DNA of 64,000 nt from Halarcobacter sp. (GCA_048571215.1 CP182352.1:1856001-1920000); one strand, 5' to 3'; counted from the stretch's first letter, positions 1-64,000 are shown. Numbers and translations: made by a program. The notes: generated by a model not told the origin, from the sequence alone.

Positions 1-93
1 TAACAAGGAAACTCCAATCCAGATTGAAGATAACAAAAATACAAACATAATACAAATTATAACAATTGATAAAACTAGGGGATCAGATATCAT
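1..93 (-). CDS. dctM: TRAP transporter large permease subunit (5' end only; runs off window)
   Basis: ATG at 93 overlaps the dctQ end; reads MISDPLVLSIVIICIMFVFLLSSIWIGVSLL (hydrophobic); P-Q-M gene order. Confidence 0.8.
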   Translation of the reverse strand, partial: MISDPLVLSIVIICIMFVFLLSSIWIGVSLL

Positions 94-568
94 CTCTTAT
101 TCCTTTTAATACAAAAACTAAAACAGTTAATATAAATATTGCTATTCCTAAAGGCATCACTAACTGCGTTAAATAAAGTGGCGTTTCTGATACTGATTCT
201 GATACCATTTCCATTTCATATGAATCATAGGTAAATAAAATAGTTCTATAAAAAGCAAAACTCAAAACAACAATTGTAATTAAACCAGCAAATACATCAA
301 TAAACCTATTTGTTTTTTTTGACATTTTTGAAGTTATAATGTTGATTCTAATATGTGCATCTTCTTTAAAAGTATATGCTAATCCTAAAAAAATTGAAGC
401 TAAATATAAATATCCACTATATTCATCTGCAATCATTGTAGACATATCAAAAAAGTATCTAATAAATATCTCTATCAAAATCAATATAACCAAAGATACT
501 AATAAAAGTGATGACAAATAAGCTCCCCAAAGAGAGAGCTTATTTATAATATTATAAAAAGTTTTCAT
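83..568 (-). CDS. dctQ: TRAP transporter small permease subunit
   Basis: 4 hydrophobic segments; EIFIRYFF...ADEYSGY...AHIRINI motif. Confidence 0.92.
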   Translation of the reverse strand: MKTFYNIINKLSLWGAYLSSLLLVSLVILILIEIFIRYFFDMSTMIADEYSGYLYLASIFLGLAYTFKEDAHIRINIITSKMSKKTNRFIDVFAGLITIVVLSFAFYRTILFTYDSYEMEMVSESVSETPLYLTQLVMPLGIAIFILTVLVFVLKGIRDDI

Positions 569-570
569 GA

Positions 571-1527
571 TTATTTTCTATATTCTTCGAATATCTTTTT
601 TGTATCTTTATTGGCATCTTCCAAATACTCTTTTAACATCTTATTAGCAATTATAGCTAACTCTTTTTTTAGGGTATCACTAGCTTCTGAGATGTGCATA
701 CCATTTTTTGCCATAGTATCAAGGGCATCTTTATCTTCAGCCTTTACAGCTTGCCATTGAGCTTTTTCAATCTCTGCTGCTGCTTTTAACATTGCATCTT
801 TTTGTGTTGAATCTAAAGAGTTCCAATAATCAAGATTGATAGTAACCGCTTGTAATGGATAGGCATAGTTTATTTTAGTAAAATCAGTTAAAACTTCCCA
901 AAATTTTCCATCTTTTCCCGATGAAGATGAAGTGATAACCGAGTTAACCATACCTGTTCTTAGAGCTGAATATACTTCTCCCCAAGGTAAAGCAACTGCA
1001 TTTCCACCTGCATCATTTACAAACTGTGCAGAATTTTTATCGTAAGTTCTAGTTTTAACACCTTTAAAATCCGCCAAAGTTTCTAATTTTTTATTTGAAT
1101 AAAACCCAGATGCTGGCCAAGTTACTGAATAAAGAAGCTTTTGATTCCATTTTTTTGCTGTTTTTTCATATGCTGGTTTTGAGATTTGATAAAGTTTAAA
1201 AGCATCATCATATGAAGTTGCAATAAAAGGTAAAGCAGAGATACCAAATACTTTTCCCCCACCTGAAGTAAAAGGTATAAACATGTCAGTCATAGCAACC
1301 GTACCATCTTTTACAGCTTTTAAAGGATTCCCTTTTACTAAAGAAGAACCTGCATGTACTGTAATATCTACACTACCATTAGTATAATCTTTAACTAAAG
1401 AAGCAAATTTTTCAGCACCCTTTGTGTGAAAATTATTTGCACCATATTTTGCATTTAAATTCATTTTTACATTTCCAGCAAGAACTAAACTTGCAAGAGA
1501 AGCAACTAGTAAACATTTTTTTAACAT
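571..1527 (-). CDS. dctP: TRAP transporter substrate-binding protein
   Basis: Signal peptide; DFKGVKTR and LPWGEVYSALRTGMV DctP-type motifs. Confidence 0.92.
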   Translation of the reverse strand: MLKKCLLVASLASLVLAGNVKMNLNAKYGANNFHTKGAEKFASLVKDYTNGSVDITVHAGSSLVKGNPLKAVKDGTVAMTDMFIPFTSGGGKVFGISALPFIATSYDDAFKLYQISKPAYEKTAKKWNQKLLYSVTWPASGFYSNKKLETLADFKGVKTRTYDKNSAQFVNDAGGNAVALPWGEVYSALRTGMVNSVITSSSSGKDGKFWEVLTDFTKINYAYPLQAVTINLDYWNSLDSTQKDAMLKAAAEIEKAQWQAVKAEDKDALDTMAKNGMHISEASDTLKKELAIIANKMLKEYLEDANKDTKKIFEEYRK

Positions 1528-1552
1528 TGTAATCTCCTTATTTTGATAAGAG

Positions 1553-1585
1553 ATTCTAATAATTTCAAGTGAGTAATTAGTGAGT
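1553..1585 (-). promoter_or_regulatory. dctP promoter: -10 TAGAAT plus ACTCACT-N4-ACTCACT direct repeat (putative OmpR-family operator)
   Basis: + strand AGTGAGT at 1568-1574 and 1579-1585; -10 at 1553-1558. Confidence 0.7.
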
Positions 1586-1598
1586 TTTTACAAATAAA

Positions 1599-2279
1599 TT
1601 AAAAAGTTTTTAATTTATATCCCTCTTGTGGGACATTTGATATCAAATCTATTGGTAATCTTTGTCTTAACTCTTTAATAAAAGTTTTTAATGCACTCAT
1701 ACTCATAGATTTATCTTTCCAAATATACTCTTCAATAATAGAATAAGTTAAAACATTGTTTTTGTTTTCATAAAGTAGGATTAAAAAATCTTTATCCCGT
1801 TTTCTTAAAACCACAAGTTCATTTTTATAATATAATTCTCTGGTTTTCATATCTAGATACAAATCATTTGAAAATGTGATTTTTTCATCTAGTCTTTCTT
1901 TGAAAACCTTTGTGATTCCATCAAATAAACTCTCAGAGGTGAGTGGTTTTAAAATATAATGATTTATATTCAGATTTATCAAACTTAAAAGATACTCTTC
2001 ATTTGAGTAGGCTGTTAACATTATAATAATAGTTGACAAATCATCTTTTCTAATATCTTCTACCATTTGAATACCATTTTTTTCTGGCATCTCAATATCT
2101 GAAATTATAAGGTTTGGTTTCTTGTCATAATACATATAATATCCATCCTCCCCATTTGAAGCCTCATAAACTTCAGCAAAATAGTATTTTAATGTATTAA
2201 CTAATCTTTTTCTAATTCCATCTTCATCCTCAACACAAAGTACTGTTAAGTTTTTTAATTGTTCTATTAATTCATCCAT
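1599..2279 (-). CDS. OmpR-family response regulator
   Basis: REC domain (VEDE, IISDIEMP, YILKP) plus winged-helix C-terminus (IKELRQRL...GYKL). Confidence 0.93.
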   Translation of the reverse strand: MDELIEQLKNLTVLCVEDEDGIRKRLVNTLKYYFAEVYEASNGEDGYYMYYDKKPNLIISDIEMPEKNGIQMVEDIRKDDLSTIIIMLTAYSNEEYLLSLINLNINHYILKPLTSESLFDGITKVFKERLDEKITFSNDLYLDMKTRELYYKNELVVLRKRDKDFLILLYENKNNVLTYSIIEEYIWKDKSMSMSALKTFIKELRQRLPIDLISNVPQEGYKLKTF

Positions 2280-2282
2280 TTT

Positions 2283-3806
2283 TTACACCTTGATTTTTAC
2301 TTTAAAACAAGCACCATCTTTTGTATTTTCTACACTTAACTCTCCACCCATATTTTTTTCTATTATCATTTTAGACATGTATAGTCCTAAGCCTGTTCCA
2401 TTAGAACTACTTTTTGTTGTGAAGTATGGTTCAAAGATTTGTTCTAAATGCTCCTCTTCTACTCCATTTGCATTATCTGTCACAGTTACAATTGAATAAC
2501 CATCCATATAATCAACTTCTAAATCTATCCATGGATTTTCTATATCTCTTTGAATCAATATATCTTTTGCATTTGACATTAAATTTAATAACACTTGTGC
2601 AAACTCACCTTTATATCCATATATCTCATAATTACATTTTATATTTGTATTAAGTTTTATATTATTGCTTTTTATTGAAGCAGCAATTAAAGAAATTGCT
2701 TCAAAACAAGAATCTTCTATATAAAAATAAACTTTCTTTTTATCAGGTTTGAAAAAGTTTCTAAAATCATCAATAGTGTATGACATAAACTGAATAAGCC
2801 TATTTGACTCTTTTACTGACTCTTGTATCATAGCATCATCTGCTTTTTTAAATTTTGAAGCAGTTTCTAGCTCCATAAGTATTCCAGCTACTTCACTTAA
2901 AGGCTGTCTCCATTGATGGGCTATCATAGACAGCATTGTTCCCATACGAGCAAGTCTTGATTGATGAAGCATAGCCCTATCTTTCTTTTTTGCTTCTACA
3001 ATTGCTACTTTTACTTTATTTTCTAAATTTTTATTCATATCCTCTAAAAGTAACTCTTTTTTCTTTACATTTTCTTTGTATTTACGAAAAACTTCAGTAA
3101 TCTTTTTTGACATCACAAAAGAGATAAGTCCAATAATCAACATAACAAAAAAAGATACAACTACTACTATTCTAATGTATTTATTTATTCGCTCTTCTAA
3201 TAACTTTTTATTTTCAAAAATTGACTTTTGGATATCATCAATATATAAGCCAGCTCCAATAACCCAATTATATTTTTTATAAAGTTTAAAAAAACCTAAC
3301 TTTTTTGAAAAATGAATCTCTTTTGGTTTTTGCCAGTAATAATCTATAAAAACTCCATTGGGATTTTTTAATGTTTTATCAACAAACTCTTTTATTATAA
3401 GGGAACCTATTGCATCTTTTAAATCTATATCATAAGTATTTAAGCTTTTTTGTCTAAAAGGATGAGCTCTTAAGTAGTACGATGTATCATGTATCCAAAT
3501 ATATCCATGCTTTTCATATCTTATTGTTTCTGTATATCTTAGAATCTCATCTTTTAACTCTTTCTGGCTAAGTTTTGTATTTTTTTTTACATGATATTCA
3601 ATATAATTTATAACATACTCTACTTCTTTTTTAAGAATATTTTTCTGCTTTTTAAGATACTCATCTTCAACACGTATACTCTCTTCCTCAAAGTAATCAT
3701 TTTGATTTTTTACAAAAAAGTATATATTGAATACTGCAACTAAAATTACAGTTATTATAGGAGTAAGTATGATTAATCTTGGAATATTTTTTTCTGTAAA
3801 CATCAT
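2283..3806 (-). CDS. Cache-domain sensor histidine kinase
   Basis: 2 TM segments, Cache domain (GYIWIHD...AHP...YYWQKP), H-box IAHQWRQPL, GTGLGLYMS. Confidence 0.93.
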   Translation of the reverse strand: MMFTEKNIPRLIILTPIITVILVAVFNIYFFVKNQNDYFEEESIRVEDEYLKKQKNILKKEVEYVINYIEYHVKKNTKLSQKELKDEILRYTETIRYEKHGYIWIHDTSYYLRAHPFRQKSLNTYDIDLKDAIGSLIIKEFVDKTLKNPNGVFIDYYWQKPKEIHFSKKLGFFKLYKKYNWVIGAGLYIDDIQKSIFENKKLLEERINKYIRIVVVVSFFVMLIIGLISFVMSKKITEVFRKYKENVKKKELLLEDMNKNLENKVKVAIVEAKKKDRAMLHQSRLARMGTMLSMIAHQWRQPLSEVAGILMELETASKFKKADDAMIQESVKESNRLIQFMSYTIDDFRNFFKPDKKKVYFYIEDSCFEAISLIAASIKSNNIKLNTNIKCNYEIYGYKGEFAQVLLNLMSNAKDILIQRDIENPWIDLEVDYMDGYSIVTVTDNANGVEEEHLEQIFEPYFTTKSSSNGTGLGLYMSKMIIEKNMGGELSVENTKDGACFKVKIKV

Positions 3807-3825
3807 AATCCTATTATTTTTTATA

Positions 3826-3858
3826 AGTATACTTTTTACAAGTGAGTTAAAAGTGAGT
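3826..3858 (-). promoter_or_regulatory. Kinase promoter: -10 TATACT plus ACTCACT-N4-ACTCACT direct repeat (putative autoregulation)
   Basis: + strand AGTGAGT at 3841-3847 and 3852-3858; same 9-nt spacing to -10 as at dctP. Confidence 0.7.
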
Positions 3859-3884
3859 AATATAAATATCTATTAATTTATATT

Positions 3885-4619
3885 TTAATATATAACTTTT
3901 TGTAAGGCTTTTATAAAAGTAAGGGAGTTTTCTCCATCACTATGAATACATACACTATCAGCTTTTAAATAAAGTTTTGTTCCATTTATACTTGGTATAT
4001 ATCCATTATCCCTTAAAATTTTCATTCTTTCCATCACTTCAAGATCATCATTAATAACTGCATTTTGATACATCCTTGAAACTAAAGTTCCATCATCATT
4101 GTAGTTTCTATCTCCAAACACTTCATATATTAAATCGATTCCATAAAGTTTTGCAGTATAAGAGTATGCTTCATTTTTAGGTCCTGATAAAACCATTAAT
4201 CTTAGATTTCTATCAAAAGAGGCAATAGCATTTAAAATAGCCTTAAATATATTTTCATCCTTCATCATATCATTATATAAAGCTCCGTGGGGTTTCACAT
4301 AAGCTACTACTGTACCATGAGCCTTACAAAAAGCATTTAATGCTCCCAATTGATAAAGTATGATAGATTTTATCTCCTCTAAACTACAAGCTATACTTCG
4401 TCTACCAAAACCAACTAAATCTTGATATGAGGGATGAGCTCCAATTGTAACATTGTATTTTTTTGCCAATTCAACACTACGGTTCATAGTAACACTGTCA
4501 GATGCATGAAAACCACAAGCTAGATTTGCCATACTAATAAATGGCATAATCTCTTCATCTCTTCCCATCTTCCAAATACCAAAACTCTCACCCATATCAC
4601 AATTTAATCTAATATTCAT
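3885..4619 (-). CDS. pxpA: 5-oxoprolinase subunit A (LamB/YcsF family)
   Basis: LNCDMGESFG, ANLACGFHA, GAHPSYQDLVGFGRR, YVKPHGALYN. Confidence 0.93.
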   Translation of the reverse strand: MNIRLNCDMGESFGIWKMGRDEEIMPFISMANLACGFHASDSVTMNRSVELAKKYNVTIGAHPSYQDLVGFGRRSIACSLEEIKSIILYQLGALNAFCKAHGTVVAYVKPHGALYNDMMKDENIFKAILNAIASFDRNLRLMVLSGPKNEAYSYTAKLYGIDLIYEVFGDRNYNDDGTLVSRMYQNAVINDDLEVMERMKILRDNGYIPSINGTKLYLKADSVCIHSDGENSLTFIKALQKVIY

Positions 4620-4668
4620 AATAAAACCCCGTAATTTATAAGCTATTTTAACACATATATCCTATTTT

Positions 4669-5112
4669 TTAATATTGATACATATGATACTTCTTATTTT
4701 CTTGTGCTTTTTTATCTTCAATTTTTTTATAAACCTCTAGGGCTTTTTGCTTTAAACTCTCATCTATTTTTCCTGATAAATACTCATCAAATAAGCTATC
4801 TAAAACTAAAATATACACTATAGAATTTAATTTCAAAGAATCACTATTTTTCATCAATTTATCTAAATCAATAGCATAAACTGCTTCTTGAAAAGTGAAA
4901 TATATCCTTTGATTTATATCTTCAAGCCTAAAAGAATATCCTAAAATAGTCAAATAATTTTCTTCATACTCTTTATTAAAACCTTTTTCTATTAAGCTTT
5001 TTGCATAATCTTTTATCTCTTTACTATGATTGTTAACCAAAATATTTGTCTCTATTGTTTTATTTTTAAAGCTATGTAAAAAATCTGCTATCTCTTTAAT
5101 CAAAATATCCAT
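4669..5112 (-). CDS. Hypothetical protein
   Basis: 147-aa ORF with typical composition; no motif recognised. Confidence 0.75.
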   Translation of the reverse strand: MDILIKEIADFLHSFKNKTIETNILVNNHSKEIKDYAKSLIEKGFNKEYEENYLTILGYSFRLEDINQRIYFTFQEAVYAIDLDKLMKNSDSLKLNSIVYILVLDSLFDEYLSGKIDESLKQKALEVYKKIEDKKAQENKKYHMYQY

Positions 5113-5186
5113 CCAATGTTAATTTATAATTTAATGTCTAATTTTATCTTTTTTTATCTATAATAAAAGAAAATATAAGGAATATT

Positions 5187-5993
5187 ATGAAAAAAAGTAT
5201 TATATGTGCATCTTTAATTTTATCATCAACTTTAGCTTTTAGTTTTGATTTTGGCTCTATTACAAAAGAGGTTATGAAAAATGTATCAAAAGATAGTTCC
5301 ACTACTACTCAAAGTTCTAATACAAACTTAAGTACATCTACAGTTACCAATGGATTAAAAGAGGCTTTAAAGGTTGGGGTTAATTATGCAGTGAAAAATT
5401 TAGGAGCAAAAAATGGTTATTTAAATAACTCTTTAGTAAAAATACCTTTACCAGAAAATCTTCAAAAAGCAGAAACACTAATAAGAAAAGCAGGAGGTGA
5501 TCAAATTGCAAATGATTTAATCAATTCTATGAATAGTGCAGCAACAAAAGCAGCTCCACAAACTGCTCAGATTTTTGTAAATGCAATTGAGAAAATGAGT
5601 TTGGATGATGCTAAAAAAATACTAAATGGAGATAAAAATGCAGCAACTAACTATTTTCAATCCCACACTACTGATTCTCTTAAAAAGCTAATAAAACCTA
5701 TTATCCAAGAAACTATGGCACAAAATAGTGTTGCCAAATATTATGATACTTTTAATAGCTATTATAAACAATATGGAAAACAATATGTAGAGAATAGTTC
5801 TCTTATGGGAATGGCAAAAAGTTTTGGTGTAGATTCTTATCTTCCAAGTTCAAGTGATGAAAATCTTGATGACTATGTAACACAAAAAGCTATTAATGGT
5901 TTATTTAAAATGATTGCACAAAAAGAAGCTGCAATTCGTTCTAATCCTATTGAACAAACAAGTTCTATTTTAAAACAAGTATTTGGAGGATAA
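5187..5993 (+). CDS. DUF4197-family secreted protein
   Basis: Signal peptide; GLKEALKVG, VKIPLPE, LDDYVTQKAINGLFKMIAQKEAAIRSNP...ILKQVFG. Confidence 0.85.
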   Translation: MKKSIICASLILSSTLAFSFDFGSITKEVMKNVSKDSSTTTQSSNTNLSTSTVTNGLKEALKVGVNYAVKNLGAKNGYLNNSLVKIPLPENLQKAETLIRKAGGDQIANDLINSMNSAATKAAPQTAQIFVNAIEKMSLDDAKKILNGDKNAATNYFQSHTTDSLKKLIKPIIQETMAQNSVAKYYDTFNSYYKQYGKQYVENSSLMGMAKSFGVDSYLPSSSDENLDDYVTQKAINGLFKMIAQKEAAIRSNPIEQTSSILKQVFGG

Positions 5994-5995
5994 GC

Positions 5996-6619
5996 CTAAA
6001 GCTTATCTATCCTTTCAATTTCTCTATGAAAATATCTATATATAAAATTTTTTCTAGCTAAACTATCATTATAAGTTTTTTTAAATCTTTTTTTATCACT
6101 AAACTTATCATCATATGATGTATCATAAGATTTTAAAAGTTTTGCGTATAGCTTGCCACTATAATCTAATATAAACTTCTGTGTATTTGTGCTATAAAGA
6201 CTTATTAAACTTAAATAAGAATCATCAATTTTATATGTTATAAAACTCATATTGCCTATATCAATACTCTCTACAGTTTTTAAATATTTTATTTTTAATT
6301 CTCTTTTCAAATTTATTTCAAAAAAACTAAGTGGTAATCCACTCCACTTACAATTATGTTCCAAACTAATCGATTCAACAAATAACTTACCAAAATTGCT
6401 ATTTTCATCAAATATAGTATAGGAATCCATTACACATGAAGAAAACCAACCCTTATAGTCTGCTTGTTTTGAAAATTCTACTTTTGTACCAGTTGAAAAC
6501 ATCAACTTATTATCTTTTGCTAAATAGGCATTGGTAAAGTTTTTATTAGCACAAGCAGAAAAACTAAGCACCAATAAAACTAAACTTACTAAAGCAATTA
6601 TATATTTACTCCGTACCAT
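5996..6619 (-). CDS. Hypothetical lipoprotein (paralog of 6606-7169)
   Basis: Hydrophobic N-terminus with lipobox FSAC; aligns with neighbouring ORF. Confidence 0.75.
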   Translation of the reverse strand: MVRSKYIIALVSLVLLVLSFSACANKNFTNAYLAKDNKLMFSTGTKVEFSKQADYKGWFSSCVMDSYTIFDENSNFGKLFVESISLEHNCKWSGLPLSFFEINLKRELKIKYLKTVESIDIGNMSFITYKIDDSYLSLISLYSTNTQKFILDYSGKLYAKLLKSYDTSYDDKFSDKKRFKKTYNDSLARKNFIYRYFHREIERIDKL

Positions 6620-7169
6620 CGAAAAATCCTCTCATACTATTTTCTTTTACAAGTGAGATATTAAAATTAATATCACCTTTTTGTTCATTTTCATAACAAT
6701 ACTTATAGTTTTTGTTTAAGCTTAAAAGTAAATTTTTATACAGATTACCTTTTACATCTATAACAAAAAGTTCAGAAGATATACTATATACATAAATCAT
6801 ATGTATTATAAAAGAATCATCAATTCTATATATCTTAAACTCATAATTGGGAAACTCTTTTTTCTCAATTACTTCAAAGTATCGAATACCCAATTTTTTT
6901 TTAAAAAAACCTTCATATAAACTTAAAGGTTGTCCATGCCAAACTGCATTAGAATCAGTTTTTAAATATTCTAAAAATATTTCATTGTTATTTAGCGTAT
7001 AAGCTTCATACACAAAAGGGTCATGCCTAGTCTTTAAATCATAATCTTCTAAGTCATATTCAAAATACTCATCTAATTGTGTTTTAAAATATAATTTATT
7101 GTCTTGAAACTTGTAAGTAGGCATAGAAGCGTTAAAAATATTATTTAGTATTTTTTTAAAAAAACCCAT
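6606..7169 (-). CDS. Hypothetical protein (paralog of 5996-6619)
   Basis: Shared W.G.PLS, Y.IDDS and F..D..G.LY..LL motifs. Confidence 0.75.
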   Translation of the reverse strand: MGFFKKILNNIFNASMPTYKFQDNKLYFKTQLDEYFEYDLEDYDLKTRHDPFVYEAYTLNNNEIFLEYLKTDSNAVWHGQPLSLYEGFFKKKLGIRYFEVIEKKEFPNYEFKIYRIDDSFIIHMIYVYSISSELFVIDVKGNLYKNLLLSLNKNYKYCYENEQKGDINFNISLVKENSMRGFFDGTE

Positions 7170-7399
7170 ATTCTAATCCTAAATTTTTACTTAACACTTT
7201 ATCATAATATATACTTGCATTTCAAGCTAATTATAAACTAATTTTAAATTTATTTATTATGCCATTTTATAATTTTTTATAATAAAAATTTATAAAAATG
7301 AAATAAAAAATGAAATTAACTATAAAATTAATTCAAGGGATTAATAATTGCATAACTTTATAATGATAAACTTTTTTAAAATTCAAATAAGGTATAAAA

Positions 7400-7792
7400 A
7401 TGAAAATAGCTATTCCAGTAAAAGATGAAAATTTAACATTTTTCCCAAATGCAGGACATACTCCTAAATTTGCCGTATACACCATGACAGGAGCTGGTAT
7501 GTTCAAGTCATTTACACTAGAAGGTATTAAAAATAACCCAAGAACAGATATAGACCATGATCATCCAGAAGAGGATCATGCTTGTGATCATAGCCATGAT
7601 GATGAAGAACATATCGAACAACATAACAAAATGGGTAGAGCATTAAAGGATTGTGACTATATTGTTGTAAAAACAGCTTGTAAAAATACAGCTAAGTCAT
7701 TTACATCCGCTGGTTTAAAACTAGTAAAATATAATGGTGAAGCTTTTCAAACAGAATCTATTTTAAGAGAAGTTTCTAGTAAATTTATATAA
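7400..7792 (+). CDS. NifB/NifX-family (iron-molybdenum cofactor-binding fold) protein with His-rich loop
   Basis: MKIAIPV start, GHTPKFAVY, LKDCDYIV; DHDHPEEDHACDHSHDDEEH insert. Confidence 0.75.
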   Translation: MKIAIPVKDENLTFFPNAGHTPKFAVYTMTGAGMFKSFTLEGIKNNPRTDIDHDHPEEDHACDHSHDDEEHIEQHNKMGRALKDCDYIVVKTACKNTAKSFTSAGLKLVKYNGEAFQTESILREVSSKFI

Positions 7793-7823
7793 AAATCAAG
7801 AGTGAAGATACTCTTGATTTTTA
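7790..7823. terminator. Bidirectional intrinsic terminator
   Basis: TAAAAATCAAGAGT-gaagat-ACTCTTGATTTTTA between convergent genes. Confidence 0.85.
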
Positions 7824-7832
7824 ATCTTTAAT

Positions 7833-9416
7833 CTAGAAAAAATTTCTAAGTGTAATAAACGTTATTGCTGAAAGTATTCCCGCAGCAGGTAATGTAATAA
7901 CCCAAGCCATGGCAATAGGCTTCATAAGATTCCAGTTCGTATTGTGATTTACTAAACCAACACCCAAAACTGCACCAATTAGAATATGTGTACTTGAAAC
8001 AGGTAAACCCATAACTGAAGCTAACATAACCACACCAGCTGCTGCTAACTCAGCAGAAAATCCAGATGCAGGGTGCATTTTAGTTAAATTATGTCCAACT
8101 GTTTGAATAACCTCTTTACCTATAAACCATAATCCAACAATTAAAGCAATACCAAAAGTAAGCATAGCAATAGTAGGAACTGCAGCACTAGAACCAATTT
8201 GTCCAGTTCTTAAAATATCTAAAATTGCAGCAAAAGGTCCAATTGCATTTGCAATATCATTTGAACCATGACTAAATGCAAATCCTGATGCTGTAAATAC
8301 TTGCATCCAACTAAACATTAAAAAAGTAGATTTATCTAAGTCTTTACCCTTTAAAGTCTTAGCAAAAATTGCAGTTGCTAACCAAATAAGAGCTCCAAAC
8401 ATTCCTATGATAAGATAATTATCTAATGATGACAAGCCAAGATTCATATGTTTTAAACCTTTAAATAGCAACATACCAGTAATCAGCATACCACCAATAG
8501 CAGCGAACATTGGAACATAGGTTTCAAGTGCTTTTGTAGCATGAACATTTTCTTGCGTTTTTTCTATTTCATAAATTCTTCTATAATAATCTGATTCTAA
8601 ATCATCTGGTTCAAAATCATTATCTTTTATGGTATGTGCATCCCTTGCCATAGAATTTGTATAAGATAACTGTTGAAGTTCTGATAATCTTTCGAATGCT
8701 TTTTTATGTTCTTTTTTAAGCTCTTTTTTCTCTTTTTTTATGTTTTTTAATTTATCTGCACTTTGATCATTATAAATCAAAACATATTTTTTGATTTGAT
8801 AATATAAAGTATAAGAAACTAAACCACCAAGAACTGGGGATAAAACCCATGAAAAAGCAATTGTCCCAATTTTATTCCACTTAACTAATGCAAAGCCAGT
8901 ATCAGCTCCACCAATCAAAAATCCAAGAGCAATGGAACTACCAACAATACCACCAATAATTGAATGTGTTGTTGATACAGGCCAACCTTTTTTTGTAGCA
9001 ATTAGTAACCAAATTGCTGCAGATAAAAGAGCTGACATCATAATATAGACAAACTGCATAGGTTCCACAGAGATTTGAGATAAATCAACTATACCTTTAC
9101 GAATAGTTTTAGTAACTTCACCACCTGCAATAACTGCACCACTTACTTCAAAAATAGCAGCAACAATTAAAGCTTGTTTTATAGTAAGTGTACCCGCACC
9201 AACACTTGTACCAAAAGAGTTAGCAACATCATTACCACCAATATTAAATGCCATAAATACACCAAAAAGTGTAGCTAATACAAATAAAAGCGTATGATTA
9301 CCATTTGTATATCCAGCACCCCAATACAAAAAATATCCTACAACAGCTATAAAACCAATAAAAAAAACTATACTTAATTTTATATCACTTGTAGACTCAC
9401 TTGTAGACAAAGCCAT
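7833..9416 (-). CDS. pit: Inorganic phosphate transporter (PiT family)
   Basis: [40 protein letters not shown] signature motifs. Confidence 0.95.
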
Positions 9417-9449
9417 TAATTCTCCTTTTAAAAAATTTCAAAGAAGTTT

Positions 9450-9478
9450 ATGACTTTTTTATTACTAAATAATTACAT
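9450..9478 (-). promoter_or_regulatory. Pho-box-like 11-bp-period repeat upstream of pit
   Basis: Minus strand GTAAT-N6-GTAAT-N6-GTCAT. Confidence 0.45.
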
Positions 9479-9554
9479 GAAATAATAATTCAAAAAATAA
9501 TATAAAATAAGTTGTTTTTTAAGAAGAGTAAGTTATAAAATAATATTTTAGGTT

Positions 9555-10505
9555 TTAAAAAATATTTTTATTAAAAGATTCTTTATCTTTAATAACCTCA
9601 GCAGTTGCTACAATATTTGCAATCATCTCATCATTTGTATTTGAAAACTTTTCTATAATAGTATTACAAACTTCTAAAAGCTCTTTATCTTTGTGAAGTT
9701 CTCCTAAAAGTACTGATTTATTATGAAGAGCTAAAGCTACTTGATTTACTATAATTCCCTTTGCATTTTCAAACTTTTCAACCACTTCATCATATATTTT
9801 AAGAGCTTCCTCATATTTGTCCAGTTCTTTTTGTCGTGCGGCTTTATTTACTAAAGCCTTTGCAACAAATTCTAATATAGTATCTTTTGTACTGGTTTCA
9901 AATTTTGAGATAATATAATCATAAAGTTTTATTGATTCTTTATTTTGCTGATTTTTTCCATAAATCAATGCCATATTATATGCGGCATTAATAACTTGAA
10001 GTAATACAGAATCATCTAAACTATTTTCAAAATTTTTAATAAGTTCTTTATATACTAAAATAGCATCTTTTTGCTCTTTTAATTCCCCTATACAAATAGC
10101 TTTATTCATATAAGCTTTTGCTAAAACAATCTCTAAATCTTCTGAGATATCCATTATATATTTTTCTAATAATATATTATAGGTATTTAACTCTTTTGAA
10201 AAATCACCCTTTTTTGCATAGATAAGTGCTTTATTATAATATGCATATACAAGAAATTTAAAAATTGTTTCATTATTTGTTTGTTCAAAATTTTCAATTA
10301 TTTCATCATAGGTTTCAATAACTTCATCATCTAAATTTAAATTGGTTAAAGCAGTGGCCTTACCCATAAGAGCATAAAAAACATCTAAATCACTTTGTGC
10401 AGATTGGAGTAAATAAGGCACTAAAGTTAAGGCATCATCATATTTTTTACTTGCAATTTTATTATTAAAATCATTGTAAACAATTTCAAAACTATCTAAA
10501 CTCAA
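9555..10505 (-). CDS. Tetratricopeptide-repeat protein
   Basis: About 45-aa helical repeats of the form A..NKA...Y..I...FE. Confidence 0.85.
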   Translation of the reverse strand: MSLDSFEIVYNDFNNKIASKKYDDALTLVPYLLQSAQSDLDVFYALMGKATALTNLNLDDEVIETYDEIIENFEQTNNETIFKFLVYAYYNKALIYAKKGDFSKELNTYNILLEKYIMDISEDLEIVLAKAYMNKAICIGELKEQKDAILVYKELIKNFENSLDDSVLLQVINAAYNMALIYGKNQQNKESIKLYDYIISKFETSTKDTILEFVAKALVNKAARQKELDKYEEALKIYDEVVEKFENAKGIIVNQVALALHNKSVLLGELHKDKELLEVCNTIIEKFSNTNDEMIANIVATAEVIKDKESFNKNIF

Positions 10506-10566
10506 AATAAATTTCCTTTTTTTATAAGTACTTAGTATATTCTACTAAAAAACACTTGAATTATAA

Positions 10567-11046
10567 TTAACTATTTGCAAAATCAATTAGGGGTTTCCCC
10601 TCCAATCTATACCCTACCCACTCATCTAAAGAAACTGCACCAATACTTTCATAAAACTTTCTTGAAGGTGTATTCCAATCTAAACAAGACCACTCAAATC
10701 TTCCACAATCCTCTTCTAAAGCTTTACGGGCAAGATGTTTTAACATAGCCTTTCCAGCACCTATGTTTCTTTTAGATTCTGTAACATATAAATCTTCTAA
10801 ATAAATACCATTTTTTCCAAGCCAAGTTGAGTAGTTGTAAAAATATATTGCATGACCTATAGCTTTTCCATCTTCTTCACAAATTATTGCTTTTACTGTC
10901 GAATCTTTTCCAAAAATTTTTTCCCTTGTTTCTTCAACTGTTGTTTTAACTGCATTGGGTTCTTTTTCATAAACTGCAAGTTCAATAATAAAATCATAAA
11001 TAACTTGTGAATCACTTGCAAGTGCATCTCTAACTGTTATTGACAT
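10567..11046 (-). CDS. GNAT N-acetyltransferase (diamine acetyltransferase-like)
   Basis: ELAVYEK, NYSTWLG, YLEDLYV, RFEWSCLDWN. Confidence 0.92.
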   Translation of the reverse strand: MSITVRDALASDSQVIYDFIIELAVYEKEPNAVKTTVEETREKIFGKDSTVKAIICEEDGKAIGHAIYFYNYSTWLGKNGIYLEDLYVTESKRNIGAGKAMLKHLARKALEEDCGRFEWSCLDWNTPSRKFYESIGAVSLDEWVGYRLEGKPLIDFANS

Positions 11047-11081
11047 AAATATCCTTTAAAATAAAAGCTAATCTTACAGAT

Positions 11082-11900
11082 TTAAAATTTTATTTCCCTT
11101 AGATATTTTTCTATTATAGGAATATAATCTTTTCTACAGACCATATAAGTATCTAAGTTCAAATCCATATTTGTGATTTTCAACATATTTGAATATCCAA
11201 ACTTTTCAATAATAGGTCTTGAAAATAAAGCTACTCCATACCCTGCTTTTACACAAGCAAGTATTAATTCATAGTTTTCTAGATTTACTTTTTTATAAAT
11301 ACTTTGTTCTTTTTTACTTAAATATTCTTCTAAAAAAATACGATTTAAACATCCATTTTTATAAGCAAATATTGTTTTTTGAGCCTCTTTGTCTTTTGGT
11401 TCTACAAGTACAATATCCTCTTTAAATATATTTAATACTTCTAAATCCTTGTGATTTGGTTTTCCATTTACAAAAGCTATGTCAAGTTTATAATCAAGTA
11501 GTTGTTCTATTAGGTTTAAACTACTATCAACTATAAATTCTAGTTTCATCTCTTTGAAATCTTCATTTAATCTATCAATAAATTTTGGTAATCTAATAGT
11601 TGTATTTGATTGAGTTGAACCGATTTTTAACAACTCTTGATAATCTACATTTCTGATTTTTAAAGTTACCTCTTCAACTTTTTTTAGTATATCTATTGCA
11701 TAGGGATAGAGTTTTTCACCCTCTAAGGTTAATATAACTCCCCTATTTGTCCTGTGAAATAACTCGTAGCCTAAACTCTTTTCAAGTTGTTTAATACGCA
11801 AAGTTGCGTTTGATTGGGTATAGTTTAACTCTTTTGCCCCTAAAGATATACTTTTTGTATTTGCAACTGCAACAAATACTTTTAAAAGATTTGAATCCAT
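11082..11900 (-). CDS. LysR-family transcriptional regulator
   Basis: N-terminal HTH AKELNYTQSNATLRIKQLEKSLG...LFHR. Confidence 0.93.
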   Translation of the reverse strand: MDSNLLKVFVAVANTKSISLGAKELNYTQSNATLRIKQLEKSLGYELFHRTNRGVILTLEGEKLYPYAIDILKKVEEVTLKIRNVDYQELLKIGSTQSNTTIRLPKFIDRLNEDFKEMKLEFIVDSSLNLIEQLLDYKLDIAFVNGKPNHKDLEVLNIFKEDIVLVEPKDKEAQKTIFAYKNGCLNRIFLEEYLSKKEQSIYKKVNLENYELILACVKAGYGVALFSRPIIEKFGYSNMLKITNMDLNLDTYMVCRKDYIPIIEKYLREIKF

Positions 11901-11910
11901 TCTTTTCCTT

Positions 11911-12654
11911 TTATAAACTTATAGTTTGAAATAGCAAAGTACAAGCTATAAAAAACAATAATACTTTTAATATCTTTACATAAAATTTTGTATCAATTCT
12001 TTTTTTGATTTTGATACCTAAAAACATCCCTAGCAAGACCACTATAACACTTATCATTGAGATATTAAAATCCTCACTTACAAAAGTTCCATAATACAAA
12101 AACACAGATAATTGTCCCATTTTTGTAAATAAAAAACATAAATTTGAAAGCTGAACAGTATCTTTTCTAGAGTATTTTAATTCTAAAGTGTACATAATCA
12201 TAAGTGGAGCAACTATATTTGTAAGCCCCGATAACATACCACCAAATATCCCTAAACCATAAGTTGAACCCTTAGGATATTTTGAAACAAAAGTTGCCTC
12301 AATTTTTACAAAAGATTGTAAAAGATAAACAAAAATAATCAAAGCTAACAAGAGTTTAAAAAATTCTGAATTTGTAAAAATCAATAATACAGTACCAATG
12401 ACACTACCTATTACCATTAGTAGAATAATAAACCAAAACTTTTTTAAAGCCTCAAAAAACTTCCCCTCACTTGAAATACTAATAATATTTACCACCATAG
12501 TTGGTAAAAGCATATATAAAATAGTTGTTTGCATATCAGTAAACAAGGCAACCAAGGGTGTAGAGATCATCCCAAAACCAAAACCAATACTTCCATGTAC
12601 AACAGAAGACCAAAAAACTATTAAAACTAAAACAATGATAAATGTCATTTCCAT
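11911..12654 (-). CDS. TauE/SafE (TSUP) family sulfite exporter-like membrane protein
   Basis: HGSIGFGFG motif, multiple TM segments; start moved to ATG 12654 after an AAGGA SD. Confidence 0.85.
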   Translation of the reverse strand: MEMTFIIVLVLIVFWSSVVHGSIGFGFGMISTPLVALFTDMQTTILYMLLPTMVVNIISISSEGKFFEALKKFWFIILLMVIGSVIGTVLLIFTNSEFFKLLLALIIFVYLLQSFVKIEATFVSKYPKGSTYGLGIFGGMLSGLTNIVAPLMIMYTLELKYSRKDTVQLSNLCFLFTKMGQLSVFLYYGTFVSEDFNISMISVIVVLLGMFLGIKIKKRIDTKFYVKILKVLLFFIACTLLFQTISL

Positions 12655-12756
12655 ATGAGCATCCTTAATATTACATATAATGATTTGTAATACCAAAAGA
12701 TATTACTAAGTATTATATCAAAAAAGGATAAGAAAAAAATAAAAAAAGAGAAATAA

Positions 12757-13422
12757 TCAGTTTTTTAAAAGTTTAAAATACTCTTCTCTAGGAATCTCTT
12801 TTGCCCCTAAACTTGCCAAGTGCTCATTGTAGACTTGACAATCAATAAGCTTGATACCATTTTCTTTAGCTTGCTGACACAGATGATAAAAAGCCACCTT
12901 TGAAGCATCACGCTCTTTTGCAAACATGCTTTCTCCACAAAAAACATCCCCAATAAGTAAACCATAAAGACCACCTACAAGCTTATCATATAAATAACAC
13001 TCAATAGAAAAGGCTAAGCCTAAATCAAAAAGATTACTATAAGCATAAATAAACTCTTGACTTATCCAAGTCTCATCCTCATGTTTTCTTTTAATATTTG
13101 CACAAGAACGGATAACATCACCAAAGCATTCATTTGATTTGACCACATACCCTTTATTTTTTATGACCCTTTTTAAACTCTTTGAAACCTTCATCTCATC
13201 AGGATATAAAACCATACGCTTTTTAGGACTAAACCAATGTATATAGTTGTACTCATCAATAAACCAAGGGAAAATACCATTTTCGTAAGCATTTATAAGC
13301 CTTTGGGGATGAAAATCACCACCAACCGCTACCAAGTCATCATCCATCATATCAAGTGTAGGGAAATCAAAGTTTTCATCATCTAGCAAATATATTTTAT
13401 GTTTTTCATCTAATAACTTCAT
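12757..13422 (-). CDS. aat: Leucyl/phenylalanyl-tRNA--protein transferase
   Basis: AVGGD...AYENGIFPW, LVGGLYG, FCGESMF, ASKVA, IDCQV..HLASLGA. Confidence 0.96.
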   Translation of the reverse strand: MKLLDEKHKIYLLDDENFDFPTLDMMDDDLVAVGGDFHPQRLINAYENGIFPWFIDEYNYIHWFSPKKRMVLYPDEMKVSKSLKRVIKNKGYVVKSNECFGDVIRSCANIKRKHEDETWISQEFIYAYSNLFDLGLAFSIECYLYDKLVGGLYGLLIGDVFCGESMFAKERDASKVAFYHLCQQAKENGIKLIDCQVYNEHLASLGAKEIPREEYFKLLKN

Positions 13423-13500
13423 AAATGAATATTATCGAATTTCACTAAAAAGTATCATCAATCCAAATAAACTTAGATACAATTATAAAAAAGGAAATTT

Positions 13501-13848
13501 TTGAAAAAAACTTTTAAACTTCAAGTTGAAAATAAAAACCAAGATAGAATAGTAGAATCTATAAAAAATGAGATAAGAAAATATATAAAAAGAGAACAAA
13601 GAAAACCCCTACCAGCAGACAAAAACTACTGGTTTTTTGACTGTAAATTTGCAAAAAATGAACAAACACCAAGAGAAATACCCTTTGCAGATATCATAAG
13701 ATATGTAAATGAAGCAGTAGATGAAAAATGTGAAACATTTTATTTAGAGATAATTTCAAAAGCTGAAAAAAGAGTTGAAAAAGTTGATGAAAATAAAATA
13801 GAAGAAATAATTGAATCAAGTAATGAGGAAGAAGTAAAAGAAGATTAG
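13501..13848 (+). CDS. Conserved hypothetical protein (DUF6172-like)
   Basis: MKKTFKL...IKNEIRKYIKREQRKPLP...YWFFDCKF...FYLEI. Confidence 0.75.
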   Translation: MKKTFKLQVENKNQDRIVESIKNEIRKYIKREQRKPLPADKNYWFFDCKFAKNEQTPREIPFADIIRYVNEAVDEKCETFYLEIISKAEKRVEKVDENKIEEIIESSNEEEVKED

Positions 13849-13858
13849 TCTTCTTTTA
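13835..13858 (+). terminator. Intrinsic terminator
   Basis: TAAAAGAAGA-ttag-TCTTCTTTTA over the stop codon. Confidence 0.7.
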
Positions 13859-14117
13859 ACTTTATAATCCATTACCAAATAATCTCTTTTAATTTAGGCA
13901 AATAAACTCAAGCTTTTGTTTGGGTATTAGCAAAATGAGAAACAAATACCTCAAGAATTTCAAAACTATCTTGTAAAAATTATTGTTTTTAAATCTTATT
14001 TTTTTCTAATAATTCTTTTTCCATAATAAGTATTATAACAGAATCACAATATCTTTAAAAATATTATTTTTATTACAGAATAGGTATAATCATCTATAAA
14101 TAAATTATGGAGTTAAT

Positions 14118-16616
14118 ATGACTGAAATAAAAAATACTAAATTATATAAAGAATTAAAAAGACTAAATAAAGAATTTGCAAATGATGTACTTAAAAATTC
14201 TAATTCCATAATAGAACTTATAAATAAAAAAACAACTATTAATTTTCCAAACTATACCAATCATGACATAAGACATTCAATAAAAATCATGGAAACTATT
14301 TATGAATTAATAAAAGATAAGAATAAACAATTTTCATCTATAGAATATGCACTAATGATATATTCTGCAATGTTTCATGATATTGGAATGGCAGTATCAG
14401 ATGAAGAAATAACTAATATAAAAAATGACAATTCAAAATATCTTTATGATCAAAGCTTTCAACTTATAAAAGAAAGTTTTAATAACAATGAAGAATTATC
14501 TATTCAAGAAGTTGTCAGAAATGCTCATGGGAAAATAGCTAATGATCTAATAAACACAAAATATAAAGAGCTTTTTAAATTACCTCAAAGTAGTACATAC
14601 TTTGCAGAAGATTTGGGAATGATATGTCAAGCTCATACAGAAGACAAAAACTATTTAAACAATATATCAATACACAAAACTAAAGGTTATGATGAATATA
14701 ATCCAAGATTTATTGCAATACTGCTTAGAGTTGCAGATATTTTAGATATAGATGATAGCAGAACTCCAATAGAACTATATAATACAATTGATTTGAGTGA
14801 ATTTAGTGATAGTGAATGGCAAAAAAATTTTGTAATTGAAAACAAAAGAAAGATTTTTAGTAGAAATAAATTAAAAGAGATTAGACTAGAAGGAACTTGC
14901 GAAGATATAAAAGTACATAGGAAACTATTAAACTACATAAAATGGATTGAAAATGAACTATCTATCGTAGTTAATGAAACTGCAAATATGAAAGAACAGT
15001 ATCACATACAAATCAATACACAAGTTCAAAATAAAATTGAATCAAAAGGTTATTCAATACCAGATTTAAAACTAAATATGGATTATCATGCTGTAACAAA
15101 TCTTTTAATGGGTGAAGCAATTTACGGAAGTAAAGATTTAGGACTTAGAGAATTATTGCAAAACTCAATTGATGCAATCATGGTAAAAAAAGATAAATTA
15201 GAAAGGGAAAACCATCCATTAAAAAACAATTATGAACCAACAATAAATATAAATATTGATGAAGAAAATAATAAAGTCATTATCAAAGATAATGGAATGG
15301 GAATGAATGAGCATATTATTAAAAACTACTTTTTAAATGTAGGTAAATCTTATTATAAATCAAAAGACTTTTTAAACTATAATCATAACTATAACCCTAT
15401 TGGTAATTTTGGTATAGGTTTTCTATCATGTTTTATGTTATCAGATGAAGTTCAAGTTATAACAAAACATTTTAATAGTAATAAAAAATATATTATTGAT
15501 TTAGAAAAAGATAGCGAGTATATTGCTTTTAAAGAAGAAGAGGATAATAGTAGTGAATCAGGGACTGAAATTACTTTAAGTTTGAAAACAATAAAAGAAA
15601 TATTTCCTAAACTTGACACTTTATTAAAAAATAACATAAAAGAATTCATAAAAAAATATATTAATATTGAGAATTTTATAATTAATATTGATGGAAATAA
15701 ACTTATTCAAGAGAAAGAAGCGTATAGGACAACAGAATATATAGATTTATCAAACGTATTTAAAAATATTAAAGGTTTTATTCAATTTAATATTAAACCT
15801 AAATATAATAAAATTATTGACTTAATAGATAATAGTTATGAATCATACTACTTTGATGCAAATGGTACTTTTATTAAGATAAATCAAATTAATGAATTAA
15901 ATTTAAATTATTTATTTAGAAATAATTCAATTGATTATTGTAAAATACCTTTGCTTGATAAAATAAAAAATAAAAATATTCTTTCTATTATTGAACATAC
16001 TGATGAACATAATTTAGAAAATGAATTAAATATTGAACCTTATATATGTATCTTTACAAATATTAAATTTGACTATGCAGTATATAATACATTTAATGGA
16101 AATTTTATAAGAACTAACGAAAATGATTTTTATTACAATTTTGAATTACAAAATTTTGATGGAACATATACTTATGATTTTTTAAAGAAAAAAATCAAAG
16201 CATTAAAACTTTATAAAACTCCTATTGCCTTTGTGAAAGAAATTCCATTAATTTTTAATGAAAATCAAGAAATCTTATTTTTAAAAGAACAAAAAATAAG
16301 TAGTAGTTATTTTATAGAAAAACAATGGAATATATATTTAAAAAATATAAGAATTGAAGAACGATTTAAATTCTATACAACTAAAAACATTGAAATCATA
16401 AATTTTGAAATTAATCTATATAATGATAACCTACAATCTGATATAAAAAGAAAAGAATTAGTAAAATCCTCAAAAGAACTTTTAGAAGATGCATTGTTTA
16501 AAACAATTAATCAATATGTACTTGAAAAAACAAATTTGGAAAATTATGAAAAAAAAATATTATTAAAGTTTTTAAAAAAGATGGGGAAAAAAGAAAATAT
16601 TCTTTTACTAAATTAA
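14118..16616 (+). CDS. HD-domain + HSP90-like (GHKL) ATPase fusion protein
   Basis: HD: YTNHDIRHS, FHDIGM, LRVADILD; GHKL: LRELLQNSIDA, DNGMGM, IGNFGIGFLSCF, GTEI. Confidence 0.88.
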   Translation: MTEIKNTKLYKELKRLNKEFANDVLKNSNSIIELINKKTTINFPNYTNHDIRHSIKIMETIYELIKDKNKQFSSIEYALMIYSAMFHDIGMAVSDEEITNIKNDNSKYLYDQSFQLIKESFNNNEELSIQEVVRNAHGKIANDLINTKYKELFKLPQSSTYFAEDLGMICQAHTEDKNYLNNISIHKTKGYDEYNPRFIAILLRVADILDIDDSRTPIELYNTIDLSEFSDSEWQKNFVIENKRKIFSRNKLKEIRLEGTCEDIKVHRKLLNYIKWIENELSIVVNETANMKEQYHIQINTQVQNKIESKGYSIPDLKLNMDYHAVTNLLMGEAIYGSKDLGLRELLQNSIDAIMVKKDKLERENHPLKNNYEPTININIDEENNKVIIKDNGMGMNEHIIKNYFLNVGKSYYKSKDFLNYNHNYNPIGNFGIGFLSCFMLSDEVQVITKHFNSNKKYIIDLEKDSEYIAFKEEEDNSSESGTEITLSLKTIKEIFPKLDTLLKNNIKEFIKKYINIENFIINIDGNKLIQEKEAYRTTEYIDLSNVFKNIKGFIQFNIKPKYNKIIDLIDNSYESYYFDANGTFIKINQINELNLNYLFRNNSIDYCKIPLLDKIKNKNILSIIEHTDEHNLENELNIEPYICIFTNIKFDYAVYNTFNGNFIRTNENDFYYNFELQNFDGTYTYDFLKKKIKALKLYKTPIAFVKEIPLIFNENQEILFLKEQKISSSYFIEKQWNIYLKNIRIEERFKFYTTKNIEIINFEINLYNDNLQSDIKRKELVKSSKELLEDALFKTINQYVLEKTNLENYEKKILLKFLKKMGKKENILLLN

Positions 16617-16626
16617 TTCTATCTTT

Positions 16627-16747
16627 AAAAGAGCTAGTTGTATGAAGATTCAAGGCAGAAAAAGTTTTTAGCGATTGAGCATACTAAAGTATGTGATTGA
16701 GCTAAAAACTTTTTCTAACGCAGAAGATTTATGTAAATAGCTCTTTT
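16627..16747. repeat. 121-bp nested palindromic element (RPE/MITE-like) between convergent genes
   Basis: Outer AAAAGAGCTA/TAGCTCTTTT; perfect 16-bp inner arms at 16657-16672 and 16701-16716; apical CATAC-taaa-GTATG. Confidence 0.8.
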
Positions 16748-18660
16748 TAAAGAGCTTTTGCAGTAATTCTATTTAGTCTCTGTGCAAACGCCACTGCATC
16801 AGTAATTTCCATACCCTCACTTAGTTTCGCTTGATCTAATAGTACCCATGATACATCTGAAATCATATCATCATCTGCACAACCGTTTAGTTTAGTAACT
16901 ATTGCATGGTCTGGGTTTATCTCTAAGATTGGAGCAGATGCTGGCATCTCTTGTCCCATTGCTCTCATCATTTGCATCATTTGTTGCATTTGTGCATCAC
17001 CTGCATCTTTTACAACGCACGATGGAGATTCTGATAATCTATTTGTAACTCTTACATCAGTTACAGCTTCACCTAAAATATCTTTGATTTTTTTAGTGAT
17101 ATCTTCAAATTTTTCTTCAACTTCTTTTTTCTCTTCTTCTGTTTGTTCAACTTTTGGAGCTTCACAAGATGTGATATCTTTAAATTCCCACTCTTGGTAT
17201 GCACCATACATTGGAGTGATGATTTCATCAATCTCTTTATCATCTAAGATAAGAACTTCTATATCATTTTTCTTATAAGCTTCTAGAAGTGGAGAGTTTC
17301 TTAGAACATTTTCATTTTCACCTACGATGTAGTAGATTGCTTTTTGCTCAGAATCTGCTGCTTCTTTATAAGCTGATAGAGAAGTCATTTTTCCATTTTC
17401 TGTTTTTGAAGATTTGAATCTTATTAGTTCTAAAATAGCTTCTTTATTTGTGAAGTCTTGATATGCACCCTCTTTTAGTGGTCTATTGTATTGCTCAATA
17501 AATTTTGCATATTTTTCTTCATCTTTAGACATTTTTTTAATTTCTGCAAGAATCTTTTTAACAGAACCTTGTTTGATATTTGCCATAACTCTGTTTTCTT
17601 GTAAGATCTCTCTTGATACATTTAATGGTAAATCTTCACTATCAATAATACCTCTTACAAATCTAAGGTAAGTTGGTAAAAGCTCTTTTTCATCATCTGT
17701 GATAAATACTCTTTTAACATATAGTTTAACACCTGGTTGATAATCAGCTCTATACATATCCATTGGAGCAGTTGATGGAATATAAAATAGTGTTGTATAT
17801 TCATTTACCCCTTCAGCTTTTGTGTGAATTGTTGCCATTGGGTCTTGTGAATCATGAGAGATAGATTTATAAAAATCATTATAATCTTCTGCTTTTAAGC
17901 TTGATTTTGGTTGCATCCATAAAGCAGTTGCTTCATTGATTTTTTCATGTCTTTTTTCAACTGTTTTTTTAGCTTCTTTTCCAGCTTTTTCATCCTCTTC
18001 ACTTAAAGTTTCAGTTACTTCTTCACTATAGTTTAAGAAAATTGGATATGCAATATGATTAGAGTATTTTCCAACAATTGTTTTGATTCTTTCTTTTACT
18101 GCAAACTCTTCTGCCTCTTCATCTTTTAATTTGATGTAAATAACAGTTCCTGTTGACTCTTTTGTACAAGAACCTAAATCAAATTCACCTGTACCATCAC
18201 TTGACCATTTGTATGCTGTTTCTTCACCTGCTTTTCTAGAAATAACATCTACATGTGAAGCTACCATAAATACAGAATAAAAACCAACACCAAATTGACC
18301 AATAAGATTTGAGTCTTTTTTTGCATCTCCTGTCATTGCTTCGATAAAAGATTTTGTACCTGATTTTGCAATAGTACCAATAGAAGCGATTAAATCCTCT
18401 TCATTCATACCAATACCATTATCTACAATTGTTAAAGATTTATCTTTTTCATCAAAAGAGATATTAATCTCACCTGTCCAATCTTCTGGAAGTGAAGCCT
18501 TAATTTTTTCATCTGTTAGTTTTAAATAATTTAATTTATCAATCGCATCACTTGCATTTGATACAAGTTCTCTTATAAAAATCTCTTTATTTGAGTATAA
18601 AGAGTGTGTCATTAAATGTAAAAGTTGTCCAACTTCTGTTTGAAACTGATGTTTTGCCAT
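16747..18660 (-). CDS. htpG: Chaperone HtpG (Hsp90)
   Basis: FQTEV..LL.LM.HSLYSNKEIFIRELVSNASDA, LIGQFGVGFYS, DSEDLPLNVSRE. Confidence 0.98.
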   Translation of the reverse strand: MAKHQFQTEVGQLLHLMTHSLYSNKEIFIRELVSNASDAIDKLNYLKLTDEKIKASLPEDWTGEINISFDEKDKSLTIVDNGIGMNEEDLIASIGTIAKSGTKSFIEAMTGDAKKDSNLIGQFGVGFYSVFMVASHVDVISRKAGEETAYKWSSDGTGEFDLGSCTKESTGTVIYIKLKDEEAEEFAVKERIKTIVGKYSNHIAYPIFLNYSEEVTETLSEEDEKAGKEAKKTVEKRHEKINEATALWMQPKSSLKAEDYNDFYKSISHDSQDPMATIHTKAEGVNEYTTLFYIPSTAPMDMYRADYQPGVKLYVKRVFITDDEKELLPTYLRFVRGIIDSEDLPLNVSREILQENRVMANIKQGSVKKILAEIKKMSKDEEKYAKFIEQYNRPLKEGAYQDFTNKEAILELIRFKSSKTENGKMTSLSAYKEAADSEQKAIYYIVGENENVLRNSPLLEAYKKNDIEVLILDDKEIDEIITPMYGAYQEWEFKDITSCEAPKVEQTEEEKKEVEEKFEDITKKIKDILGEAVTDVRVTNRLSESPSCVVKDAGDAQMQQMMQMMRAMGQEMPASAPILEINPDHAIVTKLNGCADDDMISDVSWVLLDQAKLSEGMEITDAVAFAQRLNRITAKAL

Positions 18661-18742
18661 AAATTTCTCCTATATAATTTTATATTTTGTATTTAGAATT
18701 TTATCACAACTTTATAAAAGGAAGCTAAAGTTTTGACACAAT

Positions 18743-18769
18743 TTAGCACTTTTTATATTAAAGTGCTAA
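18743..18769. promoter_or_regulatory. CIRCE-like HrcA operator upstream of htpG
   Basis: TTAGCACTT-N9-AAGTGCTAA versus consensus TTAGCACTC-N9-GAGTGCTAA. Confidence 0.85.
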
Positions 18770-18978
18770 TTATTCAAAATTATATGGAGATTTATTTTAA
18801 TATTACTATATAATTTACAATTTATAAATATCTTTAAATAAACTTAAAAATTATCCCCAAAAACGAGCAAAAAAAACTAGATTAATTTTTCCCTCATTTT
18901 GTTTTATTGTACCTTATTTTGAATATATAATTATTTATAAATCCAAACTCCCTACTCTTTTACTTCACCTTGAATATT

Positions 18979-19827
18979 TCATATATATTTTAGCAAATCA
19001 TTTACCAAAATATTCATCTTATTAACTGCAAATATTTTATTACCTAAATCTTTGAAACTAGCTCCAAAGTGGTATATAGTTTCATCACATATTAAAAACC
19101 TATCGTGGAATCTTTTAGTAATTTTTACTTCAAGATTGTTATATTGTTTGTTATACTTTTCAATATCAAGTTGTAATCTTTTGGATATATTTTGAGTATA
19201 AATAATAAATTTTACATTTTTATTTTTTGAAAATAAACTTAAGATTGACTCATCTATATAATTGTCAATCAATATAATTGAAACTTTCGCACTTTTTATT
19301 AAATCAGATAAAAGTATATGTGCATCAAATATCTGACCGTTGAAAAATATTCCATGTTTGATTTCTATTGTATTATTTTTTATATGAGATTTGATATTAG
19401 CCAGATCATGTTCAAGGATAGTTAATCTTTGTTCTGTAATTTTATGAGTATTGATTGCATAACCATTTTTGATATATTCTTTTAAAACAGATGTTGCCCA
19501 TTTTCTAAAATGAATAGCTTTATTAGAACTTGTTCTATAACCTACTGCCAAAACAATATCTAAATTATAATATTTAATATCTCTTGTTTGTGTTTTATTT
19601 GATAGTGAACCATGTTTTGTGGTATGTGCAAAATTTGCACATACCACTTTTTCATCCAATTCATTATCTTTAAAAATATTTTTAATATGTTTTGATACAA
19701 CACTTCTATCTATATCAAAAACTTTTGCTATGTCATTGATGCTTGCCCAAATAGTATCCTTATTAGCAGATATTTTTAATTCTATCTCACCATTTTTATA
19801 AACAACTATATCTAATATCGTATCCAT
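18979..19827 (-). CDS. RhuM-family protein with C-terminal PLD-like domain
   Basis: KHIKNIF...YYNLDIVLAVGYR...FRKWAT..LKEY..GY; C-terminal IILIDNYID...FHDRFLICD...GAS.KDLG; start set at ATG 19827 after AGGAG. Confidence 0.82.
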   Translation of the reverse strand: MDTILDIVVYKNGEIELKISANKDTIWASINDIAKVFDIDRSVVSKHIKNIFKDNELDEKVVCANFAHTTKHGSLSNKTQTRDIKYYNLDIVLAVGYRTSSNKAIHFRKWATSVLKEYIKNGYAINTHKITEQRLTILEHDLANIKSHIKNNTIEIKHGIFFNGQIFDAHILLSDLIKSAKVSIILIDNYIDESILSLFSKNKNVKFIIYTQNISKRLQLDIEKYNKQYNNLEVKITKRFHDRFLICDETIYHFGASFKDLGNKIFAVNKMNILVNDLLKYI

Positions 19828-20008
19828 TTTAAATACTCCTAGATTTTGTATATACAAAACTATAACTAAATATCTAATCCTGATTAAAAAATATTGCATT
19901 TTGTTATATTATTAAAAATATTGACTTTATAAAATTTGTTTCTTAAAGATTAGTAGCAGTTTAATTTGATAGAATTATATTTTATTAAAAAATATAGGAT
20001 ATATAAAA

Positions 20009-21886
20009 ATGACTAACGAAAAATTTTTAGAAGATTTAAAAGATGTATATGAATTTTTAAATGCACAAAAAGCAAATGTAAATAAATTTATCACTTATTT
20101 AGAAAACAATGAGTTTGAAAAACTTACTATTATAGATGAGTTTGCAAATACATTAAACCTAGAGTTAAAAGATGATTTAAGAGTGGCACTTATCACTCGA
20201 CTTGTAAATTTAAGGGATGATTCCCTTGTACAAGTTTTAAAAAAACTTGGGAAAAATGAAGATGAAGTTATAGCTTTACAAGAAAAAGCCTATGTCTTTG
20301 TAAGGGATTTTTGGCAAGCTAAACATAAGAATACAATAGATTATATAAAACACAATAAGCTTTTAACTCCCTTTTATCAAGCAGTTTTTGAAGGTGTTTA
20401 TAATGTTGGTTTAAAGATGTCTTTATGGCAAAGTGATTGGACAAGCCATATTATAAATGGTATAAATAAAGAGTTATCTTCTATGTTTGAAGGGGATGAT
20501 GAGAAAGTTATGGATTATCTTGAAAAAAACAAGCTTTTTGATTTGGGTCATGGGAATATTACATCAGATAGATCATACTCTGCTTTAGTAAAAGAGAAAG
20601 AAAACTTCTACTCAAAAGCCTATATTGAAAGCTTTAAAGAACAAACAACAGCCGTAATAGATGCACTTGAAGAGTTTGAAGAAAGATTAATAGAGCTAGA
20701 AGATGAAACCTATGGTCAAAAATGGGATTATATTTTATATATCCAATCTCTAATCAAAGCTTTTAGTGAAAATAAAACACACTTACTTGTGGAAAAATGG
20801 GCAGATGTTGATAGGGCATGGATGAAAATAAAAACTCCTATTCAAATAGGACATCCACTTGAATATTATGAAGACCATTATAGGAAAGCTGTTGCCTTAG
20901 AGTGGGATATAAGACTTACAAATCCAGAGTTTGCACAAAATGACAATAGAGTAAATAAAATCAAAGCAGCTTTTGCAAAGATTTTTGATAGTTTTGAAGC
21001 AAATGAAAGCTATAAAAATATCTATGAGTTTTCACTAAAATCCCTTGATAAAGTGCAACTATACGTAGGAAGACCAGCACTGTTTTTTGCAGCAGAGTTC
21101 AATGGGCTATTTTCAGCACAAGTTGTACCAAATGATGAAGTTGTAAGTAAAGAAGAGGGTAAAAAAATCTTTGCTTTTTCAGATGAGATACTTCAAACAA
21201 GTAGAGCAAAACCATTTTTAAAGTTAAGTAGTGAAATCTTTGGACAAAAGTTTCTAAGTGAAGATAGAAAGTTTTTATTTAATGAAACCGCTGCTTGGCA
21301 TCAAGTTTATGATATCACAACTATTGGACATGAGTTTGGACATATTTTATGGTGTGATGAAGAGACAGAAACTGTGATGAATAAAACTGGAAATTTCAAA
21401 AACATTGAAGAGTTCAAAGCCACAACTGGTGGTTTAGTATCGTTTTTCTTAGATGAATCAAATGATGAAAAAGATTTAGAGAAACAAGTTTTAATAGATA
21501 CAACAAAAAGAGCCGTTGGCTTGATAGGATGGATGGAAGTTGATGAAGTGCAACCTTACTATTGTGAAGGGATGATTCATCTAACAGGACTTTTTGAAAC
21601 AAAAGTTTTAGACTGGGATGAAAAATCTTTGATAATTGATATGAGTGATGAAAAATTTGAGAACTTAAAAGCTTGGTATATAAAAACCTACACCTCTTTG
21701 GCAAATCACTATTTAGATAAAAAAGATGCTACAGAGTTTTTAAGTAAGTTTACAAAAAAAGATGGAAAATATTTTATGCCAACAAACCCTAAAATAAAAT
21801 CATTTGTAAAACACTACTTTAAAAGATACCAAGAGATTGGTCAAGAGTTAGATACAAATGATAAAAAAAGCAACTATATAAACTAA
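20009..21886 (+). CDS. ciaB: Campylobacter invasion antigen B homologue
   Basis: QIGHPLEYYEDHYRKAVALEWDIR, GLFSAQVVPNDE, TIGHEFGH, EEFKATTGGL. Confidence 0.92.
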   Translation: MTNEKFLEDLKDVYEFLNAQKANVNKFITYLENNEFEKLTIIDEFANTLNLELKDDLRVALITRLVNLRDDSLVQVLKKLGKNEDEVIALQEKAYVFVRDFWQAKHKNTIDYIKHNKLLTPFYQAVFEGVYNVGLKMSLWQSDWTSHIINGINKELSSMFEGDDEKVMDYLEKNKLFDLGHGNITSDRSYSALVKEKENFYSKAYIESFKEQTTAVIDALEEFEERLIELEDETYGQKWDYILYIQSLIKAFSENKTHLLVEKWADVDRAWMKIKTPIQIGHPLEYYEDHYRKAVALEWDIRLTNPEFAQNDNRVNKIKAAFAKIFDSFEANESYKNIYEFSLKSLDKVQLYVGRPALFFAAEFNGLFSAQVVPNDEVVSKEEGKKIFAFSDEILQTSRAKPFLKLSSEIFGQKFLSEDRKFLFNETAAWHQVYDITTIGHEFGHILWCDEETETVMNKTGNFKNIEEFKATTGGLVSFFLDESNDEKDLEKQVLIDTTKRAVGLIGWMEVDEVQPYYCEGMIHLTGLFETKVLDWDEKSLIIDMSDEKFENLKAWYIKTYTSLANHYLDKKDATEFLSKFTKKDGKYFMPTNPKIKSFVKHYFKRYQEIGQELDTNDKKSNYIN

Positions 21887-21909
21887 GAGAGTTTAACTCT
21901 CTAGTTTAT
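21878..21909. terminator. Hairpin between convergent genes
   Basis: ATAAACT(a)AGAGAGTT-T-AACTCTCTAGTTTAT. Confidence 0.7.
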
Positions 21910-23905
21910 CACTTGATAAAGCCTCTGGTTCTCCAAAATAATACCCTTGAGAAAAATCAACACCTATTTCATATAAAAGGTTAAATATAGATTCATTTTC
22001 TACATACTCTGCAATTGTTAATATATTTTGCTTTTTAGCAAAAGATACTATTGTTTCTATAATATTTCTACTAAATTTATCTTTTTCTATATTTTTTATC
22101 AAAGAGCCGTCGATTTTCAATATATCAGGTTCAAAATCAAGTAATCTCTCAAAATTTGAATAACCTGAACCAAAATCATCTATAGCTATTTGTACCCCTC
22201 TTTTTTTTACCTTTTTAATAAAACGCCTTATGCTTCTAAAATCTCTTACATTTTCATCTTCTAGCAGTTCAAAAACTATTCTATTGTTGTCACTTTCATA
22301 CTCTTCTAAAAGATTATATATCTCTAACCTTGTACTGTCTTTTTCTATATCTAAAACTGAAAGATTTATTGATAGTTTAGTATTAATATAATCTAACATT
22401 TTAAATGAATTTTTCAAAACTCTTGAAGTAATTTTGTTATAATAACTTCCTGATTTTGTAACATGCAAAAATTTATAAGGAGAGATAACATTCCCCTCCT
22501 CATCTATCAATCGTACCAAGGATTCATATTTGTCAATCTCTTTTGTTTTATTATTTATAATTGGTTGAAAATAAGATACTATTTTATAGTTATCTAAAGC
22601 TATCTTAACCATCTTAATAATCTCAAAATTCTTTTTAGCATCTTTATTTATTTTTATTGAAGAATCGTTTGAATAGTTTATTATTTTATTTTTAGCTATA
22701 GCTTCATCTAAACCAGCCTTAGCATCTTCATAAAGACTATATTTTCCACAAGCATAACTTAGTACAATATTTAAATCATACTCTATACCATCTATATTCA
22801 AAATAGAATTTTTTACATTTTGTAAAAAAATTTCTAAGTATTCTTTTATATTTACATTTAGTTTTTCAAAATTTTTATAATCAGTCAAAATTGCAAATCT
22901 TCCCTCACCTAAGGTATAAACATTTTCAAAAATATAATTATCAGGTAAGTAAGTCAAAAGATGTGATGCAAAAGCTTTTTCTAATTGGTCTATTTTTAAG
23001 ATATTATAGAACTTTTCTAAGATATCAAACTCTTGAATTTGTATTAGTATTAAAAAAGATAAGATATTTACTTCTATCTCTTTTAATAGATGTTTTTTAT
23101 CATCTAAAACCACATCTATACTATCTCTAAATGCTATATATTCTATAATATTACCATCAGAATCCAATAAAGGTTTTATAACAGAATTACTATAATATAT
23201 ACTCCCATTTTTTGAAACATTTTTTAATATACCATGCCACGCTTTTTTCTTGTTTTTTATGGTATCCCATAAATTTTTATATATAACAGAAGCAGTATCT
23301 TTATGCCTTAAGATATTGTGACTTTTTCCAATTAACTCCTCTTTTTCATAACCTGTAATTCTACAAAAGTTTTTATTTACATAAGTTATTTTACCATTTA
23401 AATCAGTTTTTGAAACTATTGTACTATTATCAATAATATCTGAACATTGTTCAATATAATTTATATTACTTTTTAATTTCTTACTTATTTGCTTTTTTTC
23501 TAATACTTTATTTATCGTTGTATCAAATTGAACCTTATCAATAGGTTTCAAAATATATCCATCAAGACATAAGCTAATACTTCTTAAAAATAATTCTTGT
23601 TCATTAAACTTTGAAAAAACAATAATAAAGATATTATCATCTATTTTTTTTATCTCTTCAATAATTTCAAATCCGTCAAAATTAGGATTTTCTAAGTCAA
23701 TTACTATTAAATCAATACTATCCTTAATAAAACAATTCAAAGCATCATTTTTATTAGAAGCTATTAGTATTTTTTGAAAATAACCTTTAAATAATTCTAT
23801 AGGTTCATCTAAATTTTTATCATCATTGTCAATATATAGTAGATTTAAATTAGTTAAATGAAAAGATTTCGAGGTAACATTTGAAAACATATATAACCTT
23901 ATCAT
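21893..23905 (-). CDS. REC-PAS-degenerate GGDEF-EAL protein (probable c-di-GMP phosphodiesterase)
   Basis: REC, PAS (SKTDLNGKITYVN), LGEGRF in place of GGDEF, ESLVR, IAIDDFGSGYS, AEYVE, QGYYF. Confidence 0.9.
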   Translation of the reverse strand: MIRLYMFSNVTSKSFHLTNLNLLYIDNDDKNLDEPIELFKGYFQKILIASNKNDALNCFIKDSIDLIVIDLENPNFDGFEIIEEIKKIDDNIFIIVFSKFNEQELFLRSISLCLDGYILKPIDKVQFDTTINKVLEKKQISKKLKSNINYIEQCSDIIDNSTIVSKTDLNGKITYVNKNFCRITGYEKEELIGKSHNILRHKDTASVIYKNLWDTIKNKKKAWHGILKNVSKNGSIYYSNSVIKPLLDSDGNIIEYIAFRDSIDVVLDDKKHLLKEIEVNILSFLILIQIQEFDILEKFYNILKIDQLEKAFASHLLTYLPDNYIFENVYTLGEGRFAILTDYKNFEKLNVNIKEYLEIFLQNVKNSILNIDGIEYDLNIVLSYACGKYSLYEDAKAGLDEAIAKNKIINYSNDSSIKINKDAKKNFEIIKMVKIALDNYKIVSYFQPIINNKTKEIDKYESLVRLIDEEGNVISPYKFLHVTKSGSYYNKITSRVLKNSFKMLDYINTKLSINLSVLDIEKDSTRLEIYNLLEEYESDNNRIVFELLEDENVRDFRSIRRFIKKVKKRGVQIAIDDFGSGYSNFERLLDFEPDILKIDGSLIKNIEKDKFSRNIIETIVSFAKKQNILTIAEYVENESIFNLLYEIGVDFSQGYYFGEPEALSSDKLES

Positions 23906-24029
23906 TTATAAGATAATATGTAATTTTGACATAAAACATCTTAAATTACAAGTTTATATATGTCCCAAAAAAAATTATTATTTTAATTTCTGAAAATAAA
24001 TTTTTATATAAATTATTTTATTTTTTAAA

Positions 24030-26696
24030 TCAATCATATATTTTTATACTTGGATTTATTTTTTCCCAATCTTTTATCAACTCTTTTTGTAAGATAAAAC
24101 TATCTTTTGGTGTTGCAATATCATCATAATCATAAGGAGTTACAACCATTAAACCACCTTTTAAAAGTGAACTGAAAGTATTAGTTTGAATCTCTGTCCC
24201 ACTAAAAATAGAAAACTTTAACTTCAAACCACTTATATCATAAAAACTAGAGTTTATTCTAACTAGGTGTTTGTATTTGTCATAAACAAAACAATCTATA
24301 AATGTTTTATCTCCATAAAATCCAAGTTTAACTTTATTTACCTTTCCTATTTGTACATTTTTATAATATATTGGAGCATCTTGTTGAATACTTATAGGAT
24401 CATTTGATACAACTTTTAAAACAATTCCATTTTCAACTTTTTTACTATCCTCTAAACTGTCAAATCCAATAAAATCATTTTTTGCCAAACTTTGTTTACT
24501 CGATATAACTCCTATATCTACAGGCATTATAGTTGAGCCAACATTTTTTATTTCAGTTAAAGATATTTTTGGTTTTTTTAGATAAAAAACTGTTCCTTTT
24601 CTAGCAAATTTATCATAGTTTTTAAATACTTGAACTTTTACCAAAACTTTATTTTTTGAAGTTAAAGATATGTTTGTAACCTTTCCTATATCTACACCTT
24701 TATAAGTTAGTTTTGAAAAGTTTGGTTTTAGTCCTTCCACATCATCAAAAAGTATTGAAAGTGTATTTGATGAATTTTTCATACTATCATATGAAGAAAA
24801 AATTTCATAATTTTTAAATGGTTTCGATGAACTATTATCTAGCTCAATTGCCCCATTTATTAAACTTGAAAGATTATCAATTTTAAATAATACTCCACCT
24901 AATGATGCATCAAAATTTATTGCGTCTTTTTTATAAAATGCACTTTTTTTATTTATATATTTTTTATATCTATTATAAATAAAAAGCTTTACTTTTGAAG
25001 TTTTTTCATTAAATTTTATTGTTTTTACAAAACCTATCTCTTGATTTTTATACTCTATAGCTTGATTTGGTTTCAAATCAAAACTATTATCAAAACTAGC
25101 ATTTATATAAAAACCTTGGGTTTGCTCTCTTTTTAAGTTTTTTACCTCTTTATACGAGTTATATAATTTAAAACTTTTTTTACTAAATTTTGCTTTTTTA
25201 CTAACTTGTACTAAAGAGATAGCTCCATCTAAAAGTGGTTTTACTCCACTAAAATTTATATCCAAATTTAGATTTTTCAATTCAATTAGCTTCGAACTCA
25301 TATCATAAAATAAGGTTTTATCATTTATTAGATTTTTATATTTTGCTTTTACTAAAACAGATATATTTACAGTTTTGAAATCACTACTTAGTGAATAATC
25401 TAAAACTTCTCCTATAGGTAAATTTTTAAAATAAAGCTTACTCTCTTTTGTGATTGAGTTTAGATTTAAAGCATTTAGATTTATTATTAAATCCTCTTGT
25501 TCCTTTTGTACCTTACTGTTTTGAATTTCAAAGAAATATTTTGGTTTTCCTTTGTTGTACTCTATAGAGATATAATTGCCTGTGATTATTGTATTTAGAT
25601 TTTTAATACCATCTAAACCAATTTCAACCTCTTCTAAATAAAATTTACTCTTATCAGTTAATAGATATTCGTAACTCTTATAGATATATCCCTTCGCAAT
25701 TATATCAGTATCAGTTAGATGCAACTCTTTGATTTTTCCAACCTCCAAGCCTTTGTACATGATCTGTGTATCTTTTCCTACACCTTTTGCAGTTGGAAGT
25801 TTTAGATTTAAAAATGTTTTTTCAGTAAGTTCACTTTTATCATCATATAAAACATAATAGTCATCTTTTGACATCTTTTGAGCATTTTTTTTAGGGGTTT
25901 GTACTGTTATTCCCCCAACAAGAGCTGAATACAAAGAACTTACTTCTAAGTTCAACCCTCCAGGTCCAAAGTTTACTTTTAAAGCCTTGTTCATAAAAAA
26001 TTGGGAACTTTCATTTACTAAGTCATTATACCTATTATAAATATAAGCTTTTAGATATACATTTTCATCTTTAAACTCTTTTGATACTATCTCCCCTATT
26101 TGAAATCTATTATAAAAAATTGGTGTTTCAACCTCAACTAAATCTGCCTTTGTAGAGAGAATAGAAACATAATAACCATCCCCATTCAAATCCACGCTAG
26201 GTTTAGTATCAAGTCCAATAAAATCATATTTTTCTTTTGCATTTTCATACTCTTGCATGGTACGATATTTTGGATAAACCTCTATTTTATTTCCACTAAG
26301 AATAGTTCCTAGTCCTGAAATTTTTGTTAGGGTTACAGTTGGTTTTTTTATCCAAAAATCAGAACCTTGCGTTGCTACATATTTAACTACATCACTATTT
26401 ACTAAGATATTTACTTTTACACTGTTTAAATCATTTATCTCTATTTTAGTAACTTTTCCAAGCTGTAAACCTCTGTACTCCAAAGGGGTTACTTCCGCTT
26501 TTAAACCCTCTGCACTTTTAAAAACCACTGTAATATTTGTACCTTTTTTAGAATAACTCTCATAAGCAATCCAAGATAATATACCCAATACAATAAGTGG
26601 TAAAACCCAGATAAAAGAGATTGATTTTTTCTCTTTTATTTTTGGTTCATAAACAACAGTTTCTATTTCTTTATTTTCAACTTTATCTTGGCTCAT
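24030..26696 (-). CDS. Multi-MCE protein with 7 MCE repeats (LetB/YebT-like, PqiB family)
   Basis: N-terminal TM (WVLPLI); seven Y(R/K)xxxIGxV-type MCE cores; probable start MSQDK at 26696. Confidence 0.88.
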   Translation of the reverse strand: MSQDKVENKEIETVVYEPKIKEKKSISFIWVLPLIVLGILSWIAYESYSKKGTNITVVFKSAEGLKAEVTPLEYRGLQLGKVTKIEINDLNSVKVNILVNSDVVKYVATQGSDFWIKKPTVTLTKISGLGTILSGNKIEVYPKYRTMQEYENAKEKYDFIGLDTKPSVDLNGDGYYVSILSTKADLVEVETPIFYNRFQIGEIVSKEFKDENVYLKAYIYNRYNDLVNESSQFFMNKALKVNFGPGGLNLEVSSLYSALVGGITVQTPKKNAQKMSKDDYYVLYDDKSELTEKTFLNLKLPTAKGVGKDTQIMYKGLEVGKIKELHLTDTDIIAKGYIYKSYEYLLTDKSKFYLEEVEIGLDGIKNLNTIITGNYISIEYNKGKPKYFFEIQNSKVQKEQEDLIINLNALNLNSITKESKLYFKNLPIGEVLDYSLSSDFKTVNISVLVKAKYKNLINDKTLFYDMSSKLIELKNLNLDINFSGVKPLLDGAISLVQVSKKAKFSKKSFKLYNSYKEVKNLKREQTQGFYINASFDNSFDLKPNQAIEYKNQEIGFVKTIKFNEKTSKVKLFIYNRYKKYINKKSAFYKKDAINFDASLGGVLFKIDNLSSLINGAIELDNSSSKPFKNYEIFSSYDSMKNSSNTLSILFDDVEGLKPNFSKLTYKGVDIGKVTNISLTSKNKVLVKVQVFKNYDKFARKGTVFYLKKPKISLTEIKNVGSTIMPVDIGVISSKQSLAKNDFIGFDSLEDSKKVENGIVLKVVSNDPISIQQDAPIYYKNVQIGKVNKVKLGFYGDKTFIDCFVYDKYKHLVRINSSFYDISGLKLKFSIFSGTEIQTNTFSSLLKGGLMVVTPYDYDDIATPKDSFILQKELIKDWEKINPSIKIYD

Positions 26697-27270
26697 CCCA
26701 AATAATCCTCGTATCAAATATATGTGCAGCTATCATTGTAAGTACTACTACAAGAGCAAAAGATGTTGCTGCTATATCACCTTTTATATTAAATAATTCA
26801 TTAAGTTGTACAGTTGAAGCTAATAAGGCAACCACATAAATATCTATCATTGACCACTTCCCAATCAACTCAATAAAATGGTATATTTTTAGTTTTGTTT
26901 TATTGCTAAATGGTGTTTTTACCCACAAAGATATAAAAATAAACAAAAGCCCTAATAGTTTTACTAGGGGTATTATTATACTTGCAGTTAAAATAACTAT
27001 AGCAATAAAATAATCCTCATAATTTAAAAAAGATATAACCCCTTCAAATATAGTGCTTTCAACTTTAACTCCCAATTGTGTTACTTCCATCATAGGGTAT
27101 ACCATCGCTGGTATAAAAAGTAAAAGTGCAGTTATAACCAAAGCAAGTGAAATTTGCAAAGAGTTTTTAACTCTTCTTCTAACTGTATGTCCACACTTAG
27201 TACATTTAAAACTATTGTAATTCTCTTTTTTATAAACCTTATGACAATTATGACAAGATATTAATACCAT
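26683..27270 (-). CDS. PqiA/LetA-family membrane protein (C-terminal-half type)
   Basis: CxxC...CxxC; IGKWSMIDIYVV; FDTRIIWD. Confidence 0.9.
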   Translation of the reverse strand: MVLISCHNCHKVYKKENYNSFKCTKCGHTVRRRVKNSLQISLALVITALLLFIPAMVYPMMEVTQLGVKVESTIFEGVISFLNYEDYFIAIVILTASIIIPLVKLLGLLFIFISLWVKTPFSNKTKLKIYHFIELIGKWSMIDIYVVALLASTVQLNELFNIKGDIAATSFALVVVLTMIAAHIFDTRIIWDEPR

Positions 27271-27842
27271 CAGTCTAGCACACTTTTTATCTCAAATTTT
27301 CTATTAGACATATAAAACATAAAAAGGTATAAAAGCATTATATAAAAACCAACATCAAACCTAGTAGAAGCTACCATTCCTATTAGCTTTATATAGGTTA
27401 CTATTATACTTACAATAAAAACCTCTACAAAACCCCAAGTTTTAAATATATGAAAACCATCATACAAAACCCTATAAGGTAATAATCTTTTTTTTGATCT
27501 ACTTTGAATAAATGCAAATATAATAATCAAAGAGTTTAAAACAGGGGCAACAATAACTGTAAAAAAAACTAGCAAAGCAACAAAAATAAAATCTTCTTGA
27601 AAAAATACAATAAAAGACTCAAAAAGAGTTGTTTTTAGATTGTTTCCATTTAATGTTAGGCTTATTAGTGGGTACATATTTAAAAGAACAAAAAGTAAAA
27701 GTGCTGTTATAGCATAATATAAAGAATCAAGAGTGTGGCTGTTTACACTTACGATTTTACTTTCACACCTTGGGCAGATTATCTTTCTTTGTTTTTTTTC
27801 TAGAAAAAGCCCACAATGTTTACATTCTATTATATTATTCAT
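27270..27842 (-). CDS. PqiA/LetA-family membrane protein (N-terminal-half type)
   Basis: CKHCG...CPRC; WGFVEVFIVSIIVTYIKL. Confidence 0.9.
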   Translation of the reverse strand: MNNIIECKHCGLFLEKKQRKIICPRCESKIVSVNSHTLDSLYYAITALLLFVLLNMYPLISLTLNGNNLKTTLFESFIVFFQEDFIFVALLVFFTVIVAPVLNSLIIIFAFIQSRSKKRLLPYRVLYDGFHIFKTWGFVEVFIVSIIVTYIKLIGMVASTRFDVGFYIMLLYLFMFYMSNRKFEIKSVLD

Positions 27843-28494
27843 ATTCTTTTATTAAAAATTTTCTAACATAACCAGCATTTTTATCTAAAATACACCAACC
27901 ATCTTTGCAGCTAGAAATATCTATTAAAACATCTCTGGGTAAATATTTTATAACACTAGCACTAGTAATTGGATTTTTATATACTGCTAAAGATTTTGTT
28001 GCTACTCTATATATTTTTATTTTAGATTTATTTTGTTTTTCTTTTTTTATTATTTTATCTTTTATCTCTTTTTTTATTTCCTCTTTTATCTCTTCTTTAA
28101 TCTCTTCTTTTGCTAAAACTTCTGGTTCATTTGATTTCTTGGCTGCTTTTTTTATTTTTAGAATCTCTTGTTTAAGAAACTCCACTTCTCTTCTTAGTTG
28201 CATAATTTGTTTATTTGTTCCACTTGAATTAATATTTTCTTCATTTTTAGAATCGTTTAACAAAACTCTTTTGTTTTTATATAGTTCATTCATAATCAAA
28301 TCAACTTTTTCATTGACCTTGTTTATCTCTTCTTCATTTAAGTTAGATTTATCTTTTGTAATTTTGACATCTTTTAGTAAAGATTCAAATCCCACTTTAA
28401 ATAAAAAAAGCTCTAATTCAGAGGTTTTTACAACATTTTCATTGGCAAAACAAAACATAGAACTTAGTAAAAATACAGCTACAATTTTATTCAT
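27835..28494 (-). CDS. Secreted coiled-coil protein with C-terminal SH3b-like domain
   Basis: Signal peptide, coiled coil, EEIK repeats, LAVYKNP...V...L...C.DGWC...GYV. Confidence 0.72.
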   Translation of the reverse strand: MNKIVAVFLLSSMFCFANENVVKTSELELFLFKVGFESLLKDVKITKDKSNLNEEEINKVNEKVDLIMNELYKNKRVLLNDSKNEENINSSGTNKQIMQLRREVEFLKQEILKIKKAAKKSNEPEVLAKEEIKEEIKEEIKKEIKDKIIKKEKQNKSKIKIYRVATKSLAVYKNPITSASVIKYLPRDVLIDISSCKDGWCILDKNAGYVRKFLIKEYE

Positions 28495-28495
28495 T

Positions 28496-29032
28496 TTAAT
28501 TCCTCATTTTAAAAGCTGGGATAACAACTCTTTTTTTATCTTTTTTATCTATTATAAACATATATTTATCATCTTTATTTATAACATAAAATTTTTTTAT
28601 ATCTTTTAAAAGTATATCTGTAAAACTATTAGTATAAAATGCTATACCACTATTTAGTTTTTGAAATTTTTCTTTACTTTCAATTCTAATTAGATCTCCA
28701 CTTGAAGATATCATATATGTTATATTTTCATAAAAAGGATCATAATATGTATTATTTGTTTTAAACATAACCATATTGTTTTTCTCTTTATCTTGTGTAA
28801 TTTCTACCTGAGATTTTGACTCGGCAATATCTTCAACTATTATTTTATAAATATCATTTGTATTTTCACTTTTTTTTATATGTTCTTCAAACTTGTTATT
28901 TCCAACTCTTGTATCATCTAACACTTTATATAAAAAAGTTAGAAGAATCATAAATATAGTGATAGAGATAACAAGTTCTAAAATAGTAAATGATTTTTTA
29001 CCTTTAAATAGGTTTGCGTTATTTTTCATCAA
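28496..29032 (-). CDS. T2SS minor pseudopilin (GspJ-like)
   Basis: KKSFTILELVISI prepilin motif; position in cluster. Confidence 0.78.
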   Translation of the reverse strand: MMKNNANLFKGKKSFTILELVISITIFMILLTFLYKVLDDTRVGNNKFEEHIKKSENTNDIYKIIVEDIAESKSQVEITQDKEKNNMVMFKTNNTYYDPFYENITYMISSSGDLIRIESKEKFQKLNSGIAFYTNSFTDILLKDIKKFYVINKDDKYMFIIDKKDKKRVVIPAFKMRN

Positions 29033-29421
29033 AGGGATAATTTAAACCTATATATATCTTTTTTAGTTTTGTCAAAACTATATGTTGTTTTAAACTCACT
29101 AATTTTTAATGTAAAGTTATCGTACTTTAAATCTTCTGTATCTAAAATATCATCTTTTACATTCACTTTTACTTGTTTTAACTCTCTTCTTAAATCATCA
29201 TCTTTTATATTATACAATCTATCCAAATATACATTTTTATTTCTTTTACTTGCTTCATCTGTATTTATTGCAAAAAGTAAATAGTCTCTGTTTTTTCTAT
29301 TTTCATCTGCTTTTCCTAGGATAAAGATATTATTACTTTTTATTTGAAACATAGAAACCATTACAGTTGATAAAAGTACAACAGCAATTATTACTTCCAT
29401 CAATGTAAATGATTTTTTCAT
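29029..29421 (-). CDS. T2SS minor pseudopilin (GspI-like)
   Basis: MKKSFTLMEVIIA prepilin motif. Confidence 0.78.
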   Translation of the reverse strand: MKKSFTLMEVIIAVVLLSTVMVSMFQIKSNNIFILGKADENRKNRDYLLFAINTDEASKRNKNVYLDRLYNIKDDDLRRELKQVKVNVKDDILDTEDLKYDNFTLKISEFKTTYSFDKTKKDIYRFKLSL

Positions 29422-29422
29422 A

Positions 29423-30928
29423 CTATTTTATACCTATTCTTATAGCTTCATCTACCGAGGTTTCACCATTTATTAACATAACTCTTAATTGGTCTTGTAT
29501 AGGTATCATTCCATTATTTGTAGCAAGTTTAAGCAAGGTACTATCATCAACATCACCTTTTAAATACTCTTTTATCTCATCACTTATAACAAAAAGTTCA
29601 CCTAAAGCTACCCTTCCACTATATCCTGTAAAATTACAAGCTTTGCATCCTGTCGCTTTATATATCGTATCATTATCATTTAAATCAAAAATTTCATGGG
29701 AAGCATGAGAAGGTTCAACCTCTTTACACTCTGGACAAAGTTTTCTAACTAATCTTTGTGCTAAAACTGCTAAAAGTGAAGATGAAATTAAAAACTTCTC
29801 AACTCCCATATCAATAAGTCTAGTTACTGCAGCTGTTGCTCTATTTGTGTGTAAAGTTGAAAAAAGCAGGTGACCTGTAAGTGCTGCTTGCACAGAAATA
29901 GATGCTGTTTCACTATCTCTAATCTCCCCCAACATTATGATATCAGGATCTTGTCTTAAAATCGATCTAAGTCCTGAAGCAAAAGTAAGACCAACTTTAT
30001 TGTTCACTTGTATTTGTGAGAACTCATTTGATTTGTACTCAACTGGGTCTTCTATGGTAATGATATTTTTCTCTTCACTTACAACTTGATGTAAAAGTGA
30101 GTGCAAAGTTGTAGACTTACCACTCCCTGTAGGACCTGTTACTAAAACCATTCCATAAGAGTTTTGTACAACTTTTTCAAGTTCATCTGTAATATATTTT
30201 GGAAATCCAAGTTCAGAAACACTAAGCAAATCACCACTTTGCATCAATATCCTCATAACAACTCTTTCCCCATAAAAAGTTGGCAAAACAGATACCCTAA
30301 TATCCAAGGTTTTACCCGCTATTTTTACTTGGGTTCTACCATCTTGAGGAACTCTTTTTTCACTAATATCAAGGTTTGAAACAACTTTGATTCTTGAGAT
30401 TACTAAAGACATAATATTTTTATCTAACTCAATATGTTTTACTAAAACCCCATCAACCCTATATCTTACCTCTGCTTTAAACTCATGCATCTCTATATGT
30501 ATATCTGATGCTTTCTTTTTTATAGCTTGATAAAAAAGTGAGTTTACAAACTTGATAATTGGTGCTGATTCTTCAGAAGTTAAAATATCACTTCCAACTT
30601 TCAAGAACTCACTTATAGAAAAGTCTTCATCTTCTAAAGTTGCATCCTCTTGTTGCTGTTGGATTGCACTCATCTCTTTATCTGTTTTTATCTCTAAAAA
30701 TCTATTGTATAACTTCTCAAAAGAGATATCATCTAAGAAAACAATCTCTTGTTCATAATCACATTTTGATAGATAATCAAAAGAGATACTAATATGTTCA
30801 TTTGATAAAGCAATTACAACTTTTTCATCTAAAGTTGTAAAAAGTACAAAGTTTTTTAGGGCAATATTTATATCTGCTATATCTTCATATGGTGTAAGTG
30901 TTGTATTGTGTATCTCTTTTATATTCAT
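29423..30928 (-). CDS. gspE: T2SS ATPase
   Basis: ASDIHIE, GPTGSGKSTTL, TIEDPVE, LRQDPDIIMLGEIRD, AALTGHL, tetracysteine motif. Confidence 0.95.
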   Translation of the reverse strand: MNIKEIHNTTLTPYEDIADINIALKNFVLFTTLDEKVVIALSNEHISISFDYLSKCDYEQEIVFLDDISFEKLYNRFLEIKTDKEMSAIQQQQEDATLEDEDFSISEFLKVGSDILTSEESAPIIKFVNSLFYQAIKKKASDIHIEMHEFKAEVRYRVDGVLVKHIELDKNIMSLVISRIKVVSNLDISEKRVPQDGRTQVKIAGKTLDIRVSVLPTFYGERVVMRILMQSGDLLSVSELGFPKYITDELEKVVQNSYGMVLVTGPTGSGKSTTLHSLLHQVVSEEKNIITIEDPVEYKSNEFSQIQVNNKVGLTFASGLRSILRQDPDIIMLGEIRDSETASISVQAALTGHLLFSTLHTNRATAAVTRLIDMGVEKFLISSSLLAVLAQRLVRKLCPECKEVEPSHASHEIFDLNDNDTIYKATGCKACNFTGYSGRVALGELFVISDEIKEYLKGDVDDSTLLKLATNNGMIPIQDQLRVMLINGETSVDEAIRIGIK

Positions 30929-30929
30929 C

Positions 30930-32867
30930 TTACATACCCAATATTTTTCTATGTTTCTCTTGGATACTTAGCTCATCATCTTTTTTTGTTTTACTATTTT
31001 TAGATTTATTTAATTTTTCATCCAAATCATGAAGTTTCATATCATAGTTTGTTTTCTCTTGTTGTGCTTTTATTTGTTTTTGTTTTAATCTAATCAATGA
31101 ATTTTTTAAATATCTATCTTCTAAAACTTTTAACTCAGATAATTGTTCTCTAACATAGGTTAAATCTTTTGATTTTGGGATTATATATGGTGTTATTATC
31201 ACAACTAAACTCTTTTTTGTTGAATCGGTTTTATCATGGGTAAATAATCTTCCAACTAATGGAATATCACCTAATAATGGAATTTTACTTTCTGTTGATT
31301 CCTCTTTATTTTGGATGAGTCCACCTAAGATTACACTCTCTCCATTATTTACAATCGCTGTAGTTTTAACCTCTTTTTTTGAAGTATCTGCATTACCACT
31401 GTTTGTTTGTGTTGTCTTTACATCTTCAAGTATTGTATTTATCTCTAAGGTTACTTTATTGTCATTTGAGATTCGTGGTTTCACTTTCAAAGTTAAACCC
31501 ACATCTTCCCTTTGGTAATTTTCATTTGTAGTTCCACCATCAGTTACACTTGAAGAGGTCTTTATAGAAATAGTTTCTCCAACATATATAGAACTCTCTT
31601 TATTGTTTATCGCTAAAATTGAAGGTTCTGATACTATATCCAAAGCTCCATCTTGCTTAAGTAAAGAGATAGATGCCCCTAATGCTAAACCCTCACTTAA
31701 AGTTGGAATAGATAAACCTATTTTTGTTACATCAAAAGCTAAAGCCTCTCCACCATTTAAAGATGAAGCAAAAGTAGCAAGACCACTACTACTTGATTTA
31801 CCACCAAAAATACCATATTTTACTCCAAGTTCATCCACTAAAGAATCATTTAACTCTATAATTCTAGCTTGTACATAAACTTGTGCCTTATCTTTATCAA
31901 GTTGTCCTAAAAGTGTTTTTATATACTCTAATTCATCACTTCTACCCATCAATACTATTGAGTTAGTCTCTTCATCTACAGAAGATAGAGGTTTATCATT
32001 TGGATCTACATAAACTTTTTTCCCAATAATACTATCTATGATTTTTATAACATTTTTTGCTTCAACATTTTTTAGTGGATAAACTTCAACAACCCTTTTT
32101 ATTAAAGAATCATTAGAATCAATTTTTTTAATATATTTTTTTAAATAATCTGTATTTTTCTCATTTCCAATTAAAACTAAAGAGTTATCCTCTTTATTTG
32201 CTATCACATCAACCTTTTCAGTTTCTATTTTTACATCAAAAATAGATTTAACTATTGCGTCTAGATTTTTTTTAGCATCTATTGCAGTTATATTTTTAAG
32301 GGGAATTGTTATCATAGATTTTTTTGCACCTATTGTCATAATTCCAACTATTTTTTTTACTGTTTTTATATTATCTTGAAAGTCAGTCAAAACCAAAGTA
32401 TTTGCTTCTTTATTTGTAACTAACTTTGCATCCTTTGAGATAAGATGTCTTATTTTTGAAGCTATATAATCTACATTTGCATTACTTACTTTAAAAACCT
32501 CTGTTACCATTTGATTGTAGTTTTGTTTTAGTTTTGAAGTTACTACAGGTACATTGTTTTTTGCACTCACATTTAGTTTTACTATTCTTAGAATTTTTCC
32601 ATTATTTATAAGTGTATAACCTTTGTCCTCTAGAACATAAATAAGTATTTTTACTAATTCATCTTTGTTTACAGGCTTATTTGATATAAAATCAACATTT
32701 CCTTTTATATCATCGGTCAATAAAATATTTTTATCAATAATCTTAGAGGTGATTTTAACCAAATCCATAATCTTTAAATCTTTAAAATTTATATTTATTT
32801 TTTCTTCTTGTGCAAAAGAGCCTATTGATAAAAAAACTACTAATAATATAACACTAATCAATCTCAT
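30930..32867 (-). CDS. gspD: T2SS secretin
   Basis: N0/N-domains, QVYVQARIIE, DVGLTLKVKPRI, KIPLLGDIPLVGRLF. Confidence 0.95.
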   Translation of the reverse strand: MRLISVILLVVFLSIGSFAQEEKININFKDLKIMDLVKITSKIIDKNILLTDDIKGNVDFISNKPVNKDELVKILIYVLEDKGYTLINNGKILRIVKLNVSAKNNVPVVTSKLKQNYNQMVTEVFKVSNANVDYIASKIRHLISKDAKLVTNKEANTLVLTDFQDNIKTVKKIVGIMTIGAKKSMITIPLKNITAIDAKKNLDAIVKSIFDVKIETEKVDVIANKEDNSLVLIGNEKNTDYLKKYIKKIDSNDSLIKRVVEVYPLKNVEAKNVIKIIDSIIGKKVYVDPNDKPLSSVDEETNSIVLMGRSDELEYIKTLLGQLDKDKAQVYVQARIIELNDSLVDELGVKYGIFGGKSSSSGLATFASSLNGGEALAFDVTKIGLSIPTLSEGLALGASISLLKQDGALDIVSEPSILAINNKESSIYVGETISIKTSSSVTDGGTTNENYQREDVGLTLKVKPRISNDNKVTLEINTILEDVKTTQTNSGNADTSKKEVKTTAIVNNGESVILGGLIQNKEESTESKIPLLGDIPLVGRLFTHDKTDSTKKSLVVIITPYIIPKSKDLTYVREQLSELKVLEDRYLKNSLIRLKQKQIKAQQEKTNYDMKLHDLDEKLNKSKNSKTKKDDELSIQEKHRKILGM

Positions 32868-33669
32868 AATTTAACTCCACGATTTCATTATTTCTCAAAA
32901 CTTCAATACTTAGATAATCAATATTATTTATCTGATTATAAACTTTAAATGCATCTGCATAAGAGTTCATTTTTGTTCCATTTATTGATTTGATAACATC
33001 ACCTTTTACTAATCCTAATTTTCCAAATACAGAGTTTAGATTTACTCTATCCACTTTAAAACCTTCTATTTTATTACCAACTCTAACATCTGTTATTGCA
33101 ATATTATTCCAAACCTTATCAATATCATTTACATAAGAGTTTAAATAATCCCTTTTTACTTTTATTTTTCCATTTGAGAAACTAATTTTTTCTTTTGTAT
33201 TATTTGATAAATTATTTGTAAGCTCATATTTAACATCTTCATCCGTAGGCAGTTCAAGTTTAAACTCTTTTAGATTTTTTTCAAAAACAATATAAGTTTT
33301 AAATAGCTTTGTTAGAGTATAAGCATTAAACTTTTCATATTGAGCTAAGATTATACTCTTATGTGAAGATTTATCTTCTATTATTGCCCAGCCACCATTT
33401 GTACTAGTTGAGTACACAGCTTTTAATTGATACTTAGAAAGAGTTGCAACTGTTTTAATCTCTTTTGGTTTAGCAACATCACTATTATTTGATAAAGAAT
33501 AAAAACCACTATATTTTTTATAATTTATTGAGACATTATCCTCATCAACAAATTCAACACCACTTTTTGGTAAAAAAATAAAAAGAACTGTATTTAGAAT
33601 ATACGCAAAAAGTATTATATAGATATATATAATCAGTTTTTTATATATAGTATTAGAAACGCTGTTCAT
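32854..33669 (-). CDS. gspC: T2SS GspC-like protein with PDZ domain
   Basis: TM, WAIIE, C-terminal PDZ (FGKLGLVKGDVIKSING); probable start MNSVSN. Confidence 0.82.
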   Translation of the reverse strand: MNSVSNTIYKKLIIYIYIILFAYILNTVLFIFLPKSGVEFVDEDNVSINYKKYSGFYSLSNNSDVAKPKEIKTVATLSKYQLKAVYSTSTNGGWAIIEDKSSHKSIILAQYEKFNAYTLTKLFKTYIVFEKNLKEFKLELPTDEDVKYELTNNLSNNTKEKISFSNGKIKVKRDYLNSYVNDIDKVWNNIAITDVRVGNKIEGFKVDRVNLNSVFGKLGLVKGDVIKSINGTKMNSYADAFKVYNQINNIDYLSIEVLRNNEIVELNYEID

Positions 33670-34180
33670 AATAATACTTCCCATCTTTTAATTTAAACTG
33701 CGATAATAGATTTCTATATTTTGACTTCATTATTGAAGAGGGTTCCAAAATAGCAACAAGTTTTCTATTCAATATATCAACATTTCCATTTAAACTTCCA
33801 AAATCTCCTGAGGCTTTTATATATGCTGTTTTAAAATCTATTATTGAGTGTTTTATAGTTATATTTGATATTTTTTGAGGTAAAAAGTTTTGAAACTCTT
33901 TTGCTACTAAAATATTTTTAAACTCTATTTTTGAATAAAATAAAAGTGTAAAAATATCTATATTTTCAATATATGCGCTTTTTATTTTCTCAAAGTAAAT
34001 AGTAGAATCTTTTACCTGTAATGATATATACTTATCTTTTTTAATCTCATTTGAGATTATAATTGAGTTTTTTTCTAAATTCTTTTCTAGTAGATTAAAC
34101 AACTCAACTTTTGGTAAGAAAACTAAAAAAGCTAAAAGAAAAACTAAAATATATGAGATTGATTTTAATAAAAACTTCAT
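33653..34180 (-). CDS. T2SS GspN-like protein
   Basis: N-terminal TM ending FLP; position in cluster. Confidence 0.55.
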   Translation of the reverse strand: MKFLLKSISYILVFLLAFLVFLPKVELFNLLEKNLEKNSIIISNEIKKDKYISLQVKDSTIYFEKIKSAYIENIDIFTLLFYSKIEFKNILVAKEFQNFLPQKISNITIKHSIIDFKTAYIKASGDFGSLNGNVDILNRKLVAILEPSSIMKSKYRNLLSQFKLKDGKYYYEQRF

Positions 34181-34575
34181 TATCTAAATCCTATTTCTAA
34201 ATATATAGAAGTTTTTTCTAATTCTATTTTTTTTATTATAAATTTATCATTTAACACCCTATTTAAAAACTGTTCTAAAATATTTTGTTTATTTGATTCA
34301 ATTTTTACTTTTATTAGGTTTGAATTTTCACTTTTAAGTATTTTTTCATTTCTAAAACTTGAGCTTTTTAATAATCTATCTAATCTAGTTTTAACTCTAT
34401 TTTTATCAAACCAAGTTGTTTTGTATTCGTTAAAGTTTTTTGCACTTGAATTGATTTGATAATAATCGCTACTCATATTTTCAAAATCACTTTTTTTATT
34501 TATTACTAGTATTATTGAAAGGATAAATATAGTTGCAATAAAAGCTAAAATATATATTGGATTTAGTTTACTCAT
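34180..34575 (-). CDS. T2SS GspM-like protein
   Basis: Single N-terminal TM, 131 aa, follows the GspL-like gene. Confidence 0.55.
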   Translation of the reverse strand: MSKLNPIYILAFIATIFILSIILVINKKSDFENMSSDYYQINSSAKNFNEYKTTWFDKNRVKTRLDRLLKSSSFRNEKILKSENSNLIKVKIESNKQNILEQFLNRVLNDKFIIKKIELEKTSIYLEIGFR

Positions 34576-35495
34576 AATTTAATACTCACTTTTAAAACCA
34601 AAGAGTTTAAACTTGTTGAAATGTCTTTAAATTTTGCTTTTAAGTATGACTCAACTTGTTTTTTATCTGCACCTATATATTCCAAAGAGATATTTTCTTT
34701 ATCTAAAGAAAAAGATTTTAGATTGAACTTTTTGTAAGCTAAAATATAATCGATGGCTTCCCTTTTTTCATCTTCCGATTCTACTACTGTTTTATATCTA
34801 TTTAATATAGATTTTGTTTGAATAGAACTTGCAGGGAGTTTATTTATCTTTTTTGTTTTTTCTATATTTTGCTCTAAGGTATTTTCTTCACTATTATAAG
34901 CAAAATATTTAACCCCATTTAAGATAATCAAGATACCCAAAATGGTAAATATAGAATAATAAAATTTAGTATCTATATAATCATTATAAAGTTTTATTTG
35001 AACCTTATGGTTACTAAGTTTGATATTGTTTAAAACCCTATTTAAATCTACAGTTTCACTTAAAAGTTGATTTGGAACCTTTATTAGTATCTCATCACTT
35101 GTATACATAAACTTTTGATTATCAACCTCAAAGGCATTGAACTCTTTACATTCGTTTTGTGCAAAATAGAGTGAAGAAACATTTGATATGGGTATCATTG
35201 CTTTTTTTATTGCTTCATATACTACTTTATTATTAAAAGCAAAGCATAAATATTGATTATCTTTTAGCTTTTTAACTTGATAAGTTAATGTTGTAGTATC
35301 ATTTACTATATCTTCAAAAAGTGTAGGTAAGACATGTCTTGCTTGAGCTTCTGTTTTAACAGGTATTTCAAACTTTCTAATCCAATAAAACTCTGGGGAG
35401 ATTATGATATCAACTTTTGTGTCTAAAGTTTGCACTAGCTTACTATTTGTTGTCAAAAATATCTTTTTTGTTTCTTTACTTGAAACTAACATCAA
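34572..35495 (-). CDS. T2SS GspL-like protein
   Basis: Cytoplasmic N-domain (IISPEFYW...LPTLFED), central TM, periplasmic tail. Confidence 0.6.
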   Translation of the reverse strand: MMLVSSKETKKIFLTTNSKLVQTLDTKVDIIISPEFYWIRKFEIPVKTEAQARHVLPTLFEDIVNDTTTLTYQVKKLKDNQYLCFAFNNKVVYEAIKKAMIPISNVSSLYFAQNECKEFNAFEVDNQKFMYTSDEILIKVPNQLLSETVDLNRVLNNIKLSNHKVQIKLYNDYIDTKFYYSIFTILGILIILNGVKYFAYNSEENTLEQNIEKTKKINKLPASSIQTKSILNRYKTVVESEDEKREAIDYILAYKKFNLKSFSLDKENISLEYIGADKKQVESYLKAKFKDISTSLNSLVLKVSIKL

Positions 35496-36117
35496 AATAT
35501 TGAACCTCGCCTTCTTTTTTTAATATATAATAAGCACTTGCAGTAGCACTATTGTATTTTACTTTGATATCTAACTCATATAAATTATCTGGTTTAAAAA
35601 ATCCTAGATTATCTTTTATCTTTAATATATCTTTTGAGTAACTTCTTAATATAAAAGTATTTATTATATCATCTAGTTGCTTACTGTTTTCAACTTTAGT
35701 GTCACTGTTTTGAAACTTTTCTTTATATATATCTACTAGATAATCATAATTAAAAACATTGTTATTTGAAAAATACTCTCTTAGAATATTTGAATCTTTA
35801 ACAGCTATATCATTTATATCTACCCTATCATATTTTTTTAACTTAAAAGATAAGTCTAACTCTTTTAGTTTCAGTTTCATAAAACTATCTTCAAAAATAT
35901 CATTTTCTAAAACTTCATCTATATCCTTACTGTTTTGCTTTAGAAGTTTTCCCACCTCTTTTTGAAAATCTTCAATGGAGATAATAACTTGTGTATTATC
36001 TTGAATATAGTTTTGTTTTTGTAAGAATTTATCTGTATCATCTAAATTTTTTACAACCAATAAAGAGATAGCTGTTATAAAAAAAAGTGATATTATAAGA
36101 ACTACACCTTTTTTCAA
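35476..36117 (-). CDS. T2SS GspK-like pseudopilin
   Basis: MKKGVVLIISLFFITAISLL GspK-type N-terminus. Confidence 0.7.
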   Translation of the reverse strand: MKKGVVLIISLFFITAISLLVVKNLDDTDKFLQKQNYIQDNTQVIISIEDFQKEVGKLLKQNSKDIDEVLENDIFEDSFMKLKLKELDLSFKLKKYDRVDINDIAVKDSNILREYFSNNNVFNYDYLVDIYKEKFQNSDTKVENSKQLDDIINTFILRSYSKDILKIKDNLGFFKPDNLYELDIKVKYNSATASAYYILKKEGEVQYFDVSFK

Positions 36118-36120
36118 ATC

Positions 36121-37335
36121 TTATCCTAAATTCATAGAAAATATAGGTAATAACATAGCAACAACAATAAAACCAATAATTGAACCAACAATCAACATAA
36201 AAATAGGCTCCATTAGCGATAACAATAGGTTTATTTTGTCCCTATTTGATTCATTGTAAAGTTTTGCTAGATTGTTTAATATCTCACTTAATCTACTTGT
36301 ATCTTCCCCAATTGCAATTGAATGAATAAAAGACTCATCTAGTTTATAAATTTTGTTTTGAAGTAATAAACTTGAAAGTTTTTTTCCCTCAACAACACTT
36401 TGTGAAGCATCCATAAAAACTTTTCTTATAACTGTGTTTTTTAAAATATTTGCACTTAAGTTTATAGCTTGAACTATAGGTACTCCCGATTTTATCAATA
36501 TTGAGTTCATATAAGAAAACCTTGATAATTCACTGTGCTCTATTAGTTTAGAGAAAAATGGAATTTTCAATAAAAACTTATCAAAAGCATATTTAAACTT
36601 AACACTTTTTTGTAAAGAAAAAACAAAAATAAATATAGCAGAGATTAAACCTGCAATCACAAACTGATAGTTGTTTGAAAAGAAATCTCCCAAGGCTATT
36701 ACTATTTTTGTACTTTGGGGTAACTCTTGGTCAAACTGGGTAAAGATAGAAGTGATTTTAGGAACAATAAAACTCAACATAAATCCAACCATAAAAAATG
36801 AAACAAAAAGTATAAATAGTGGGTATGCCATAGCAGAAGCAACTTGTTTTTTGATTCTATCTTGCTCTTTTAAAAAGATAGATAACTCCATCAATACAGA
36901 TTCTAACAAACCACCATTTTCACTAACCTTTATAGATTGTTTATAGAAACTTGGCAGGGCTAAAACTTTTTGAGACTCCAAAGCATCATAAAACCTTTTT
37001 CCCTCATCTAAGTACCCCTTTACAGTCTCAAAAAAAGTAAAAAGGGTTTTATTGTTTTTGTATCTTTGTTTTAGTAAATTTATAGAACTTATAAGTGTAA
37101 TTCCTGAGTTTAAATATATACTTAAATCTCTACTTATATATGAAAGGGTTGAGAGATCAAGTTTTTTTCTTCTTTTGAAACTTACTTTTCCAAAATCGAT
37201 AGAATCTTCTTTTAAACTAGTGTATAAAATCCCTTTGGCTTTTAATTTAAGCTTTGCATCTTCTACACTACTTGCTTCGATTTTTGATTTTATTTTTAGA
37301 CCACTTTTATCTAAACCACTATACTTATAAAGCAT
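36121..37335 (-). CDS. gspF: T2SS inner-membrane platform protein
   Basis: LNSGITL, SENGGLL, AMAYP, LMEPIFMLIVG...AMLLPIF. Confidence 0.94.
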   Translation of the reverse strand: MLYKYSGLDKSGLKIKSKIEASSVEDAKLKLKAKGILYTSLKEDSIDFGKVSFKRRKKLDLSTLSYISRDLSIYLNSGITLISSINLLKQRYKNNKTLFTFFETVKGYLDEGKRFYDALESQKVLALPSFYKQSIKVSENGGLLESVLMELSIFLKEQDRIKKQVASAMAYPLFILFVSFFMVGFMLSFIVPKITSIFTQFDQELPQSTKIVIALGDFFSNNYQFVIAGLISAIFIFVFSLQKSVKFKYAFDKFLLKIPFFSKLIEHSELSRFSYMNSILIKSGVPIVQAINLSANILKNTVIRKVFMDASQSVVEGKKLSSLLLQNKIYKLDESFIHSIAIGEDTSRLSEILNNLAKLYNESNRDKINLLLSLMEPIFMLIVGSIIGFIVVAMLLPIFSMNLG

Positions 37336-37870
37336 CTTTTACCTCTATTTCCATTTTATCAAACTCATCTAAAATCTCATCAGTAGATTTATAAACCTCT
37401 ATATTATTTGAGATTGACTTTATTAGATATACTTTTTCATCTAATGTATCTAAAACAATATTTTTATGTTTTTTATCTTTATTTATTGTTAATTCAAAAA
37501 ATGGATTATAAGAGATATCATCTATTTTTACTTCTAAAAACTCCATAGGATTTAAGTCTCTACCATACTTATAAACCTTAGGAATTTCATAGAATAAATT
37601 TTGTATTTTTACACTATATTTTTCATTATTATCTATAAAAACATAACAAGGCAAATTCTCTTCTTCAACACATATAAAAGAGATTTGATCCTCATATTTA
37701 AACTTTTGTTCTAAAAACTCTTTTAGATTTTCTAATTTTACTTTATACTCTTTTTCTTTTTTAGGTTGAAAGGAAGAGATAGCTATAAAAGCTATAATAC
37801 CAACTAAGATTAAAACAACCATCATCTCTACTAGAGTAAAAGCGTTTTTCACTCCAATAGATTTTTTCAT
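37325..37870 (-). CDS. T2SS minor pseudopilin (GspH-like)
   Basis: KNAFTLVEMMVVL prepilin motif; follows gspG. Confidence 0.78.
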   Translation of the reverse strand: MKKSIGVKNAFTLVEMMVVLILVGIIAFIAISSFQPKKEKEYKVKLENLKEFLEQKFKYEDQISFICVEEENLPCYVFIDNNEKYSVKIQNLFYEIPKVYKYGRDLNPMEFLEVKIDDISYNPFFELTINKDKKHKNIVLDTLDEKVYLIKSISNNIEVYKSTDEILDEFDKMEIEVKDAL

Positions 37871-38245
37871 CTATTTATTACACTTTGAATAATAAATATC
37901 ATCCTCTGTACTCTCTTTTTTATCTGCCCCAAAAGAGATAAGTTCAAATGAATCTTCGTTTTGAACATATATAAAATCATTGCCCCATGAATCTTTTGGT
38001 AATTTTCCATCATCAAAATATTTTTTCTCAACTAAAATATTTAAGCCCTCTTCTGTAGTAGGATAGCTTGAATTATCTAATTTATAAAGTTTTAAAGCCT
38101 GACTTACACTTTTCATTTGAACACAAACAATCTTTGCTTTTGCCTCTTCACTCTTACCTGTCAAATTTGGTAAAACAAATGCAGCTAATAAACCTAAAAT
38201 AATAATTACAACCATCAATTCCATCAATGAAAACGCTTTTTTCAA
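37871..38245 (-). CDS. gspG: T2SS major pseudopilin
   Basis: KKAFSLMELMVV, LKLYKLDNSSYPTTEEGL, PKDSWGNDFIY, SFGAD. Confidence 0.93.
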   Translation of the reverse strand: MKKAFSLMELMVVIIILGLLAAFVLPNLTGKSEEAKAKIVCVQMKSVSQALKLYKLDNSSYPTTEEGLNILVEKKYFDDGKLPKDSWGNDFIYVQNEDSFELISFGADKKESTEDDIYYSKCNK

Positions 38246-38315
38246 TTCAAATCCTTATAAAAAATAAAAAATATTATATCTAATTTTGATTATATAAAAG
38301 TTACAAAATAGGAAA

Positions 38316-38576
38316 TCACTCTGTATTTTCACTATCTGCTGAATTTTTAAATTTTTCTATTCTTTCTAAAAACTCATCTGACATCTCTTTTGATTTCAAT
38401 AAAAATTCCCTTGAAAAAGAGCATTTTTTTGTATCTGTTTCACTCTCTTTTTGGCACTGTAAAACCTTTTGATTTTCACTGCCATTTTTTTTTAAATTTG
38501 GCAAAATAAATGAAACAATCAAAATCAAAAAAATAATTAAAACCAACCACTCTCTAGTTGAATATGCTTTTTTCAA
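38316..38576 (-). CDS. Short divergent GspG-like protein
   Basis: MKKAYSTREWLVLII...FILPNL...LQC aligns with the GspG N-terminus; AAGGA SD and TTG start as for gspG. Confidence 0.6.
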   Translation of the reverse strand: MKKAYSTREWLVLIIFLILIVSFILPNLKKNGSENQKVLQCQKESETDTKKCSFSREFLLKSKEMSDEFLERIEKFKNSADSENTE

Positions 38577-38627
38577 ACCAAAATCCTTTAGATAAATTTA
38601 TTAGAATTAAAATTAAAACTAATTTTT

Positions 38628-39260
38628 TTATTTCACAAAAAATCCTTCAATAGATTCTATAGAGATAATATTTGGAATACTCTTACTATCTAGTTCATTT
38701 TGAATTATACTATCACTTGATATAGCTTTATACTCTTGATTTACTGAATCATATTTCCAGATAACTTTTACATTTGGGTTATCTGTGAAAAACTGGTTTA
38801 TATCACTTATTGTTTGTGAACCTATCATATTCCATTGGTTCGGTGTGATTGTTATACTATCTGCTAATCCATCACCTAAGATGTTTACTGATGTATCTTG
38901 TGACACTTTTATCCAATACCCATATCCATCTTCTAAACTTGTTAGTGTATTTGAGTTTGAGTTTACATCCCAATCTTTCCATACTCCATTTTGCAAACCT
39001 TTTATTGTTTGAATATAGCTATTATTTAAACTTGAAATATCTATATTTGAGTTTAATTCCAAGGCTACTAGATTCCATCCTGAGATTAGATTTAAAGTAA
39101 ACACTCTTGAATTAGCATCATTTGCCTTTGTTCCATCTTGATACTCTTCCAAGTTTGTTTTCCCATCACTATCTAGGTCGCCATTTGCATCATTTACTAG
39201 TGGATTTAATCCATTTGCTATTTCGTAACTATCTGAGATAGTATCGTTATCATTATCTTG
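38628..39260. repeat. Duplicated C-terminal cassette, copy 1 (copy 2 at about 40532-41156)
   Basis: Hand alignment of 38751-38880 with 40649-40778 shows 4 mismatches in 130 nt. Confidence 0.9.
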
Positions 39261-40535
39261 GTAAATTTCATCTGGAATTCCACCATTGTCTGTATCCAAT
39301 CTTGGATCAACAGCATTATCTGTATTTGCAATTTGCAATATTATTGTTTTGCCATTAGCTAGTCTTATTTCTGTATTTTGTCCTACATTCCCCGTAACAT
39401 TTATTTTTAAAGTATTAGCATCCATCCAATCTATTTCTGGTGTATTTGAACTATAGTAATATGAAGCATCAGTTCTAGAATCATTACAATCAATAGGAGG
39501 GATATATACCATGTAGGTGTTTCCACTGATTATATTAAATGTTTGTGAACTTTGATTTACAATATAATATGGGAAATCTAAAGTTTTTGTATAAAAACTC
39601 CACTCTCTTTCTTTTAATATATTATTTTCTTTATATATAACTTTTGCACTATACTTACTACCATAATCTAATCTTTTCATAGGAAATAGTGCAAAATCTT
39701 TATCTGTAAAATGATTATTTATATCACTACTCTCATCCATGATTGTTGTATTTGTAATCTCATTATTATTTTCATCAAAAAGTTGAAAAGATTCTAAAGA
39801 GATCGTTCCTGTAGTTAAAGGATTAAATTGAATACTAATTGGATTTCCAGTAACACTGCAGCTAGGAAGGGGATCGGGAGATTCTTCAAAGAATGCTGGT
39901 TGAAAATCTATTTGATTTGAATATGGCCAAGTTACAATATCTGGATTTAATAAAATATTTTTATTTTTTATTTGATCATACAAAGAAGCTTCTATTCTAA
40001 ATTTAGTTCTTTCACAAACACCTGTATAATAAGCATTATAACCTAAATAACTAAAATCACCATTGCAAAGAGAATTTATATAAGTATTTCCTAGATTATA
40101 TACATGGGTAAATAAATCTCCATATTCAGTATTTATTGATTGTGCAATCCCTATTTCATTATAAAAAAAATCTAAAAAACCTAGTCTATGGTAAATGGCA
40201 GTAAATAAACCATCAATTGAACTTTCATAATTAGAATATCCCACAGTCATATTTTCAGCTATATATGATTCATAATTAACTGCAAATGCTCTATCCCAAG
40301 GTGTTACACCAGTATATTCTGGATTTGTTGAAGTTTCATAATGACCTTCATATCCATAGGTATAAATATTTGTAGATACATAATTCGCATGATTTTGTGC
40401 AGATTGATTTAAAGTTGTATTTTGAGTATATTGTGTCATACCAACTTTTAAACGCTTATCATTCAAATACTCCAATGGTGTTTGTGCAAATAGTATATTT
40501 ACAAAAAAAATACCTATTAAAAACTTTTTTATCAT
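38628..40535 (-). CDS. Secreted CAP(SCP)-domain protein with Asp-rich Ca-binding repeats and shared C-terminal module W
   Basis: Signal peptide; YLN..R...LNQSAQNHANY, AEN, AIYHRLGFL, EIGIA; DxDxDG repeats; GWNL...GYW module. Confidence 0.85.
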   Translation of the reverse strand: MIKKFLIGIFFVNILFAQTPLEYLNDKRLKVGMTQYTQNTTLNQSAQNHANYVSTNIYTYGYEGHYETSTNPEYTGVTPWDRAFAVNYESYIAENMTVGYSNYESSIDGLFTAIYHRLGFLDFFYNEIGIAQSINTEYGDLFTHVYNLGNTYINSLCNGDFSYLGYNAYYTGVCERTKFRIEASLYDQIKNKNILLNPDIVTWPYSNQIDFQPAFFEESPDPLPSCSVTGNPISIQFNPLTTGTISLESFQLFDENNNEITNTTIMDESSDINNHFTDKDFALFPMKRLDYGSKYSAKVIYKENNILKEREWSFYTKTLDFPYYIVNQSSQTFNIISGNTYMVYIPPIDCNDSRTDASYYYSSNTPEIDWMDANTLKINVTGNVGQNTEIRLANGKTIILQIANTDNAVDPRLDTDNGGIPDEIYQDNDNDTISDSYEIANGLNPLVNDANGDLDSDGKTNLEEYQDGTKANDANSRVFTLNLISGWNLVALELNSNIDISSLNNSYIQTIKGLQNGVWKDWDVNSNSNTLTSLEDGYGYWIKVSQDTSVNILGDGLADSITITPNQWNMIGSQTISDINQFFTDNPNVKVIWKYDSVNQEYKAISSDSIIQNELDSKSIPNIISIESIEGFFVK

Positions 40536-41156
40536 TTTACAAAAATCCCTTCATTTGGTTTTATACTTAAAATACTTGGTATACCTTTTGTATCCAAATC
40601 ATTTTGGATATCTGTATCACTTGATATAGCTTGATATTGCCCGTTTGTATATTTCCAGATAACTTTTACATTTGGATTATCTGTGAAAAACTGGTTTATA
40701 TCACTTATTGTTTGTGAACCTATCATATTCCATTGGTTTGGTGTGATTGTTATAGTATCTGCTAAACCATCACCTAAGATATTTACAGGTGTAGCTTGTG
40801 ATACTTTTATCCAATAGGCATATCCATCTTCTAGGCTTGTAAGAGTATTTGTAGTTGAAGTTTTGCTCCAATTTTTCCATACACCATTTTGTAAACTTCT
40901 TATTGTTTGGATATTACTATTATTTAAGCTAGATATATCTACATTTGAGTTTAATTCTAAAGATACTAGATTCCATCCTGTTTTTAGGTTTAGGGTAAAC
41001 ACTCTTGAGTTAGCATCATTTGGTTTTGTTCCATCTTGATACTCTTGAATATTTGTTTTTCCATCATTATCCAGATCATCTTGACTATCATCTACTTGTG
41101 GGTTTAAGCCATTTGTATTTTCATATTCATCACTCATACCATCATTATCTGTATCT
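40532..41156. repeat. Duplicated C-terminal cassette, copy 2
   Basis: Near-identical to 38628-39260. Confidence 0.9.
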
Positions 41157-42028
41157 ACTTTGTTTATTGTTATAGTAACTGTATCTGTAGATGTTGCTCC
41201 ATCATTATCTTCTACTGTTAAAACTATTATATGTGTTCCAATTGTAAAATCTGTTTTGCTAAAGCTTTGTGCCGTAGATAAAACCGTTGTTCCTTCTTTC
41301 CATTCATATGAAACTATTGTCCCATCACTATCACTTGAACTTGATGCATCTAATGTAACAGTAACACTCTCATCTATACTTTGATCAAGCCCTGCATCTG
41401 CAATTGGAGAATAATTATAAAGTAAATCATCATATATTTGCTCTTGGACATTCGTAGGTATATCGGTATCTGTTTCAACTGCAATTGTATTAAACACTGA
41501 ATCAAAATTTGATAAATAACTATTATATTCACTACTAGTTAATTCACTAACAGTATCATTAATAAATCTAATATAACCTGTATCATCATAACCTTGAACA
41601 TTAAAAGTTGCTAAAGCAAATATTTTAGACTTAATTGTTTTATTATATAAATCTAAATACATATATTTTTTTAATATAGTAAAAGTTACTATTACTCGAA
41701 CTCCTTCATAATATATATCCATTGCTCTCCAATTAGTTTTTGTAGCAATACCTTCATAACCTTGCCCTGTCCAATTCATAGGATAAGTTAATTCTATACT
41801 CATAGTTGTATTCAACTCACTATCATAAAAAGATTCAGTATTAACTACATTTAAAATACCATTACCACCATTTGATACTATTAAAGTTATATTTGAACCA
41901 TCTGAAATATAATTGTAAGTTTTTGGTGTTGGTAATAAAATATCTAATTTAGGTTCGTCAAGGCTTGAAGCATAAAAACAATCCATAAATAAATAAAAAA
42001 TTAAAATAAATCTAAATACTTTTTTCAT
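40532..42028 (-). CDS. Secreted PKD-domain protein with Asp-rich repeats and shared C-terminal module W
   Basis: Signal peptide; PIADAGLDQ...LDASSSSDSDGTIVSYEW...LTVEDNDGA PKD; DTDNDGMSD; same C-terminus as neighbour. Confidence 0.85.
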   Translation of the reverse strand: MKKVFRFILIFYLFMDCFYASSLDEPKLDILLPTPKTYNYISDGSNITLIVSNGGNGILNVVNTESFYDSELNTTMSIELTYPMNWTGQGYEGIATKTNWRAMDIYYEGVRVIVTFTILKKYMYLDLYNKTIKSKIFALATFNVQGYDDTGYIRFINDTVSELTSSEYNSYLSNFDSVFNTIAVETDTDIPTNVQEQIYDDLLYNYSPIADAGLDQSIDESVTVTLDASSSSDSDGTIVSYEWKEGTTVLSTAQSFSKTDFTIGTHIIVLTVEDNDGATSTDTVTITINKVDTDNDGMSDEYENTNGLNPQVDDSQDDLDNDGKTNIQEYQDGTKPNDANSRVFTLNLKTGWNLVSLELNSNVDISSLNNSNIQTIRSLQNGVWKNWSKTSTTNTLTSLEDGYAYWIKVSQATPVNILGDGLADTITITPNQWNMIGSQTISDINQFFTDNPNVKVIWKYTNGQYQAISSDTDIQNDLDTKGIPSILSIKPNEGIFVK

Positions 42029-42062
42029 TTAAACTCCTAGTATTTCTTTTTAAATAAACCTC

Positions 42063-42131
42063 ATATCAATAAACATAATTTATTTACTGATATAAAACTT
42101 ATTTATAAAAGATAGTAAAAAATACTATCTT
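42063..42131 (-). terminator. Two tandem hairpins (probable internal terminator/stabiliser)
   Basis: AAGATAGTA-N5-TACTATCTT (42109-42131) followed by T on the minus strand; second 13-bp stem with G-U pairs at 42063-42093. Confidence 0.65.
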
Positions 42132-42203
42132 CTACAAATTTAAATATACCTTTATCCATAATATTATTATTTTTATAGATAATTTTTTTTGCCACGATTA
42201 CAA

Positions 42204-43130
42204 TTAGAAAACTGGACTTGATGGTGGCATTTCTATTGATGTGTCAGTAGGTGTTGGTACACTATAATCATTTGGGTTTACAAATGTTAGGTTTCCAAAG
42301 TTTACTACATCATTGTTTGCAGTAAATATATCACTTTGTGCTATAAATGTTGTATTATCAAAAGTTGTTTCACCCTCAAATACTTTTAACACAACTTCTT
42401 GATTAAAATAGTCTGCATTGATTTGAATAGCTGACACTGTTTTGCTTAGCATTGTTCCTTGAAATAGTGTAAACTCACCACTACTATTTGCATTTGATTG
42501 GTCTATATTTTGTGTAGAGTATATAAAAACAGTATAAGGTAAACCATTTACTCTAAGGCTTGCTTTTGAAGCAATTTCATCTCCACCTATTCCCCATGCT
42601 CTATAATCAAACATTTTAAAAATCATATCAAAATTAGCTGTTGCTTTTATCCAATAACCTTGATTTGGTAAACTTTCACCTCTTGAATAATTTATTGACT
42701 TTAAATATGTAAAAGAACTTGTATTCCCTACTCCTCCACCTGTTGCTTTTTCAACTTCTGGGTAATTTGCTAAATCAGAAGCTTGTATAGTTTCAAATGG
42801 ATAAATTAAATTCCAACCCTGTTTTAATGCAATTTTTGTTGGTACAGAAGATTTTGTATAAGTAAGTGTAGTATTATTTAAAGATTTTACCCAATAAGCC
42901 TGTCCTAGAAGAAAATCTCCTCTTGAATAATTTATTGACTTTAAATATGTAAAAGCATTTGTATTTCCTTCTCCTCCACCTGTTGCTTTTTCTATATTTG
43001 AATTATTTGAAAGTATTGAAGCACTATCAGTTGACGGTATACCTATTAGATTCCATCCCTCTTTTAACTCTAAACTATCAGCTAATAAAAAAGAACTACT
43101 TAACAGTAAAAATAAATACATTTTTTTCAT
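42204..43130 (-). CDS. Secreted protein: 2x module-W repeat + module X + Pro-rich tail (putative adaptor)
   Basis: Signal peptide; LKEGWNLIG...AYWVK and LKQGWNLIY...GYWIK; FDYRAWGIGGDEIASK domain; EMPPSSPVF. Confidence 0.85.
   Translation of the reverse strand: MKKMYLFLLLSSSFLLADSLELKEGWNLIGIPSTDSASILSNNSNIEKATGGGEGNTNAFTYLKSINYSRGDFLLGQAYWVKSLNNTTLTYTKSSVPTKIALKQGWNLIYPFETIQASDLANYPEVEKATGGGVGNTSSFTYLKSINYSRGESLPNQGYWIKATANFDMIFKMFDYRAWGIGGDEIASKASLRVNGLPYTVFIYSTQNIDQSNANSSGEFTLFQGTMLSKTVSAIQINADYFNQEVVLKVFEGETTFDNTTFIAQSDIFTANNDVVNFGNLTFVNPNDYSVPTPTDTSIEMPPSSPVF
42679..42992. repeat. Intragenic direct repeat, 240-bp (80-aa) period
   Basis: 42679-42752 vs 42919-42992; first 37 bp identical. 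Confidence 0.9.
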
Positions 43131-43132
43131 AA

Positions 43133-43507
43133 TTAATCCTTTTGTATTGTAATTGAAAATTTAATTACATCCTTATCTAAAAAAAGTTCTTCACTTTCTC
43201 CTACTAGCTTTCCATTTTTGAAAGCTTTTATTAAAATTGGTTGTAGCTTATAGTTTGAAGCTAATTTTATAGGTTCCACTTTTTTACCATTTACTGTCCC
43301 AAATAAAAGTGTAAAATCACCATCTAAATTTACATCATCTTTTTTAATATCTAAAAAAGAGAAAGGCAGAAGAGTAATCTCTTCAGCCTCTAACTTAATA
43401 GATGATTTAGAAGTAATTTCATTTCCACCAATATCATAAGCTCTATATTCAAAAGCATTTAAAGCTAGAGCACATATAAGTACTAAGAAAAAATTCCTTA
43501 TCACCAT
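43133..43507 (-). CDS. Small secreted protein consisting of module X alone
   Basis: Signal peptide then FEYRAYDIGGNEITSK...; aligns with the C-domain of 42204-43130. Confidence 0.82.
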   Translation of the reverse strand: MVIRNFFLVLICALALNAFEYRAYDIGGNEITSKSSIKLEAEEITLLPFSFLDIKKDDVNLDGDFTLLFGTVNGKKVEPIKLASNYKLQPILIKAFKNGKLVGESEELFLDKDVIKFSITIQKD

Positions 43508-43514
43508 TTATCCT

Positions 43515-46500
43515 TTATTTACTTAGAATTTCATCGAAATCTAAAGTTTCACCATCTGCGGGTATAGCTTTGTATCCAGTTGATGTTACAAGATTTCCAT
43601 TTGAGTCAAATACTTTTAACATCAAGTAGCCATTACTTGCATGAGCAGGATCTAATCCAAATACCTCTTGAGTCCCATTCACTTTAAATGAAACAAAGAC
43701 ACCAATTCCACTTCCTTGTACAACTTCTGTAGAACTATATGCTTTAATTGTATAATTTCCTATAGTTATAGTTACTGGATTTGTTAAAGCATCTATTGAA
43801 GTAATCTCTTCAACTGAAGAAGCAGTAATAGTTGCATTATCAACCCCATTAGCTGTATCATTTTGGAAATAATATGTAAAACTATTTCCTCCATTTGCAA
43901 CTATTCTTTCCTCATCATCAGTTGAAATCTTTGCATCTGAATTTGTAGGTTCAGTTTCATCGTTACCGCAAGTAACTGAAAAAATATTTGTATCAAACTC
44001 TTTCCATCTTCCATAACAAGTAGATTCTAAAACTCCACCCATATATCCAACTTCAACATATCTACCATTTAGATAGAATATGCTTGACATGTAATCTCCT
44101 CCACCAAGATCAATTAATACAACTTTATTAGAAACTACAGCCGAAACATTCAATCCTGTCATATCTTCAAAGAAATCCATAGCATTAGTACCAGACCAAA
44201 TATAATCAGTTTCTGTAAATCCTGCTTGTTTTTCTTGAGATTGAACGATATTATTATTTCCATCTAAACTAAAGCTATGTAATATTTTATAGTTTGCAGA
44301 TAAATCTACATCAATACTATCACTATCAGAAGTCCATCCTCCAACAACTGTTGTACTAGGTGTATACATAGGATTATTGTTATTATCATATCCATTAAAT
44401 GTTCCAAGTACAACTTCTCCAGTTGGTTTTAACATAAATACTTCTGGTTCTTGGAAATATGTATATCCATCAGTCAATCTTTGAACTAAACCTGATATAT
44501 CATGACTCAAATCATTATTATAGTCCCAATTCCAATTCCAAGTGTTTTGTTCTGTTTCTGTTTGCCCATCAGCTATTGTACAAGTGTTATTTGTTCTATA
44601 AAGGTCACTATATACAGTCTCTTTATACACATTTACTTTTTGAGTATCACTTGACACGCAATTCATAACACCAGCAAAACTAAATGACTTTCCATCTGGT
44701 GCTAGTGTTATTGGATTTGTTTCACTTTTTTGAAATTCAAATACACCATTATTCTTGTCATACATATTCATTGTCATTTCACTAGAAGTAAAAGTTGTTA
44801 CATCATACCAAGTTGAATCATCACTAAAGATTACAGTGTCACCTGCTGAGATTGATGCAGTTGGATATGTTAAATCTACGGCAGAAAAACCTTTAACTTT
44901 TACAACCGTTGTTTCATCTCTAGGATCTGGTGTTGTAGTTGTAGTATTTACTCTACTTCTAATACCTGCACTTGTAAATCCTAAATTATAATTTTCTGAA
45001 TTTGGGATAGTGAAAGTATCTGTTGCAATAGTAGTTGTACCCTCTTTTACAGTGAATGTAATCACTCCAGTTGAAGAATCAACACTAATACTTGGATTTA
45101 AATCTTTACCTACATAACTTCCTGTTGAAATTAACGTTGTATTTGTTAACTCTTGAGTTGTTTTATTTCCATTTGTATCATATGTGTCTAAATCTATTAA
45201 ATAAATAATTGAACTCTTTTTGATAGAAATCTTAGTAAAAAGTCCAGTTAAACTATGTTTAGAGTCATCCATATAAGCAACTAGTTCAACTCTTTGAGCA
45301 TTTGCTGCTGCATTTTCTAAAGATACCGTTGCTTGAACAGTTGATTTTTTATTATCAAATGAAGTTTTAATTTCACTTATAGAATCTGTAGCATCATCTT
45401 TTTGTGATGTTAACGTTACTATATGGGTTGTATCATCATACGTAACATCATTTCCTGTTACTGTATATTTAGATGAATCTTTTCTCTCAACAAAATCATA
45501 TCCATATTCTGTAAATGATATTGCTCCCATAGATTGTGTATCAACTGCACTTGTACCATCTTCACTTAGTGCATAATATTTTGTTGGGTCAGCAGTATAA
45601 TTAGCAACTAATAAATCAACTAGTGCTTTAAAATCACTATTTGCATAATCAGTTTCAGCTTGTTGCGTAAAGTTAAATAGATAAGAATATCCAGAACCTG
45701 AACTTTGTGTTTCCATACTAACTACTTTGTCTACTAAATAGTTAGAGATAGCTACTCCAATATATACTACTATTTTAGGTTGTGCACCTGAATCAATAAA
45801 ATTAGAGTTGATTGCAGTTTGAGCAAGTTTAACAGAAGCATTTAATGCATCTGAATAAGGTGAAACTAAATCTCCACTTCCATCAAGTGCTACATTAGGA
45901 GTCAAACCATAGTCTGTCATACTTAAGAAAGTATTTACTGCAATAATAGCATGCATGATTGGATAATCTGATGCTTGAACTGTAGAACCTGAGAACAATG
46001 ACATAGGGTCAACATCTAAATCAGACTCAGATATACCTGAAATACCTGCTACTGTTAAGATATCTATGATTTGAGTTTTTGTAAATCCATTTAAATTCAT
46101 TGTTGTTAATGGTGATGTTATAGGATTATCAACACTTGATTTTAATAAACCTTCAAATGGTACACCAACGTGTGAACCTTTTACAGTACCTAACATGATA
46201 ATTGGAGTTCCATCTGGTTGAATCTGACTAAATGTGAAGTAACCATTTTCATCAGTTACAGTAGATACTGGTTCATTTGTATCACAAGTATCATTTTTGT
46301 TTAAGTCTGCGCAAAATTGAGCCCCAATAATATATGGATCAACCGCTACATGAGCTTCTTTTACAGTGACATCAACTGTTACAGGAGTTGAACTAGCTGT
46401 TCCATCACTTGCTACTATAGTAAATGAATCACTTGAAGTGTTAGAACTTGATGTATATGTATATGAACCATCACTGTTTACTACTGCACTACCATAAGAA

Positions 46501-49500
46501 GCATCAGTTCCTAAAGAGTAAGTTAATGTTGCATCATCATTATCTACATCACTTGCTGTTACACTTCCTGATACACTTTGACCAACATAAACTGTCTTAC
46601 TATCACCTGATGTGAAAGTTGGTGCATCATTTACAGCATCAATTGTAAAAGCAACAGTTGCTTGGTTTGTTGAATCATCTATACCATCATTTACAGTATA
46701 TTGGAAACTTGCCGCTCCATTATAATCTGCATCTGGTGTAAACTCTATGTTAGTACCAACAATAGTAACAGTACCATTAATAGGGTTTGATACAGAAGAG
46801 ATTGTTAAACTATCATTATCTCCATCAGTATCATTTTGTACTAAGTCTGCTATTGCAATTGTTAGTTTTGTATCTTCATTTGTACCAGTTACACTATCAT
46901 CTACTGCTACTGGTTTTGTGTTATCAGTAACAGTGATTGTAGCTGTTGCTGTATTTGAAGTTAAGTTTGTCTCATCTTCGATAGTATAAGTAAATGTAAC
47001 AACTCCTGAGAAGTTTGCATCTGGCGTAAATACAATAGAACCATCACTTATATCACTATCTGTGAAAGTTCCTCCTGTAGTTGGTGTTCCAAGAGTTTTT
47101 ACACTTAACTGTGCTCCTGTGTCTGCATCAGTATCATTTCCTAATAATTGTGCACTTGTAATTGTAAGTGGTTTATTAATAGCTGTACTAAATGAATCAT
47201 TATTTGCTACTGGTGCATCATCTATAGCATTTACAGTTAATCCTACTGTTGCAGTTGTAGCTGAATCATCTGTTCCATCATTTACTGTATATTCAAAACT
47301 TGCTGCTCCATTATAATTTGCTATAGGAGTAAAGATAATATCACTTCCACTTATTGCTACTGTTCCACCTTGTGGATTACTTACTGATACAATATCTAAA
47401 GTATCTTGTTCTACATCATTATCATTAGCTAGTAGTGAAGCTTTTGAGATAGTAATAGGTGTATCTTCATCTGTTGAACCTGCATTATCATTACTTGGCA
47501 CTGGTGCATCATTTACTGAACTTATTGTTAATCCAACTGTTACACTATTTGCTGAGCTTGCTGTTCCATCAAAAACTTTATAATCAAAGCTTGCTGGCCC
47601 ATTGTAGTTTTCTGTTGGTGTAAATACTATATTTGTACCTACAACTGCTACTGTACCACCTTGTGGATTGCTTAAATCACTATTTAAAATAGTTAAGCTA
47701 TCACTATCTGCATCTATATCGTTTGCAACTAAACTTGATATTGCTATTGTAAGCTCAGTATCTTCTGGTGTTGTTCCACCATTTGCAACACCAACTGCTA
47801 CTGGAGTATCATTTACATTTGTAACTGTAATAGTAAATGTTTGTGATACTTTTTCATTTGATTCATCTGTTGCTGTTACTTTCATAATATGGTCACCAAT
47901 TAAAGAATCATCCCCATTTGGTGTAACATCTAATAATCCAGTAGTAGGATTAAAACTCATCCATTGAGGTAATAATGTACCATTTGAATATGTAACATCA
48001 TATGTTAATACATCATTTGCATCAATATCTTCAAAACCAGGAGTTACATCCACTTGAATTGTACTATTTTCATCTAATGTTTTATTTGTTAATTGAGTTT
48101 TTACAACTGGTGCATCATTTACATTAGTAACTTCAAGATTGAAAGATGATAATGCAACAGGAGTACTTTTTCCATCTGTTACAGTTATTGAGATTGCATT
48201 TGTAGTACCAACATCATCATTTGTTGGAGTACCACTTAATTTACCTGTTGCAGTATCAAATGTAGCCCATGATGGTTTATTTGTTATTGCAAAGGTTAAG
48301 GTATCTGCTGCATCTACATCATTTGCTGTTGGAGTAAAGCTATATTCTGTATCTTCTGCAATAGTTGTTGCAGGTGTTCCAGAGATAGTTGGAAGGTCAT
48401 TTACATCTGTAACCTCAATACTAAATGGACTTAAAGAAACTTTATCTCCCGCTTCTGTAACAGAGATTATAATATTTGAATAAGTTCCAACATCATCATT
48501 TGACGGTGTACCACTTAATTCACCTGTAGTTGTATTAAATGTAGCCCATGATGGTTTGTTTTCAATACTAAATGTTAAGTTTGCACTGTTATCATCATAT
48601 GCTGTTGGTACAAAACTATAATTTCCATCTTGTGCAATAGTTGTTGTAGGTGTACCAGATATTACAGGAACTGCCGGAATATCACTAAACTCTTTTACCG
48701 TTAAATTTACAGTTGTTGTATCTGTTGCATTTGAACCATCAGTTACTTTGATTGTAAATGTATGCAATACTTCACCAGTAACTGTTGGTGCTGTACCACT
48801 TATAGTTCCAGTTGAAGAATCAATAGATACAAATGCTGGTGCATTTTCTAGAGTAAATGTTTTTGTTTCACCATCACCTTTATCCTCTACACTAACACTA
48901 TAATTAAAAACTGTACCTTGAGTGATAGTTTTTTCTATTGTTTCTGGTGTTAAAACTGGTGTATAGTTTCCAACTGTAATATCAAATGGAGGAATAAATA
49001 CTTGACCACCTGAATTTTTAGCAGTGATTCTAATATCTGAATAAGTAGTTTGTTGAGAAACTTTTGTTGGAGTTCCACTTAATACACCTGTAACTGTATT
49101 AAATATTGCCCAATCAGGTTTACGTGAAATAGTCCAAGATGTTGCATTTTGTGCTTGTGGTTCAAACTTATATTCACTACCTGTAGTAACAGTTGTTGCA
49201 GGAGTATTTGTACCTAATGTTGGTGCTGCCATAACAGTTTGAGATACAAATTTTGTACTAAATCCACCAACAGTCAATGTTGTTTCAGTTTTTTCATTAT
49301 TATTTGAACTTGATGTATGTCTTACTCTAATAGTATCTCCATCTGTTACTGTACTATTAGCTGATGTCCATGTAACACCTTTATCTAAAGAATATTCACC
49401 ACCACTAACTGAAATAGAAGTTGCAGTATTGATTCCTTTAATAGTTTTTTCAGCTGATTCTATAAGTGTATTTAATGCAACATCATTTTTAAATGCAAAA

Positions 49501-51629
49501 CCAAATTGAACAGGTGTTGTATCTGCTGGTGCTGCTGTAAATGAAATAAAACTTGTTTCATAATCACCAACTGTTAATTTAGTTTCTGTTTTTTCTAAAC
49601 TATCTGCTGAAGAAGTATGTTTTACAATAACTGTATCACCTACACTTACTGTTCCTTTATCTGATGTCCATGTTGAACCATTATCTAAACTATACTCACC
49701 ATTTTCTATAGAAATAGCAGTATCAGCATCAATTCCTGAGATAGTGATACTATTTGAAGTGATTTCACTATCAGTTGATGTATCTTTTTTAATATCGAAC
49801 ATAAATTCATCTGGAGTTGTATCATCCACACCATCTGCAACTTTTGTAACTGATACAAAATCTGTTTCATATCTACCAATCATAAGAGTTGATGTAGTTT
49901 TTGTATTATTCTCTTTTGATGCGATATGTCGAACCATCACTTTATCACCACTTGAAAGTGTACCATCTTGATCTGTCCATGTCGTACCACTATCAAGAGA
50001 ATATTCACCATCTTCTATTTTAATATTTACACTTCCTGTAATACCTGAAATAGTTTTTTCAGTTGAAACTATATATTCATCATTTGTATCTGTACTTAAT
50101 AAAGTATCATATTGAGTTGCAAAAGTAAATGCATCAGGTAACAAATCTTGTCCCATTGTAACCGATACAAAAGGTACTTTAACTTCACTGTCGCCTGAAC
50201 CAAAAGTTAATACAGATTTTGTAACTGTTTTATAAGAAGATGCTGTAGTATGTCTAACATAAATTGTATAACCATTATATATAGTACCACTACTAATCCA
50301 AGTCTGTCCTCCATCTAAACTAAACTTACCTATATCAATAGAAACAGGGGTTGCAGCATTAATACCAGAAACTGTAGTAGAAGTACTAACTTGACTATTT
50401 AAAGGTTCCCCATTATCACTATTACCATTTTTAACAGCAAATGCAATTGGAGTAATTTTTGTATCTGCTACAAATGGATCTGATTGAGTTTCAACTTTAA
50501 AATCAACTGGTACACCACCAATAGTTACAATAGCTTTTACTTTTGTATCATAAGTACTTGAAGATGTCATTTTAACTTTAAGTAAATCACCATTATTTAT
50601 AGTTGCATCAGTAGTTGTACTATCTATCCAAGTTGTTCCACCATCTTTTGAAAAGCTTGCATTTGAACTAATACTAACCTTTGCAGTCCCTCCATAAATT
50701 CCATTTACTATAATCTCGTTAGAGGTATATTCAGTAGATAAAAAGGCTTCATTTATATCATCAAACTCTAAACTTGAATCAAAAGATAATTTACCAGTTA
50801 AAGAGCTATCATCTCTAGCAACTTTATTTTCAACTTCAACATTTGACTCAATATTGGTTGCTATTGTAGATAAATCTACATTTTTCTCTTGTTGTTTAAT
50901 TTCATCTATAGCAACAATTGCTTCACTATCAATCTCATCATCTGTTTCTAAATCATCTGCAATTTGATCTAAAACTTTTTCAGGGTTAGATGTTTTAAGT
51001 AAAGATGCAGATAACTTTAAAAGTTGTGTATTTGCAGCTTTATTTGTAGCATCATCACCATTTGTTAAATCCAAATCTTCTAAATTTGCACCATTTAAGT
51101 CAATATTAAAAGCTTTAGCAACTTTTGCTTTAGCTTCCTCTTTTACAGTTGATAAGGCTACAGTTTGACTATTTTTAGCTGCTTCGCTTAAAGAAGCTAA
51201 AATACTTTTTGCTGCAACATGTGTCAAAATATTAACATTTACATTTGAGTCAACAGAATTTGTCATATCCACAACAGCAGTTAATAAACCTCCAGGGATA
51301 AATTGACCTGTATTTTCATCAAGATAAGAACCTTTTACAGTAAGAAGAGTTACCCCTGTCCAAGGAACAGACATAGAAAATTTACCTTTTTTATTGATTG
51401 TTGAAGTAGCAAAATCTGTACCATCTGTACTACCATAACTTGCAACTCCCGCATTATCAAATGTGATTTTTTGTGCAGTTACAATTGACCCCTCTTTAAA
51501 AGGTCCCTTTGCAGGAAGACCACCTGCACCACCTACACTAGAGGAACTTCCTCCTCCACCACAACCAACTAGCATACCTGCTAGAACTATTGAACTGGCC
51601 ATTGTTTTAAATGTTTTTTTGCTAATCAC
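43515..51629 (-). CDS. Giant (2704-aa) surface lipoprotein with Ig-like/cadherin-like repeats (adhesin/scaffold-like)
   Basis: GTG start after AAGGAG; lipobox LVGC; about 100-aa GEYSLD.G.TW repeats; P.WA.F...TG.LSGTP Ig repeats; NDAPV...EDT...FTP..NYNG cadherin-like repeats. Confidence 0.92.
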   Translation of the reverse strand: MISKKTFKTMASSIVLAGMLVGCGGGGSSSSVGGAGGLPAKGPFKEGSIVTAQKITFDNAGVASYGSTDGTDFATSTINKKGKFSMSVPWTGVTLLTVKGSYLDENTGQFIPGGLLTAVVDMTNSVDSNVNVNILTHVAAKSILASLSEAAKNSQTVALSTVKEEAKAKVAKAFNIDLNGANLEDLDLTNGDDATNKAANTQLLKLSASLLKTSNPEKVLDQIADDLETDDEIDSEAIVAIDEIKQQEKNVDLSTIATNIESNVEVENKVARDDSSLTGKLSFDSSLEFDDINEAFLSTEYTSNEIIVNGIYGGTAKVSISSNASFSKDGGTTWIDSTTTDATINNGDLLKVKMTSSSTYDTKVKAIVTIGGVPVDFKVETQSDPFVADTKITPIAFAVKNGNSDNGEPLNSQVSTSTTVSGINAATPVSIDIGKFSLDGGQTWISSGTIYNGYTIYVRHTTASSYKTVTKSVLTFGSGDSEVKVPFVSVTMGQDLLPDAFTFATQYDTLLSTDTNDEYIVSTEKTISGITGSVNIKIEDGEYSLDSGTTWTDQDGTLSSGDKVMVRHIASKENNTKTTSTLMIGRYETDFVSVTKVADGVDDTTPDEFMFDIKKDTSTDSEITSNSITISGIDADTAISIENGEYSLDNGSTWTSDKGTVSVGDTVIVKHTSSADSLEKTETKLTVGDYETSFISFTAAPADTTPVQFGFAFKNDVALNTLIESAEKTIKGINTATSISVSGGEYSLDKGVTWTSANSTVTDGDTIRVRHTSSSNNNEKTETTLTVGGFSTKFVSQTVMAAPTLGTNTPATTVTTGSEYKFEPQAQNATSWTISRKPDWAIFNTVTGVLSGTPTKVSQQTTYSDIRITAKNSGGQVFIPPFDITVGNYTPVLTPETIEKTITQGTVFNYSVSVEDKGDGETKTFTLENAPAFVSIDSSTGTISGTAPTVTGEVLHTFTIKVTDGSNATDTTTVNLTVKEFSDIPAVPVISGTPTTTIAQDGNYSFVPTAYDDNSANLTFSIENKPSWATFNTTTGELSGTPSNDDVGTYSNIIISVTEAGDKVSLSPFSIEVTDVNDLPTISGTPATTIAEDTEYSFTPTANDVDAADTLTFAITNKPSWATFDTATGKLSGTPTNDDVGTTNAISITVTDGKSTPVALSSFNLEVTNVNDAPVVKTQLTNKTLDENSTIQVDVTPGFEDIDANDVLTYDVTYSNGTLLPQWMSFNPTTGLLDVTPNGDDSLIGDHIMKVTATDESNEKVSQTFTITVTNVNDTPVAVGVANGGTTPEDTELTIAISSLVANDIDADSDSLTILNSDLSNPQGGTVAVVGTNIVFTPTENYNGPASFDYKVFDGTASSANSVTVGLTISSVNDAPVPSNDNAGSTDEDTPITISKASLLANDNDVEQDTLDIVSVSNPQGGTVAISGSDIIFTPIANYNGAASFEYTVNDGTDDSATTATVGLTVNAIDDAPVANNDSFSTAINKPLTITSAQLLGNDTDADTGAQLSVKTLGTPTTGGTFTDSDISDGSIVFTPDANFSGVVTFTYTIEDETNLTSNTATATITVTDNTKPVAVDDSVTGTNEDTKLTIAIADLVQNDTDGDNDSLTISSVSNPINGTVTIVGTNIEFTPDADYNGAASFQYTVNDGIDDSTNQATVAFTIDAVNDAPTFTSGDSKTVYVGQSVSGSVTASDVDNDDATLTYSLGTDASYGSAVVNSDGSYTYTSSSNTSSDSFTIVASDGTASSTPVTVDVTVKEAHVAVDPYIIGAQFCADLNKNDTCDTNEPVSTVTDENGYFTFSQIQPDGTPIIMLGTVKGSHVGVPFEGLLKSSVDNPITSPLTTMNLNGFTKTQIIDILTVAGISGISESDLDVDPMSLFSGSTVQASDYPIMHAIIAVNTFLSMTDYGLTPNVALDGSGDLVSPYSDALNASVKLAQTAINSNFIDSGAQPKIVVYIGVAISNYLVDKVVSMETQSSGSGYSYLFNFTQQAETDYANSDFKALVDLLVANYTADPTKYYALSEDGTSAVDTQSMGAISFTEYGYDFVERKDSSKYTVTGNDVTYDDTTHIVTLTSQKDDATDSISEIKTSFDNKKSTVQATVSLENAAANAQRVELVAYMDDSKHSLTGLFTKISIKKSSIIYLIDLDTYDTNGNKTTQELTNTTLISTGSYVGKDLNPSISVDSSTGVITFTVKEGTTTIATDTFTIPNSENYNLGFTSAGIRSRVNTTTTTPDPRDETTVVKVKGFSAVDLTYPTASISAGDTVIFSDDSTWYDVTTFTSSEMTMNMYDKNNGVFEFQKSETNPITLAPDGKSFSFAGVMNCVSSDTQKVNVYKETVYSDLYRTNNTCTIADGQTETEQNTWNWNWDYNNDLSHDISGLVQRLTDGYTYFQEPEVFMLKPTGEVVLGTFNGYDNNNNPMYTPSTTVVGGWTSDSDSIDVDLSANYKILHSFSLDGNNNIVQSQEKQAGFTETDYIWSGTNAMDFFEDMTGLNVSAVVSNKVVLIDLGGGDYMSSIFYLNGRYVEVGYMGGVLESTCYGRWKEFDTNIFSVTCGNDETEPTNSDAKISTDDEERIVANGGNSFTYYFQNDTANGVDNATITASSVEEITSIDALTNPVTITIGNYTIKAYSSTEVVQGSGIGVFVSFKVNGTQEVFGLDPAHASNGYLMLKVFDSNGNLVTSTGYKAIPADGETLDFDEILSK

Positions 51630-51656
51630 AACAACTCCTTAAAAAATTTATTTACT

Positions 51657-51692
51657 ATTATAACTAAAGATTGTCTCAATTTTGTCTCAATT
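51657..51692 (-). promoter_or_regulatory. Promoter of giant-gene cluster: TATAAT plus perfect 11-bp tandem repeat
   Basis: -10 at 51657-51662; TTGTCTCAATT x2 at 51671-51692. Confidence 0.68.
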
Positions 51693-51781
51693 TTACAAAA
51701 ATTAAAATTTGTTGTAATTATGTAATTTTTTTGTAACTTATTAGTTATTTATTTATACACAGTTATAAAATCTAATAGATA

Positions 51782-51966
51782 TCAATTACATTTTCTAGCA
51801 GTTTTTTTGCTTGTTTTAGTGCTTCATTTGCTTATAGTAAAAGGTGTTTCTCTTGGGATAATAAAGTTGCTAAAAGAGTACTAACTCCAATACTTATGGT
51901 TAAAATATTTTAAGCAATAGAGTTTTCATGGGGAATATTTAATTATCTAATAGATTTAAGAAATTT
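51782..51966 (-). pseudogene. Relic of a GGDEF diguanylate cyclase C-terminus
   Basis: KFLKSIR*LNIPHENSIA*NILTISIGVSTLLATLLSQEKHLLL*ANEALKQAKK; parallels the C-terminus of the intact DGC at 58654. Confidence 0.75.
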
Positions 51967-51992
51967 TTATACATTTTATTTACAATTAAATT

Positions 51993-53276
51993 CTAATTTC
52001 CAATTGCTAAAGCATATAAAACTTGGGTATTGTCTCCTACAAATTCACAAACTTCATCATCATAATAAGCTCCTATTCCACTACATCCATACCCTAAATA
52101 GTTTGAAGATATATATAGTCTATGTCCTATAATTCCAGCTTTTTGATAAAGTTCTTGGTAGTTTTTGCCCTTTGAGGTTAGAAAAAAGGTCACAGCTGAG
52201 GATGTACCTAAATCTTGTTCTAAACATAAATAGCCAGCTTTTGAAGATAAATCACCTTTTTTTAGAAGTTCTTCATTTTTGTATAGTCCTGGTTTTAACT
52301 CTTTTACTCTATTTACCACATAATATATATCAATCATTTCATCACAATCACTTGTAATTGCTTGATTTAAAACATCTAAAATAGTTTCAAACTCTTTTTT
52401 TGAAATAGCTTGTTTAGTAAACTCTCTTATAGATCTTCTTTTTAAAATAATCTCTTTTAGAAACTCTTTTTGATAATTAAAATTAGGTTTTTTATCCTCT
52501 TCTTTACAATTTTTTAAACTTAATGAGCTTTCATAAGCTTCTTGGATAAGTTCATTTGTTTCAAAATAATAAGAGCCATCTACAGTTGGCAAATCTAATT
52601 TAACCATTTGTACTTGTTTATTATTACTTTTAGCTAATCTAACTGCAACAGTAAAAAACTCTTTCTCATCAAAGTTAAATAAAATGTTTGAAGCTTTTTT
52701 ATCAAAATTATAAACTATTTCATACTCTTTATCATGTACATAAGTTGACATTTCAATTGTGCCTAAAATATGTCCAGCATCAAGTAAACAGTACCTAAAA
52801 GCTCTATTTTTATATTTCCAAGAACTTCTATAATATACAGAAGATATTAAAAATAAAAATCCATCTTGCTGTGTTTCATACCCTAATAAGGGTTCAATAC
52901 CATCATCTTTTATTTTTTGAAGTAGTGTTATAGAAGAGTTTGCAATATCAAAGTGATATATACCATCCTCTAGATTTTCATTGTTTCTACTTTGAAAATA
53001 TATTTCATTTGGATAAAGTGCCCCTGCACTTGGATTTACCCTTAGATAATACTCAACACCTGGATAAGATTTTTTTGCAGTGATTCCAGCTATATAGTAT
53101 ATAAAACTGTGGTTTTCTAAATTTACATCCAAATTTTTCTTTTCAAAACTATCTGGATAAGTTTTGAAAACTTTTGGTTGATTATCCCAATTAAGCCTAT
53201 TAGGAAAACTTCTTACAGAAAAATAAGAGTGTTTAGTTTCCATATGATATTGGTTAAACTCTTCAAAACTAGACAC
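51993..53276 (-). CDS. SagB/ThcOx-like nitroreductase-family protein (two FMN domains)
   Basis: RVNPSAGALYP, WKY..RAFRYCLLDAGH, RRSIREF, GCSGIGAYYDDEV. Confidence 0.88.
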   Translation of the reverse strand: MSSFEEFNQYHMETKHSYFSVRSFPNRLNWDNQPKVFKTYPDSFEKKNLDVNLENHSFIYYIAGITAKKSYPGVEYYLRVNPSAGALYPNEIYFQSRNNENLEDGIYHFDIANSSITLLQKIKDDGIEPLLGYETQQDGFLFLISSVYYRSSWKYKNRAFRYCLLDAGHILGTIEMSTYVHDKEYEIVYNFDKKASNILFNFDEKEFFTVAVRLAKSNNKQVQMVKLDLPTVDGSYYFETNELIQEAYESSLSLKNCKEEDKKPNFNYQKEFLKEIILKRRSIREFTKQAISKKEFETILDVLNQAITSDCDEMIDIYYVVNRVKELKPGLYKNEELLKKGDLSSKAGYLCLEQDLGTSSAVTFFLTSKGKNYQELYQKAGIIGHRLYISSNYLGYGCSGIGAYYDDEVCEFVGDNTQVLYALAIGN

Positions 53277-53289
53277 TCTTAGACCCTTT

Positions 53290-53499
53290 TTATTTTTTTG
53301 TTGTAGTTATTCCTGGTGCTTCTTGTGTTCCAACATAATCATTATAATCGTTTGTTGATCTAACATATGCAAAAATTGCTCCCACAACTAAACAAAAAAC
53401 AACAACAAGTTTTACAGTATTTCTTTTACTTTTTGATTCCTTGTCATTAAAATCATCAATTTTTTCTAAACTTGGCTCATCATTCATATTACTTTTCAT
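53290..53499 (-). CDS. Small single-TM hypothetical protein
   Basis: AGGAG SD; EPSLEKIDDFN...KRNTV followed by a TM segment. Confidence 0.75.
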   Translation of the reverse strand: MKSNMNDEPSLEKIDDFNDKESKSKRNTVKLVVVFCLVVGAIFAYVRSTNDYNDYVGTQEAPGITTTKK

Positions 53500-53561
53500 T
53501 ATAAACTCCTAATTTATCTTTAAGATTTTCAACTATAACAAAACACAACTTAAAATAATAG

Positions 53562-53640
53562 TCATAAGTTTAACTTATGATATTTTTTAAAAATAAATTA
53601 ATATAAATTATAAACTAATATAAGTTTAACTTATATTAGT
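53562..53640. terminator. Two palindromes sharing the core ATAAGTT-T-AACTTAT (terminators or operators)
   Basis: 53562-53580 (9-bp arms) and 53614-53640 (13-bp perfect arms overlapping the gdh stop). Confidence 0.6.
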
Positions 53641-56600
53641 GAAACCATCATTTGATTTACTGTAACAGCTATCTCTTTTATATCTTTATTCTCTTTTGTC
53701 ATAAAGGTATCAAGATTATCTCTTACTTTATAAAATGTATCTTTTTCATTATTAATATAGTTTGAAAATGCTACTTCTGGTTCCTCATTTAGTCTTTGAA
53801 AGTTCAATACTTTTTTGGTGTAATGAACAACTATAAACTCTATGAACTGTAAGACTTGATTTCTTAGTACAGTATCATTTTTTGTAACTATTTTTATTCT
53901 ATTTAAAGCTACAATAATATCTAAAATATTAAACTCATGTATCAATGAATAGAAGATAATAACTACATCTTTAAAAGAATGACTTGTATTTGTTTTTATA
54001 ACAATTGCAGGGATTGCAAACCTTAGATAATCTATAACTGAGAAGAACTCATTAAACTCATCATCTCCCTCAATTAGAACTTCTACTTTTTGTTTATGTA
54101 CTTGTGAAAGAAGTGAGAACAACTCATCTTGATGGTCTAGTATATGTGCTGAATCCAACTGATTTTTCTTTAAATATTTTACCATCCATCTTGTACTTGC
54201 ATATAAAGTATATTCAAGTCTATTGATTAGTTTATATTGTTTGTCAACATCCATAATATAATCTTGACAAGCTATTTTTCGTCTAATCTCTTTTGCCCCA
54301 AATAAACGTTTTGCAACTAGATATGATTTGATTTTTAAAATAAATCTTTCAGTTCCTAGCTTTTCATAATCAGCTACAAAAGTACACCCTTGAGAGTTAA
54401 TTATAACATCTGCCATTTTAGTTGCGATAATCTCTCTTTTTAAAGGATGATTTAAAATATCATGTTCATATGCCCCAACAAAAGATTTTGGGAAATATCT
54501 ATATAGATATTTTAGTGCAAATTGTTCATCTAATAAGCTAGAATCTAAAAGTATTTTTTTTAATAAAATTTTTGAATAAGATAAAAGTGAACATAATACT
54601 GGTCTTACTATAGAATCATTTATATCAATTATTTCATGAATATTCTCATTTTTTGGTATAAAAAATGAAGCTCTATTAAAGGCTTCTACATTGTTTTCAA
54701 GCACTTCAATTGTTCTCATAAAACTATTTAAATATTTTCTAGAAAATCTTTCATCAAGTGAGATTGCTAAAGATTGTTGATAGTTACTTTCTAATACTAA
54801 ATTTACAACTTGTTCAGTAAGAGATTTTAGTGTATTTTGTCTCTCTTCTAAATTTATCTCTTCATGACTACTAATAGAGTTTAATAAGATTTTTAAGTTT
54901 ACTTCATGGTCAGAAGTATCAACTCCACCTGCATTGTCTATACCGTCAATATTTATTTTACCACCATTTAAAGCGTACTCAATTCTTGCTTTTTGTGTAA
55001 AACCTAAGTTTCCACCCTCACTTACAATTTTTGCTTTTAAATCTTTTGCATCTACTCTTACTGATTCATTTTGTTTATCACCAATATCTAAGGAGTTTTC
55101 ATCACTAGCTTTTACATAAGTTCCCACTCCTCCATTAAACAATAAATCAACCTCCATAGTTAAAAGCATTGTACAAAGCTCTTCACCACTTACAATTTTT
55201 CTTTTTGTGTTTACAAGTTTTTTTATCTCTGGTGTTAATTCAATCTCTTTTTCACTTCTTAAAAATATACCACCACCTGCTGATATAATCTTTTTATTAT
55301 AATTTCCCCAACTACCATTTTTAGATTCAAATAATCTTTTTCTTTCCTTGAAACTTTTTTCTAAATCTGGATTTGGGTCTATAAAAATCTCTTTGTGCCC
55401 TATTGCTGCAAGTAGTTTGAACTTGTCTGATTCTATTAAACCATTACCAAACACATCACCACTCATAGAACCTATTCCCATAACAGATATACTATCTTTA
55501 TATATATCTATACCTTGTTCTATAAAAAATCTTTTTGTTGACATTAAAGAACCACGAGCTGTTATCCCTAAATCTTTATGTCCATAACCATTACTTCCAC
55601 CACTGGCAAAGGCATCACCTAACCAATAGTTTCTACTAATTGCAATCTCATTTGCAACATCACTCATAGCTGCTGTTCCCTTATCAGCTGCAACAACAAA
55701 ATATGGATCATCACCATCATAAGCAATAATATTCTTGTCTTTTACTATTTTACCATCAACCATATTGTCAACTAAATCTAGATTTGCATTTATATACATT
55801 GTATATATCTCTTTAAAATACTCTTTTGTAACTTGGGTATTATCTTTATTTATTACAAATCCACCTTTTGAACCATCTGGAATAATTATTGAGTTTTTAC
55901 CCTCTTGGGTTATCATAAGAGATTTTATCTCTTGTCTATAATCATCATGTCTATCACTCCATCTTAAACCACCCCTTGAAATGTTACTCATTCGTAGGTG
56001 TACTCCATAAAAATCTGGGTGATAAATAAAGTTTTCTAAATTTGGTTGAAGTCCTTTTAGGTTTACTCCAAATTTTTTTGTATCAATTTTAAATGAGATT
56101 GTTTCTTTTTCTAAATAATAATTAGTTCTTAACATAGAGTCTAAAAATGATAAAGTTAATTTCAAAATTCTATCATCCATTATTTGAGGTATTTGTTTAA
56201 TTTTATCCTCAATTTTTTCTGTCAATGCCTCTAGTTTTTCTTTTCTTTTTTGTTGTTTAGGATTGAACTTAATACAAAAGTATTCAACAAACATATTAGT
56301 CAAAGCATGATGAGCCACAAGTGTATTTAAAATTGCTGCACTATTGATTGTAAGAACAGCTTGGTCTAAGTACTCAACAAAAGCTCTTACTAACATCAAC
56401 TTTCTAAAATCAAAGTTTTGATTAAGTACAAGTGAAAAAACTTTTGAGTGTTCTATTGAAGAATCTTTAAGACATCTATTTATGATTTTTTCTAAATTAT
56501 TTTTTGAACTATCTAGTTTTTTTATCTCTGTTTCTTCTAAAACTCTTAAATTGAATCTTGATACATAAACAAGTTTTGAACCATTTCTTATATTATAAGT

Positions 56601-56831
56601 AACCTCATCAATAATCATAAGTCCAATATCATGTAATATTGGAGTAATAGATGAAAGATACAATTGATAAGTTGAATATATCTTTATACTTTTTGAATCA
56701 CCATTATTTTCTACAATATGAGTAACTATATTATTGTTAGAAATCTCTTCAAAAAGTTCTTTTGAAATTTCCAAGTCTTTTGGAGTCAAAAGTTGTGAAC
56801 AAATTGCATTCATATCATTTGATGTGCCCAT
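53631..56831 (-). CDS. NAD-specific glutamate dehydrogenase (large type, short N-terminus)
   Basis: GVHLR..ISRGGLRWSDR, DPYFVVAADKGTA, DAFASGGS.GY.HK..GITARG, DNAGGVDTSDHEVNLKI. Confidence 0.93.
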   Translation of the reverse strand: MGTSNDMNAICSQLLTPKDLEISKELFEEISNNNIVTHIVENNGDSKSIKIYSTYQLYLSSITPILHDIGLMIIDEVTYNIRNGSKLVYVSRFNLRVLEETEIKKLDSSKNNLEKIINRCLKDSSIEHSKVFSLVLNQNFDFRKLMLVRAFVEYLDQAVLTINSAAILNTLVAHHALTNMFVEYFCIKFNPKQQKRKEKLEALTEKIEDKIKQIPQIMDDRILKLTLSFLDSMLRTNYYLEKETISFKIDTKKFGVNLKGLQPNLENFIYHPDFYGVHLRMSNISRGGLRWSDRHDDYRQEIKSLMITQEGKNSIIIPDGSKGGFVINKDNTQVTKEYFKEIYTMYINANLDLVDNMVDGKIVKDKNIIAYDGDDPYFVVAADKGTAAMSDVANEIAISRNYWLGDAFASGGSNGYGHKDLGITARGSLMSTKRFFIEQGIDIYKDSISVMGIGSMSGDVFGNGLIESDKFKLLAAIGHKEIFIDPNPDLEKSFKERKRLFESKNGSWGNYNKKIISAGGGIFLRSEKEIELTPEIKKLVNTKRKIVSGEELCTMLLTMEVDLLFNGGVGTYVKASDENSLDIGDKQNESVRVDAKDLKAKIVSEGGNLGFTQKARIEYALNGGKINIDGIDNAGGVDTSDHEVNLKILLNSISSHEEINLEERQNTLKSLTEQVVNLVLESNYQQSLAISLDERFSRKYLNSFMRTIEVLENNVEAFNRASFFIPKNENIHEIIDINDSIVRPVLCSLLSYSKILLKKILLDSSLLDEQFALKYLYRYFPKSFVGAYEHDILNHPLKREIIATKMADVIINSQGCTFVADYEKLGTERFILKIKSYLVAKRLFGAKEIRRKIACQDYIMDVDKQYKLINRLEYTLYASTRWMVKYLKKNQLDSAHILDHQDELFSLLSQVHKQKVEVLIEGDDEFNEFFSVIDYLRFAIPAIVIKTNTSHSFKDVVIIFYSLIHEFNILDIIVALNRIKIVTKNDTVLRNQVLQFIEFIVVHYTKKVLNFQRLNEEPEVAFSNYINNEKDTFYKVRDNLDTFMTKENKDIKEIAVTVNQMMVSLI

Positions 56832-56920
56832 TGCATATCCTTTTTATAATAGTATTTACATAATACTACTCTTAAAAGTTTAAAGAATTGTTAAAATAAT
56901 ATACAAGAGGATAATTTATA

Positions 56921-57388
56921 TCAAATGCTAATCTTCTGCTCAGTGGCTACTAATATTTTTTTTAAAAGCTCAGGTTCAATCTCTATATCTAAGCCTCTTT
57001 TCCCACCGCTTACAAAGATTGTCTCATAATTAAATGCACTTTCATCAACAAGAGTTTTTAATCTTTTTTTCTGCCCCAAAGGTGAAATTCCACCAAGTAA
57101 GTATCCTGTGACTTTTTGAGCTTCATCTTTATTTGCCATTTGTGCTTTTTTTACTTTAAATGCATTTGCTACATCCTTAAGACTTAGTTGTTTAGATACA
57201 GGTACTACACAAACAATTAACTCTTTTGGTATTAATTCCACTAATAAAGTTTTAAATACCCTATTCTTATCAAGGTTTAGTTTAGTAACTGCTTCTTCTC
57301 CAAAGTCTGTACAAGCTGGATCATGGTCATATTTGTGTATTTTAAAATCACATTTGTTTTTTTTAAGTAATCTAATTGCTGGTGTCAT
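56921..57388 (-). CDS. ybaK: Cys-tRNA(Pro) deacylase
   Basis: MTPAI, VFKTLLV, TGYLLGGISPLGQKK, VSGGKRGLDIE. Confidence 0.94.
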   Translation of the reverse strand: MTPAIRLLKKNKCDFKIHKYDHDPACTDFGEEAVTKLNLDKNRVFKTLLVELIPKELIVCVVPVSKQLSLKDVANAFKVKKAQMANKDEAQKVTGYLLGGISPLGQKKRLKTLVDESAFNYETIFVSGGKRGLDIEIEPELLKKILVATEQKISI

Positions 57389-58457
57389 CTAAGATAAACT
57401 CCTTTTTTATCATCTCTTTTCCATTTATTATAATAGAAATATGGTGTTTGCCTAAATAGTGTTTTCTTGTAGTCATATTTTTAAAACTCTGTTTTTTTAC
57501 AAATTTCTTATTTTTTGATTTTATCTCATTTTGACTTATCATAAAAACTTTTTTATTATGTGTCATATTTGACTTTAAATAATACAAACCATACTCAACC
57601 CTTACATTACCAAGTTCTTCATCTGAATTAAGTTCAAAAGAGAAATTTAAATAATCATCAACTTTTACAAGCTCATCACAAATAAAATTAGAAATATTTA
57701 CATGATGTGATTTGCCAAAAGAAAATAACTCCAATACTTCTTTATCTCCCCTTTTAAGTAAAGTTCGAGAGGCATGCTTACATATCCAATCAAGCTCTTT
57801 GGAAACTCCAAGATTGTTTTTAACAAACTCAATTACAAGTTCTGGATTATCTTTTGAGATATCATTAAGATTGTTTGCTACAGATTTTTGTACATATTTA
57901 GAAGGGTCATTTTTAAGAAGTTCAATTATCTCAAAGACTTTTGATGGATTTGCTTTAAATCTAGGAAGTGCCACAGCCCAAGGAAGTCTAGGACGACACC
58001 CTTCACTTGCAAGTCTTCTAATATGCTCATTTGAACTTTTAGCCCAAAGTTTCATTTGTTGCATAGTTTTATCTTCATATTTTAATATAAACTGTCTTAT
58101 TGCAAACTCAGAACTAGAATCAATTGTAAATACTTCTAGTGCATCCATAGAGTTCTCAAAATCATCTAATCCATAAACTTCCACAAAGTCTTGAAAAAAC
58201 ATTGCTTCAAAGCCACTAAAATCTTTTGATGCAGGTTTTAATACCTCAAGTTGCTTTTTATAAGACAAGAGTAAAAACTCATTAAGTGCAATTGCAATAT
58301 GTCTCATTCGCATCTTTAGTTCTAAAGTTTCCCAAGTGGGGTTAAATATAGAGTTTATAAAGCCATCAGTATCAAAGTTAAGGTAGTTTTCTTTTATCTT
58401 TAAACTTAGGTTTTTTATATACTCTTTAGTATATACATTTTTTAGTTGTTCTGCCAT
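57372..58457 (-). CDS. DNA alkylation repair protein (AlkD-like HEAT repeats)
   Basis: LELKMRMRHI, SSEFAIR, HIRRLASEGCRPRLPW, YVQKSVANNLNDISKDNP. Confidence 0.88.
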   Translation of the reverse strand: MAEQLKNVYTKEYIKNLSLKIKENYLNFDTDGFINSIFNPTWETLELKMRMRHIAIALNEFLLLSYKKQLEVLKPASKDFSGFEAMFFQDFVEVYGLDDFENSMDALEVFTIDSSSEFAIRQFILKYEDKTMQQMKLWAKSSNEHIRRLASEGCRPRLPWAVALPRFKANPSKVFEIIELLKNDPSKYVQKSVANNLNDISKDNPELVIEFVKNNLGVSKELDWICKHASRTLLKRGDKEVLELFSFGKSHHVNISNFICDELVKVDDYLNFSFELNSDEELGNVRVEYGLYYLKSNMTHNKKVFMISQNEIKSKNKKFVKKQSFKNMTTRKHYLGKHHISIIINGKEMIKKEFILDDTSN

Positions 58458-58653
58458 CTTTTCTCTTTTTAAATTAGTTTTGATATTAAATCATTTGCAC
58501 TTATATCTATCTTATTTTAAATATAACGTAGGAAAGTTCATACTATAGAATTATTCTATTTAGTAGTATTAAGGTTTTAAGACTATATTATATAAAATAC
58601 TTGACTAATAAATAATTATACATCGAATATACAAGAGGTGTATAGAATAATCT

Positions 58654-59619
58654 CTATTTTAATGAAGAAAAATTATTAGAGTAAACTTCAAACCTATTGC
58701 GGCCATAATTCTTGGCTTTATAAAGTGCTTGATCTGCATTGTCCATTAAATTTTCAATACTAGTTTTTGTAGAAGTGATACCTATACTAACAGTTAATAA
58801 TTGATTAAACTTTGAATATGAATGTTTAATATTTAAATCAAGTATGCATTGAAGAATTTTTTTTGCAATAATTTGTGCTTTTTCTAGAGGTGTATAAGGT
58901 AGTATTACCACAATCTCTTCACCACCATAGCGTGCAACAAAATCAGTTTTTCTTGATAATACATTTTTTATTTGATTAGAGACTCTAAATAAAATAATAT
59001 CACCATTTATATGTCCATACATATCATTGTATTCTTTAAAATTATCAATATCAATTAATAAGAAAGAAAACTCTATCCCTGATCTTTTAGTGGCTTGTAA
59101 CTCTAATACAAGTCTTTCGTCATATGCTCTTCTATTTGGTATATTTGTTAATTGATCAACATAACTTAATTTAAGTAGTTTTTTATTTGATTCTTCTAAT
59201 TCAAATGTCAGTAATTGAAGGGATTTCTCATTAGCTTTAATTTTTGTAACATCTCTTGCTATCGCAATAGAACCAATAATATTATTATCTTCATCTTTCA
59301 TATTATGTGTATTCCAAGATAAGATTTTTTTAGTACCATCTTTAGAAATTATAGTTGTTTCAAAATCTATAATTTCGTCTCCCTTATTGATAATTTTAAG
59401 TGCTTTATTGTGAATTGAAGTGCGATACTCTACATCTGGATAAAGTAGTTCCCATATATTACTATTGCCAAGTACTTCTTCTTTAGTGTAACCACTTATT
59501 CTTTCTGCTGCTTTATTCCACATGAGCACATTGGCATCATTATCCAGCATATTTAACCACATAACAGTATTATTTAAGATGATTTTTTGAAATTCTTTAT
59601 CAATTAATGAATTTAACAT
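58654..59619 (-). CDS. PAS-GGDEF diguanylate cyclase
   Basis: PAS (WNKAAERISGY), DQLTNIPNRR, DIDNFK.YND.YGH..GD, RKTD I-site, RYGGEEI. Confidence 0.93.
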   Translation of the reverse strand: MLNSLIDKEFQKIILNNTVMWLNMLDNDANVLMWNKAAERISGYTKEEVLGNSNIWELLYPDVEYRTSIHNKALKIINKGDEIIDFETTIISKDGTKKILSWNTHNMKDEDNNIIGSIAIARDVTKIKANEKSLQLLTFELEESNKKLLKLSYVDQLTNIPNRRAYDERLVLELQATKRSGIEFSFLLIDIDNFKEYNDMYGHINGDIILFRVSNQIKNVLSRKTDFVARYGGEEIVVILPYTPLEKAQIIAKKILQCILDLNIKHSYSKFNQLLTVSIGITSTKTSIENLMDNADQALYKAKNYGRNRFEVYSNNFSSLK

Positions 59620-59926
59620 ATATAGTATAACTCCATATACTAACTAAATATAATATAGTTGATAGTATACCATAATTGTGATTTCTTAAAACTAAACATA
59701 CAAAATATACATTTAATGCTTTTTTCTAACAATTAAACAACAAATTTTATGTGTATCATGCTGCACATTCACTTAATCTTATTGGGAATTGGATTCATGA
59801 AGTGACTAAAAAACAAATAAATAACTAGATATTAGTAATCACTTGATATCAAAATATCTAAAATTATTAAGTATAAGTAGGATAGTATATTTTATAATTA
59901 ATATTATCAAAGATTAAAATTTATGT

Positions 59927-61255
59927 GGGAGTGTTAGAAAATCTGTGTCAGTCTGATATAATAAATATTATAAGGATTGATATAGATGGAAAAGAAAAAA
60001 CAATTTGATTTTAATGAAGCTGTACAAGATTTACTTGCAGGTAAAAATATCAATGGTAAAGATGGAGTACTTGCTCCATTAGTAAAACAATTAGTTGAAG
60101 CTGCTTTAGAAGCAGAATTAGATTCTCATATAACTCAAGATGTATTTGCAGGAAATAAAAATAGAAAGAATGGTAAAAGCTCTAAAACAATAAAATCAAC
60201 AAGTGGTTCCTTTGAATTGAATACTCCAAGAGATAGAACAGGTTCTTTTGAACCACAACTTGTAAAGAAAAACCAAACAACAATGTCTAATGAAATAGAA
60301 GAAAAGATATTATCTATGTATGGCTTAGGATTAAGCTATAGAGATATTATAAAACATATTGAAGAGATATATCAAATACAATTATCAAGTGCAACAATAA
60401 GCACTATTACAGATAAAATTATAGATAAGGTAAAAGCTTGGCAAAGTAGACCTTTAGAAGCTATTTATCCATTTGTATGGCTTGATGCGATACATTATAA
60501 AATAAAAGATGGTGGGAAGTATGTGAGTAAAGCAGTTTACACAGTTTTAGGGATGGGAATTGATGGTAAAAAAGATATATTAGGATTATATTTATCCCAA
60601 AGTGAAGGAGCAAACTTCTGGCTTAGTGTTCTTACTGATTTAAATAATAGAGGATTAGAAGATATACTAATTGCATCAGTAGATGGTCTTAAAGGCTTTC
60701 CTGAAGCTATTAAAACAATATATCCAAATACCGAAGTACAACTTTGTGTTGTACATCAAATTCGTAATTCATTGAAGTATGTAGCTTCTAAAGACCAAAA
60801 AGAGTTTATGAGAGATTTAAAACTTGTTTATCAAGCAACAACAAAAGAACTTGCAGAAGATGAGCTTTTAAAACTAGATGAAAAATGGGGAAAAGATATC
60901 CCATAGTACTTCAATCTTGGCAAAATAAATGGGAGAATTTATCTTATTATTTTAAATATCCAAAAGAGATAAGAAAGATTATGTACACTACAAATATTAT
61001 TGAATCTGTACATAGGCAATTTAGAAAATTAACCAAAACAAAAGGAGCTTTCCCTAATGAGAATTCACTTTTAAAATTGTTGTATATGGGAATATTAAAT
61101 GCAAAAGTAAAATGGACTCAGCCAGTGCATAATTGGAGTTTAACAATCTCCCAACTTGCTATATTTTTCGAAGGGAGATTGGATAATTATTTAGAGTTGT
61201 AACAAGTATGGATTTGTTACTTTAGGTGACTTGACACAGATTTTTGAACGGTCTC
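59927..61255 (+). mobile_element. IS256-family insertion sequence, 1329 bp, 8-bp target-site duplication ATTTATGT
   Basis: IRL GGGAGTGTTAGAAAATCTGTGTCA vs reverse-complement IRR GAGACCGTTCAAAAATCTGTGTCA (19/24); TSD at 59919-59926 and 61256-61263. Confidence 0.95.
59986..61202 (+). pseudogene. IS256-family transposase split by a -1 frameshift near 60890
   Basis: PRDR.GSFEP, WQSRPL, WLDA, DGLKGF, CVVH in ORF1; YTTNIIES.HRQFRK in ORF2; junction TGG GGA AAA GAT. Confidence 0.9.
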
Positions 61256-61294
61256 ATTTATGTTTAATTTACCTCTTCCCTCACCGGAGAAAAA

Positions 61295-62026
61295 ATGTTC
61301 TATAGGAGAAATAAAATACCACGAGTTAAATATCCACATATATATCTTGTTGTCCTAGCAATTATATGGCTTGGACTCTATCTTGATGGTTTACATCAGG
61401 CACATCAAACCTATACAACTACTATAGTGATTATGGCATTTGTATGGGTTTACTATTTTGCATCAAAGCCTATAAAACAGCTTATGCTTTTTGGTCTCAT
61501 TGTAGCTTTAATGGGAGAGATAGTTTTTGCTTTGATTTTGGGAATGTATACTTATAGACTAGATAATATTCCTATTTATGTGCCCTTTGGACATGCTCTT
61601 ATCTATGCAAGTGTTTATTATTTGGTAAAAGAGCCTTTAATTTTAAAACATAAAAAGAAAATTATTATGTTTCTTTACTATAGTATGATACTTTATTCAA
61701 CTCTTTGGCTTATTTTTGCAAATGATGTTTTAGGGTTTACTTGTATGTTAGTTATTTTGGCTGTGTTTAAACGCTATGCATATACGAAACTTTTTTTTCT
61801 ATTTATGTTTTTCTTTGTCGTTTATTTAGAGCTTTTAGGCACATATTACGGATGTTGGTCTTGGCCACCCATTTGGTTTGACAAATTTTCATTGTTTATT
61901 AGTGCAAATCCACCTAGTGGAATATCAGTTTTCTATTTTGGTTTTGATGCTGGTTGTTTATGGTTCTATAAACATTATAACAAAGAAAGATGGAGACGTA
62001 TAAGAAAACTAAGAGTTAGGGGATAA
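61295..62026 (+). CDS. Hypothetical multi-pass membrane protein
   Basis: Several TM segments; GMYTYRLDNIP.YVP.GH and ELLGT..GCW.W...ANPPSG motifs; GGAG SD; start uncertain. Confidence 0.8.
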   Translation: MFYRRNKIPRVKYPHIYLVVLAIIWLGLYLDGLHQAHQTYTTTIVIMAFVWVYYFASKPIKQLMLFGLIVALMGEIVFALILGMYTYRLDNIPIYVPFGHALIYASVYYLVKEPLILKHKKKIIMFLYYSMILYSTLWLIFANDVLGFTCMLVILAVFKRYAYTKLFFLFMFFFVVYLELLGTYYGCWSWPPIWFDKFSLFISANPPSGISVFYFGFDAGCLWFYKHYNKERWRRIRKLRVRG

Positions 62027-62040
62027 AAAGTAAGAAGAGA

Positions 62041-62058
62041 GAAGAGGATCGCCTCTTC
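62041..62058 (-). terminator. Intrinsic terminator after leuA
   Basis: GAAGAGG-atcg-CCTCTTC with a pyrimidine/T tract on the minus strand. Confidence 0.7.
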
Positions 62059-63358
62059 AAGAAAAAGAGTTTTTATATAACTCTATAATCTCTTCTTTTC
62101 TTAATTCCCTTTGTAATTTATCACTTTGCTCTTTTACTAAAATACCAAATCTTATGGACTCCTCTTTAGTTAAATCCTCTCCAAAAAATTCACTTATGAT
62201 AAAAGCAACTCCTCCTTTTCCTGATTGGGAATTTACTCTAATAACATTCTCATATCCTCTTTTTATATCTTTTGGGTCTATTGGCAAGTATGGGACATTC
62301 CACTCTTGGCAATTTTCTTTTCTATAAAAGTCAATTCCTTTTTTTATAGCATCTTGATGTCCTCCACTAAAGGCTGTGAAAATCATATCTCCCACGTATG
62401 GATGTCTTGGATTTATATTTAACTTTGTTAAGTTCTCATACATCTTTTTTACTTCATCTACTATTGATAAATCAAGGGTAGAATCAATACCTTGTGAATG
62501 TAAATTAAAAGCAAAATTTATTAAGTCCAAGTTCCCTGCTCTTTCACCATTTCCAAATAGTGTTCCTTCTACTCTATTTGCTCCTGCTAAAACTGCAAGT
62601 TCTGCTGAAGCTACTGATGTTCCTCTGTCATTGTGAGGATGAACACTTATTATAAGTGCTTCTCTGTTGTTCAAATTATTGCACATCCACTCTATTCTAT
62701 CTGCATAAATATTTGCAGTGCATGCTTCTAGGGTATTTGGTAAGTTTATTATCATCTTATTTTGTATAGTTGGTTTTGCTACATCGATTACTTTATTACA
62801 TATTTTTACAGCAAACTCTAAATCAGTTTGGGAAAAACTCTCTGGGGAATAATCATAGATAACATTGCCCTCAAAATCTTTAGTAAGCTCTACTAAGTAT
62901 CTCATTGACTCAACTGCCATGTTTATTATCTCTTCATCACTTTTTTTAAACACAACTCTTCTTTGGAACTCATTTGTAGGATTGTATAAATGAAAAATTC
63001 CATTTTTTACTCCTCTCATAGCTTCAACACTTCTTTTTATCCACTCTTTTTTTGCTGGAATTAATACTTGAATAAAAACATCATCAGGGATTAGCTTCTC
63101 TTCAATCAATTTTCTTGTAAAATTAAAATCAGTATCACTAGCACTTGGATAAGATACTTCTATTTGTTTAAATCCTATCTTTACTAAAGTATTAAAATAC
63201 TCCAACTTTTGCTCTATATTTAAGGGGTTTATTAAAGCTTGGTTTCCATCTCTTAAATCTACGCTTCCATAAATAGGTGCTTTTGTGATTTGATTATTTG
63301 GCCAAGTTCGTACGAAATTTTTGACAATAGGATATTGTCTATATTTTTTATATGTCAT
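62057..63358 (-). CDS. leuA: 2-isopropylmalate synthase, short form lacking the C-terminal regulatory domain
   Basis: SVDLRDGNQAL, YSPESF, INLPNT, SVHPHNDRG, GTLFGNGERAGN, TAFSGGHQDAIKKG, IRVNSQSGKGG; likely start is the second ATG (63358) after GGAG. Confidence 0.92.
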   Translation of the reverse strand: MTYKKYRQYPIVKNFVRTWPNNQITKAPIYGSVDLRDGNQALINPLNIEQKLEYFNTLVKIGFKQIEVSYPSASDTDFNFTRKLIEEKLIPDDVFIQVLIPAKKEWIKRSVEAMRGVKNGIFHLYNPTNEFQRRVVFKKSDEEIINMAVESMRYLVELTKDFEGNVIYDYSPESFSQTDLEFAVKICNKVIDVAKPTIQNKMIINLPNTLEACTANIYADRIEWMCNNLNNREALIISVHPHNDRGTSVASAELAVLAGANRVEGTLFGNGERAGNLDLINFAFNLHSQGIDSTLDLSIVDEVKKMYENLTKLNINPRHPYVGDMIFTAFSGGHQDAIKKGIDFYRKENCQEWNVPYLPIDPKDIKRGYENVIRVNSQSGKGGVAFIISEFFGEDLTKEESIRFGILVKEQSDKLQRELRKEEIIELYKNSFS

Positions 63359-63427
63359 TTTATTCTCCATGATTTTATATATTTTGCAAATATTTGCGAC
63401 TAAAATTGATAAGGTTTGGTTTGAAAA

Positions 63428-63499
63428 TTATTTAGTGAGTAAGAGGTTTGAGAGTAGATTGTTTATTTGAATATGATTATATTGTTTTATACTATTCAT
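63428..63499 (-). CDS. Putative leucine leader peptide MNSIKQYNHIQINNLLSNLLLTK
   Basis: AAGGAG SD; 5 Leu in 7 codons (CTA CTC tca aac CTC TTA CTC); directly upstream of leuA. Confidence 0.78.
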   Translation of the reverse strand: MNSIKQYNHIQINNLLSNLLLTK

Positions 63500-63565
63500 A
63501 ATTTCTCCTTTTATTTACCTAAGTATATAGAATAAAAAAAAATAAATCTTGTACAAAATTAACAT

Positions 63566-64000
63566 TTATGAAAGTATATTTTTTTGATACTCTTTTGGTG
63601 TGATTTGAAAGATTCTTTTAAAACTTCTATTTAAATGGCTTTGGTCAAAGAAACCACTTTGTAAGGCCACTTCTATAATTGGTAGTTTTGAGTTTAAAAG
63701 TTCTTTTGCCTTGTGAACTTTTTTATTGATTATATATGAATGAATAGCTAAACCAAACTCTTTTTTAAAAACTCTTATTAGATGTACAACACTTATATCA
63801 AACTCTTTTGAGATATCTTCTAAAATAATATCTTCCAAAAAGTTTTCATCTAGATAGTTTTTTATTTTTATAGATAAAGAGTTCTTTTCTACTTGTTTAA
63901 TCTCTTCTTTTAAAAAAAAAGTATTTAAACAAAACTCAATAAATAGCTCTTCTTTTTCCAATAAAGAGACATCCTCAGCCAATAATATTTCACATAGATT
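63566..64000 (-). CDS. AraC-family transcriptional regulator (3' part; starts beyond window)
   Basis: HLIRVFKKEFG, VALQSGFFDQSHLNRSFKRIFQITPKEY; frame open to the window edge. Confidence 0.92.
   Translation of the reverse strand, partial: NLCEILLAEDVSLLEKEELFIEFCLNTFFLKEEIKQVEKNSLSIKIKNYLDENFLEDIILEDISKEFDISVVHLIRVFKKEFGLAIHSYIINKKVHKAKELLNSKLPIIEVALQSGFFDQSHLNRSFKRIFQITPKEYQKNILS

Follow-up and report, generated by a model that had tools for sequence, protein, structure and literature searches.

Five genes on the minus strand of the window, a 64,000-nucleotide stretch of Halarcobacter sp. DNA, encode proteins that are cross-linked by two recurring domains, X and W, and lie directly 5′ of a T2SS (gsp) gene cluster. 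We tentatively interpret this set, at a little under an even chance, as an anchor-and-tag display cassette, in which a lipid-anchored stalk would present X at its end and thereby hold tandem W pairs.

Layout of the locus and its two recurring domains

A sequence-only reading of the window had described five co-oriented signal-peptide genes just upstream of a T2SS gene set, and this arrangement was confirmed (Table 1). A basic and hydrophobic, signal-like stretch opens all five proteins (read from the sequence rather than called by a signal-peptide predictor), and the intergenic gaps from the first cassette ORF through to gspG are 7, 2, 175, –4 and 382 bp. The window contains twelve gsp genes. 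Secretin GspD, ATPase GspE, GspF, GspC and the major pseudopilin GspG were identified by family matches within this one cluster (GspC models at E = 2e-23, below cut-off), with N-methyl pseudopilins at the H, I and J positions; the prepilin peptidase is encoded elsewhere in the genome. Short-read contigs from two runs, possibly of the same source sample, cover the region and span the gspG-CAP junction with zero differing letters. The earlier reading had overlooked the 86-aa ORF between the CAP gene and gspG.

Table 1. Features of the cassette and the adjoining gsp cluster (positions counted from the first letter of the window).
Feature	Position	Strand	Remarks
Giant lipoprotein, 2704 aa	43515..51629	(-)	Lipobox, Gly/Ser tether, Ig/cadherin-like stalk, C-terminal X; predicted anchor
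Domain X, divergent copy, extreme C-terminus of giant lipoprotein (aa 2603-2704)	43518..43823	(-)	Profile E 3e-8
Solo X protein, 124 aa	43133..43507	(-)	Signal peptide, no lipobox
W-W-X protein, 308 aa	42204..43130	(-)	Pro-rich C-terminal tail; predicted adaptor
W1, W2 of 308-aa protein	42852-43082, 42612-42842	(-)	W profile
X, then Pro-rich tail, of 308-aa protein	42279-42611, 42207-42278	(-)	
PKD protein, 498 aa	40532..42028	(-)	Predicted cargo
PKD protein: acidic TSP3-like repeats, C-terminal W pair	41009-41155, 40535-41002	(-)	
CAP-domain protein, 635 aa	38628..40535	(-)	CAP domain, W pair; predicted cargo
CAP protein: acidic repeats, C-terminal W pair	39111-39257, 38631-39104	(-)	
86-aa ORF	38316..38576	(-)	Between cassette and gspG; degenerate GspG-like N-terminus, likeness by eye
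gspG, major pseudopilin	37871..38245	(-)	PF08334, TIGR01710 over cut-off
gspH-like pseudopilin	37325-37870	(-)	N-methyl family match
gspF	36121-37335	(-)	PF00482
Four genes at gspK, L, M, N positions	33653..36117	(-)	No family match; names from position only
gspC (PDZ type), gspD secretin, gspE ATPase	29423..33684	(-)	TIGR02517 over cut-off; PF00437
gspI- and gspJ-like minor pseudopilins	28496..29421	(-)	N_methyl matches

In the 2704-aa protein the lipobox LVGC is followed by GGGGSSSS, and the stalk matches the families Big_9, Cadherin_4/5 and He_PIG. T2SS-dependent lipoproteins carry a Gly/Ser- or Asn/Asp-rich sorting motif at +2 to +8, according to PMC12802150; the lipobox and the Gly/Ser-rich +2 to +8 stretch here (CGGGGSSS) conform to this motif, which was defined in Acinetobacter.

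Module X had been claimed for the tip of the giant lipoprotein, the 124-aa protein and the C-terminus of the 308-aa protein. A profile from which window sequences had been removed (190 of 195 rows kept) found all three: among 5620 genome ORFs it matched exactly three genes (E = 5e-19, 2e-17 and 3e-8; next match 0.85). The copies of the 124-aa and 308-aa proteins match pairwise at E = 4e-13; the giant-tip copy is undetectable by pairwise comparison with the other window copies and was first reached by an iterated profile, at E = 3e-6. X of the 308-aa protein stops at residue 284, with the conserved Pro-rich tail beyond it, which refines the earlier placement. The 124-aa and 308-aa proteins do not match known families, and X, a well-predicted small domain, has no PDB match.

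The corresponding W profile (212 of 221 rows kept, window sequences removed) found six repeats among the same ORFs (E = 3e-16 to 3e-5; next match 1.6), exactly in the three proteins to which the module had been assigned, the 308-aa, PKD and CAP proteins. By the two profiles, genome-wide, the 308-aa protein alone combines X and W, again as claimed. The W repeats are 75 aa long, predicted to be mostly beta strands, with conserved Trp, Tyr and Gly residues; a W-W domain measures about 155 aa and X 107 aa. In the 308-aa protein the two repeats are 52% identical to each other; in both cargo proteins the second repeat is degenerate, with 17% identity to the first. Adaptor and cargo W belong to different subtypes, 32% identical, so one X family would need to bind both. 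The PKD and CAP tags are 79% identical and the tails of the two genes share 82% DNA identity over 595 bp; these tails are a recent duplication.

Recurrence of the cassette and gene pairing of X with W

Twenty proteins, 42–71% identical and with a conserved Pro-rich tail, make up the family of the 308-aa protein. The order giant lipoprotein-X, solo X, W-W-X is kept at 5 of 6 full-length loci of this family, and at the sixth a lipoprotein-X gene lies directly 5′ of the W-W-X gene with no solo X between. A W-tagged gene directly follows the family gene at 3 of the 6 loci, is absent from one, and in the other two that position is cut by contig ends. The giant bodies differ between loci (one, at L036, has little in common beyond the tip) and the cargo varies too. 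Sulfurovum-related and other genomes repeatedly show a minimal form, up to several times per genome: a small lipoprotein-X and, after it, W-W-X-cargo, W-W-cargo or solo W-W. Both a split arrangement, with solo W-W next to lipoprotein-X, and a fused one, W-W-X, exist. W-W-X genes without an adjacent lipoprotein-X occur at L087, L198, L199, L209 and L211.

X-ending lipoproteins that lack W make up 62 of the 150 X representatives. Another 36 contain W, almost always as W-W immediately N-terminal to X, and no lipoprotein among the 150 carries W. The stalks that end in X, predicted to be lipid-anchored, range from about 30 to 3000 residues, and in other lineages homologous small lipoproteins take the place of the solo X. 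By a crude pattern, a G/S/D/N-rich tether at +2 to +8, similar to the T2SS sorting motif, was found in 48 of 61 X-lipoproteins vs 18 of the 90 lipoproteins predicted in this genome.

A W gene lies within two genes of 39 of the 42 distinct W-less X-ending genes (39 loci), a count that includes kin, which are not independent, and in which 28 of the 39 loci came from contigs or genomes first reached by searching for W; a lipobox is present in 28 of the 36 complete genes of this kind. As a control, a W gene follows 41 of 732 other genes of these loci, the gene window differing from that of the 39/42 test. Of 11 genomes found by X alone, 10 have W either within the X gene or in a gene beside it, and the remaining one is truncated. 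Identities of anchor X and partner W correlate (Mantel r = 0.71, 27 pairs; one pair dropped from the 27-pair comparison) and three X/W subtypes separate, although co-inheritance of linked genes suffices to explain both. Two subtypes coexist in one genome (G423), where between-subtype identity is 17–18% for X and 19–22% for W and within-subtype identity is 48% and 66%, respectively.

Cargo-free lipoprotein-X genes beside non-lipidated W proteins, in split and fused forms, are most simply accounted for if X holds W-W, as we infer. The giant lipoprotein would travel via the T2SS to the outer surface, where its X would bind the W-W of non-lipidated secreted proteins and retain them at the cell. 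The W-W-X protein may extend or branch the assembly: an upstream X would hold it, and its own X would be available to a further W-tagged protein. Solo X may cap or chaperone W pairs, and tag shuffling would swap the cargo, here PKD and CAP proteins and elsewhere GH9, lipase, PETase-like, CotH and GH25/CHAP proteins. On one contig (L031), tags 67–68% identical to the window PKD tag form the ends of three unrelated proteins, of Ig/PKD, lipase and CAP type. The window would thus encode a lipid-anchored Ig stalk, its W-W-X extender, one unattached X and two cargo proteins with tags, probably exported by the adjacent T2SS; the tether of the X-lipoproteins and the GspE counts given below speak for this route. 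The domains, their positions, the gene pairing and the matched subtypes are read directly, and each step past gene anatomy is deduced from sequence. For the scaffold, adaptor and cargo scheme that had been put forward earlier, gene order, X beside W, matched subtypes and shuffled tags argue in favour, and the X/W interaction at its core stays a prediction.

Alternatively, X might pair with X: the lipoprotein X would hold W-W-X proteins by their own X, and W would have a separate role. An own X is present in 18 of the 27 partner proteins, anchor X is 32% identical to the X of its own partner vs 21% to others, and anchor and partner X cluster by cassette subtype. However, no X was found in 9 of the 27 partners, even by unfiltered search, which favours X-W over X-X pairing, and the PKD and CAP proteins of the window, which lack X, would go unheld. 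We regard X-X pairing as distinctly improbable.

A self-sufficient W fares better, though we still think it unlikely. W would then be a general surface- or substrate-binding module (SLH- or carbohydrate-binding-like) and X a co-inherited domain with its own ligand, with no protein scaffold. W is a large unnamed domain family of bacteria and archaea, abundant and unannotated on secreted proteins: N-terminally, C-terminally or internally, it is attached to GH9, peptidases, CBM9 and adhesins across Campylobacterales, Ignavibacteria, Bacteroidota and archaea, and its conserved Trp, Tyr and Gly suit such a module. X was not detected in 50 of 57 W genomes of the census below. This is also the chief weakness of the display reading, in which W must have another, older, X-independent role and X would be a lineage-limited adaptor to it; W in T9SS cargo, archaea and X-less genomes likewise shows that W does not require X. 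Yet a self-sufficient W leaves unexplained the lipoproteins consisting of a tether plus X that lie beside W genes (39/42), and it does not account for the fused and split forms.

Distribution and relation to T2SS

In a census of 401 genomes of the order Campylobacterales, X was found in 7, W in 57 and a GspE-type ATPase in 173. All 7 X genomes carry both W and GspE. GspE is present in 53 of the 57 W genomes vs 173 of 401 overall (within-family exact P = 0.002, kin not independent), and the four W genomes without it have one W match each, two of them weak. Among X genomes the GspE excess was not significant within families (P = 0.07, kin not independent). X and W are therefore not equally common in genomes lacking this T2SS, the distribution that the sequence-only reading had named as counting against it. 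The T2SS is nevertheless far more widespread than either domain.

The claim that the cassette is T2SS-coupled overstates linkage: all 7 X genomes encode a GspE, but only two of them, this genome and G120, have the cassette next to gsp. In G054 and G423 the cassette is not beside gsp, and in three more genomes the two lie on separate contigs. In the window gsp is followed by a pqiB-like gene; on the L031 contig the cassette lies beside an orthologue (68% identical) of this gene, making linkage to gsp plausible there. The cassette is scattered and rare, commoner in the Sulfurovum-related family (X in 10 of 171 genomes) and no hallmark of Arcobacteraceae (X in 3 of 141 genomes of the family and 0 of 17 of the genus). 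Its hosts are marine and sediment Campylobacterales. Among cultured organisms, Poseidonibacter lekithochrous has an annotated homologue.

The sequence-only reading had also suggested that X and W direct proteins to the T2SS. In this view they would be portable tags or export chaperones, and the cargo would be released. The GspE excess among W genomes is in line with this, in 4 of 14 genomes rich in W the W genes lie <20 kb from gsp, and lipoproteins need an additional, unidentified signal, according to PMC12802150. T2SS substrates may also remain surface-bound and no unified signal is known, according to PMC10128026. Against the tag reading, W is present inside T9SS cargo, even upstream of a genuine T9SS tail, and in archaeal proteins; among the 173 GspE-positive genomes, 120 have no W match and 166 no X; a homologous giant lipoprotein near gsp in a relative (G306) has no X; X is also missing from some ten further lipoproteins of this genome that have a Gly/Ser tether; and X lipoproteins free of cargo are hard to understand as tags. 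The targeting-tag claim is thus not supported, and we consider it very unlikely.

We rate it as equally unlikely that the genes form a mobile block, in which domains of surface proteins are shuffled at a variable site 5′ of gspG and the products do not interact: relatives have different genes at this site, the 17 same-genus genomes are free of X and the two cargo tails are recently duplicated, but cassette order and architecture are kept at ~45% protein identity, across three sequence subtypes and four families.

Comparison with known systems and significance

In cohesin-dockerin systems an anchored scaffold module captures enzymes by a short duplicated tag, with orthogonal subtypes, adaptors, and a tag homogenised within lineages. 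The predicted X/W logic parallels such capture, and W cargo includes GH9. W, however, is made of 75-aa repeats predicted to be beta-rich, whereas dockerin is a helical EF-hand pair; anchors here bear a single X, whereas cellulosome scaffolds bear arrays; and the host is a diderm, the anchor a lipoprotein and X-W binding a prediction. No match to Pfam dockerin was found in 34 W rows and none to Pfam cohesin among 34 X rows, although an unlisted cohesin family could escape fold searches; on this footing we do not count the set as a cohesin-dockerin system. Type V pili (Mfa/Fim) of Bacteroidota, which have lipoprotein pilins joined by donor-strand exchange, are likewise encoded in one operon that supplies an anchor lipoprotein, an extender and tip proteins, to which the predicted anchor and extender roles here may be compared by analogy.

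The T9SS C-terminal domain and similar sorting tags are also shuffled terminal tags on unrelated secreted proteins, but W is N-terminal and internal as well. T9SS tail models had no match among W sequences. Por_Secre_tail matched one of 34 X rows at a marginal E = 0.016, by which X is not a T9SS sorting domain, and CHU_C gave one match to X at E = 5.5e-4. The T2SS surface lipoproteins PulA, SslE/YghJ and InvL resemble the giant lipoprotein in having a Gly/Ser-rich tether, a location beside gsp and a gene at the gspN position, but are single enzymes or adhesins, and the available part of PMC12802150 describes for them no terminal module common to the lipoprotein and non-lipidated neighbours.

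At the level of titles and listings, we found no description of the cassette in the open-access literature. It may represent an independently evolved, cellulosome-like display system of Gram-negative cells, with a new-fold X socket, a pseudo-symmetric W-W tag, W-W-X chaining and orthogonal subtypes per cell, a possibility that we lean mildly against. The X/W logic resembles a known kind of display, and there is a real chance that the coupling pair is new. Even if the display reading is untrue, W is an abundant unannotated module of secreted proteins and X a small domain outside the matched PDB folds. If X binds W, the two would form a new protein-coupling pair without a solved relative. The cassette proteins would then be the first candidate T2SS cargo set named for environmental Campylobacterales, a subject on which our searches found no paper. 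Diderms would have a second way of displaying surface proteins in modular form, and the tags might serve enzyme assembly as an orthogonal set.

Surroundings of the cassette and other giant reading frames

Further genes continue downstream of gspJ in the window (Table), and on the L031 contig the pqiB orthologue adjoins the cassette. The 86-aa ORF possibly represents a decayed or specialised duplicate of a pseudopilin. The source genome encodes other giant ORFs, of which the two Gly/Ser-tethered lipoproteins are candidate T2SS cargo.

Table. Positions of additional features in the window, the source genome (G000) and genome G030
Feature	Position	Strand	Remarks
pqiA/pqiB-like genes	window 24030-27842	-	after gspJ, co-oriented
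SH3-type protein gene	window 27835-28494	-	after gspJ, co-oriented
86-aa ORF	window 38316-38576	-	between CAP gene and gspG; degenerate GspG-like N-terminus
Pro-rich PPxxP tail	window 42207-42278		after X
Giant ORF, 6788 aa	G000:C1:549978-570344		
Giant ORF, 2899 aa	G000:C1:1761041-1769740		Gly/Ser-tethered lipoprotein without X
Giant ORF, 1880 aa	G000:C1:2036260-2041902		Gly/Ser-tethered lipoprotein without X
Giant ORF, 12400 aa	G000:C1:3195873-3233075		
Second gspD copy (L154)	G030:C1:2026046-2027965		stand-alone; remaining gsp cluster absent beside it

Proline-rich tails

Beyond the window, PPxxP tails recur (loci L092, L136, L137, L140 and L229; entries P0101, P0142, P0166 and P0171) both after X, lipoproteins being among the proteins that carry them there, and, in some W-rich genomes, on several gsp-linked proteins (GspJ, the GspD N-terminus and small secreted proteins). 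The distribution is patchy; W or a component of the T2SS may bind these tails.

W outside the cassette

A single-copy W-W protein of 760-890 aa is widespread (loci L011 and L107-L123); it contains a beta-propeller domain (PF09826 in L011) and appears to explain many of the one-W genomes. At seven loci (L012, L013, L015, L206, L207, L209 and L211) a conserved ~770-aa W-W-X protein precedes a Tat-like protein of ~446 aa. The latter is DUF1501 in L012, and DUF1800 was found in an L138 W protein related to the W-W-X protein; therefore, the two neighbours may be a DUF1800/DUF1501 pair. At Ignavibacteria loci L026, L029 and L053, peptidases and other proteins occur in runs of five successive members, all of which contain a W pair inside the chain, ahead of a T9SS-type tail. 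W merits a separate family model.
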